In this document: piece by piece, positions 1-36,606 of the stretch | Numbering within the stretch: the stretch's first letter is position 1 | Layout: every line of letters starts with the position of its first letter | From: a virus | Taxonomy: Duplodnaviria > Caudoviricetes | DNA: 36,606 bases | Virus record (IMG/VR): IMGVR_UViG_3300030372_002131 | Coordinates: 1-36,606 of that record | Reading direction: 5' to 3' (one strand) | The notes under the pieces: generated by a model | The model's database searches: none | The model's input: the letters and a program-made list of their open reading frames with translations, nothing else | What the model was told of the DNA's origin: nothing | Position numbers and translations under genes: made by a program

Positions 1-747
1 GTTATTACCTCCAAATGGGTCAGTAATGGTTACAGCTTTTGAGGCTGTACCTCCTCCATTATTAGTCCATTGACCAAAGTCCTCAGAGTAACTAAGTAAA
101 TTCTGTGAGGTATTCCGAACGACCGAAGACTCACTCACTCTATCACTAGCATCAAAGAAAACCTGTGCTTCTGTGTTGTCGTAGCTTCTTCTAATCCTTG
201 CTGCGTATGGAGAAACGTTGCCAAGCTTCCTAAGAGAAAAGGCTGCTACTGGTGCTTGCTTGGTGACCTCTTTGACTGAGACGTTATCAATCGAAAATTC
301 TCCTGATCCAAAGAACCCAAAAGTAGCACTGTCTTTGTCAATAGTTTCTGTATATGTTCCGTTCGCAGTTCGAGTGTTTGAACTAAACCCTGTTCCTACT
401 CTGAGTGTAACATTACCAGAAACGTAATCGGAAACAGTGAATGTAATCTCAAACGTACCATTACCTGTGAAGTCAGCGGTCATGTAATTTGCGTCCCCAC
501 TATTTTTAGTGGCTTTGCCGTTTGCTATTGTCCAACCGCTATTTTTTGTCCAACCTGTGTCTGTATCAAAGTCTCCATTAGTTACCAACTCAGTATCACT
601 CGTAGTAAACTTAAACTTCTCAAGGAATAACCGATTAAGTTCTTCGCCTGTAAGTTTCCTCGTTAATTTACCAGTTATAGAAGCGGTAAGTTTTCCTGTT
701 AGCGAATTAAGGCCGCTGCTTTTTGGTGAAATAAAACTACTGGACAT
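1..747 (-). CDS. Large virion/receptor-binding-type protein, N-terminal part (runs off left edge)
   Basis: Not in the ORF track. Manual translation from ATG at 747 stays open to position 1: MSSSFISPKSSGLNSLTGKL...ELVTNGDFDTDTGWTKNSGWTIANGKAT...FSIDNVSVKEV...AAFSLRKL...RIRRSYDNTE...NLLSYSEDF. 'LVTNGDF..W' and 'IDNVSVKEV' resemble CBM-like jelly-roll modules of phage fibre proteins. Confidence 0.75.
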   Translation of the reverse strand, partial: MSSSFISPKSSGLNSLTGKLTASITGKLTRKLTGEELNRLFLEKFKFTTSDTELVTNGDFDTDTGWTKNSGWTIANGKATKNSGDANYMTADFTGNGTFEITFTVSDYVSGNVTLRVGTGFSSNTRTANGTYTETIDKDSATFGFFGSGEFSIDNVSVKEVTKQAPVAAFSLRKLGNVSPYAARIRRSYDNTEAQVFFDASDRVSESSVVRNTSQNLLSYSEDFGQWTNNGGGTASKAVTITDPFGGNN

Positions 748-763
748 GAACTTATAATAAGGA

Positions 764-1102
764 TTATCTGTCGATTGGAGCGATGTCTACGTAAAGAGTT
801 TCGTTCTTTGCGGAAGTCCCCGTTCTGTTGCTAACAACTAATTGAAGCTCTGTTTGGGAAGTTGTAAAAGTACATCCTCCTGCTGATGTTAGAACCGCAT
901 CGGCTCCGAGGTCAACGTAAGCTCCTCCAACTTTATGTTGAAGAGTTAATGTAGTTCCCGAGCTAAAGGTTCCCGAGGCTAAAAAGGAATAAGTTCCACC
1001 CTTAATAGAGTTTATCTTTGGGCTACTGGTTCCTGAGTTGTACGTACCGTTTCCGTTAGTATCACCCGAACCATATAGGTTAATTGATGTTGTTGTTATC
1101 AT
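764..1102 (-). CDS. Small beta-rich putative virion protein
   Basis: 112 aa, Gly/Ser/Thr-rich, lies in the late operon. Confidence 0.6.
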   Translation of the reverse strand: MITTTSINLYGSGDTNGNGTYNSGTSSPKINSIKGGTYSFLASGTFSSGTTLTLQHKVGGAYVDLGADAVLTSAGGCTFTTSQTELQLVVSNRTGTSAKNETLYVDIAPIDR

Positions 1103-1126
1103 CTTTGTTTTTCTCTGCTGCTGTTA

Positions 1127-1339
1127 TTAATAAGTGTTTGTATTTGATCCAGACCCAGATTTAGCAGTAGATACCGAGGGTCTTCGAATTGTTAGAGAGC
1201 TGTTCCCCGTGCGTTTCTTACTTCTCCTGTTTTTGTCGGCTTTGTTTTCTACCACTTCTGCAACCTCACTAGGTTCTTGTATTGGTGGAACTATTGGTGG
1301 TGGCGGTGGAGCCTGTATTTTTGGGCGTGATAAGCACAT
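1127..1339 (-). CDS. Small virion protein, T7 gp6.7/gp7.3-like
   Basis: N-terminal MC, poly-Pro tract, basic 'KRTGNSSLTI' C-terminal segment; position upstream of the portal region. Confidence 0.65.
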   Translation of the reverse strand: MCLSRPKIQAPPPPPIVPPIQEPSEVAEVVENKADKNRRSKKRTGNSSLTIRRPSVSTAKSGSGSNTNTY

Positions 1340-1352
1340 GGTTTTCTCTTTG

Positions 1353-1544
1353 TTAATTATTGTTTGTTAAAATATTCTCGTTTTGTTCTGCGTTCTTTGC
1401 GCGTAAAAAATTAACGATATTGCGTTGACCGAAATAATAATCCATTGTTCGATATTCATCCTTTGGGCTAAACTCTTTAGGTGGAAAGATTTCATCGAGG
1501 GATCTTATCAGTTCATCGGAAACGAATGGGAAGGTATTATCCAT
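1353..1544 (-). CDS. Conserved podophage hypothetical protein (first late gene, gp6.5 position)
   Basis: 63 aa with the pattern 'P.VSDELI..LDEIFP...GQRNIVNFL' typical of this position in marine T7-like phages. Confidence 0.65.
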   Translation of the reverse strand: MDNTFPFVSDELIRSLDEIFPPKEFSPKDEYRTMDYYFGQRNIVNFLRAKNAEQNENILTNNN

Positions 1545-1574
1545 ATTTATCTCAGTTCTTTTTGATGTTGTTTA

Positions 1575-1590
1575 TTACTTATAAGTCAAT
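1575..1590 (-). promoter_or_regulatory. Candidate phage RNAP promoter or operator ATTGACTTATAAGTAA (copy 1)
   Basis: Exact 16-bp repeat of 16133-16148. Lies just downstream of a terminator and upstream of the late operon. Contains the palindrome ACTTATAAGT. Confidence 0.55.
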
Positions 1591-1605
1591 CTTTTTCTAA
1601 GGCAC

Positions 1606-1638
1606 AAAAAAAGCCCCCGAGAATTTCCCGAGAGCTTT
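1606..1638 (-). terminator. Intrinsic terminator
   Basis: Minus-strand RNA AAAGCUCUCGGGA-AAU-UCUCGGGGGCUUUUUUU: ~13-bp stem with G-U pairs, then a U-tract. Confidence 0.85.
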
Positions 1639-1666
1639 CTTTTTTGTTTGTTGTTTTAAGTGTTAT

Positions 1667-2041
1667 TTACCAATAGAAAGGAACTCCTGTTTTCTTTTGT
1701 ACGGATTTAGCTGCTCTAACCATAGCGCACCATTTACCCTTAGTGATGAACTCGCTATACCCAAGATCCTCGGGAGAGCATCTCATCATTATTGTACCGC
1801 CATCAATACAGTCTTCAAGTATCGAGAAGGTTAAGGGGTCACTTAGGTCAATCTCGTCCCCTGCTTTTAACCCGTACAGTTTTGTAATACCATGATCTAA
1901 TTCTTCTTTAGTCCATTGACAAGGCGGGCAATCATCGGGCGTATCTAGGTGGCACTCGATAATACAATCCTCGGGTCTATCTTTTATTAGTTCCCACTCC
2001 AAGGGAGTGAATGTTACTTTAGGTTTTTTGTTTGTACTCAT
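1667..2041 (-). CDS. Hypothetical acidic, Cys-rich protein (moron-like, probably leaderless)
   Basis: 124-aa ORF with an extended -10 element just upstream and a terminator downstream. Confidence 0.7.
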   Translation of the reverse strand: MSTNKKPKVTFTPLEWELIKDRPEDCIIECHLDTPDDCPPCQWTKEELDHGITKLYGLKAGDEIDLSDPLTFSILEDCIDGGTIMMRCSPEDLGYSEFITKGKWCAMVRAAKSVQKKTGVPFYW

Positions 2042-2047
2042 GGCTAC

Positions 2048-2056
2048 ACCATAGCA
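2048..2056 (-). promoter_or_regulatory. Extended -10 promoter TGcTATGGT
   Basis: TGn-TAnnnT ends 6 nt before the ATG at 2041. Confidence 0.45.
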
Positions 2057-2151
2057 TATTGAATTTTCAGCTTTATTAGGAAACAGGCTAAATAACTACC
2101 TAATGAAAAATCCGAGGCTACTATAATAGTATTAAAAAAAAAGTTAAAAAT

Positions 2152-2553
2152 TTATTTGACGGGGTTTTGTGTATTTACAATATCCCTTAACTCCTCGGGT
2201 AATTTACCTTCCTTTATCCACTCGTCCGTTTGATACAAACACATGGCATTCCAGATAACTGCGCTAAGGTGATCCTCTTCTTCACAACCTTCCATAAAAC
2301 CCCACAGGTGGCGGTAGATTGCATCGATATATCTGCTGAAACACTGACCCTTCTCCCAGTTGCGCTCGCCATACTTGTAACTGCCTAATTCGAACCTACG
2401 ACTGACGGCTCGCAAGCTACTGATGGGCAGTTGGTTAGGACAGCCTTTCCCTTCCATAGAATCTCTCACTGATCCTGTTTCAAATTCAGTACGCCCTCCG
2501 CTATCGGGTAACGGCTTTCTTTCTACTACTTCTGCTTTGTTGGTGGATTCCAT
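2152..2553 (-). CDS. dATP/dGTP diphosphohydrolase-domain protein (DUF5664-like)
   Basis: Motifs 'G..RD...GK', 'G..KYGERNWEKG', 'YIDAIYRHL', 'EDHLSAVIWNAMCL'. Confidence 0.8.
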   Translation of the reverse strand: MESTNKAEVVERKPLPDSGGRTEFETGSVRDSMEGKGCPNQLPISSLRAVSRRFELGSYKYGERNWEKGQCFSRYIDAIYRHLWGFMEGCEEEDHLSAVIWNAMCLYQTDEWIKEGKLPEELRDIVNTQNPVK

Positions 2554-3281
2554 AATCTTACTTCTCCTTCTTTTTCATTATATTCGTTTTTGTTTCTAAG
2601 GATGTAGGAAAGCCGAGCGTTCAAGAGAGCGTCTTCTTCTGTCTGTCCTTTCGATTCGTAAGCCTTCACAACTGTTTCCCAAGTCGCTCCGTTCTTATCT
2701 AAAAGTTTGTTAGCCGTTACACTTCCTATTCCTTTAGCTCCCGAGAAGCCATCGACTGTATCGCCCGACATTGCTTGGGCAAGGTGGTTATAGTCGGCTT
2801 CCTCTTGGGTCATAAAGCTTGTCTCCTTGCTCATAAAGTTGAACCACTCGCACTCGGGCAAGGTTGCGAAATCTTTATCGGCACTTACCACTACGTTATC
2901 TTTTGAATTAGAACAAAGTATCCCGATAACATCATCAGCTTCGAGGTTGTTCCATCGAATACCATTGTAATTCTCGGAAGCCCACTCGGTCATAGCCTTT
3001 AACCCGAGCGGTTTTCTCTTATCTTTTCTGTTCGCTTTGTACTCGGGAAATATATTATAACGAAAGTTTCGGGAGTCCGAGAACACGAGATGCAACTCTT
3101 CGCATTGTGTAGCATCTCGGACGAACTCGATCATGTCATCAATGATTACTTTCATGTCCGTCTCGGAACTATGAAGGGTCCATATATCATCTTCCCACTT
3201 GGTCTCTTGCTCGGAAGCAAAAGCAGCACGATACATTATCATATCCCCATCAACGTAACTTGTTCTTTTTTGTTTGCTCAT
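2526..3281 (-). CDS. 5'-3' exonuclease (T7 gp6-like)
   Basis: Motifs DGD, 'YKANRK', 'LEADDVIGI', 'SADKDF', 'GDTVDGFSGAKGIG'. Confidence 0.95.
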   Translation of the reverse strand: MSKQKRTSYVDGDMIMYRAAFASEQETKWEDDIWTLHSSETDMKVIIDDMIEFVRDATQCEELHLVFSDSRNFRYNIFPEYKANRKDKRKPLGLKAMTEWASENYNGIRWNNLEADDVIGILCSNSKDNVVVSADKDFATLPECEWFNFMSKETSFMTQEEADYNHLAQAMSGDTVDGFSGAKGIGSVTANKLLDKNGATWETVVKAYESKGQTEEDALLNARLSYILRNKNEYNEKEGEVRLWNPPTKQK

Positions 3282-3289
3282 AATTATTA

Positions 3290-5149
3290 TTAATGTGTTT
3301 CTGCCCAGTTGTTTCCTACTTTAAACTCACCATCCAAGGGACATTTAATACCGAGTGTCTTTCCTGCTGTACCGAGAGCAGTTACGAAAGCTCTTCCTAA
3401 ATCATTAGCGTGTTCCTTTTTGCACGAGAACTGTACCTCGTCATGGATGTTTGCATGAAGTTCATAAGGGTGCTTTGCGTGATCTTTAACGAACTCGATC
3501 AAGGCTTGCTTCATTACAATACTTGCTGAACTTTGCAGTAGAGAATTAAGAGCTTTATGTTTCGAGCGTATCTTTAAGATCCTCCCATCAATCGAAGTGA
3601 GGTAGCCTTGTGTATCAACCGCCTTATCAATATCGGAAGTTAACTTTTTAAATGAGGGCATCTTCTTAAGGAATGTTTGTCGTAATCTCTTTCCTTCCTT
3701 CATTCCTTTCCCGACAATTTCCCCGAGCAACTGGTTACCGCATCCATAAAGATAAGCATAGATCCAAGTCTTAGCTTCTGATCGGGTAATCCCGAGAGCA
3801 TCCGCATTAACTTGATGGATGTCACCCTCAAGAATCTCTCGAACATATTTACCTGAGTCATATTTAAATAGAACATGACCGAGCATTCTCAACTCGATGC
3901 CACTTGCATCAGCACCTACGAGAACTTTACCCTCGGGAGCTTTAAAAAGTCCTCGGGTTTCCTCACCGTAATCAGCGCGAACCGAGGGAACAGCGGATAC
4001 ATTTGGTTGTGAGTGAGTGCATCTCCCCGTAACTGTTCCTACTGTATTAACCGATCCGTGTATGCGACCCTCGGGAGTTACACAAGTAAGCCAAGCGTAC
4101 CTACCATCAACCAGTTGACCTAATCTTTTTTGTACTAGGAGATACTCGAGAAGCTTTAAACTTTCCTTGGTATTTATTTTCTTGAGAACAGCTTCATTTA
4201 TCTCAGGGCGTTTACCATCGTAGGCTTGAGGCTTCCAACCGTTAGCCATTAACCTCTCCGCTATTTGGTCACGGCTTCCCGCATTGAATGGTATTTCTCT
4301 TTTCTCATTACCCGTTTTTTCAGCGAGGTTTGCTATCGTTTGTTTAAACCCCGCCCGTTTCAGTTCTTCTTTAAGCTGTCCTTTTGTCTTAGCTGTGAAG
4401 TCGATACCCTCTACTTCAACTGTCCAACCTGCGGGTCTTTTCATCTCTACAATAGTTGGTGGAAAGACTTCCTGTAGTTCTTTATCAAGTTCAAGTTTTC
4501 TCACCATGAGATCCCGAGCTAGTTCCTCACCCTTCTTAACATTAAAAGGAAAACCGTTAAGTTCCTGTAAGCGAATAAGCTTTGCAAACTCATGCTCCAT
4601 CACGAGAGCTTTCGAGGAAGTATTAGCCTTTAACAAATGCTCATATAAAGAGAAAGTTACTCGGACATCCTGATTGCAATACTGTTGCATCTCGTTACTA
4701 AAGTCTTCCCAAGTCTCGGTTTCCCCGTGATCCCCTTTAAGATTACCAAGGCGTATCCCCCAAGCTTTAAGAGACTGAGAGCCTATTAATTTCTTAGGAA
4801 AATTCTCTCGTTTAAAATCACTATCGCCAATGTCAGGGAATAATATTTTAGCCATCAACATAGTGTCTATAACTTTATGAATAGATATCCCGAACAGTTT
4901 ATGAAGAGCGGGAACATCAAAACCGATACCGTTGTGGAAGACAACATACTCCGCTTGTTTAAGCATCGAGATACCCTCGGCTATATTTTGTTTATGTGTA
5001 TTAAACTCGTAAAGTTCTTTTGTCTCTGCATCCAAAATGGACATACAGTGCATGGTATCCAGACCTAATTGAGTTGACCACATGGTAAGCCCATTGTGTT
5101 TCCCAATCGCGTTAGTTTCTATGTCGGCTATAAGTAGTTTGTATTTCAT
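3290..5149 (-). CDS. DNA polymerase family A (T7 gp5-like)
   Basis: Exonuclease motifs 'ADIET', 'HNGIGFD', 'YCNQDV'; polymerase motifs 'DASGIELR', 'AKTWIYAYLYG', 'IHDEVQ'. Likely start is MKYKLL at 5149, since the track start at 5212 overlaps the helicase. Confidence 0.97.
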   Translation of the reverse strand: MKYKLLIADIETNAIGKHNGLTMWSTQLGLDTMHCMSILDAETKELYEFNTHKQNIAEGISMLKQAEYVVFHNGIGFDVPALHKLFGISIHKVIDTMLMAKILFPDIGDSDFKRENFPKKLIGSQSLKAWGIRLGNLKGDHGETETWEDFSNEMQQYCNQDVRVTFSLYEHLLKANTSSKALVMEHEFAKLIRLQELNGFPFNVKKGEELARDLMVRKLELDKELQEVFPPTIVEMKRPAGWTVEVEGIDFTAKTKGQLKEELKRAGFKQTIANLAEKTGNEKREIPFNAGSRDQIAERLMANGWKPQAYDGKRPEINEAVLKKINTKESLKLLEYLLVQKRLGQLVDGRYAWLTCVTPEGRIHGSVNTVGTVTGRCTHSQPNVSAVPSVRADYGEETRGLFKAPEGKVLVGADASGIELRMLGHVLFKYDSGKYVREILEGDIHQVNADALGITRSEAKTWIYAYLYGCGNQLLGEIVGKGMKEGKRLRQTFLKKMPSFKKLTSDIDKAVDTQGYLTSIDGRILKIRSKHKALNSLLQSSASIVMKQALIEFVKDHAKHPYELHANIHDEVQFSCKKEHANDLGRAFVTALGTAGKTLGIKCPLDGEFKVGNNWAETH

Positions 5150-5156
5150 AATTTTT

Positions 5157-6800
5157 CTATTCATGGTTGCTAAAATCTCCCTTAAAAGATGTCTCACTAA
5201 GTACCCCATCATCGGGATTGTACTCGAGGTAAGTGGCGATACCTGTTTCCCCTGAGAATCTATTCTTCAAAACTGTGACCGTGGTTGTGTGCTTATCTTC
5301 ATCTGATTCTGATTGTAAATTTCTACTGAGGGATATGACTTGATCTACAAGCTGACTGAGCGATGCCGATCCGCGGAGTGACGATAAGTTAGGAGCTAAC
5401 CCATCTTCAAATCCTCGGTTGCCCTCGGGTCTTTTAAGGTGGCTGACCAGTATAAGAGAGAACTTAGATTCTTCAACTAAAGCTCTAAGTTTAGTCATCA
5501 AGATGTCTATGCTTTTCCTCTCCGAAGTCTCTCCTTCGGTAAGTCCTGAAACTACTATGCTAACGTGATCGAGAACAACGTGGGTAACCCCTTCCGCTTG
5601 CACCATAAATCTAATATGAGAAAGAAGTTCATCGGTATTCATAGATCCCCAATGGTCATATAGAAAAAATCTACCAGACCCGATAGTCTTCTGGTAACCC
5701 TCGGTAAATTGTTCATCTACCTCAAAAGGTTCGAGGTGTAACTGTTTCTTTAATTCAATACCGAGGATACCTTGGCCAGATCTTTCGATACTTTCTTCTA
5801 ACGCTATGTACCCTACCTTGCACTCGGTAGTAGTTAAAAGATGGTGGGCAATCTGCCGACAAACTTGGGACTTCCCGACCCCGCTTCCTGCACAGAATAA
5901 ACTTATTTCTCCAGTCCTAATTCCTCGGGTCATTTTTGTAAGACCTTCGAAGGGATAAGGGATACTATCTTCATTCGGCTTAGCCCGAGAGATCCTATCA
6001 AACAATTCAGTGCCGTTTATAATTGCCGAGGGAGACCACTTCTTAGCATCCCACATTGCCTTGATAACATCTTGACCCTTACCCTTCATAAGCATCTCGT
6101 TGGCATCCTTCTCGGATAACCGAGCGATGTAAGCTTTACCTTGAGGAATTATAGAAACAACTTCTTCAACCGCTTTCCTCCCATGCTCATCCTCATCAAA
6201 CATAAGGATAATTTTATCAAAGTTATCGAGCCACTTTAAATTCTTTTTGAATACATTCTTCGCTGACTGACAGCCATTTGGTAAGGAAACTGTTGGGTAT
6301 TTGTTACCACCTAATTGTGAAACTGTTAGGGCATCTAGCTCCCCTTCGGTACAAACGAGCATCCTCCCACCGTTAACAAAAAGATGTTGCCCGAAAAATC
6401 TATCGGTAACTTTTCCTTTTATAATAAACTTCTTGTCTTCTCCTCGTATCTTCTGGCCGACAATATTCCCATCATCATCTTTAAAGTTCGCTATGTGTAC
6501 CTCGTTACCAGAGTTGTCCTCACCTATATGATACGAGAACTTTCTACATGTATCCGAGTGAAGACCCCGATCACTTATAGGCTCGGGAGAACCTCCAAAA
6601 TAATCGGAGAAATCTTTAGGTGCTGATGACGATAAGGGAATAGGAGTATCCATAGGGTCACCACCATCAATAGGATCATGTTGAATAGTCTTTCTACACG
6701 AGAAACAATACGAGTGATTGTCATCATAGTACGCTTTGCCATCCGAGGAACCGCAGTGGTCACAAGGTTGATCTGATTTTATAGTGTTACTGTTGCCCAT
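5157..6800 (-). CDS. Primase-helicase (T7 gp4-like)
   Basis: Zn finger CDHC...CFSC, TOPRIM 'TEGELD' and 'FDEDEHG', Walker A 'AGSGVGKS', 'LDHVSI', 'KNRFSGETG'. Confidence 0.97.
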   Translation of the reverse strand: MGNSNTIKSDQPCDHCGSSDGKAYYDDNHSYCFSCRKTIQHDPIDGGDPMDTPIPLSSSAPKDFSDYFGGSPEPISDRGLHSDTCRKFSYHIGEDNSGNEVHIANFKDDDGNIVGQKIRGEDKKFIIKGKVTDRFFGQHLFVNGGRMLVCTEGELDALTVSQLGGNKYPTVSLPNGCQSAKNVFKKNLKWLDNFDKIILMFDEDEHGRKAVEEVVSIIPQGKAYIARLSEKDANEMLMKGKGQDVIKAMWDAKKWSPSAIINGTELFDRISRAKPNEDSIPYPFEGLTKMTRGIRTGEISLFCAGSGVGKSQVCRQIAHHLLTTTECKVGYIALEESIERSGQGILGIELKKQLHLEPFEVDEQFTEGYQKTIGSGRFFLYDHWGSMNTDELLSHIRFMVQAEGVTHVVLDHVSIVVSGLTEGETSERKSIDILMTKLRALVEESKFSLILVSHLKRPEGNRGFEDGLAPNLSSLRGSASLSQLVDQVISLSRNLQSESDEDKHTTTVTVLKNRFSGETGIATYLEYNPDDGVLSETSFKGDFSNHE

Positions 6801-7171
6801 TCGTTAGGTATCTTCTTATGACACCACATAAAACCATTTTTATCACACCAGTTGGCGTATGTAGTGTTGCTGTTTTTGTTAAGTCTTTGGTGTGCGTTCA
6901 TAAATAAAAATCGAATATCGTAGCTAGTCTGTTGAGAAATTAAAATATGCTTAGTCCTATCACTCGGTTTAAAAAATCCTTTAGCTTCAATTATGACACC
7001 GTTAGGAAATATAAAGTCGGGTGTGTAAGTACAAAACTTCTGATACTTAATCCGCATCGTCTCGTATTCGAAGTCTACCCCCTCACTTTTCAGTGAGAGG
7101 GCAGTATCTCTTTCGAACTTGGATCTAAAACGGGACACTCGCTGAACTATTCTTTTCTTCGCCTGTCTCAT
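6779..7171 (-). CDS. Endonuclease I / Holliday junction resolvase (gp3-like)
   Basis: Motifs 'FRSKFE', 'YTPDF', 'IIEAKG', 'TYANWCDKNGF'. The true start may be slightly downstream. Confidence 0.95.
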   Translation of the reverse strand: MRQAKKRIVQRVSRFRSKFERDTALSLKSEGVDFEYETMRIKYQKFCTYTPDFIFPNGVIIEAKGFFKPSDRTKHILISQQTSYDIRFLFMNAHQRLNKNSNTTYANWCDKNGFMWCHKKIPNEWATVTL

Positions 7172-7742
7172 TACTGTTGTTGAACTCTAATGATTCACCT
7201 ACAAATCCTCCTTCGACTTTTCCGAATCCCATAGACTCCGCGTTGCCTCCTCCCGCTCCCGAGTACTCCACTAACTCGACAACTTGGGCAGCACGTAATC
7301 TCAGGGTATAGCCGAAGCCAATACTCGGAACATACCAAGGTGCAAACTCTACGCTGAGACGCAGTTTACTCCCACTTCCTATGTTTGTATCACTTGGTAA
7401 TTTGTTTCCCTCGGAATCATACATAGCCACATTAAATTCGAGGACACCTTTAGATGTATTCTTTTTTGCGGGCTGTTTGCTATAGATTTCGAAGTCACCT
7501 TCTTCGGTAATACGAATAGGTAACGTCTGCATTTTTTTAAGCTTAGTCTTACCTTGTTTAGTAAGCTCCGCTTGGTATGCTGACTCTGCTAACTCCTCTA
7601 CTTGAGCAGAAAACTTATTAAAGTCTTCTTCCGATACGTGAAGCTTACAACTATAAACCCCCATCTCATCAAACTTGAAATCGGGTTGATTTATTTTAGG
7701 AAATACAGCCTTTCCTAGTGGCGTTACGATTACTTTTTTCAT
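7125..7742 (-). CDS. ssb: Single-stranded DNA-binding protein (gp2.5-like)
   Basis: 'TPLGKA.FP.I..PD.KF', 'IGSGS', 'LRLRAAQVVELVEY', acidic tail ending in PF. Confidence 0.92.
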   Translation of the reverse strand: MKKVIVTPLGKAVFPKINQPDFKFDEMGVYSCKLHVSEEDFNKFSAQVEELAESAYQAELTKQGKTKLKKMQTLPIRITEEGDFEIYSKQPAKKNTSKGVLEFNVAMYDSEGNKLPSDTNIGSGSKLRLSVEFAPWYVPSIGFGYTLRLRAAQVVELVEYSGAGGGNAESMGFGKVEGGFVGESLEFNNSNETGEEKNSSASVPF

Positions 7743-7790
7743 TTATCTTTATCTCGTTTTATTATTTATTATTTGTCTTTAAGTTTTCCG

Positions 7791-10211
7791 TTAGGAAAAG
7801 AAGTACGGACTATCTCTTATTTGTGAGATGTCGGCCGAACCATACTCGGGAGGCTCGGGAAATTCTATGTCGGGGTTCTGTTTTTTTACCTGACTTAACC
7901 AATCTCTTAGGTAGTCATCGGTAAACATCTTAACAGCTTCATCACGAATGACTTCATTAAGTATGGGAATGTTTTTACAGTGCGTTCCATAAGAATCATG
8001 GATCATCGAGAAGTCATAGATACCTTTATCGTTAGCACTGTTAACGGTTTTGTGTAGTAAAGTCCCATCAAGGGAGTGAACAAGATTTGGAGATACACCT
8101 TGAGCTTGTTTGATTGGGCTAATTTCTTCCGTGCTTTCCCCAAACCTAACCCATAAAGCTTCACCACTTATATTAGTAGTTACCCGAGAAGTCTTAATCT
8201 TTCGGTAGTCCTGCTTAACAACAAAACCCGAAGGGGTAACCCATTGAATATGTCTTTTGTTTTTGCTGAGAATCTTTGAGACTTTTTGTAGCCATTCCAT
8301 GCACTGTTTAGGTAAATCGAGAACCTCCTCGATAGCTTTCCAAACAATAACAGATAAGTAATGAACAGCTTTATAAAACTCCTTGTCACAGAAGGGACTC
8401 GGGCAATCATCAGCGTGTATTTTTTTCTCGAACCAATCGAGTATATATTGACGGCACGAGTACATCGTTAATCCATAAGACCAAGTCATGCAAGGTCGTT
8501 TTAGCGTATCGCGGTTAATACCATAGTCCAACCAAGCTTGTGCGAACGGATGGTTTTCTCGGGCATCCTTTTCCATGAATGCTTCCGCTCTTACCCGAGC
8601 AACATTATAAATATCCGCTACCCCACCTGTTGGTATTACGTTAGTAGCCTTACAACCATATTCACACCGAGTAAGGATCGAGAGGATTTGTAAGCCGTTG
8701 TTAGTGGCATCAACATTTATAGGAATCCTTGTTTTTAACCTCTCAAACCCGCTATCCGCAAAAGTTTTCCACTCAAAACAAAACGCTATAAATTGCCAAG
8801 GGGAATCCGCATCTATCCACTCAGTAAACGAGGTAGGATCAGTTGCTATTTTACAAATCCATTCGGTGTTGTCGTAAGTCCACTTAACTCTTTCATCAAG
8901 GGTAACTTTATCAAATCCCCAAGTGTTTGCTCCGTGAATTGCAAGCCACTTTGCCTCCTCCTTACCTCTAACTCTAACATCACGATAAAACTCGAGTAAC
9001 CCTCGACAAAGATCTGGGCCTTGCGTGTGAAGAAACGAGTTAATAGGGTAGGCTCTTCCTCTAAAGTCAAAGTTCTGAGGAGCAAAGAATCTGTAACCCC
9101 GAAACCTTTCAGCTAGTCCTATAATTTTAGCACAAAGAACCCGCTTAGATCTTGAAGAATTATTTCTGCGATGCACCCCGCTCGCCATCTTAGCCCAACT
9201 GTCTCTACTAGCTTTATTCTCGTCACCATCTACAGGGAAGGGAGGCTTTACCTCGTCTTCTTGGGGAACCATTGTTGATCCTATGGGAATATTATTATCC
9301 CAAGCCCAAGTCGCTAAGTCTAATACCTTGTCGTTAATCTGCCACGGTGTTCGCTGAATTAGATTAATAGCTCTTATAGGTTCCGCGAGGTCAGCCGTTT
9401 TAAGTGATCGGAGAAAATCTTTGTCCCTAGTTTTTATTAAAGTAACCTCGGGTAATTGTGTTCCTTCTGCACGGTAACCGCCTTCCCAAACACTCGTCCA
9501 GTCAGCGGGTAAATCTAGAGAGGGTAACCAAAAAGGTTCCATCAACGCTCGGTAGTTATTAAAGTTCTCCATCCATTCCAAAGTGACAGCCGAGGGAGTT
9601 ACGAAACGAGTGTGACTCTTCCTTCCTTTTTCTCTTATGTAACTGTATTCAATAAGACCAGTTGAAACCCTTAATAATTCTATAAGAGTCATCCCACACA
9701 TTATTCGGTCTCGTCTTGACCAAGGTTCAAAGTCTGGTATGCCTTCCTTCTCTTCCTCGTGCCTCATTGATAATTGTATGTGCCGAAACTGAGAAGCCTT
9801 CGCTCTTCTCTTAGCCCCGAGAATAATTCCCGAGCCCTTTTTTTCGTTAGTCTTTAATAAATGTTTTAACCTTAATTCAAACTCTATAACCTTACCTACC
9901 GAGTAACTCATCGAAGTGTACGTGCAATGCTTTTGAGGGAATGTATCAAGCGCAGTTTTAAGTACGAGGAACGCGGTTTTCTTTGGGTCATATTCCTTTA
10001 GCTCTCGCATCCACCTATTATGCTTCGTCTTGTTCTTATAACTGATCCCTTTAATCGCTGTTGCAAACGCGGGAAGTAACTCCCGAATTAATGTCTGCCC
10101 CGCCTTAGTCCTTCCCGTTTCCTTCTGCTCCCGAGCCGATTCAATTTGATTATTAAACCTGCTTATCCCGAGAGAAGTCATCTCTTCATTGAGTTGGTTT
10201 TGATCTAACAT
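7791..10211 (-). CDS. Single-subunit T7-type RNA polymerase
   Basis: Motifs 'DFRGRAY', 'DATNNGLQ', 'R...KRPCMTWSYG', 'PNLVHSLD', 'IHDSYGTH'. Confidence 0.98.
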   Translation of the reverse strand: MLDQNQLNEEMTSLGISRFNNQIESAREQKETGRTKAGQTLIRELLPAFATAIKGISYKNKTKHNRWMRELKEYDPKKTAFLVLKTALDTFPQKHCTYTSMSYSVGKVIEFELRLKHLLKTNEKKGSGIILGAKRRAKASQFRHIQLSMRHEEEKEGIPDFEPWSRRDRIMCGMTLIELLRVSTGLIEYSYIREKGRKSHTRFVTPSAVTLEWMENFNNYRALMEPFWLPSLDLPADWTSVWEGGYRAEGTQLPEVTLIKTRDKDFLRSLKTADLAEPIRAINLIQRTPWQINDKVLDLATWAWDNNIPIGSTMVPQEDEVKPPFPVDGDENKASRDSWAKMASGVHRRNNSSRSKRVLCAKIIGLAERFRGYRFFAPQNFDFRGRAYPINSFLHTQGPDLCRGLLEFYRDVRVRGKEEAKWLAIHGANTWGFDKVTLDERVKWTYDNTEWICKIATDPTSFTEWIDADSPWQFIAFCFEWKTFADSGFERLKTRIPINVDATNNGLQILSILTRCEYGCKATNVIPTGGVADIYNVARVRAEAFMEKDARENHPFAQAWLDYGINRDTLKRPCMTWSYGLTMYSCRQYILDWFEKKIHADDCPSPFCDKEFYKAVHYLSVIVWKAIEEVLDLPKQCMEWLQKVSKILSKNKRHIQWVTPSGFVVKQDYRKIKTSRVTTNISGEALWVRFGESTEEISPIKQAQGVSPNLVHSLDGTLLHKTVNSANDKGIYDFSMIHDSYGTHCKNIPILNEVIRDEAVKMFTDDYLRDWLSQVKKQNPDIEFPEPPEYGSADISQIRDSPYFFS

Positions 10212-10223
10212 AATGATAAATTT

Positions 10224-10487
<264 letters not shown>

Positions 10488-11598
10488 ACTTGAAGATGGG
10501 TATTCTAGCGCGTTAAGACCACTAATAAAACTCTGCGGAGATAGCCGAGCATATCTAAGGGTTTGCGCTATATCTTTATGACCTAGCCACTCTTTTGTCA
10601 ATAGTAGGTTATTCGTCCTTTGTATCAGTCTAGACCCACAAGTGTGACGACAAACATAAAAAATAAAATCCTTATCTCCTTGTCTACCGAGGGCATCCCG
10701 AACTTTATCCCAAGCTCTCCTGATTCGATCTTTATTCCAATGCGCCCAAGGATAATCGTTAGCTTCTTTATGCTTATGGATAGCGCACATAGCTCTACGG
10801 GTTAATGGTATGGTTCTCTTCTCACCGTTCTTAGTTTTCTGTAGGTGAGCACAAACACCGAGGACGGGATCTTTCTTTATGTTTCTCCTATGAAGATATC
10901 GGGACTCTATCGGGCGCATCCCTGTATCGATTTGCCATACGAAAAAATCATAGAAGTAATCCATTCCGTTTTCCTCGAGGTAGGTTAATATCTCCACCTC
11001 TTCTTCCTCAGTGAAATAAACCATCCTCTCGTTGTTTACTTTAATACGAGGAAAAAAAGGTTTCTTGTCGAGAAGCTCCCTCTCAACCGCAAATGAAAAC
11101 GCCTTGCCCATTGTCGCTAGTTTAAGTTTAATAGTAGCGGGCGCATTTCCTTTATCCTTACAATGCAAAACAAACTTATCGAGCTTTGCTTTATTGATGC
11201 TTTTAATAAGGGTCTTAGCCCCAAAGAAAGCTTCTATTTGATGGCAATGGTTACGAGCCGTGTTCTCATTTGGTGTACCCTTCCACCCCTCGTTCGGTGG
11301 CGTACTAAGAACCCTATCGAATAGCTGTTGTAGCGTTAGAGGTTTAAAAGATTTCTCTTCTTTGTCGATTGAATCGCCTCGAGAGATTGCTAGTCTTAAA
11401 TTACTTTCCCAAGCTTGGGCTTCTTCCTTAGTTGGAAATTGTTTTCTGTAGCGTACCCCCTCGCTCATAAAATCAGCGAGGAATCTACTGCTTCCTGATT
11501 TACGGATTGACATAATGTTAGGGTCTTTCTATTGTTGTTGTTGTTAAGTTTTTTGTTAGGTGATGTATATAATAATTATGAATTAATAAAATTCAAAT

Positions 11599-11692
11599 AA
11601 AAAAAAAGGAAGCACCAACAGGAACCTAAAGAGAACTACCTAACTAAAACTCTTCAGGAAATGACCCCACTGGTGCTTCCTCAAATGAATAC
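11599..11692 (-). ncRNA. Candidate phage small RNA (two-stem hairpin plus U-tail)
   Basis: Outer stem AGGAAGCACCAGUGGGG/UCCUGUUGGUGCUUCCU (17 bp), inner stem CCUGAAGAG/CUCUUUAGG (9 bp), loop UUUUAGUUAGGUAGUU, 3' U-run. G-U pairs favour the minus strand. A promoter lies immediately upstream. Confidence 0.6.
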
Positions 11693-11697
11693 GGTTA

Positions 11698-11727
11698 ATA
11701 ATAAGTGCTGAATATATGGTTAGTCAA
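11698..11727 (-). promoter_or_regulatory. sigma70-type promoter for the candidate sRNA
   Basis: TTGACT (11727-11722), 18-nt spacer, TATTAT (11703-11698). Confidence 0.6.
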
Positions 11728-11812
11728 CATCATTAATTGAGAAAAATCTAAGTATCACAAGGATCACGAGGAACCAAAGGACAACTCCCGCAAGCCATAT
11801 TAATACACTCAT
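11720..11812 (-). CDS. 30-aa single-TM peptide
   Basis: Manual translation MSVLIWLAGVVLWFLVILVILRFFSINDVD; below the ORF-track cutoff. Confidence 0.6.
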   Translation of the reverse strand: MSVLIWLAGVVLWFLVILVILRFFSINDVD

Positions 11813-11820
11813 AAATAACA

Positions 11821-12168
11821 TTATAGCTCGATGTCAAACATCAGTTGGTTTACATAAGGTAACGCTAAATGCTTTTGGCCTTCAGTAGTCATTAATGCGT
11901 TAATCTCCTTAACGACTACATGACAATGTGGTGCCTTTTTACCAAAGACTTTCCCCGCGGTTTCATAAGTGAATCCAAACTTTTTAACGAGGATAAACAT
12001 GGCAATCTTTCGCCAGTGTGATGCGTTATGTTTTGTACTGTCTTTTAAATAAGCCTCGTCAAATCCCGAATGATTGCTCATAGATTGAAGAAGGCGGTTA
12101 ATGATTAGATTTTGATTTATCAAAGGTCTTATCTGTTTTTTTGCTATTACTGTAGTTTTAGTTTCCAT
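11821..12168 (-). CDS. DnaA C-terminal (domain IV)-like HTH DNA-binding protein
   Basis: 'WRKIAMFILVKKFGFTYETAGKVFGKKAPHCHVVVKEI' parallels the DnaA pattern 'RQIAMYL.R....SL..IG..FG.RDH.TV'. Confidence 0.65.
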   Translation of the reverse strand: METKTTVIAKKQIRPLINQNLIINRLLQSMSNHSGFDEAYLKDSTKHNASHWRKIAMFILVKKFGFTYETAGKVFGKKAPHCHVVVKEINALMTTEGQKHLALPYVNQLMFDIEL

Positions 12169-12172
12169 AAAT

Positions 12173-12346
12173 TTATTTCTTTTTGTAAGGGCTTTTTGCC
12201 CAATCGTCCGTGATGTTTACCTCGACTAGTTCAAAGTCCTCGAGGAATTGACTAACGACTTCCTGAATAGATGCCCTTAGTTCATTCTCTGTTTCATCAT
12301 CAAAAATTTCTTGATGATCTTCTAATAATATTTTAATTGTCTTCAT
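12173..12346 (-). CDS. Small acidic early protein
   Basis: Manual translation MKTIKILLEDHQEIFDDETENELRASIQEVVSQFLEDFELVEVNITDDWAKSPYKKK (57 aa); fills the gap between neighbours. Confidence 0.65.
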   Translation of the reverse strand: MKTIKILLEDHQEIFDDETENELRASIQEVVSQFLEDFELVEVNITDDWAKSPYKKK

Positions 12347-12352
12347 AATTTT

Positions 12353-12589
12353 TCAGGTTAATAAAGTGCTTAGTTCTTCCTCGGAAATTTCCCGAGGTTC
12401 ACCGATAATTTGGTTGAGTAAACTGTCATGCGTAAACTCATCAACATGCCCGAGCTTTGGCTTATCATTTTGAAATGGCTCGGGTGACAAGTCATAAGTA
12501 AAGGCGGTTAATAGTTCGCCCGAGTCACTGTATTGAACATCGAGAATTATTGGGAGCCGACAAGGGCGAATAAAACGGTGTAGGTTCAT
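12353..12589 (-). CDS. Hypothetical early protein
   Basis: 78-aa ORF with an AACCUAA leader. Confidence 0.65.
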   Translation of the reverse strand: MNLHRFIRPCRLPIILDVQYSDSGELLTAFTYDLSPEPFQNDKPKLGHVDEFTHDSLLNQIIGEPREISEEELSTLLT

Positions 12590-12598
12590 CGTTAGGTT

Positions 12599-12799
12599 TT
12601 AATTCGTTTTAGTTGCTTGGTGCAGGACTTTTTTATAGACGTTATGATGGTCAATAAAACGCTTATCATTTTTAGCAAGCCCGTAACCTTTTATAAATTC
12701 ACCATTGTCGAATCCGTTATCAACAATATCCATTAGCTCCCAATATTCACCGATTGATAATTTAATTGTGATTGTCTTGTTATTTTTGGTAGTTTTCAT
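12599..12799 (-). CDS. Hypothetical early protein
   Basis: 66-aa ORF with an AACCUAA leader. Confidence 0.65.
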   Translation of the reverse strand: MKTTKNNKTITIKLSIGEYWELMDIVDNGFDNGEFIKGYGLAKNDKRFIDHHNVYKKVLHQATKTN

Positions 12800-12809
12800 A
12801 TTAGGTTAG

Positions 12810-12971
12810 TTAGTTCTTCTTTTCTATCTTGTAAGTAATTTTAGGAGATTCTGAGCTTAATTCGTAAAGGTCAAAGTTCTTAATGTTGTTAATAGCCTCT
12901 TGCTCGTTATCCGCGTAAATTTTAAAGAGACCTTTAAAGGTAATCTTAACTTTGTATTCGTATTGATTCAT
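12810..12971 (-). CDS. Hypothetical early protein
   Basis: Manual translation MNQYEYKVKITFKGLFKIYADNEQEAINNIKNFD... (53 aa) with an AACCUAAAA leader. Confidence 0.65.
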   Translation of the reverse strand: MNQYEYKVKITFKGLFKIYADNEQEAINNIKNFDLYELSSESPKITYKIEKKN

Positions 12972-12987
12972 AATATTTTAGGTTAAT

Positions 12988-13022
12988 AAAAAAGCCCCTC
13001 GAGGATAAACCCGAGAGGCTTT
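12988..13022 (-). terminator. Intrinsic terminator in the early region
   Basis: 13-bp stem AAAGCCUCUCGGG / CUCGAGGGGCUUU followed by a U-run. Confidence 0.8.
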
Positions 13023-13032
13023 GATAATGTTT

Positions 13033-13215
13033 TTAATGTTGGTTGTTTTTTGCGGTTAATTTCTTGCCGTCTTTAATTAGTATTTCTGCGCCCTTAAGGC
13101 TTATGTTTTTTGATTCTGCGAATTGCTCGAGGGTTAGATAATTATCACGCCATTCTTTATACCAAGAAATTGCAAGCGCGTTTAATGTGTCTTCTATTTG
13201 TTTATCGGTTGCCAT
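13033..13215 (-). CDS. Hypothetical early protein
   Basis: 60 aa with the pattern 'Y.EW.DNYLTLEQFAE...IS...A..LI..G' seen in small phage early proteins. Confidence 0.7.
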   Translation of the reverse strand: MATDKQIEDTLNALAISWYKEWRDNYLTLEQFAESKNISLKGAEILIKDGKKLTAKNNQH

Positions 13216-13221
13216 TAGGGT

Positions 13222-13419
13222 TTAATCGGTTTCAGTTAATCCTCCTAATATTTGACGATTAGCCAAAGCTTGCTCATACAATCCGTATCTTTTAGCATTT
13301 GGGCGCACTTCATCCCAATAATCACACTTGCATATATTGTCGTAATAATAACCGCAATTTTCATTATGTTTTAATCCCATTGGGCGCGTGTCTTTTAGTT
13401 TAGTTGTCGTTAGGTTCAT
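13222..13419 (-). CDS. Hypothetical early protein, possible metal-binding H/C cluster
   Basis: 65 aa containing 'H..NC......CKC'. Confidence 0.6.
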   Translation of the reverse strand: MNLTTTKLKDTRPMGLKHNENCGYYYDNICKCDYWDEVRPNAKRYGLYEQALANRQILGGLTETD

Positions 13420-13448
13420 TTAATAAGGTTAGTTAGTTTTTTTTTATA

Positions 13449-13504
13449 TCAGCCTATTAGCTGAATCCCTAACCCCCGAGGAATGCCCGAGGATTACGGA
13501 TTCA
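13449..13504 (-). promoter_or_regulatory. Long intergenic hairpin, RNase III-site-like (copy A)
   Basis: ~19-bp imperfect stem UGAAUCCGUAAUCCUCGGG / CUCGGGGGUUAGGGAUUCA with no adjacent U-tract; paralogous to 14475-14529. Confidence 0.6.
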
Positions 13505-13509
13505 ATTAA

Positions 13510-13935
13510 TTAAACTTGTTCCGCTTCTTCTAACTCGTAGAACCTCGCGGTCTCCTCTAATGCGTACCAAGCGAGCGCATTTAATACTTGCTTATCCATC
13601 CCGTCATTTAGCGTGGCAAGATCAGGCTTGTCGTAAATTATTGAAGCAATTTCAAGGGTGCTTATTGTATTTGTTGTTCCAAAACAATTAAAGTTTTGAA
13701 CAAATATTAACGGATCTTCACCCATTCCGCTTGCATCTTCCTTTATGGATTCCAGTATTTCTTCCATATTATCACGCGCAAACTTGCAAGTGTCTTTACA
13801 ATATATAAATCCGCTGAAACCTCCATCGGCTCCGTGGTTGCGTACATCTTTTAATGTGTCGTGTAGTTCTTTGTCGTTCCAAGCTTTAAAGCCTAATTGA
13901 TTGCGAACGTTTTTTTCTAATTTGTTAGATATCAT
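13510..13935 (-). CDS. Conserved phage early protein, acidic, function unknown
   Basis: 'DVRNHGADGGFSGFIY..DT..F' and 'NALAWYALEE' form a recurring phage early-gene family signature. Confidence 0.75.
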   Translation of the reverse strand: MISNKLEKNVRNQLGFKAWNDKELHDTLKDVRNHGADGGFSGFIYCKDTCKFARDNMEEILESIKEDASGMGEDPLIFVQNFNCFGTTNTISTLEIASIIYDKPDLATLNDGMDKQVLNALAWYALEETARFYELEEAEQV

Positions 13936-13970
13936 TTTAGTTAGGTGTTTTTATTTATAGTTATGTGTTT

Positions 13971-14069
13971 TTATTCAAACCAATTAAAATAATCAGACAC
14001 TCGCTCGAGTAATCCGAGAATAATAATGGCGGTTGAAATTAGTAGAATTGATGCGATTAAAAAAAGCAT
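13971..14069 (-). CDS. 32-aa single-TM peptide
   Basis: Manual translation MLFLIASILLISTAIIILGLLERVSDYFNWFE. Confidence 0.5.
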   Translation of the reverse strand: MLFLIASILLISTAIIILGLLERVSDYFNWFE

Positions 14070-14132
14070 ATTGTATCTATCGGTTAGGAATTAAATAAAT
14101 GCAAATAATATTTTTAAGAAAGTTTTAAAGCG

Positions 14133-14450
14133 TTAATAGTTTGCAGATTCCGAAATGATCTTATCAAGTATTAAATAAGTATCAGGATTTGCGCTGTATT
14201 TTGAGCTGTATTTTGAACTCCACCCTGTACGCTTTAAATTATATTCAGCGTATGATTTAAGAATTTTTAATTCGCGCTCAATAGTTTTAAAATGAAGATT
14301 TATAGTTAACTCATCAATCTTATTGTTTTTATCGGGCTTTTTATCGCCTTGATAATTTTTAATAGACTCCAAATTCTTCTTAATGCGTTCTATTTGATTT
14401 AAAGCTTCAACCGCGTGACTCGCTTGTTGTTTGTTTATTAGTCTTCTCAT
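14133..14450 (-). CDS. Hypothetical early protein (coiled-coil)
   Basis: 105-aa ORF with an AACAACCUA leader. Confidence 0.65.
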   Translation of the reverse strand: MRRLINKQQASHAVEALNQIERIKKNLESIKNYQGDKKPDKNNKIDELTINLHFKTIERELKILKSYAEYNLKRTGWSSKYSSKYSANPDTYLILDKIISESANY

Positions 14451-14474
14451 TTTTTTTTTATAGGTTGTTTTTAG

Positions 14475-14529
14475 TCAGTCTTAATTAACTGAATACAGTC
14501 CCTCGAGGATTGCCCGAGGAACTGAATCA
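14475..14529 (-). promoter_or_regulatory. Long intergenic hairpin, RNase III-site-like (copy B)
   Basis: Stem UGAUUCAGUUCCUCGGG / CUCGAGGGACUGUAUUCA. Confidence 0.6.
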
Positions 14530-14536
14530 ATCAACA

Positions 14537-15433
14537 TTATCCGAGGATGTAATTAGATGCTTTTTGAGCGGCACTGGCGGCCTGCACTGCTAGCTTGCAA
14601 TCGCCTTTTAAGACCTTAATCCAAGACTGAAGATAAGCGGCCGAATTTTCCATTATCTCGCTGTTATCAATTCGCGCTTCATTGCATAAAAACGCGGCAC
14701 CCATCTCAGCTACTAGTTCCTCTTTACTGTAAACATCATCACCAAAACTTGAATTGGTAGCAACGCCTTTACGATCCAAGCGGGACTTATGACCAGTTGA
14801 ATGTATTAACTCATGGAAGAAAACCGCGTAGTAATTTTCCGCATCTTTAAAGCTGTTTATTTCAGGCATCCTTACTTCATCACGACTAGGAGAGTAGCAA
14901 GGGTTTCCGCGAGCTGATAGCTTGTTATTATCGATGCTTATTGAAGGCTTATTTGGCATATTATCAATAATACTCTGCGCGGCCTCTATTGGCTCAATCT
15001 CCTCATCATTAGGCGATGTAATAGGCTCAGCATCCTCATCAATACCCTCTATTTGATCGAGGTTAAAAACATAAGAATGTTTGAAAAATGGAATCTTCTC
15101 AACAGCTTTTTTCTCGTCCAGTGTTTTCTTACCGTTCGCGTCCTTCATAAGAAAATTGAAGTAAGTCACAGGCGTTCCTTTTTCACCCTTGTTAACCTTA
15201 CCACCATTAGCTTTAGCCTGATTGAAAGTCATCCACTTATTTGAGCTATAACCTTTATAAAATTGCATTCCTTCAAGTAGGAAGTAGTTAATGCCTTTAT
15301 AGGTGTTTTTACTTACAAAGTTTTGAGGATCAGTGATACGGTTAACCTTGAAGTTACGCTTCCAAGGCGCCACGCCATTTTCTAGTAGTTCGATCAGTCT
15401 ATCAGTGACTAATTCGTATGTTTTAGTATTCAT
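14537..15433 (-). CDS. ardC: ArdC-family antirestriction / ssDNA-binding protein with zincin-like domain
   Basis: 'LENGVAPW', 'Y.GIN...L', 'WMTFNQA...GG.V.KGEKG', 'VFNLDQ', 'HELIHSTGH..RL.R', 'YSKEELVAEMGAAFL', 'AAYLQSW'. Confidence 0.93.
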   Translation of the reverse strand: MNTKTYELVTDRLIELLENGVAPWKRNFKVNRITDPQNFVSKNTYKGINYFLLEGMQFYKGYSSNKWMTFNQAKANGGKVNKGEKGTPVTYFNFLMKDANGKKTLDEKKAVEKIPFFKHSYVFNLDQIEGIDEDAEPITSPNDEEIEPIEAAQSIIDNMPNKPSISIDNNKLSARGNPCYSPSRDEVRMPEINSFKDAENYYAVFFHELIHSTGHKSRLDRKGVATNSSFGDDVYSKEELVAEMGAAFLCNEARIDNSEIMENSAAYLQSWIKVLKGDCKLAVQAASAAQKASNYILG

Positions 15434-16143
15434 TTTTTTTTAGGTTGTTTTTTAGGTTGTTTTTACTCGCTTTAATTCGTTGCGATAGGAACCTATAAGG
15501 CCTACAAAAGATATAGCAAATGTTTTTTTAATGTTTTTTTAACATAGGGAAAAAACACCGATAAATACACAAACACTTGTATGTACAAATGCAATACATT
15601 AACAGCTTGGAACCTTGGAATAATCCGAGGCATTAAAGAGCTATTATTTGATGCCACTAGACTTGATGTCTGTTGCCTATTTGAGGGAGTGCCTAGGCTT
15701 ATATAAAAAGGAGAGGGGGTGTTGACAAATAACAGACAATCAACCTCAAAAAATCCTCATACCCGACTATCCCTATGGGGGAAGTAGAGATTGCTAAATA
15801 CAACGTGAACCCCTTCAGATTTTCTCACCAAAACCGAGGGTCAACAGGGATTGGTGTGGTATTACTTCTTCAATTATACCGCTAAGATACTCGGGAGTTC
15901 CCCGAAAGCTCCCTTCAAAACGCCACATTTAACATGTAACCTAGTCTTCCCCTAGGAGTATCTTTAAATTACTTTAACTTTACTGCTCACTACTATAAGT
16001 TCTCCCGATAACTCTCGGGAAATCTACCTGTATTAACATTATTAATTTAGACTTAAATCCCAATTATCCCTCTATTTCATAGACCCTCTAATTAACACTA
16101 AGTAAGAGAGAGCCCCCCTACCCCCCATTCGTTTACTTATAAG
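15434..16143. other. Non-coding junction between last late and first early gene; probable terminal-repeat/packaging region
   Basis: No ORF of 60 aa or more over ~700 bp; position matches T7-like genome ends; contains short palindromes and G/C runs. Confidence 0.65.
15490..15519 (-). promoter_or_regulatory. Candidate early host-RNAP promoter
   Basis: TTGCTA, 18-nt spacer, TAGGTT, with an A/T-rich UP-like tract, upstream of ardC. Confidence 0.45.
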
Positions 16144-16148
16144 TCAAT
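16133..16148 (-). promoter_or_regulatory. Candidate phage RNAP promoter or operator ATTGACTTATAAGTAA (copy 2, phiOR-like position)
   Basis: Exact repeat of 1575-1590, pointing into the genome-end region. Confidence 0.55.
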
Positions 16149-16467
16149 TTTTCCCTCGTCCTTTAAAACAAGCCTTTTTTACCTCTCGTTTTATAACGGG
16201 AAGCAGGAGGCTATCGAAAGCTCTCACGAGTGCTTCCTCTTTGTTCTCGTCATCTATGAGGTAGCTAAGTCCCGAGAGGGCTAGACAAGCGTGGAAGGCT
16301 TCGTGAAGGATTGTTTCAAGCTTATCGTTATCATTAAGGGTTCCTCGGATAGTTATAAGTTTCTTATCTATATCTAAGTTCCCGAAATCCTCTAGGTTCT
16401 TCTTATAAACGATCTTGTATTTATGACCACCTATCGTGATCTGCCGAGGATTATAAGACATGTTCAT
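16144..16467 (-). CDS. Small HExxH zincin-like protein
   Basis: 'FGNLD.....I.I' followed by 'ETILHEAFHA' and a downstream EE. Confidence 0.75.
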   Translation of the reverse strand: MNMSYNPRQITIGGHKYKIVYKKNLEDFGNLDIDKKLITIRGTLNDNDKLETILHEAFHACLALSGLSYLIDDENKEEALVRAFDSLLLPVIKREVKKACFKGRGKN

Positions 16468-17161
16468 CGCTCCATTCTTTTATCCCGAGTGCTATAGCTT
16501 GACTGAGGGTTCCTTCTTGATCTGCAAAAGTTATCCAGTCCTGCCAATTAGATCCGAAGAAGGGTTCTAGTATGCAACAGGGCATTGAGGGAGTTTTAAG
16601 CATAAGGCCCCCGCGGTCTCCCGATTTGATTGCTTTGGTTCCTCGGTTTTTTGTTAGTGGGAAGAAGCGTTGGCAGCTTTTAAGGATGTACTCAGCGATG
16701 CTTAAACCGATCCTTGAGGAGTGCCAGTGGAGCATTTCCATCCCTTCGGCTTTTTCGTTGTCGGCAGCATTAAAGTGTAATTCGACTGCTATAGAAGCTT
16801 CTTTTTCCTTCAGGTGTTTAGCGAGCCAGTTCATAGCGGACGTATAGGAACCGTAAGTTCCCCCGTAGTTATCTACGACAAAAGAAGATATCCCGTATTC
16901 CTGTAGGTCACTTTTAAGGTGTTCCGCAACCTTTTTGTTATATGTCCATTCATTGATACCTCCGCAGCTTACAGCACCAGTATCTCCTTGTCTGCTATGG
17001 CCTACACAGATAGCCACATTAAGCTTCTCCCGAGGAATGCTATTTGTGGGGAAGGGTATTGATTTAGGTCGTTCCCCTAACTTCTCGAGTTCTGTAAGAG
17101 CTTCTATGGCTTTACTGATGGATTCTTGGGCTTCAAACAGCCCCTCTTTTATTTGCTTCAT
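16451..17161 (-). CDS. N-acetylmuramoyl-L-alanine amidase (Amidase_3-type endolysin)
   Basis: Zn-binding and catalytic motifs 'VAICVGH', 'NEW', 'ELHFNA', 'ILEPFF'. Confidence 0.9.
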   Translation of the reverse strand: MKQIKEGLFEAQESISKAIEALTELEKLGERPKSIPFPTNSIPREKLNVAICVGHSRQGDTGAVSCGGINEWTYNKKVAEHLKSDLQEYGISSFVVDNYGGTYGSYTSAMNWLAKHLKEKEASIAVELHFNAADNEKAEGMEMLHWHSSRIGLSIAEYILKSCQRFFPLTKNRGTKAIKSGDRGGLMLKTPSMPCCILEPFFGSNWQDWITFADQEGTLSQAIALGIKEWSDEHVL

Positions 17162-17240
17162 ATATGTCCTTAGAAAGTGTTTAAATGTTTAAATTGATAT
17201 GAGGTCACCCGAGCAATCTCCCGAGCAATCCTAAAGGATT

Positions 17241-18923
17241 CTAGAGCCAATTAGGACTATTCCTGTGGTGGTTCTTATTGCCATAATAGGTATTTGCTAG
17301 TTTTCTTAGTTCTTCATCTAGCTGTTCTTCCTTACGGCTCTTTATCTTTTTCTCTGCGTCCTGTGCCATCTGTTCCGTCCAGTAAGCTACTGCGATTGCT
17401 AGGGCATCCAACCTGTCATCGTGGGTTATCGCTCCTCTATCCCGAGTAAGTCTCGAGAGTTGATAGATAAGCTGATAGCGCAGTTGGGATTCTAGCGGGT
17501 AGTTCTGGGCTGAATTAAAATCTTCCCGAATAACATCGGGTGATATAACGAGTTTGTGTTGACTCATTACGGGTTCGAGGGTGTCTATAATTCTCTTCTC
17601 CTTTTGTATGCTGTGCCGAACTTCCTCGACAGAGCATGGGTGTACCTTATTAAGAAAGGGCTTGAAGAGTTCCGAGAACATCCCGTCACCAAAGTTACTC
17701 TCGACAATGATGTAGTTAACTTTATGGGTCTTTGCTTTGAGGGCTAACTTCTTTAAAACTTCATCACCATAACCTCCCTGCATTCCTCCTGCATCGGGTA
17801 CGTAAAGGAAACCGTTAAGCATCTTTACTACTGCCCACGAGGTTTCGTCTCGTCCTCTTCCCGAGGGGTCAATAGACATTACCGATCCTGAGAACTCCAC
17901 CATGTCTCCTACTTGTTTCATCGGGCGGTAGAAGCGATCTCCCGTGAAGCCTACGTTGGGAACATCACCACTCCAAACAAGCTCGGGACTCTGTGCCCAC
18001 ACAACCTTCTCGGGAGCTACCTCGTTATCTATGTCCATGACTACGAGGTCATTAAGTTTAAGAGGGAACCTATCAACATCGGACAACCGAGAGTCCAACA
18101 TGAACTGCATGGCGAACCCTGCCTTACCATAACTGATCTCTCGTTCTGCTAGGTCTATCTCACTGAACCTTGTAGGCTCGGTAGATTTCCCTTTTTTATC
18201 TTCCGCTACGCAAAGAGGACTAACACTTCCATAGTACGTCTTTTCGTTCTTTTTCGGTGTTATGTATTTGCACGGCCATACGCAAGCTGTATAATCACGT
18301 TCGATTAGTTTGTTATACAGTGAATCCTCGCATTGGGGTGTGCCTAGAAAAACAATTTTGCTTTCCTTATCGGGTTTTAGAATTGATTCAAATTCCTTAA
18401 CCTGCTCGGCAAGTTTGTCTCTCATCCCTTGCGTAGCGGAGTTATTGGGAACCTCCACATCATCCGCAACAATGATATCAGCCCTGCTTCCCGTCAACTG
18501 GGAGGTGATGCCTAGCGACTTGACGCTCGGGGCGTGTGCTGCGGGGGCAGGGCCGACATCAAAAGATATCTTAGAAAACCTTTGTTTATCGGTAGGTATC
18601 AAGTGAGCCAAGATAGGCATCTCGTGAATTAACCGAAGTGTGAAGGTACTAAAGTCATCCGCTCGGGTTTTACTAGCAGAGCAGACTAGTATATTCTTTG
18701 AGGGGTCTATAAGTAATTGGTGAACCACATAAGCGGAACAAATCCAAGACTTACCAACTCCTCGGAATCCTTGAATGACTGCTCTTCTTGGGCCGTTCTG
18801 CATCCACTCGGCAATCTCATATTGTATTGGTGTGGGGTCGGGTAGATTGAGATGCTTCCAGACGAGGTATAAGAAATTCCTAAAGTCTTTAAGTTCTTCG
18901 GGAACAGTCTGTTTAGAAGGCAT
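17241..18923 (-). CDS. terL: Terminase large subunit (gp19-like)
   Basis: 'FRGVGKSW', 'TGSRADIIVADDVE', 'LGTPQ', 'IDPSGRGRDE', 'HDDRLDALA'. Confidence 0.98.
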   Translation of the reverse strand: MPSKQTVPEELKDFRNFLYLVWKHLNLPDPTPIQYEIAEWMQNGPRRAVIQGFRGVGKSWICSAYVVHQLLIDPSKNILVCSASKTRADDFSTFTLRLIHEMPILAHLIPTDKQRFSKISFDVGPAPAAHAPSVKSLGITSQLTGSRADIIVADDVEVPNNSATQGMRDKLAEQVKEFESILKPDKESKIVFLGTPQCEDSLYNKLIERDYTACVWPCKYITPKKNEKTYYGSVSPLCVAEDKKGKSTEPTRFSEIDLAEREISYGKAGFAMQFMLDSRLSDVDRFPLKLNDLVVMDIDNEVAPEKVVWAQSPELVWSGDVPNVGFTGDRFYRPMKQVGDMVEFSGSVMSIDPSGRGRDETSWAVVKMLNGFLYVPDAGGMQGGYGDEVLKKLALKAKTHKVNYIIVESNFGDGMFSELFKPFLNKVHPCSVEEVRHSIQKEKRIIDTLEPVMSQHKLVISPDVIREDFNSAQNYPLESQLRYQLIYQLSRLTRDRGAITHDDRLDALAIAVAYWTEQMAQDAEKKIKSRKEEQLDEELRKLANTYYGNKNHHRNSPNWL

Positions 18924-18947
18924 TTTACGTATAATGTATAATTATTA

Positions 18948-19193
18948 TTACTGTATAGCCTCTGCAACTGGTGTTTCGTCTTCCTCGTCTTTAAAAGGAA
19001 GGATACTAACAAGGTCTTGTAATTTATCGTCCTGTTTAAGAGAGGCGTGAATGTTATTATCTTTTAGGTATTGCCTAGCTGCGTTTAAAAGAGACGGCTC
19101 GGCTTCTCCCGATTTTATTCGTTCGATAAATTCATCTGTTAACATATCTTGTAACAGGTAGAACTTATCTTCTAGTTTTTCTTTATTGCTCAT
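18948..19193 (-). CDS. terS: Terminase small subunit (gp18-like)
   Basis: 'I.SGEA.PS.LNAARQYLKDNNI'; lies directly upstream of terL. Confidence 0.88.
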   Translation of the reverse strand: MSNKEKLEDKFYLLQDMLTDEFIERIKSGEAEPSLLNAARQYLKDNNIHASLKQDDKLQDLVSILPFKDEEDETPVAEAIQ

Positions 19194-19203
19194 AATAAAA
19201 TAG

Positions 19204-19365
19204 TTATTTATCCTTTTTACGTATTTCCTTAATTATCTTTAAGCTCATGTAAACGAGTGTTGCCAGACCTACAAGAACCGCTAGAAGCTCGTTAACGTCC
19301 CCAAGTGTTATGTTTGCGAGTAGACCTAAAACACCAACGGTGGGTGTTGTGAATTGATTGTTCAT
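19204..19365 (-). CDS. Holin (gp17.5-like)
   Basis: Manual translation MNNQFTTPTVGVLGLLANITLGDVNELLAVLVGLATLVYMSLKIIKEIRKKDK: hydrophobic segments and a basic tail, at the canonical position between fibre and terS. Confidence 0.75.
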   Translation of the reverse strand: MNNQFTTPTVGVLGLLANITLGDVNELLAVLVGLATLVYMSLKIIKEIRKKDK

Positions 19366-19376
19366 GTATGTGGGGA

Positions 19377-20267
19377 TTATGATATTTGGTATGAACCTGT
19401 TAAATATACAAGACCTACACTTCCTGCACTTTGTAAGTCACTATCTACTACTGCTTCGCCTGTTCCACCATTATTCCACGCTAGAATTATTCGTGTTGAG
19501 TTGGGGTTTATAAATGCTTGCGGACTAATAAAAGTGTCTTTAGTGACATTATTATACCATTGCCCAACAGTAACGGCTGCTGCATATCTTCCGCTATTTG
19601 CATTTGAAGATGTATAAGGAAGACCGCTTACAAACACTTGAACATCCTGCTCTCCTGTCATGCTGTATTGTAAATAAATATCAAACGATACTCGATTTCC
19701 AATTTTAGTGTAATAACCTCTTTGGTGACTATAACTCACTGTTCCCATAGTTGCATCGGCAGTTATAGCAGGTGTAAAAGTTCCCTCTCTATAAAAATGA
19801 GTAGCTCCTGTTCCCGAAGGAATAACAACAGTTCCAGTAGAGGTTAGATTCGCAACAGTTGTTGTTCCGCTCAGTGACAGGTTGTTGGTGCTTGTGGTTC
19901 CAATAGCTCCTGCATCTTCTGAAACTTCTTGAGCAACAAAAAGTCCTTGTTTGTAAGCTGTGTCCAGATCGCTCTCCGTCAGTCGTGCGCCATCTACAAA
20001 ATCTACAAGTGCTTCTGAAGTGGTTGAACGATACACTCGGGTTTTTACATAAGATGCAGTAGAGGGGGCTGCGCTAAGTGTTATTGTTTTAGCTGTTGTG
20101 TCTCGCGAGGAAATCGTAAGTGTTGTTTTAGTTCCGTTACTAAGTTCTCCAAATGCTTTTACATCGTTCCCGTTTAACACATCAATTCCGCTATAACTAA
20201 ATGTTGTTTGCCCAAGTTGATTTGCTCCTGTTCCCGATGTCGAATACTCGATATATGAATTTGCCAT
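19377..20267 (-). CDS. Tail fibre (gp17-like N-terminal adaptor), short
   Basis: 'RVYRST...VDFVDGARLTESDLD....Q.LFVAQE' adaptor; C-terminal 'EGTFTP...YTKIGNRV...GLPY' domain. Confidence 0.9.
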   Translation of the reverse strand: MANSYIEYSTSGTGANQLGQTTFSYSGIDVLNGNDVKAFGELSNGTKTTLTISSRDTTAKTITLSAAPSTASYVKTRVYRSTTSEALVDFVDGARLTESDLDTAYKQGLFVAQEVSEDAGAIGTTSTNNLSLSGTTTVANLTSTGTVVIPSGTGATHFYREGTFTPAITADATMGTVSYSHQRGYYTKIGNRVSFDIYLQYSMTGEQDVQVFVSGLPYTSSNANSGRYAAAVTVGQWYNNVTKDTFISPQAFINPNSTRIILAWNNGGTGEAVVDSDLQSAGSVGLVYLTGSYQIS

Positions 20268-20301
20268 TGTAATATTAATTGTTGTTTGATTTGTTTGTTA
20301 A

Positions 20302-23300
20302 TTATTTGTAGTCTTCGAATGGTTTTACTTTACGTGTTACTTGTCCTTTCTTCTTTCCTCTTTCTAGGACTTCCAACAAAGTTTCCTCGTCTTTATTTAT
20401 AAAGGTCTTTTTGAATGCTTTGCTCTCTTTCGTTATGTCCTCTTGGACTTTGTCGTAATAAGTATCTATAAGCCTATTGAGTTCCTCTAAAGCCTCGTTT
20501 GTTTCTTTTCCTGATTTATTTAATGAAAGAGATCCGTTATCAAATTTCTTTTGCCATCTCTTACTTTTTATAAGTTTTTTAACTGTAGGATCTAGTTTTT
20601 TGTTGTTTATCCTAGCTTTCGTTAATCTAATTCCAAATTCCTCCAGAAGTGTTCTACGTGTCCTCGTGCTTCTAAAATCAAGCATTTTAACATTTCCGAA
20701 TTTCTCCCTCGTTTTAAGTCCTAAAATATTATTTACATCTAGTGATATAACATCAGCTAACTCCGTAATTATTATTGGCGCATCGGGAGCATACCTAGTT
20801 GTTTGCTGTATAAATGTTTTTTCTAAAGGCTCTGGGTTACCTAATATATCTCTTTTAACATTTATAACTCCAAACCCGAAAGCATCATGCATCACAAGCT
20901 CTTTGAAAGACGCACCTCTAAAATCAGGTTTTTCGCCTCTCATTGTTATATGTTTTGTTATTTTATCTAAGTCTGCGGGTGTCGCTATGCCTATATAGCT
21001 TCCTAAAAGTCGTGACCATGCTCGGGTAGCCTTGTTATTTTCAGCTTCACTCGCGTCATCGGGAAATAAATCTCCAAGCATTTTTAATCCCGAGTTAAAA
21101 GGAAGTTCTTCCATCATCATTCTAAAAGATGAAAGTATAAAATTAGAAGCATTTAAATCTTCATCTACTATTCCTTGATCTTTAAATCTAAAATAAGTAG
21201 CTAGATCAGCCATTAAAGCCACGGGCATCATTAAAGGGGCTGCTGACCTGTAATCACTACCAAAAGCTCTAAAGGGTCTTACCCCTCTTTTCTCTTGTTT
21301 TAATCTTTCTTCATAGCTTAAAAAAGATAATCCCCCTGTTACTAAAGGGTTACCGTTTTCGTCTGTCATCATTCCTCCCGCAAACCCCATAGCCATTAAA
21401 GAAGACCCCATCATTCCGTCAGCTAATATTTCCTCGTTAAATTCTGTTTTTCTATATTCAAGTTTTTCGAAACGGTCTTTTATTTTTAAAATCTCTTCGT
21501 CTATATCTTTTGTGGCACTTGCTACGAGGTCTTTGTTGTCTTGTTCAGGCATATACTTTTTCTTAACGCCCTCGAGCTCTTTAATTTTTTCCTCAAGCTT
21601 CTTTATTTGTTTTACGTAAGGGTTATCAAAGATTTTGTAATAAGCAGGGAGGAAAGGCCCCGTAGATATTCTAGCTCCTCTAACGACACTTCTTACAGTT
21701 ACATCTACAAAGGGAACAAATATTCTAACAAGAAAGTTTGCTTCTGGTCTTGCTCCTAACCATTGTTGAAGCTTTTGTACTTTCCTTTCTACAACAGACA
21801 AGTACACATCTTCTACGCTATCGCCCGAGGAAGCATAGAACATCTCCTGTCTTTTAAAGTTTAAAGCTGTGATGAAGTCATCTGTCTCTTGAACGACATC
21901 AATACCATCCGCATTCTTTACCCAAGCGGTTTCCATCAAATCTTTTTCAATATCCATAACATTCCGCTTTGGGTTAGGTTCGAAATGGTCTTGGATGATA
22001 GCTTTTTTCCTAGCTACCTCGGTTGTTACTTGTCTGTAAAGTTGTCTTCTAAAACCCTCATCAGCCCCTATAATTAATCTTAAAGGGCCAGAGATTATAT
22101 TCATAAACTTTCCAACCGCTAAAGCGTCATCGAATATATTTATGAGGTTTCTTTTTGCTTTTGCTCGTCTACCTGCTGCTATTCTAGTTTGACGAAAAGT
22201 TCTCGCTGTTCCCGAGGGTGTACCAGAAACCGTACCGCCATCACCCATTAAACGTGTTGCTTGTTTAGGGTCGGTTACTGACTCTAGTCTTTTAGCGGAT
22301 AAGTAAGATGCTTTTATCATTCCCTTTAAATCATCAAACACCGCAAAAGCAGACGATAAGTCTCCCCGATATAACTTAAAAGAAAGCGGGAGTCCTCTCT
22401 TCTCTTTACCAAATAAGTTTTTCAAAAATGTAGTTTGCGGTTTTACAAACTGTTTAGTAATTCCGTATATACCTGTTGGTATTCCCGCTGCTGCCGAGGC
22501 TATGGAAAGAAGAGAAAGCTGTCTACTTGATGTTATGGTAGCAAAAAGTCTTCTAGAAGAAGAACTCATGTTTTGATCCATCTGATTAAATATGTAGTTT
22601 TCTAACTTTGCGTAGAACTCGAACTCCTCCGTATCTTTTAATTGCTTCTCGGTTTTCTTTGCTTGCTTACGTAACCGAGATTTAGCTTCTTCTATTTTCT
22701 TCTTTAACTTTGAACTCTTAGCTTCAGCTTGTTGCTTCGTTAGTAATTCTTTTTTAACTCTCTCGGCTGTTTCAAGTTTCTTAAAATCTTCGGGAGATAA
22801 CTTTAATATTTCCTCTAGTTCCTTTTCGAGTTTTACAATAGCTTTAATTTCTTTATCGGCTTGTTTGTAAAATTTTATTTGTTCTTTTAAAACTCTTTCC
22901 CGAGGGCCAGTATTACTAGCAACAGTTTTAGGTTCCCTCGTATCAACTCTCTTTGTTCTTAATTCATCTAATTCTTTCTCGAGCTTCTCTATTGTTGATT
23001 GGTTGTCCGTCTTGTTAAGCTTCTGTATCTTTGGCTCTTTGCTTTTACTTTTAACTGCCCGAGCAATATCCTCGTTTACCTTCCGTATTTGTTCTATATT
23101 TACATCGAGGTCATCAAATATCTTTTTAAATGTATCTCCTGTTACACCTTCAAAGGTTGGGTTGTTTATCTTTGTATCAATAGCAAATAATAAATCATCG
23201 AGAGCTTCTTTTCTTTTTGTACCCGCTGCGGAATCTAATGCGTAGTTATAAAACTCTCCTCGTCTTTTAGAAGTAGATTGAAGGTTTCTTCCTGCTGTTG

Positions 23301-25137
23301 CATCTATGGGAGCAATAACTTCTTCAAATAGCTCTGCTTGGTTAACAACAATTTGTTTTATCTTCTTTAAAGTAACCTCGGTGCTTTCTGTACTTGTTAA
23401 TCTTTTCTTTTCAATGAAAATACCATCATCAATATTATCGCCTTCTTTTTTCGATGTTGGGATGTCATCGTGAAACTCCTCAATCTTTTTTAAAGTTATA
23501 GGGTTTGATACATCGGATTTTATTCCTAAATTATTTTCTTTTCTAAATTTAGCATCATACGCATAAACGCTATCAACTATACCTTGTCCTTTTACTCTTT
23601 TACCTTCTACAACGGCTGCGCCTATATGCTCAAGTATTAAAGAATCTTTATCTATTTTTCTGTCTATTTCTCCTATAGCTTCCCCTGTTTCTTTATTAAA
23701 TATTTGATATCGCTTTGCTCCTGTTAACTCGTTAGTGTGTGGTTTTATGTTCCAACCTTTAGTTTCTTCTAAATGTGTATTTAACCCTTCCCAATAATCT
23801 TCTATAGAAACATTTTTTTCGGGTGTTTTATTGCCCCCTTTTTCTTTAACTATAAAATCAGCAAGTTCATTACTAAGTTCTTCGTCTAATTCTTCCGCTA
23901 AATCTGTGGCATCACTTTTAAGACGAGGTTCTAAAATAGGTTTTGTAGAGTCCCTGCCTTCATTAAGAGCTTTTGATTCTTCTTCTGCTATCTTCCTTCT
24001 TCTTTCTTTAAGTTCTTCTATCTCAGTTAATATAACAGGCTTCTCTTCAGGATTTATCTTTGCTCCTATTTTTGTTTCTACCTTGTCTTCAAAAGTTTTT
24101 CTTGTCTTACCTGTTTCTATTTTCTCTGCTGCTTCGTTTTCTTTCTTGTAAGATTTTGCCGCGTCATCAACAATATCAAAAGCTTGTTGAGTATCGTTTA
24201 TTTTATTTTTAAGTTTCTTAATCTTAGATTTTTTAAATAACACAAAGTCATCGGTAGCTTCTAAATCTTTAAGCTGCGCTTTAAGACCTACTAATTGTTT
24301 TGCTATGTTAGTTTTAGCTGCTTCGGTTACCTCGGATCTTTGTCTTCTTCCCCACCAACCCGTCTTCCCCCAAACTCCTAATATACTACTAAAAGTTCCC
24401 CCGAATCCTCCCGCAAATAGATACTCGTAAGTGTCTCTGTTTTCTCTCTCGTTTAGAGCTATCTGTAATTCTTGTCGTACCGCTGTTTCTGATATAGCTA
24501 AAGCAGCACCACTAGCAAAACTCTTAACTCCGTTCATTAAAATGTACCCACCTTTTTTGTAAGCTCCAAAATCTTTTGCTGTTTGTCCCGTAAGTTTAAG
24601 AAGCTGTTTATCCGCTCCTGTTTTCCCTACGGCTCCTAATGTTTTTGCTGCGGGGGGAACGAGACTACCAAAGATACCTGTTGCTATAAGTTCTCCCGAG
24701 GAAATACCGTCTTGTAATCCATAAGCTTTTCTTACGTTTTGTGCTGCTAGGTTACTAAGACCCCATATAGCTGCTGAGGAACCCATAAATGTCACGGCTC
24801 CTGTAACTGTTGAATATGGCTCAACAATTTGTGGCCCCGCAAATCCTACTAAACTAGCTGCTCTTGCTGCCTGTGCGCCTTGTAGCAACTTACCAAACTT
24901 ATCCGCTTTATGTATTTTATCTAAAGCGTACATGCCTCCTATTCCTCCTCCTAATTCAACACCCATTGCGACTAGGTTACCTGTATGGTTTACACCTTCT
25001 TTATCTACTTTTTCTAACTGTGATAAATATTCTATTACCTCGGGACTAACTGAAGGGTTTTGTTGTTTCTTATCTTCGGTTATCTGTTGTTGTCTTGCTA
25101 ATCGCTTGGCTTGTATTTCTTCGTAAGTTAATGGCAT
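20302..25137 (-). CDS. Internal virion (ejection) protein, gp16-like, with inserted GNAT-like domain
   Basis: 1611 aa, largely helical, located between gp15-like and fibre genes, with Gly/Ala-rich hydrophobic segments. Confidence 0.8.
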   Translation of the reverse strand: MPLTYEEIQAKRLARQQQITEDKKQQNPSVSPEVIEYLSQLEKVDKEGVNHTGNLVAMGVELGGGIGGMYALDKIHKADKFGKLLQGAQAARAASLVGFAGPQIVEPYSTVTGAVTFMGSSAAIWGLSNLAAQNVRKAYGLQDGISSGELIATGIFGSLVPPAAKTLGAVGKTGADKQLLKLTGQTAKDFGAYKKGGYILMNGVKSFASGAALAISETAVRQELQIALNERENRDTYEYLFAGGFGGTFSSILGVWGKTGWWGRRQRSEVTEAAKTNIAKQLVGLKAQLKDLEATDDFVLFKKSKIKKLKNKINDTQQAFDIVDDAAKSYKKENEAAEKIETGKTRKTFEDKVETKIGAKINPEEKPVILTEIEELKERRRKIAEEESKALNEGRDSTKPILEPRLKSDATDLAEELDEELSNELADFIVKEKGGNKTPEKNVSIEDYWEGLNTHLEETKGWNIKPHTNELTGAKRYQIFNKETGEAIGEIDRKIDKDSLILEHIGAAVVEGKRVKGQGIVDSVYAYDAKFRKENNLGIKSDVSNPITLKKIEEFHDDIPTSKKEGDNIDDGIFIEKKRLTSTESTEVTLKKIKQIVVNQAELFEEVIAPIDATAGRNLQSTSKRRGEFYNYALDSAAGTKRKEALDDLLFAIDTKINNPTFEGVTGDTFKKIFDDLDVNIEQIRKVNEDIARAVKSKSKEPKIQKLNKTDNQSTIEKLEKELDELRTKRVDTREPKTVASNTGPRERVLKEQIKFYKQADKEIKAIVKLEKELEEILKLSPEDFKKLETAERVKKELLTKQQAEAKSSKLKKKIEEAKSRLRKQAKKTEKQLKDTEEFEFYAKLENYIFNQMDQNMSSSSRRLFATITSSRQLSLLSIASAAAGIPTGIYGITKQFVKPQTTFLKNLFGKEKRGLPLSFKLYRGDLSSAFAVFDDLKGMIKASYLSAKRLESVTDPKQATRLMGDGGTVSGTPSGTARTFRQTRIAAGRRAKAKRNLINIFDDALAVGKFMNIISGPLRLIIGADEGFRRQLYRQVTTEVARKKAIIQDHFEPNPKRNVMDIEKDLMETAWVKNADGIDVVQETDDFITALNFKRQEMFYASSGDSVEDVYLSVVERKVQKLQQWLGARPEANFLVRIFVPFVDVTVRSVVRGARISTGPFLPAYYKIFDNPYVKQIKKLEEKIKELEGVKKKYMPEQDNKDLVASATKDIDEEILKIKDRFEKLEYRKTEFNEEILADGMMGSSLMAMGFAGGMMTDENGNPLVTGGLSFLSYEERLKQEKRGVRPFRAFGSDYRSAAPLMMPVALMADLATYFRFKDQGIVDEDLNASNFILSSFRMMMEELPFNSGLKMLGDLFPDDASEAENNKATRAWSRLLGSYIGIATPADLDKITKHITMRGEKPDFRGASFKELVMHDAFGFGVINVKRDILGNPEPLEKTFIQQTTRYAPDAPIIITELADVISLDVNNILGLKTREKFGNVKMLDFRSTRTRRTLLEEFGIRLTKARINNKKLDPTVKKLIKSKRWQKKFDNGSLSLNKSGKETNEALEELNRLIDTYYDKVQEDITKESKAFKKTFINKDEETLLEVLERGKKKGQVTRKVKPFEDYK

Positions 25138-25142
25138 GTTTA

Positions 25143-27545
25143 TTAGTCAGCGGTTAAGAGTTCTGTTTGAACATCTAAAAAGTTTTGGATAAAGACAGAT
25201 TCCTCGGTTTCGTCATATATACCGAGATCTGCCATTACAGCTAATTTCTTCCTATCGTCTTCTGTTAATTCTGCATCTTCATCGACTTTTAGCATAAGCT
25301 CGGTAAAGGTTTTAAATGTTTCATCAAGTGCTGCAAAGTTTTCAAAAAGACTCACCTCGTCCCACCAGAGCGCTGTATCATCAAAGTCTTGAATAAATTT
25401 AGGATTAGTAAAATCTATTCCTTTATACCCGTAGAATTTCATTAGTAATTCTAAAGCTTCGGTGTCATCTGTATCCCTAGCTTTTTTAAAATCAGTATCA
25501 ATAACTCTTCGGGTGCTTATTTCTGTTAGAGGGGTTTTACCTTCCACTACAGAAGTTGCGTATTCCCTATCTAACGCTTTGTATTTTTTGAATCTAGTAT
25601 TGTCGGCTTGCCAGTTCCCCCAACTTTGTTTTGAAAAGAAAGGTGAATCATCAGGATCATCTTCTGGTTTTAATAGAAAAGATTCTTTTTTCTCTACTCG
25701 AGAAGCTTTTATTTTTTGAGGATCTATCTCGGCATCAAAACCATCATCTCCAAATTCCTGTTCATTCCTTACTTGAATAGCTGTTGCTAAGAATCTTAAA
25801 CTTTCTGTTTCTTCTTTTATTAAAGATTTAGCTTTCTCCTGCATAAGTGTTTCTTTATTGGGAGTGTTTTCAAAAATATTCTTTTTAGCAAAGTCTTTAA
25901 GCTCTTTAATGACCCTTTGTTTAGCTTCGAATTTGTCTGCTTCTATTCTAGTTTTAAAATAAACAGGCGTAATATTGTCTGTTCCTTTAAAAACTGATTC
26001 CAAATTAGGGTCTTCTCTTACTGCGTCTATTTCTTGATCGAGCAATAAATCTAAAACAGAGTCTTCGGGTAGATATTTATTGTAAAGTTTTGATTTATTT
26101 TCTTCATTTTTTACGCCTTGTGGTGGCTCTAGCTCAGGAAATTCGCTTTGTCTCATAAAGTCTTCCGCTGTCCCGCTGTTAGTTTCAAACCATATTTTAG
26201 CCTCTTCTTGTAATTCTTTCTTAGTGGAAAGTGGTATACCCGTATAAATTTTGGGTGGTGCTTGGTTTATTTTTCTTCTCTCGTCACTTATAGTTCCTAA
26301 AGTTATATTAAGTGAGGCTCTAGTTTGTGAGTCTAGTCCCTCGATATTTATAAGTTTTGCTGTTTCTTTATCCCAACCGTCTTGTGGGTTATCATACGAC
26401 ATGATCGCGTTTGTTAAATCCTCTGGTTTTATACCTACGTCAGTTAACGCTCCCTCTCTGTTTAAAACTCTAAAGCTTTGTAAAAGATAATTATAAGCCA
26501 TTCCCCCTTCCTTTGGTGGGCTTTGACCTTTATCATTATATCCTTTAAGAATCTCAAAGAATTTCCCTGCTGTTCCTGTTACTTGTTGATTTATCTCAGA
26601 CAGTGTAAACTCGTCTTCCTCGGCTGCTGCTTGGAGTTTACTTATTTTACCTCTAGCTTCCGCCATTGCTTGACGAGTTGCCATACTACCAAGAGCGGGT
26701 TGTCCATTTATTTTTACCTTCTTAGCTTGTGATAACATCCCGAGAGCTATATCAGGATCGGTTGCCATTGCTAGATTTAAACCTTTAATAAAAGTACTAT
26801 TAATTATAGTGTTTATCTTTTCCCCCGAGTAGCCGTCCTCTTTATATAGTTTTTGCATACGGGTAAAATACCCATTTAAATTCTCATTACTCTCACCTAA
26901 AACTACACCGCTAAATTCATTTAATCTTTTCTCTTCCTCAACAGCCCTCATATAAGCCAACTGTTTCTGCTCGTATCCTTTGGTAGCTCCTGCTGTTATC
27001 CTAGTAGATAGTTCACTACCGATAAGATTCTTTACCCGAGAACCAAACGAGTTTCCCTCAAAGTATTCTCCTATTTCTCCTTCGAGTGTTTGTAATTCGT
27101 TTTGAACGTAAGCTTGTACTTGTTCAATAGGTGTTGAGCTTTGTATAAACTCATCCATCTTAGCATTAATCCTGTTCTCAACTTCTGCATATTTTTGCAC
27201 ACCTGTTGTATCAAACCATCTTTTAGCTGCTATTTGGTGAAAGGCTTTTTGAAACCCTAACTTACCTAAAGCTCCTCCTGTGGGTGCGGGTACTTTACCT
27301 TCAATAATATCGTTTATTTCTTCTGCTGAGAGTTTCTCGGCAGCATCTTTTCCCCGTTGCATGTTGATGTTACTCGTTTGTCCGAGGATGTTACTAAACT
27401 GCGAGAGGGATCTCGATAACCTCATAGCAGCGTTATCTTTAAGAACTGATTGTACTGCTACTTGATTGGTACCACCTACTGCTTGCATTGAAGGCGTAGC
27501 GGATACCTTACCGAGATTTAGATTAACTTGTTTTCTTTCTGCCAT
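25143..27545 (-). CDS. Internal virion protein, gp15-like
   Basis: 800 aa, helical, with an 'LSRSLSQFS' N-terminal pattern; assigned largely by synteny. Confidence 0.75.
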   Translation of the reverse strand: MAERKQVNLNLGKVSATPSMQAVGGTNQVAVQSVLKDNAAMRLSRSLSQFSNILGQTSNINMQRGKDAAEKLSAEEINDIIEGKVPAPTGGALGKLGFQKAFHQIAAKRWFDTTGVQKYAEVENRINAKMDEFIQSSTPIEQVQAYVQNELQTLEGEIGEYFEGNSFGSRVKNLIGSELSTRITAGATKGYEQKQLAYMRAVEEEKRLNEFSGVVLGESNENLNGYFTRMQKLYKEDGYSGEKINTIINSTFIKGLNLAMATDPDIALGMLSQAKKVKINGQPALGSMATRQAMAEARGKISKLQAAAEEDEFTLSEINQQVTGTAGKFFEILKGYNDKGQSPPKEGGMAYNYLLQSFRVLNREGALTDVGIKPEDLTNAIMSYDNPQDGWDKETAKLINIEGLDSQTRASLNITLGTISDERRKINQAPPKIYTGIPLSTKKELQEEAKIWFETNSGTAEDFMRQSEFPELEPPQGVKNEENKSKLYNKYLPEDSVLDLLLDQEIDAVREDPNLESVFKGTDNITPVYFKTRIEADKFEAKQRVIKELKDFAKKNIFENTPNKETLMQEKAKSLIKEETESLRFLATAIQVRNEQEFGDDGFDAEIDPQKIKASRVEKKESFLLKPEDDPDDSPFFSKQSWGNWQADNTRFKKYKALDREYATSVVEGKTPLTEISTRRVIDTDFKKARDTDDTEALELLMKFYGYKGIDFTNPKFIQDFDDTALWWDEVSLFENFAALDETFKTFTELMLKVDEDAELTEDDRKKLAVMADLGIYDETEESVFIQNFLDVQTELLTAD

Positions 27546-27552
27546 CTTTTTA

Positions 27553-28083
27553 TTATTCGAATAGTCCTGAGTTATATAGCACCCCGTAATTACTCAAACC
27601 TGATTGTAGTCCCTGAGTAAATGTCCCGAGGTAATCGGGCTGTGCTATCGGTTGATTGATTCTAAGCATGTTTCTACTGAACCCGAGACCCGACTCTGTT
27701 AGTGCCATCTGTCGGTTTACATCGGTCATCCGTGCTTGTTGTTGTACTGAAAATTCATATTCTGCTTGTTGTCTCGAGAGATCCCCGAGTAAAGCATCTA
27801 CACTTAAACCACTAACCCCTGCTTCTCCCGCTGCAACTGTTGCTGTTGCTCGAGCTTCCATAGCTCTCCTAGCAGACTCTTCAATGCTTTGGGATCTTCC
27901 TATCGCTTCCTGCTGCTGTTGAGATCTCATAGCAGACACCTCGGCAAGATAGCGTTGTCGTTCTTGTCTTGAAGCTATGGCTTGCGCTTGTCTTTGTGCG
28001 CTCGCTTGTTGGCTTTGTCCTATAAGAGAGGAAGCCGTTCCTGCTGCGCCTATGATTGATGATGCAATTAATGGGCTACACAT
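27553..28083 (-). CDS. Internal virion protein, gp14-like
   Basis: Starts 'MCSP', Q/A-rich, contains 'AGEAGVSGLSVDALL'. Confidence 0.88.
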   Translation of the reverse strand: MCSPLIASSIIGAAGTASSLIGQSQQASAQRQAQAIASRQERQRYLAEVSAMRSQQQQEAIGRSQSIEESARRAMEARATATVAAGEAGVSGLSVDALLGDLSRQQAEYEFSVQQQARMTDVNRQMALTESGLGFSRNMLRINQPIAQPDYLGTFTQGLQSGLSNYGVLYNSGLFE

Positions 28084-28579
28084 AATATTCGTCTACTATT
28101 TCGTGGTTGATTAAAATGAATTGATAGAAGGGTTCTCCTTTTATTGTTAGTTGTTGATTAAAGCTTGCTCCGAGCCACTCGAGCCACCTTACGGCAGGGC
28201 GATTATGACAATGAACAACATTACCTGCTGCTCCTCCTGTAATTCTTAGGAGTTCTTTTATCCAAGTCTTTGAGTGTTTTATAAGATCTCTTCGTGCGAC
28301 CTTTGGAAATTCTTTCGTCCCGAGCATCCAGATATAAGGCATCGAGTCATCCTCGCCTACACCAAACATTGCTAGGGGTTTTCTTTCTTTATCGACTACA
28401 GTCATAGTAGCCATGTCGTGTTCGAAAGCAGACAGTAAAGCATCCTTCGGGCGTTTCCCGAGAGCCATACATTCAATGTTATCGATTTCCCTGAGTTTAT
28501 CCGAGAGATACTCGGCATGGTCGGGATGTCCATCTATAACATCAATCTTATCGTAACGTACTATTGTTCGATCAAACAC
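28076..28579 (-). CDS. gp13-like protein (GNAT-fold internal virion protein A)
   Basis: 'LREID..EC', 'AMFGV', 'IWMLGT', 'N.V...N..AVRWLEWLGA.F'. Likely GTG start at 28579, overlapping the end of tail tube B. Confidence 0.85.
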   Translation of the reverse strand: MFDRTIVRYDKIDVIDGHPDHAEYLSDKLREIDNIECMALGKRPKDALLSAFEHDMATMTVVDKERKPLAMFGVGEDDSMPYIWMLGTKEFPKVARRDLIKHSKTWIKELLRITGGAAGNVVHCHNRPAVRWLEWLGASFNQQLTIKGEPFYQFILINHEIVDEYYV

Positions 28580-31337
28580 GCCTACTTCTCGAGTGGATAA
28601 AGGATTCAAATTCTGCTGACTGAAAGTTAGCGGGTAAAGCTGAGTCATTTACAAGTTTAATTGTCGTGTCTTTTGCTGATGACATTATAGGGAACGAGAA
28701 TGATCCTGATTCAATCGGGAGTGTTCCGATAGTTGTCGAGCCTACTATGTTACTGGTGAAAGTATTTGTATAAGTTTGTCGTGCCTTTGGAGTTACCTCG
28801 ACTTTAAAGGACGAGGAATCATCAAAGAATATTGTACCACCTTTAAGAACGTGTCTTTGGTATCCCGAGGGGCTTGTATTTTTGTTTGCTCGTTGCTTAA
28901 ATAATTGTTCTGAGAATGTGTAAGACATTTCATATTTAATACCTAACCAAACAGGAATGTTAATTTTGTCACTACCAACAGAAACTACGTTACCATTACG
29001 TGTTGAAGGTAACAAGGCTCCCGCTTTTGTACTCCCGTGTTCTCTCGTGTAAACTTGTATTACATCATCTGTATCAGGTGTAAATGGGAGAACTATTTCT
29101 CCTTGGTTTCCTGTTGTATAAGTGTCGTTTGTACGCATATCGAGATACGTATTAAATGTCGTATTATCATCAACAAGCTTTTCTTCCATTGGCATTTTAA
29201 GAAGTATCGTCTTTCCGTTCTTAGCTGCTACAATGTAAAGATCACTATCTACAAATTCTATTCCTCGTATCTTGAAGGGGAATGTAAATTTACTCCAACT
29301 AGATAATACCTTTTGGTTACCTTCCCAATAGTACTTATAGACATACATGTTCTTAGTCTCGTCAGCCGTCTTGTTACTAACGAGGCATATTAAATTCTCT
29401 GTAGTTGATCCCGCTATATCGAGGACATTTGATGGGATGTATTGCGGTACGTGTGAAGTTACCTCACCAGAATCATAATTGTCTGTACTAGCGTTAACCG
29501 AAAATTCTCGGATGCCTGTAAAGTTTCCTCGGGTGAATGGGAAGTAAAGATAACTACCGAGTTCAAGAGGTGTGGTACTCGTGTCATTTTCATAATTTGT
29601 AATAGGAGTTACCGAGACAGTTTTAGGTGTCAACAGGTCTCCGCCTTTTAATACAAATTGCCCTCGTTCTCCAAATAGTACTAAGTTTTCTTGAAAGCCT
29701 ACAGCACTTGAAAGATTTGTTACTCGTTTAGATGCTACGTTTATATCTATCGGATCTGAATCGAGAAGGGATCTTACAGTAGTTCGGAAGAAGTTAAAGT
29801 ATTCCCCTGCTTCTGACATTATCACGCTACCTTCCGAGAGTAACCCGAGTCTGTTTTTGTAGAAGAAGATGTTAGAGATTTTTCTATCCCCTGCATCTCC
29901 TGTTCCGTTAAAGAAAGAAGGAAACGGATTTGTTTCTGAGTCTCCTACTTGTTTAGTGTTCCAAGTACTAGCCGAGAAACTAAAGGTACTGACACCTGTA
30001 TTTACGAGTTTGTAAGGAAGTGTCCCACTATCTAAAATTATGTGCTCATCAAATCCTACGTCTTCTATCCAACCCCCATTTGATATAGCGGAAGCTCCCG
30101 AGTCAGTTTCAAACTTTACATAAAAATCATCTTCATTATCTTCGGCACTTCCTCGGACTTTAACTTTGAAATTGTTTGGTGCTATTGTTGGAAGATCAGA
30201 AATTGAATCTACTTCTTTGTAGACAACCCCGAGGGCTGATCCTGATTTACTATCGAAAGCTGATATCTCAAACTCTACATTGTCAGAAGAAGATATCTCG
30301 AAGACGTATTGTTGGTAATTAGATTTCGTTGTGTCTGCTGCTAGTGAAAAATCAGTAGCGGAAGTATGTTTAGCGTTATAATCCCCCTCGGCTTGTGCGC
30401 TTACTGCGGTTACTTCTCCTACCGTGAGGTGAGTGTTTTTAAAACCATCGTAATCATAAAGAAATCCCCCCGAGGATTGTGTTCTTGCGCCAAAACTCCT
30501 TAAAGCTCTGGCTATAGAATCTCGTAAACTTTTCGCTATAATACCTGTACTAATACCTTGTGTGGTCTCTCCCGAAGATTGGTCATTTGTTTTAAAAGAA
30601 GCATTAAATTCGTGCTTAGAAGAGCTTAAAGTTCCACTAGCAAAATGCGTAGATTCATTAAGTGCATTACCGTTTAAAGCAAGCTCGTAACCTATTTGAC
30701 CACTTGAGGTAACTTGCGTAGCCGTAACCCCGTTATTTAAAGTACCACTCGTGTAATACCTAGCCTTAATCTTTATGTTATACTCGGTTGAGTAGTCTCC
30801 CTTCTTAATAAATACGAGGGCTTTATTGGTTGTAGACGAGGAAGTTATAGCGGGGCTTTTGTAGGTTGAACCAATCCTAGAAACGGACTTGCTTGTATTC
30901 AGAATAAAAGTTGTATCACCAACCGTAAGGGCTTTAAGAACGTCTTTAGGTTTAGCAGCGTTCGATCCCGTTTTGGGTACGAAAAGATAATTATTTGTTG
31001 CTGTTATCTCTGTGCTAAAAACAGGGGATGGGTTAGTATCTAAAATGTTATAAACCTTGATGGTTGTTTTCTCGGGGGATGTATTAGAAGTATTTTCTAT
31101 AATAAGAACATACTTTTCATTCTTATCTCTATTTATATAATGAACAAAAGCTCCATCATCTAGTTCACTGTCTATTAAGTTTTTAATATAACGAGTGTTC
31201 GGGCGTTTCTTTAAGCCATCAGATACAGAAGATAAAGCGTTAATCTGCTCCTCGCATTGTCCGTCAAATCTTAATGTAGCGGGTTGCTGACTGACTCCTT
31301 GAACGAGATTAGGAAGAGAAGTGTTTATTAATGGCAT
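28572..31337 (-). CDS. Tail tubular protein B (gp12-like)
   Basis: 'NLVQGVSQQP', 'GLKKRP', 'GDSETNPFPSF', 'FYKNRLG', 'DSDPID', 'SWSKFTF'. Confidence 0.95.
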   Translation of the reverse strand: MPLINTSLPNLVQGVSQQPATLRFDGQCEEQINALSSVSDGLKKRPNTRYIKNLIDSELDDGAFVHYINRDKNEKYVLIIENTSNTSPEKTTIKVYNILDTNPSPVFSTEITATNNYLFVPKTGSNAAKPKDVLKALTVGDTTFILNTSKSVSRIGSTYKSPAITSSSTTNKALVFIKKGDYSTEYNIKIKARYYTSGTLNNGVTATQVTSSGQIGYELALNGNALNESTHFASGTLSSSKHEFNASFKTNDQSSGETTQGISTGIIAKSLRDSIARALRSFGARTQSSGGFLYDYDGFKNTHLTVGEVTAVSAQAEGDYNAKHTSATDFSLAADTTKSNYQQYVFEISSSDNVEFEISAFDSKSGSALGVVYKEVDSISDLPTIAPNNFKVKVRGSAEDNEDDFYVKFETDSGASAISNGGWIEDVGFDEHIILDSGTLPYKLVNTGVSTFSFSASTWNTKQVGDSETNPFPSFFNGTGDAGDRKISNIFFYKNRLGLLSEGSVIMSEAGEYFNFFRTTVRSLLDSDPIDINVASKRVTNLSSAVGFQENLVLFGERGQFVLKGGDLLTPKTVSVTPITNYENDTSTTPLELGSYLYFPFTRGNFTGIREFSVNASTDNYDSGEVTSHVPQYIPSNVLDIAGSTTENLICLVSNKTADETKNMYVYKYYWEGNQKVLSSWSKFTFPFKIRGIEFVDSDLYIVAAKNGKTILLKMPMEEKLVDDNTTFNTYLDMRTNDTYTTGNQGEIVLPFTPDTDDVIQVYTREHGSTKAGALLPSTRNGNVVSVGSDKINIPVWLGIKYEMSYTFSEQLFKQRANKNTSPSGYQRHVLKGGTIFFDDSSSFKVEVTPKARQTYTNTFTSNIVGSTTIGTLPIESGSFSFPIMSSAKDTTIKLVNDSALPANFQSAEFESFIHSRSRRV

Positions 31338-31936
31338 TAGTAAGGATTATAGTTTCTGTTGATGCCTATCCTGCGAGCGACATCGAAATTATCAAATATA
31401 GTTCTATCGGAATTGTTGTTGTCCGAGTTCTCTAGGTTTGCTTTTGCTGCAAACTCATCGCGTATAATAAGAGCTTCAAGTTCCCTCGATCCTACAAGGC
31501 GTGATTGAAGGGATCGGGCAGCCCTAAGTGTTATGTATCTCCGTGCTTGCTCGGGTAAATTATCCCAAACGAGGTATTTCACGACAGTTACCTCGATAGC
31601 ATCCGTGAATACATAGGTGTTGTTTTTTCTATCAAATAAGGAACGCCCTCTTTGTACGAGGTCAACATCTTCGGAACCATCGTGGTCAACTTGAAGGATG
31701 TCTTCGTCCAGTGTTATTTTTCCATCGGCTGCACTACCTATTAAAGATATTTCTGTTTCGGTGTTAAAGTGCCATCCCTCGCTTTGAACTTCTCTTGATG
31801 TTTCTTCGAGGATTGTAACTGCGTTTGCTGCCGAGACAGGAAGCTCCGAGGTATCGCTAATGCTGTTTACAGGGGCTTCCCCGATGTACCCTAGCATAAC
31901 ATTACAAGCTTCTAGTTGTGTTGTAAGTGTAGCCAT
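31337..31936 (-). CDS. Tail tubular protein A (gp11-like)
   Basis: 'LEACN.ML..IGEAPV', 'VQSEGWHFNTE', 'LPEQARRYI..RAAR'. Confidence 0.95.
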   Translation of the reverse strand: MATLTTQLEACNVMLGYIGEAPVNSISDTSELPVSAANAVTILEETSREVQSEGWHFNTETEISLIGSAADGKITLDEDILQVDHDGSEDVDLVQRGRSLFDRKNNTYVFTDAIEVTVVKYLVWDNLPEQARRYITLRAARSLQSRLVGSRELEALIIRDEFAAKANLENSDNNNSDRTIFDNFDVARRIGINRNYNPY

Positions 31937-31961
31937 AAAAATTCTATAAAAATGTTTAATG

Positions 31962-32005
31962 AAAAAAGAAAAAGGGCGAGGGAACCTTTATTGATTCCCC
32001 CACCC
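31962..32005 (-). terminator. Terminator after the major capsid gene (T-phi-like)
   Basis: GGGUGGGGGAAUC-AAUAAA-GGUUCCCUCGCCC followed by UUUUUCUUUUUU. Confidence 0.88.
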
Positions 32006-32044
32006 AATCTCTCGTGATGTTTCGTTGTTTGCTAACTTTTTAAA

Positions 32045-33109
32045 TTAAGCAACAACCTTAACGCATGCACCTTGTCTGAGCCAGTTGTGACCCATTGCAT
32101 ACTTAGCGACTAGGATAGTACCTTGTCTTTGGATATTGTAATCTGACTCTGTAGCGATATCGAGCAACTTCACAGTTCCAACGGCCTGTTTGTGGCCACC
32201 TACAAAACGAAGACCACTAAGGTCAGCGTTGTAACCATTACCTGCGCTTGAACCTGCTGCTTCATCGAACGGATTGTTCTTAGCGGCATCGTCACCATCA
32301 TCGGCTCCTGCGTATGATCCTGCTGTAGAATTTACAGCGATATCTCTAACGTGGTTTGACTTGAAGATTTTGATCCCCGCAACCATCGGTACGTTACCTT
32401 CAGCGATAGAACCTACACCACCAAAGTCTTTGTTAAGAGCGATGTTGCCTGTAGTATCACTAATAAGTAAGTAGTAAAGCTCTGGCGGTAGAATAGCAAA
32501 ACGATCCCCATCATCAGGAATATCATTTTCATCTAACTTCTGAGCCATTTCTATAATAGCGTCAACTACTTTAGCACCTGTGGCATTAGTATATGCCCCA
32601 CTGCTTACAGCAATATTCGAAGATATTGAAATACCCGCAGGTTGATCTGTAGCTGCTGCTGCTTGTGCGCCCGCAACTAATGTCTTCATTACCGCAAGGT
32701 CAAATCTCTTAGCGAGTGCCTTACCGAGTTCTTTTGAGTAAATACTTCTTAGATCGAAGTGATTACGCAAACTGTCAATGTCAGCGATGAAGGTTGAGCT
32801 AACAAGAAGATCATCAACTGTGATGACTCTCTCGCTGTGCTTAATCTTACTTAGGTGATCCGCACCGTCTAGGATGTCTTCACCAGCTGTTAAGTAAGAT
32901 GCGCTTGCAATTCCTGTTACTGGAAAAGATGCACTCTTACCCTCGCTTATTGTTCTTACTGTGTGAAGGTCACGCATGACGTTCGCTTCTTCGAATGCAG
33001 TTAGTACTTCCCCAGAGAATACTTGGAGAAACAAAGCATCTTGATCCGCTGCTTGTGTACTGTTATTTGGGTTACCTGCTCTTGGTATATTTGCGCCTAT
33101 ATTAGACAT
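32045..33109 (-). CDS. Major capsid protein (gp10-like)
   Basis: 'ALFLQVFSGEVLTAF', 'RTISEGKSASFP', 'ITVDDLL', 'YSKELGKALA', 'KYAMGH..LR'. Confidence 0.97.
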   Translation of the reverse strand: MSNIGANIPRAGNPNNSTQAADQDALFLQVFSGEVLTAFEEANVMRDLHTVRTISEGKSASFPVTGIASASYLTAGEDILDGADHLSKIKHSERVITVDDLLVSSTFIADIDSLRNHFDLRSIYSKELGKALAKRFDLAVMKTLVAGAQAAAATDQPAGISISSNIAVSSGAYTNATGAKVVDAIIEMAQKLDENDIPDDGDRFAILPPELYYLLISDTTGNIALNKDFGGVGSIAEGNVPMVAGIKIFKSNHVRDIAVNSTAGSYAGADDGDDAAKNNPFDEAAGSSAGNGYNADLSGLRFVGGHKQAVGTVKLLDIATESDYNIQRQGTILVAKYAMGHNWLRQGACVKVVA

Positions 33110-33213
33110 AATATTATTTACCTTTCTTTATTTATTTTGTGTTTGTTGTTTTATTTCTTCTAAACAACGCACTCTAATAAACTAAAAAGACCTATTGATT
33201 TGTTCTTGTTGTT

Positions 33214-33237
33214 GATTGTCCCTCGCAAGGGGTCGCA
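33214..33237 (-). promoter_or_regulatory. Hairpin motif in the capsid leader (GCGAC-CCCU-UGCG-AGGG-ACAAUC)
   Basis: GC-rich UNCG-type hairpin within an otherwise A-rich 5' UTR. Confidence 0.5.
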
Positions 33238-33294
33238 CTCGTAACAACCTTTCGGTTAATTAGTGTTCTTTTTGTGTGTTGAAATCTTTATATA

Positions 33295-33486
33295 TTACTT
33301 ATGCTCGAGTTCATTCACGTACTTCAGGATCTCTCCTATTGTTTCCTTTTCTTGTACGGTGAACGAATGGACTCTCAGTTTCGAGAGAAAATGGGGAATC
33401 TTGCTCTGTGGTGTCCTCGTCACGCAGCCACTCATCAATGAGATCAATGTTGCGATCACGATTACGCTTAATAGCTTCCCTTTCAT
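33295..33486 (-). CDS. Putative o-spanin-like lipoprotein (overlapping frame)
   Basis: Signal peptide plus lipobox-like Cys: MKGKLLSVIVIATLISLMSG|C; overlaps 33311-33562 in another frame. Confidence 0.6.
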   Translation of the reverse strand: MKGKLLSVIVIATLISLMSGCVTRTPQSKIPHFLSKLRVHSFTVQEKETIGEILKYVNELEHK

Positions 33487-33562
33487 AAGCTTCTACAACT
33501 TTAAAAAAGTACTCGCAAATTTTCGGAAAGTTTATCAGAAAAGTTACAAGTAGTTTTATCAT
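33311..33562 (-). CDS. Putative i-spanin-like membrane protein
   Basis: Hydrophobic N-terminus followed by a charged helical segment; the lipoprotein ORF overlaps its 3' part. Confidence 0.5.
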   Translation of the reverse strand: MIKLLVTFLINFPKICEYFFKVVEAYEREAIKRNRDRNIDLIDEWLRDEDTTEQDSPFSLETESPFVHRTRKGNNRRDPEVRE

Positions 33563-33574
33563 TGTGTTTTGTGG

Positions 33575-33757
33575 TTAGCTTTTTGGTTTTGCTTTGCCAA
33601 TGTTTAAAGCAAGCCAGTTAATTGTTTTTAATAGAATACCTGTTATCTTGTTGTCCGTCTTGTTAGGTGTCAAAGCACTAACGAGGGACGCTAAAGTAAC
33701 TGTTGCGGTTGCTATCGTAATTAGCTGTTCCTTATTTTCGATTATATAATTAATCAT
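33575..33757 (-). CDS. Small membrane protein, holin-like
   Basis: 'IATATVTLASLVSALTP.KTDNK....L...INWLALN.GKA' matches a small phage holin-like pattern. Confidence 0.65.
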   Translation of the reverse strand: MINYIIENKEQLITIATATVTLASLVSALTPNKTDNKITGILLKTINWLALNIGKAKPKS

Positions 33758-33776
33758 GTTTTCCTTTTTGTTGTTG

Positions 33777-34616
33777 TTATAAATTAGATATGGAAATTCT
33801 TTGTTCTACCTCTCTACGAAACGAGGGATCTTGCTGATACCTCTTGTCTTTCATAGCTGTAGTGACTTGTGCCATCGAACCAAAAGGCTGAATAGTAGAT
33901 CCTGAAGTGGCTCCCTTTGCAATATTCACGGACGATCCCCCGTCTTCGCTCATATATCTCGCGTATAAGCCCTTAACTGCCATCTTTTTCGCCTCTTGTG
34001 ACCCATAATCAGCTATTTCATTAAAGGCTTCCACTTCATCTTTCGCTAGAGAGTCACTCGCCCACTCGATCATGGACGCATAATTATCTTTTCCTCCAAC
34101 CGTATTTTGTATCTCTGTTTCCCGAGCAGTATTAGAAGCTCTTTTGCCTTCCATGTAATCATCGGCAATCTCTCGGCTGATGCCCGCCTTTTCTAAATCT
34201 TCGTAGTTCTTATCGGTTAACTCTCCGCTTTCATAAAAAGCTTCCGAGGCTTGTTGGATAGCATCCGAGACAAGCTCAGTTGTTGGTTGATTACTATCAT
34301 CCGCTTTCTCCTCGGTCGATTCCTCGGGAGTATCCGTGTTTTGTTCTCCCTGTTTCTTTTCAAGATTTTCGTATGCTTTTGCAAGATCCTCTGGTGATTT
34401 AAATTTCTCGGGCAACCATTCAGGTCTTTCCTCGATAACCTCTTCTTCTTCTTCTTCTGTAGTAGTAGTAGATTCCTCGGGAGTTTCCTCGGGAGCTTTC
34501 TCTTCTTCAGTAGTGTTTTTATTTTCTCGGGCTTTCTCTTGCATTTCAAGTTCTTCCTCGAGAGTTGGGTTTACTAGTTCATCAGCCGTTGGCTCATTTA
34601 CTTCTACACGTTGCAT
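33777..34616 (-). CDS. Capsid scaffolding protein (gp9-like)
   Basis: Acidic; 'RPEWLPEKF.SPEDLAKAY..LEKK', 'VGG..NY..M.EWA', 'AM.D.RY..DP.FR..VE'. Confidence 0.93.
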   Translation of the reverse strand: MQRVEVNEPTADELVNPTLEEELEMQEKARENKNTTEEEKAPEETPEESTTTTEEEEEEVIEERPEWLPEKFKSPEDLAKAYENLEKKQGEQNTDTPEESTEEKADDSNQPTTELVSDAIQQASEAFYESGELTDKNYEDLEKAGISREIADDYMEGKRASNTARETEIQNTVGGKDNYASMIEWASDSLAKDEVEAFNEIADYGSQEAKKMAVKGLYARYMSEDGGSSVNIAKGATSGSTIQPFGSMAQVTTAMKDKRYQQDPSFRREVEQRISISNL

Positions 34617-34647
34617 ATTTTATATTACCTCCAATATTAGTTTATGT

Positions 34648-36207
34648 TTATTCAATAGGTTCCTCGGGTTGTTCCGAAGCCATTGTTTGATCGGTAGCAC
34701 TCTTGATAGCCGAGGGGCCGAGCTTCTCTGCCATTTGTTGCATCTGAGCTTGTTGTTGCTCTTGTAAAATATCTTCTTGTGTTTTGATAAGACCCGCTGT
34801 TTTTATTCCGAGGGAAGTTGCTCGTCTCTTAAAGTATTCGTCTACGTTTACAAATGTCCCGATAGCTTGTGGGCCTACAACTTGCGCTGCTCCTGCGAGG
34901 AAGGCATCAAGTTTCTGTAAATCATTACCTCTTCCTAAAGCTTCAAGACCAGTGATTACCACGGGCTTCACGAGATCACTCGGGAGCTTCGGCATCTTCT
35001 TAGTCTTTTGCATAACATCCATTATACGTTTTACGAGAGGTGTCTGTAGTTCATTAGAAAGTAAGGAGTATAAACCACCGAGTGAACTTTCGAGTTCCTG
35101 AGATACCATTCGTATTTCCTCGGCTGTTACCCTCTCAGCACTTCTTATAGAATTACTGGTAAGTAGAAAGCTTTGCCCGAGCCTGTCCTTGATTGAGTTG
35201 ATTGTCTCGGCTGCTACTCGGAAGTCATTAAATTTATTTAACTGCAAAGTTGAAACATCATTAGCTGAACCGCTGACAATAGCACCATTCGGGCTTTTGC
35301 TGAGATCCCTAGCCTTCGTTGTTCCATTTGGGGAAACGAGGAAGAGTACCTTGGCTGCTGCTGCTGATCCCTCAACGATTGCTTGAGTAAGTGACTCGAG
35401 TGATTGTAGATCCCCGAGCATATCCTCGATGAATGATCTACCATAACTTTCACCATCCACCCGAGAAAACCTAAGAGGTATGTACGGGTTTTTATCGAGG
35501 GGCAATAAGCCTCCTGTCTTTGGTAAAAGTGTTCCATTGATATCTTGCTTAACCAACCACTTATCCCCGTGTCGGCATATAGCAGTAAATAGGTTTACGT
35601 TTTCAATGTCAGTACTCTTAGATAAATCTTTTGGTGTCCCGATAGCTTCTTTGATTTCCTCGTCAAGTGCTGAGTAACTAAGAGTCTCTTTCGTGGCTAT
35701 GTATAAGACGTTACCCATCGGGTCTCTCTCGATAACAAAGCGGTCAAGACGGAACACTCGCATACCCATCTTTTCATCCGTGAAGATAAGAGCATTACCA
35801 GTTACTATGAGATTTTTTAGAGCTTCATGCAAAACGATGCGATATCTTTCGCGAGCAATTTCATCCATTATTGTGTCCTCAACCTTTTGTAAAGCCGAGT
35901 CAATTTCCGAGATAACTTTCTCCTCGGCTCCCTCCTGTTGCAGTTTGTTTTTATCTACTTGTAGTCTGAAGAAGGGAGCGTTCGGTGGGAGAAGGGCAAG
36001 CAACAATTTAGATGCTAGGTTATTTGTACCTTTCGATCCTATACTTTGAAATGGTGTATTGAGACGAGAGCTTGTTCCGAAGCCTTCATCAGGTAATATG
36101 TAAGGGAGTGTTAAACGCGCTGCTTGTCTACCTCGTTCTAAATAACTGTGTCTATTACCTTCAAGCTTACTATAAAGCTGCTCGGCTGTTTCTTTTGAGT
36201 AGTTCAT
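34648..36207 (-). CDS. Portal / head-tail connector (gp8-like)
   Basis: 'QSIGSKGTNNLASKL...LLPPN.PFFRL', 'GESYGRS', 'ERVTAEEIR', 'TGLEALGRG.DL'. Confidence 0.97.
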   Translation of the reverse strand: MNYSKETAEQLYSKLEGNRHSYLERGRQAARLTLPYILPDEGFGTSSRLNTPFQSIGSKGTNNLASKLLLALLPPNAPFFRLQVDKNKLQQEGAEEKVISEIDSALQKVEDTIMDEIARERYRIVLHEALKNLIVTGNALIFTDEKMGMRVFRLDRFVIERDPMGNVLYIATKETLSYSALDEEIKEAIGTPKDLSKSTDIENVNLFTAICRHGDKWLVKQDINGTLLPKTGGLLPLDKNPYIPLRFSRVDGESYGRSFIEDMLGDLQSLESLTQAIVEGSAAAAKVLFLVSPNGTTKARDLSKSPNGAIVSGSANDVSTLQLNKFNDFRVAAETINSIKDRLGQSFLLTSNSIRSAERVTAEEIRMVSQELESSLGGLYSLLSNELQTPLVKRIMDVMQKTKKMPKLPSDLVKPVVITGLEALGRGNDLQKLDAFLAGAAQVVGPQAIGTFVNVDEYFKRRATSLGIKTAGLIKTQEDILQEQQQAQMQQMAEKLGPSAIKSATDQTMASEQPEEPIE

Positions 36208-36216
36208 ATAAATTTT

Positions 36217-36606
36217 TTAATCGGGTTGAGTCCAAGCTTCGTTGACATCAGGAGTAGTTGGGTCGTCTGCTATGAATTTTCCATCGGCATCCCTAGCTCT
36301 CTGAGGTTCTGCTGGTTCTTCTAGTAAAGGTTCGGGAGGAAATACCCAGTCACTCGGAAGGGATTCTAAAATCTCGTCTTCATCTGTGAGGATGTCTTTA
36401 TCAACTGCAACAACTGTTGAAGAGATTACTTCAAATGTTTCTGGATCTGTTTCAGTTTCCGTTGTTGTTGGTAACAAGATTGCTGCTCTCGGATCTTCTT
36501 CTTTGCTTTCAACTACAGTAGAAAACCAGTATCTACTTCCAGTACCATTCTGGCTGTAACTAAGTCCACGCATAGCTCCTGCCTGTTCACTGCGAATATG
36601 TGCTTG
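36217..36606 (-). CDS. Hypothetical virion-associated protein (5' end probably outside window)
   Basis: Frame stays open to the window edge (QAHIRSEQAGA-MRGLSY...). C-terminal 'RARDADGKFIADDPTTPDVNEAW' is a motif recurrent in marine phage proteins. Confidence 0.7.
   Translation of the reverse strand, partial: QAHIRSEQAGAMRGLSYSQNGTGSRYWFSTVVESKEEDPRAAILLPTTTETETDPETFEVISSTVVAVDKDILTDEDEILESLPSDWVFPPEPLLEEPAEPQRARDADGKFIADDPTTPDVNEAWTQPD

Follow-up and report, generated by a model that had tools for sequence, protein, structure and literature searches.

A graded CCGAG word kept in excess by a clade of marine T7-like phages, and a candidate DnaA-like reader

Short restriction-type words should disappear from phage genomes, yet one clade keeps several times the expected number of a word that its sisters have eliminated. 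What maintains CCGAG/CTCGG in these genomes is the question raised by the 36,606-nucleotide stretch analysed here (the window), which is nearly the whole genome of an integrase-carrying marine T7-like phage. Its closest named genus is Ayaqvirus, and about 2 kb, judged by the related phage G404 to be tail-protein sequence, is missing. An assembly artefact is contradicted by contigs from two other runs that match at 99% or more, and the CCGAG bias recurs in separate public contigs. From the integrase gene we infer a temperate lifestyle, and variants of the putative attP core are present in relatives.

900..36400, no strand assigned: dispersed sites, 190 CCGAG/CTCGG (90 of them CCCGAG/CTCGGG) plus 22 CTCGAG
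10337..10378, minus strand: putative attP core, 42 bases equal to the 5' half of tRNA-Leu(TAG)
10410..11513, minus strand: tyrosine integrase

The first-pass annotation had claimed a genome-wide enrichment on both strands, within and between genes, and our counts bear this out. CCGAG occurs 105 times and CTCGG 85 times, 190 in all against 35 expected from base composition (5.4x); on the same null, CCCGAG/CTCGGG has 90 copies against 7.0, and CTCGAG, whose presence had also been reported, has 22 sites (4.2x). There are 16 copies of TCCCGAGG/CCTCGGGA in the window. A synonymous-codon shuffle within genes gave 44.8 sites against the 175 observed (z about 21). The excess persisted when the purged words described below were additionally forbidden (169 versus 48±6), and the idea that the word is a synonymous sink of restriction avoidance was rejected. 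Genic sites were split into 83 sense and 92 antisense with all three frames represented, while intergenic sites numbered 15 against 1.4 expected. The excess is therefore genome-wide and goes beyond codon use, as in the HIP sequences of cyanobacteria. Two outcomes named beforehand as contrary to the claim, CCGG at its expected frequency and CG words equally raised, did not appear: CCGG is absent, and other CG words are not raised alike (CG 0.9x, CCGA 2.0x, TCGA 1.0x, ACGT 0.4x). Sites fill 175 of the 799 places where the protein sequence permits the word. Their spacing is clumped, with gaps reaching 1.5 kb, and early-region genes hold the fewest. The 20 sites previously counted in 34201-35470 were counted exactly, but this stretch is among the densest and thus overstates the genome-wide excess. 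Three genes mark the extremes of density.

12353..12589, minus strand: ORF of 78 amino acids, 200-400 bp upstream of the helix-turn-helix (HTH) gene described below, and the densest gene at 21 sites per kb (5 in all)
14537..15433, minus strand: ArdC-family anti-restriction protein, word at 1 of 18 permitted places
32045..33109, minus strand: major capsid gene, nearly word-free (1 of 18 permitted places)

No ArdC gene was found in G404, which also hoards the word, so ArdC is not needed for hoarding.

The genome is also heavily purged. CCGG, CCCGGG, CCNGG, CGNCG and many 6-bp palindromes have zero counts, with GGWCC found once and CCAGC twice. The lack of CCGG and CCCGGG had been correctly noticed earlier; the former is ordinary restriction-site avoidance, one among many purged words, and CCCGGG is missing only because CCGG and CCNGG are purged. 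Of 143 related phage loci, 82 lack CYCGRG entirely, and in the RNA polymerase tree the hoarders form one clade nested among avoiders. Zero counts of this kind, here and in the sisters, agree with restriction-site avoidance as described in the accessible part of PMC6286503, where over-representation of some sites is only slight; here, in contrast, one site stands at several-fold excess inside a purging family. Other T7-like phages exceed the constrained null with other words: CCWGG in G493 (624 versus 252), GGSCC in MedDCM-OCT-S46-C10 (58 versus 19), CGWCG in G494 (172 versus 105) and CTCGAG in L100/L108 (36 versus 7), the last pair also raising ATCGAG. An apparent hoarding of GCSGC disappeared once purged words were forbidden in the null, both in cultured pelagiphages (90 versus 90) and in G494 (104 versus 112). 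The nearest named genome, Ayaqvirus S45C18 (uncultured MedDCM-OCT-S45-C18, Autographiviridae; terminase 74%, RNA polymerase 37%), shares gene order with the phage, including the integrase. It differs from the phage in having no excess of CCGAG (75/64), an iterated TAACA (258/102) and a short gene for a C5 methylase.

Change at the word is slowed. Compared with G404, G405 and L131, silent third positions inside CCGAG showed 67 changes against 153 expected, with ten control 4-mers at 0.95-1.22. Split by type over five relatives, in pairwise counts that share branches and are not independent, C>T/G>A changes were 74/153 and transversions 36/80 at C/G and 4/19 at A/T; transitions at the A position (13/11) were not slowed, which counts against the binding-site explanation given below. 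Taken together, these changes resemble the effect of selection. The first-pass annotation had offered a selected site or a repair or methylation ratchet as its two explanations, and the slowing at silent positions favours the former. The classical ratchet by Vsr very-short-patch repair, in which T:G becomes C:G at a 5mC site, is largely refuted, and we regard it as very improbable. Transversions are slowed along with transitions, contrary to a T-to-C process; deamination neighbours (52/110) are depleted equally with transversion neighbours (58/119; p=0.92); and under a T-to-C model A and G would stay at 1.0x instead of falling to the actual value of about 0.5x. The precursors CTGAG and CCAAG remain at 0.8x and 0.9x, with no specific drain of T-containing precursors, and no Vsr was found in the 4 candidate genomes searched. 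Its support comes from position 3, where G-to-A neighbours (14/40) are somewhat scarcer than G-to-T neighbours (19/27; the window and G405 pooled), and from a candidate-host genome in which a single Vsr gene adjoins a C5 methylase. A ratchet shared with the host is also without support, because the candidate hosts, which may not include the true one, deplete the word: CGAG is at 0.1-0.7x in 29 host-like loci and CCGAG at 107/203 in pooled high-GC genomes. The same depletion, with the same proviso, was found when we looked for a host excess from which an uptake or HIP-like sequence could have been inherited. A broader bias of no benefit to the phage, in which methyl-directed repair or gene conversion in phage heteroduplex favours any allele completing a methylatable site, would follow Elhai's HIP model (accessible part of PMC4390886). 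It predicts slowing of every substitution type, a higher relative excess between genes, as seen, and low occupancy of the capsid gene or of genes, such as ArdC, that the nearest relative does not share. However, the model levels off at around one site per kb and should give even spacing, whereas the phage has 5 per kb in clumps; candidate host genomes, from which the true host may differ, are not enriched, and no such repair system was identified. We consider this bias unlikely.

Enrichment rises with the length of the word, from CGAG (2.1x) through CCGAG (3.7x) and CCCGAG (5.7x) to TCCCGAG (8.2x), giving a graded consensus of about (T)CCCGAG(G/C). Near-matches are also raised (ACGAG 2.0x, CGAGG 3.1x), and dropping one end has unequal effects: CCGAG without the first C stays at about 3x and CCCGA without the last G at about 1.5x, with palindromic CTCGAG at only 2x in this word-landscape comparison. 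The ladder and its raised near-matches resemble the landscape of a binding site and contrast with G493, where CCWGG is sharp. The earlier statement that this is not simply a CYCGRG bias holds in that the bias is asymmetric and graded, with CCGAG and CGAG outside CYCGRG at 2-4x. It does not hold for deep comparisons: against the diverged hoarders L134/L007/L008, positions 2 and 5 are free (C/T, A/G) as in CYCGRG while 1, 3, 4 and 6 are conserved, and it is CYCGRG that the sisters purge. Four close doublets had also been cited. Those at 7845/7854 and 17209/17221 are real, but none exists at 34446-34464 (the nearest is 34476/34488), and 16004-16020 contains a single site (16014) and one near-match. 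Gaps of 8-13 bp number 16 against 6.5 expected (p=0.001), 13 of them direct repeats, and gaps of up to 30 bp number 33 against 26.8 (p=0.09). Many close doublets are accounted for by RNA hairpins or repeated dipeptides, which speaks against a binding reading.

1601..1650, minus strand: terminator-like hairpin containing the doublet 1617/1628
12991..13022, minus strand: intergenic hairpin, terminator-like, with CTCGGG and CTCGAG paired in the stem
13451..13510, minus strand: intergenic hairpin, two CTCGGG paired via G-U, -28.8 kcal/mol
14471..14535, minus strand: intergenic hairpin with a CTCGGG/CTCGAG stem, -26.1 kcal/mol
17191..17245, minus strand: hairpin containing the doublet 17209/17221

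The avoider counterpart of the 14471..14535 hairpin has a similar 3' flank and no motif.

The best lead to a reader came from an aside in the first-pass annotation on a DnaA-like HTH protein.

11821..12168, minus strand: stand-alone DnaA domain-IV-like HTH protein of 115 amino acids, a candidate binder encoded next to the integrase on its upstream side

This protein is PF08299-like in the ESM Atlas (0.94), matches NCBIfam DnaA (E=4e-6) and has a profile match to DnaA structures. Its structure model (pLDDT 85) retrieved complexes of the DnaA DNA-binding domain with DNA as top Foldseek matches, 3pvp (E=3e-3, TM 0.69/0.81) and 1j1v; this E value exceeds the tool's 0.001 line, with a probability of 1.00 and DnaA in all of the top ten rows. 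The predicted fold is that of DnaA domain IV with its HTH signature, and the shared HTH and basic loop lead one to expect a short asymmetric site. In contrast to DnaA, the phage protein stands alone without the AAA+ part and has other recognition residues, and the proposed word is dissimilar to DnaA boxes and dispersed rather than clustered at an origin. Residue 79 is the predicted first residue of the recognition helix. Among 20 distinct homologues, the 8 of the hoarder clade have one helix type in common, from which each of the 12 of avoiders departs, and the chimeric contig G405 carries one of each, each in the matching half. Hoarders at RNA polymerase identities of 0.70-0.84 keep 5-7 of 8 helix residues (rest of the protein 0.51-0.72), and avoider pairs at 0.74-0.79 keep 3-4 (rest 0.52-0.59). 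In L100, which prefers CTCGAG, the helix has a His-to-Gln change, a single case. Because the hoarders are one clade, the match of helix and word is a single event and may reflect shared ancestry. The helix is also not an exact predictor: L005, L133 and L134 have a single helix in common with CCGAG at 2.1x, 0.7x (in the 4-kb L133) and 4.8x, and L005 and L133 favour CCGG. No homologue was detectable in G493, the hoarder of CCWGG, and no word sites lie between the HTH gene and the integrase.

We put at roughly 40% the probability that the approximately 190 copies of the graded (C)CCGAG word are binding sites of the 11821-12168 protein that mark the phage genome. The phage would maintain these sites, and the protein would read the word and coat the genome. 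Each extra site would help a little, and slow change would reflect selection and not a type-blind repair bias. As the word is rare in candidate host genomes, such a coat would separate phage from host DNA. It would either silence the prophage or shield phage DNA from nucleases, possibly including a CYCGRG-cutting enzyme that the sisters escape by purging. This purpose, self-marking, is the least secure part of the explanation. In addition, 190 sites would titrate away a lysogeny regulator, and the word's top members fall under CYCGRG, which is a classical methylase site and purged to zero in sisters, so that a reader from the phage needs a second argument.

That site, which we take to be of the AvaI/AquI type, could instead be read by the host. 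A host methylase might recognize a CYCGRG-like site with relaxed flanks, and hoarding would serve the phage if methylation of its DNA turned off a sequence-independent, DISARM-like defence; sisters that face an ordinary restriction enzyme for CYCGRG would purge the site. We find this rather unlikely. The 82 loci without CYCGRG, the free positions 2 and 5 and the hoarding of textbook methylase words (CCWGG, GGSCC, CGWCG, CTCGAG) by other T7-like phages all agree with it. So do the accessible parts of three sources: DrmAB binds without sequence preference and 5mC reduces its ATPase (PMC9142583), DISARM methylases mark CCWGG or MTCGAK (10.1101/2021.12.28.474362), and a marine phage clade carries methylation at CGCG, GAGCTC and CYCGRG (PMC9516812). 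The CTCGAG and ATCGAG of L100/L108 recall MTCGAK, but ATCGAT, which also falls under it, is at only 8/5 in these two. Unmethylated motifs raise DISARM attack, according to the accessible text of 10.1101/2021.12.28.474362, and the asymmetry (about 3x versus about 1.5x) and clumped spacing do not suit a palindromic methylase. Among 61 candidate-host genomes, which may not include the true host, a DrmB-type domain (PF09369) was found in 1, and the C5 methylases of 17 adjoin ordinary restriction enzymes where the neighbour is nameable. The phage might also exploit a host protein that reads the sites, which would then act as decoys for a methylase or restriction enzyme, or as grips for a translocating enzyme that helps to pull the genome in, as EcoKI pulls in T7 DNA. 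The small benefit per site and lack of strand bias fit, and candidate-host methylase loci have NgoFVII-type and MORC-like ATPase neighbours. However, early-region genes, the first to enter, are poorest in sites, sisters of the same layout cope without any, and a search for a CYCGRG enzyme (PF09194) gave 0/81, with controls likewise empty; we hold this improbable.

Known dispersed words offer partial parallels. DNA uptake sequences are dispersed words read by a protein, with a graded mismatch cloud around a 9-10 bp core, and Chi is skewed between strands. The phage word is likewise dispersed and graded, but it has no such core, is not shared with candidate hosts and shows no strand skew. Like HIP1 and the alternative HIPs of cyanobacteria (accessible part of PMC4390886), it is short, GC-rich, genome-wide, genic and intergenic, and overlaps a methylase-type site. 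Unlike HIP1 as described there, it occurs in a phage and not in candidate hosts, at about 5 per kb, and is purged by sister lineages; it is asymmetric and graded, not a perfect palindrome of fixed length, and, as the first-pass annotation had said, no methyltransferase, cognate or other, is encoded within the window. DISARM, with its methylation off-switch (accessible parts of PMC9142583 and 10.1101/2021.12.28.474362), gives a reason why methylatable sites could help a phage, and its words CCWGG and MTCGAK resemble those hoarded by G493 and L100/L108. However, no link connects DISARM with the host of this phage, and CCCGAG is not among the DISARM words reported in those parts.

The pelagiphage GCSGC excess, a by-product of GCWGC avoidance, supplies a control that the window's excess withstands. 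If true, self-marking by a viral protein through dispersed sites would be new biology, as would a defence that turns methylatable sites into an asset, and it would be unusual for a virus to mark its DNA with a coat of its own DnaA-like protein. It is possible, although doubtful, that a self code runs through the whole clade, in which a stand-alone DnaA domain-IV protein with a recognition helix peculiar to the clade coats hundreds of copies of a word lacking in the host and cleared as a restriction target from sister phages, so that neither protein nor genome could change without the other; further lineages of the family may use ACTCA (with another helix type) or TAACA (in Ayaqvirus).

The word CCGAG/CTCGG occurred 190 times in the window against 35 expected, which upheld the genome-wide enrichment claimed in the first-pass annotation, and its longer form, CCCGAG/CTCGGG, occurred 90 times against 7; CTCGAG had 22 sites. 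The reported absence of CCGG was borne out by a count of 0. A within-gene synonymous shuffle left the excess in place (175 observed versus 44.8), on both strands and in all frames, which rules out codon or dipeptide bias as its cause. Because the window is purged of many words (CCGG, CCNGG, CGNCG, GGWCC, CCAGC, and about thirty 6-mers), we also constructed an avoidance-constrained null, a shuffle forbidding the purged words. Under it the excess was 169 versus 48 ± 6 for CCGAG and 76 versus 16 ± 3 for CCCGAG, which rules out for the window a synonymous sink created by avoidance. The constrained null has discriminating power, because it brought GCSGC down to expectation in pelagiphage HTVC019P (90 versus 90) and in the T7-like phage G494 (104 versus 112), and in both of these phages the apparent excess is an avoidance sink and not parallel hoarding. 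The pelagiphages HTVC031P, HTVC019P, and HTVC105P (L306, L310, and L311) had an apparent 5- to 6-fold GCSGC excess with a GCWGC count of 0, and in HTVC019P the synonymous sink accounted for all of it.

Enrichment rose with word length in the window and the matching half of G405, a related contig: CGAG 2.1×, CCGAG 3.7×, CCCGAG 5.7×, and TCCCGAG 8.2×. The word filled 175 of the 799 places that the protein sequence permits, compared with 1.2 to 2.5% in four avoiders (sister phages purged of CYCGRG), while permitting places numbered 24.6 per kb in the window versus 23.5 to 23.8 in avoiders. Amino acids encoded by motif codons were conserved no less than those at other codons. Intergenic DNA held 15 sites versus 1.4 expected, and the capsid, tail fibre, ArdC, and small early genes were site poor. 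Five intergenic doublets form RNA hairpin stems, because two CUCGGG copies can pair via G-U; early-region hairpins were also present in avoiders, without the word.

The window spans its entire record, 36,606 bp, with every gene on the minus strand, and it encodes a T7-like set (RNA polymerase, SSB, endonuclease I, primase-helicase, polymerase A, exonuclease, portal, scaffold, capsid, tail and internal virion proteins, terminase, and amidase) together with an integrase and an ArdC-family protein. The longest contig with its exact proteins was 38,701 bp, and comparison with the related phage G404 suggests that the part missing from the window is tail-protein sequence. The nearest named genome was Ayaqvirus S45C18 (terminase identity, 74%). 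Runs containing the window DNA came from marine metagenomes, and two other runs yielded contigs matching it at 99% or more. Scans of the window for tRNAs and Rfam families gave no match, and promoter-like sites in its early region were fewer than the shuffle mean. Several very basic 55- to 90-amino-acid ORFs lay between the exonuclease and portal regions in G404, G405, G406, and G408 and were absent from the window. Three window features are referred to here:

2152-2553, minus strand: dATP/dGTP diphosphohydrolase-family gene (PF18909); no further genes for base modification accompany it
10337-10378: 42 bases lying between the integrase and RNA polymerase genes, identical to the 5' half of a tRNA-Leu(TAG)
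11821-12168, minus strand: 115-amino-acid ORF, homologue of DnaA domain IV according to language-model features, HMM, and fold

Relatives were compared in 143 phage loci, each 5 kb or longer, gathered by searching with the terminase, portal, RNA polymerase, and DNA polymerase (from 445 terminase and 483 portal matches the best 80 of each were taken, and redundant loci were kept); CYCGRG was absent from 82 of these loci, and CCGAG was enriched at least 2-fold in 25. In the RNA polymerase tree, the phages rich in the word (hoarders) formed one clade nested among avoiders (FastTree, 100), and a quick terminase tree placed them in two groups among avoiders. Avoiders with 86 to 91% terminase identity carried 0 to 2 CYCGRG sites per 55- to 120-kb pool. 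The favoured word varied within the hoarder clade, being CCCGAG in the window, G404, L131, and L134, CTCGAG in L100/L108, and CCGAG plus CCGG in L004 to L006, L136, and L137. The public contig G405 is a chimera, with a first part of about 18 kb from an avoider and the remainder from a hoarder, and its word bias tracked the two halves. The excess is real and confined to one phage clade, and its sign is opposite to that in the sister phages.

ArdC was rejected as the cause of hoarding, since the hoarder G404 lacks it. No methyltransferase was found in the window, in agreement with the earlier annotation. A C5 DNA methylase gene lies between primase and polymerase in the avoiders G406 (32585-33484) and G407; the only relatives of the G406 enzyme were in G407 and L034, which like G406 are avoiders, and a phage-encoded methylase was likewise rejected. 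In another T7-like relative, G493 (L243 and L262 to L263), CCWGG stood at 7.8×, had 624 sites versus 252 under the constrained null, and filled 306 of 629 permitted places, which were themselves raised (19 versus 15 to 17 per kb), CCSGG, CYCGRG, GGNCC, and CCCG were all absent, and no methylase was seen; G493 exceeds the window as an example of hoarding. MedDCM-OCT-S46-C10 (AP013545; L308) had 58 GGSCC sites versus 19 under the constrained null.

A metagenome scan with the 42-base stretch recovered 36 loci, of which 7 were related phages and 29 were cellular, the latter with CGAG at 0.1 to 0.7×; the 12 cellular loci with genes listed look alphaproteobacterial. An exact copy of the att core was present in 23 of the 81 genomes from the order of G139, a candidate host; this order is probably SAR116-like, judging by gene content and size. 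Among 401 alphaproteobacterial genomes, 6 carried the core with at most one mismatch. G033 and its family, whose assignment to Pelagibacter is doubtful, carried no weight in judging the host. CCCGAG did not exceed 1.0× in 31 stretches sampled from this order, whole-genome counts gave no confirmable excess of the word there, and its pooled high-GC members had 107 CCGAG sites versus 203 under the codon shuffle. These high-GC members also depleted CCWGG (200/698) and GCWGC (560/1138) under that shuffle (L157 to L176 and L271 to L281), as well as GGSCC, TCGA, CGAG, and CYCGRG, with a C5 methylase in a minority only. Close relatives of the window had different att variants, none of which occurred among 121 genomes of the order (a loose pattern matched 48), and paired D-stem changes in their att cores suggest that host or tRNA switches may be frequent. 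One member of an avoider-type integrase cluster lay in an Opitutia MAG; the tRNA of an Altibacter MAG containing L081 differed, and that placement is probably a misbin. A full-tRNA scan of viral contigs returned 0 matches, the att sequence matched only generic tRNA-Leu among phages and plasmids, and the rows listed from PMC3861242 gave S45-C18 without an assigned host.

When the window was compared with G404, G405, and L131, silent third positions within CCGAG had changed 67 times versus 153 expected, and ten control 4-mers gave ratios of 0.95 to 1.22; these counts are symmetric and include shared branches, so they serve as a guide value and not as a test. The word is maintained in a selection-like manner. 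Against L134, L007, and L008, positions 1, 3, 4, and 6 of CCCGAG were conserved (0.11 to 0.39), while positions 2 and 5 toggled between C and T and between A and G, which links the word to CYCGRG, the site type of the AvaI and AquI enzymes. Across five relatives, slowing affected C>T/G>A changes (74/153), transversions at C/G (36/80), and transversions at A/T (4/19), and transitions at the A position were not slowed (13/11). At fourfold sites, deamination neighbours (52/110) and transversion neighbours (58/119) were equally low (P = 0.92), and under a T-to-C ratchet model A and G stay at 1.0. Thus, the repair ratchet suggested by the first-pass annotation is contradicted in its classical Vsr form, and it is most improbable that such a ratchet generated the word.

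A type-blind bias of methyl-directed repair, of the kind modelled in section 3.4, part 1, of PMC4390886, is a rather unlikely source of the word, as the predicted saturation at about one site per kb and the predicted even spacing were both absent from the window. A somewhat better, still doubtful, alternative is that the word, methylated by the host, would mark the DNA against a DISARM-like defence. In 10.1101/2021.12.28.474362, the words assigned to DISARM methylases are CCWGG and MTCGAK, methylation is described as an off switch, and attack is also reported to grow stronger as unmethylated motifs become more numerous; in PMC9142583, DrmAB shows no sequence preference in DNA binding, and 5mC dampens it. 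Section 11 of PMC9516812 describes a marine phage clade, with no established tie to the window's family, methylated at CGCG, GAGCTC, and CYCGRG. In the candidate order, 17 of 61 genomes had C5 methylases, which adjoined enzymes of the NgoPII, EcoO109I, and NgoFVII types and one Vsr, and 1 of 61 had a DrmB-type domain. A separate Vsr gene search found none in four candidate-host genomes; the fifth genome it covered, G161, is not a candidate host. One candidate-host genome carried a 1,790-amino-acid frame with a DUF1998/MZB domain (L333; G441:C1:193850-197152), which may encode a helicase like those of DISARM or Druantia. Hoarding of a methylation mark may well account for the sharp palindromic words of G493 and S46-C10, but the graded, asymmetric word of the window is a poorer fit. 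A decoy for a host protein or an aid to genome entry, as in EcoKI-driven entry, is improbable, ranking below methylation and type-blind repair and above Vsr. Searches of the literature, with subscription journals largely outside coverage, found no phage iterating CCCGAG/CYCGRG and no sign flip between sister phages; passages of PMC6286503 document site avoidance and only slight overrepresentation, and those of PMC8919816 do not mention this word.

The best-ranked mechanism, to which we give a probability of about 0.4, is that the dispersed copies are bound by the DnaA-IV-like protein that the phage itself encodes, which would read them across the genome. The model of the 11821-12168 protein had a pLDDT of 85, with DnaA-DBD/DNA complexes as best fold matches (E = 3e-3), and its predicted recognition helix aligns with the DnaA signature; the gene directly precedes the integrase, the place of a MarR-type regulator in pelagiphages and a roseophage. 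The predicted helix was of a single type in 8 distinct hoarder-clade sequences and different in 12 of 12 from avoiders, and among hoarders it was conserved more closely than the remainder of the protein, and more closely than among equally distant avoiders. L100, which prefers CTCGAG, has a His-to-Gln change in it. However, the hoarders are one clade, so the match between helix and word is one event; L005, L133, and L134 share one helix and differ in bias, and G493 hoards its CCWGG without a detectable homologue of the protein. Three sets sharing another helix type (G408, G412, L090, and L105) had ACTCA/TGAGT at about 2× and Ayaqvirus S45C18 (G413) had TAACA/TGTTA at 2.4 to 2.8×, in each case on both strands, and the remaining avoider groups had weak iterated words or none. 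The ACTCA and TAACA excesses hint that the pairing of helix and word may be general.

Follow-up and report, generated by a model that had tools for sequence, protein, structure and literature searches.

A conserved, predicted hairpin RNA upstream of int in marine T7-like phages with a loop that varies together with its predicted target sites

Marine T7-like phages carry, just upstream of the integrase gene int, a conserved and apparently undescribed family of hairpin RNAs whose loop and target sites appear, from sequence comparison, to have co-evolved. The int leader is the most constant and best-supported target; int opens the operon that also contains the phage RNA polymerase (RNAP) gene. 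Secondary targets probably include roughly a third of the early genes. We think it probable, with some reservation, that the element is a small RNA (sRNA) of about 93 nt that pairs in trans with the int-RNAP leader and would block ribosome loading there and at about a third of the early genes. The analysis started from a 36.6-kb virus record, which in its full length is called the window here.

RESULTS

The phage and its int-RNAP region

The window has a T7-like layout of the Autographiviridae type, with a single-subunit RNAP, T7-like replication and virion genes and all main genes on the minus strand. The early genes (15433-11821) are followed by the integrase, the RNAP, the replication genes and the virion genes. 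The phage is present in marine metagenomes, and its closest annotated relatives are distant (37% identity for the RNAP and 32% for the integrase over most of its length). The int-RNAP region has the following features.

10410..11513, minus strand: tyrosine integrase (phrog_1, E 4e-48)
7791..10211, minus strand: T7-like RNA polymerase (phrog_414), downstream of int and in the same direction
10225..10485, minus strand: probable attP, with a tRNA-Leu(UAG)-like 5' half at 10378-10338 and TGACAA repeats on the flanks

A whole tRNA was not found at the probable attP, which has the 5' half alone. This half (10378-10338) is oriented from int to RNAP, so that integration would put RNAP behind the promoter of a host tRNA and apart from the int promoter. 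The genome search did not find a prophage form of the window phage, and the names of homologues gave no host. In the host search of genome contigs, the single match was an 8.7-kb phage contig in an Altibacter MAG. We did not take this MAG as the host because it has no match to the attP core at up to 3 mismatches, against a phylum background of 2 of 101 drawn genomes that match at 3 mismatches.

The predicted hairpin RNA in the window

The element lies between the early operon and int and consists of the following parts.

11698..11727, minus strand: sigma70-type promoter (TTGACT-18-TATTAT at 11727-11698), predicted to drive the RNA; its -35 box overlaps the last codons of a small ORF
11599..11691, minus strand: predicted RNA of about 93 nt, with the 5' end placed from the -10 box and the 3' end at the U-run
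11606..11682, minus strand: 18-bp outer stem, U-rich 5' bulge and 9-bp inner stem (predicted fold)
11634..11649, minus strand: 16-nt apical loop with the seed GUUAGG at 11644-11639, predicted to be 99% unpaired
11599..11607, minus strand: U-run of nine U's, an intrinsic-terminator-like end read from the sequence

On the minus strand the RNA is predicted to fold into the outer stem (11682-11665/11623-11606), a 6-nt U-rich bulge, the 9-bp inner stem and the 16-nt loop, with an energy of -36.7 kcal/mol (z -6.2) that none of 200 shuffles equalled. The plus-strand fold is weaker (-24.4 kcal/mol, z -4.8). The first-pass annotation of this DNA had described this promoter, the minus-strand structure, the 9-bp stem and the U-run end (11607-11599), and all of these were recovered; the outer stem, given there as 17 bp, has 18 bp. 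It had also pointed to a second UUUAGGUU in the inner stem. This copy is buried (probability of being unpaired, 7e-8) and not conserved in relatives, and it was therefore rejected as a seed.

A search of window positions 11300-16300 against Rfam gave a single match at E of at most 1, to CyaR (E 0.75) and on another hairpin, and six relatives gave no match at the gathering score; by covariance model, neither the c4 antisense RNA (RF01695) nor any other Rfam family was recognized in these sequences. Comparison of the element with annotated phages by blastn gave short chance matches only. Five metatranscriptome runs, in which the window phage is barely present, contained no contig over the hairpin. 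In one of these runs (X10), two short contigs match the phage exactly, one within int and the other at the end of the genome; their depth is 3-4, and they may be DNA carry-over.

Conservation of the element in relatives

An integrase match was found at 162 loci in seven scans of viral sequences and one scan each of metagenomes and genomes. Limited to those with an intact int start and counted once each, their upstream regions number 91. The promoter, hairpin and U-run were found just upstream of int in 34 of these 91 regions, with integrase identities of 44-100%. The near-duplicates L004 and L033 were dropped, leaving 32 analysed loci (L001 is identical to the window in this part). They form one clade in the integrase tree against three outgroups (support 100/100) and represent about six seed lineages, not 32 independent events. 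By eye, the element is absent from 18 printed regions of the next integrase group (41-45% identity). A model built on clade A found none in 39 more distant int-upstream regions; this model detected clades B and E at the syntenic place but did not detect C, D, or F, which makes its negative result in distant phages weak evidence of absence.

In 10 clade A sequences, 15 of the 22 stem pairs have changed on both sides and 92.6% of the cells are paired, counts that rest on a structure predicted from the same alignment and on related sequences; 0 of 500 shuffles were as high, and slid controls were far lower. Pair counts are given for clade A only, because MAFFT misaligned clade B (consensus fold poor, -5.8 kcal/mol) and the all-clade alignment failed for clades C to E. 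In all 32 loci, folding favours the sense strand over its complement; of 963 pairs, 174 are G-U. Among the relatives compared, the loop is nearly constant while the stems turn over. The element thus has the conserved structure and the accessible seed of a trans-encoded base-pairing sRNA.

Such an sRNA would also have its own promoter and terminator, and both are present as predicted patterns. Upstream of the RNA, TTGAC followed by 16-18 nt and nAnnnT occurs in 32 of 32 loci with a freely variable spacer sequence, and of five further TTGAC sites in these stretches, four have no -10 box. The promoter persists in L075 and L077, in which the -35 box is no longer encoded by the small ORF, and in L027, L046, and L065, in which this ORF was not found. 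The U-run is U-rich in most clade A and B loci and weaker in clades C, D, and F. The RNA is a single hairpin in clades A to E and has two domains in clade F. The two-domain version occurs in L049-L053, L061, and L062, and its further U/G-rich loops may be extra seeds. The RNAs of L033-L037 have a longer 5' part, with an additional small hairpin with a GGGG loop between the promoter and the main hairpin.

Predicted pairing with the int leader

Downstream of the U-run, the window contains a second promoter-like site and two complements to the loop.

11569..11596, minus strand: second promoter-like site, predicted start of the int-RNAP transcript (TTG-16/18-TAnnnT, matched in 22 of 32 loci)
11551..11562, minus strand: distal loop complement where the int transcript is predicted to begin, 38-49 nt before the int AUG
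11517..11522, minus strand: start-proximal complement CCUAAC between the SD-like GAAAG and the int AUG, the best-supported target

The match to the downstream promoter is absent in 10 of the 32 loci. The earlier reading had listed int as a possible target through a complement at 11551-11561. That complement exists (11551-11562) and is the distal copy; the conserved copy, CCUAAC at 11522-11517, had been missed, and the int leader is the most constant target rather than a marginal one. A CC-anchored complement of 6-12 nt to the locus's own seed is present in 31 of 32 int leaders, and in 18 of 32 loci at least two copies lie no more than 62 nt from the int AUG. The site lies at -10 to -3 from the AUG in all 22 clade A to C loci (sd 1.8), while its distance in these loci ranges over 53-102 nt to the -35 box (sd 13.8) and over 102-152 nt to the loop (sd 13.1). 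A site that is fixed to the AUG while its distances to the loop and the -35 box vary by about 50 nt points to translation and not to DNA binding. The sites of clades D and F are upstream of the SD.

The seed differs between clades: it is GUUAGGU in A, UUGGUAGUUUU in B, UUUUUGGUU in C, and UUUUGGUUU in D; clade F has as its seed the linker with UGUUAGGUUAAA in the two-domain RNA, and clade E has no clear seed. When the seeds of all clades were matched to all int leaders, the own seed was best for B (9.8 nt), D (8.7 nt), and F (8.7 nt) and tied for C. For clade A leaders it was second to the F seed; A and F share a core and cross-match. Against shuffled loops, the int-leader z values on the diagonal are 2.3-6.3 for A, B, C, D, and F. 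Co-variation of loop and leader motif across relatives had been set beforehand as a check, and the comparison bears it out, as clade seed and int-leader site differ together. At a finer scale, single-base deletions in the loops of L027, L031, and L025 are mirrored in their own int leaders (9-11 nt, compared to sibling means of 5.2-7.0), and the loop variant of L022 is not mirrored by a contiguous match. A seed that co-varies with start sites, as in a trans-encoded base-pairing sRNA, is therefore found for the int leader, and more weakly for the early genes.

When accessibility was taken into account, a locus's own RNA scored better on its own leader than the mean of the other-clade RNAs in 32 of 33 loci. 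Compared with the highest-scoring RNA of another clade, it was better in just 21 of 33, and it exceeded the best later start in 17 of 24. The start-proximal match of the window (6 nt) is among the weakest, and one other-clade RNA scores better on it (-8.8 versus -7.8). The int leader of L067 has no anchored site, and L062 scores poorly. In the RNA of L067 (2922-2987), the loop is UUUUUCUUU and lacks GG; the best predicted pairing of this RNA is that of a 3' bulge, CAUGGG, with the int AUG itself.

Relatives that lack int or the attP spacer

L053, a relative in the RNAP clade, has no integrase match in its 13-kb locus and keeps the promoter, the RNA and the second promoter. Its RNAP leader holds an 11-nt perfect complement, whereas the RNAP leaders of 23 int-bearing loci reach 5 nt at most (0 of 23 reach 6). 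Three of its early starts match at 8-10 nt and six later starts at 4-6 nt. The site in the RNAP leader could be a leftover of a recent int deletion; the leader and the terminator stem around it have diverged from those of the sister L061. In another six loci (L029, L035, L036, L037, L046, and L077) int abuts or overlaps RNAP without an attP spacer, and the hairpin element is kept. These six loci lie in different parts of the integrase tree, which suggests repeated loss. Together with L053, they indicate that the constant partner of the element is the leader of whichever transcript reaches RNAP. Because 31 of 32 int leaders have a site and the RNAP leader of L053 has a complement, we take the int-RNAP leader as the best-supported target. 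The integrases of the six spacer-less loci are shorter (336-347 amino acids). In the more distant L055 and L057 (RNAP identity 47%, no int), the DNA upstream of RNAP lacks long forward ORFs, which suggests that genes there run in the opposite direction and depart from a T7 layout with all genes on one strand.

Matches at early genes and at the primase/helicase gene

The other complements in the window are the following.

13935..13946, minus strand: 12-nt perfect loop complement at the start of early gene 13510-13935; exact, and the sole 12-mer match on the coding strand
15434..15460, minus strand: ardC leader with two ACCUAA copies (sequence match)
12589..13440, minus strand: complements of 6-8 nt at the starts of genes 13419, 12971, 12799, and 12589 (Watson-Crick stretches)
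6803..6810, minus strand: 8-nt complement at the primase/helicase start, a possible further target; it overlaps endonuclease codons and shows partial co-variation

According to the first-pass annotation, nearly all early genes share the motif at their starts, which is an overstatement. Its 12-nt match at gene 13510-13935 is exact and unique on the coding strand, and the shorter complements that it listed are present as Watson-Crick stretches of 5-8 nt. A loose search of the window with a 14-nt loop pattern and 3 mismatches gave 8 matches, compared to 7.2 expected. With the raw count at chance, the signal lies in the position of the matches. At least 7 contiguous complementary bases occur at 6 of 11 early starts and at 1 of 28 middle or late starts in the window, the early starts plus int differ from the remaining starts (Mann-Whitney p 1.5e-5), and the early part, 11% of the genome, has 10 of the 14 8-mer matches on the coding strand. 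Some early genes of the window are weak: 13215 and 11821 reach 5 nt, and the 7-nt match of 12168 is inside its coding sequence.

Across the loci, a match of at least 6 anchored bases to the own seed was found at 65 of 209 distinct early starts and at 12 of 142 later starts. Taken by clade, the proposed difference between early and later genes is significant in B and F, but in neither A (p 0.17) nor D (p 0.20). Matches to the clade B seed occur at 17 of 82 B starts and at 1 of 70 A starts, and the D and F seeds are less specific. Label permutation was also significant for later genes (p 2e-4), with related starts treated as independent; this test therefore partly reflects kinship and composition, and we do not rely on the permutation p values. 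When each loop was compared at early starts with those of siblings in its clade (30 loci), the own loop was better in 17 and worse in 6, with a tie or no score in the other 7. The early leaders of L022 and L027 (clade A) do not follow their own loop variant, and the TATA loop variant is matched at one L022 early start. Compared to shuffled loops, the z values of the early sets are modest (1.4-2.8 on the diagonal for A, B, D, and F; -0.1 for E). The primase/helicase start follows the loop in L027 and L034-L037 and does not do so in L044, L075, L077, and clade F.

A neighbouring candidate protein regulator

Three further features surround the RNA.

11821..12168, minus strand: DnaA domain IV-like helix-turn-helix (HTH) protein of 115 amino acids, candidate regulator (PF08299, E 0.0025, below cut-off)
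11580..11594, no strand assigned: operator-like palindrome GAATT-N5-AATTC over the -35 box of the int promoter, the sole exact match to the degenerate pattern in the window
11720..11821, minus strand: 33-amino-acid hydrophobic ORF ending in the -35 box of the RNA promoter, found by pattern in 28 of 32 loci

Relatives of 11821-12168 match PF08299 with E values down to 6e-7, the atlas matches are at 0.93-0.94, and such a gene adjoins the element in all clades examined. The palindrome is present with at most one mismatch in 15 of 32 loci, and other clades have a GTAC-N7-GTAC type. With this HTH gene and a palindrome at the int promoter beside the RNA, a layer of protein control may exist, and the earlier statement that no CI-type repressor is seen was too strong. 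The 15-bp palindrome is a possible site for host LexA or for the phage HTH protein; a LexA DNA-binding domain was not found in the window genome. In several clades the palindrome has the same 4-7-4 spacing as the alphaproteobacterial LexA box GTTC-N7-GTTC (PMC8565304), which is a resemblance only. The int promoters of L049 and L051 have a tandem GAAC-N7-GTAC-N7-GTAC, and a copy of the palindrome with one mismatch lies at a promoter-like site in the early region of the window (14102-14088).

The small ORF encodes a conserved hydrophobic peptide of about 30 amino acids (11821-11720) that ends in LRFF...D(V/L/I)D and whose last codons double as the -35 box. A type I toxin-antitoxin pair was rejected, as 0 of 28 start regions of the small ORF have a seed complement.

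DISCUSSION

At the level of sequence, the comparisons establish a conserved structure on a defined strand, a conserved promoter pattern, a lineage-specific seed and a site in register with the AUG. The preferred mechanism would build on these as follows. Host RNA polymerase would make the hairpin RNA, and the promoter just after the U-run would give an int-RNAP transcript with the site and without the loop; pairing would then be in trans. Pairing between the SD and the AUG (clades A to C) or just upstream of the SD (D and F) would repress translation. Less translation of int would then lower RNAP by polarity, for which we invoke Rho; in phages that have lost int, RNAP would be lowered directly. 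Overall, pairing would act as a brake on the commitment to lytic growth, usable for lysogen maintenance, for superinfection exclusion or for timing only, and the hairpin RNA could be a brake that needs no protein. The RNA may plausibly have a role in lysogeny; the element survives the loss of int. The original proposal of a trans-acting RNA that silences the early regulon as a lysogeny switch is thus retained for an RNA with a co-varying loop; it fares less well for the regulon, with about a third of the early starts matching, and for the switch, as relatives without the attP spacer or int keep the element. Only tentatively do we extend the proposal to one RNA that replaces CI, silencing the int-RNAP operon, the early host-takeover genes and the primase/helicase start and holding the phage latent, with the seed variants as immunity groups that diversify by loop-target co-evolution.

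The main alternative is a reading in cis only. Here the hairpin would be an early terminator, the loop of read-through transcripts would pair with the int leader 100-150 nt downstream so that Int is translated only from the downstream promoter, and the matches at early genes would come from a lineage-specific A/C-rich motif common to all early leaders. This would account for a target that is always adjacent to the hairpin, for the weak U-runs of clades C, D, and F, for the 31% of early starts that match, and for the fine-scale loop changes of L027 and L031, which the int leader follows more clearly than the early leaders do. A terminator, however, does not need a dedicated upstream promoter, which is present in 32 of 32 loci, and the distance from loop to site varies from 102 to 152 nt. 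Some own-seed matches at early genes are also strong (12 nt in the window, 9-10 nt in L053, the TATA variant at an L022 start), and we consider action in cis only unlikely, though worth taking seriously. Still less probable in our view is a plain large-loop terminator or RNase III site whose complementarity is a by-product of a U/G-rich loop facing A/C-rich leaders. The raw pattern count at chance and the modest z values of the early sets (1.4-2.8 for A, B, D, and F; -0.1 for E) are what such a by-product would give, but the loop stays invariant while the stems turn over, and seed and int site change together across clades, with int-leader z values of 2.3-6.3 (A, B, C, D, and F). This makes the explanation barely credible.

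An RNA acting in trans may instead have host mRNAs, or a shared translation-enhancer motif, as its main target and tune early lytic expression with no link to latency. GcvB silences ACA enhancers (PMC3879156), T7-like cyanophages integrate without stable lysogeny (PMC8776855), and the element is kept in six loci without attP spacer (L029, L035, L036, L037, L046, and L077) and in the int-less L053. The seed changes nevertheless track the phage leaders, and we regard this explanation as improbable. It is very improbable, finally, that the neighbouring DnaA-domain-IV-like protein recognizes the motif as DNA, with the loop as one inverted copy. The HTH gene does adjoin the element in all clades examined, and motif-like copies also occur in the spacer of the upstream promoter of some loci. 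The sites are, however, registered to the AUG and not to promoters, the inverted copy is in the unpaired part of a covarying RNA stem, and the early regions have 126 sense copies compared to 26 antisense copies, a count that is not controlled for strand composition.

Among known phage RNAs, the one that the preferred trans-acting sRNA most calls to mind is c4 of P1 and P7 (RF01695), which binds by loop-exposed complements near the ribosome-binding site of the operon that it precedes, c4-icd-ant, and underlies P1/P7 heteroimmunity (PMC12197685, PMC8198154). The hairpin RNA is likewise directly upstream of its target operon, its seed differs by lineage, and it may work like P1 c4 RNA, although it is not homologous by Rfam. 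It differs from c4 in having no Rfam match, a single-hairpin (A to E) or two-domain (F) fold and its own U-run, and in its predicted targets, which are the int-RNAP leader and some early genes in a T7-like podovirus background, whereas c4 targets an antirepressor. A c4-type identity based on an icd-ant antirepressor operon was rejected, as the genes downstream are those of the integrase and RNAP. P22 sar and lambda OOP are also small phage RNAs that repress a lysis-lysogeny gene, OOP being listed as cis-encoded (PMC12197685). Each of these acts on one gene, whereas the hairpin RNA is on the same strand as its predicted targets, with seeds of 6-12 nt and several targets. The P4 CI RNA gives immunity by RNA only, through pairing of a loop with sites that flank the RNA gene; it is processed and causes premature termination of its own operon. 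Pairing of a loop with sites near the RNA gene is what our element would share with it. In clades D and F, where the sites are upstream of the SD, the RNA resembles the multi-target sRNA GcvB, which pairs with A/C-rich translation-enhancing elements at that place (PMC3879156). GcvB is a host regulator of amino acid transport and has no sequence or Rfam relation to the hairpin RNA.

How integrase-carrying T7-like phages restrain their RNA polymerase is an open question. For the temperate T7-like phage LUZ100, a MarR-based switch has only been proposed, with RNAP reached by read-through from the int operon (PMC10134795). LUZ100 also has a regulator upstream of int, but this is a protein repressor acting on DNA, and its integrase is just 32% identical to that of the window; the main text of that report does not mention sRNA, small RNA or ncRNA (PMC10134795). 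In T7-like cyanophages, integration without stable lysogeny was described and no repressor homologue was found (PMC8776855). The hairpin RNA is a concrete RNA candidate for this role, with predicted seeds and targets, natural compensatory variants in six lineages and an int-less relative. If the proposal is true, these phages contain a natural set of partly orthogonal sRNA-leader pairs. The element is undescribed in two motif surveys (PMC2864571, PMC5737381), apart from supplementary catalogues of predicted phage RNA motifs, which could hold it, and a literature search at the level of titles, abstract openings and passages found no report of it.

Two other types of non-coding element were observed. 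Between the early genes of the window there are repeated hairpins with CUCGGG-n-CUCG(A/G)G tops (14540-14480, 13513-13453, 13037-12976, and 1654-1594). They resemble RNase III sites, two of them close with U-runs, and cleavage at them would divide the early transcript into units with an A/C-rich leader at the start of each. In a sister group without the hairpin RNA (L081, L083, L085, L086, L088, and L092), another non-coding element is conserved about 100-40 nt upstream of int; it could be a different RNA or an operator.
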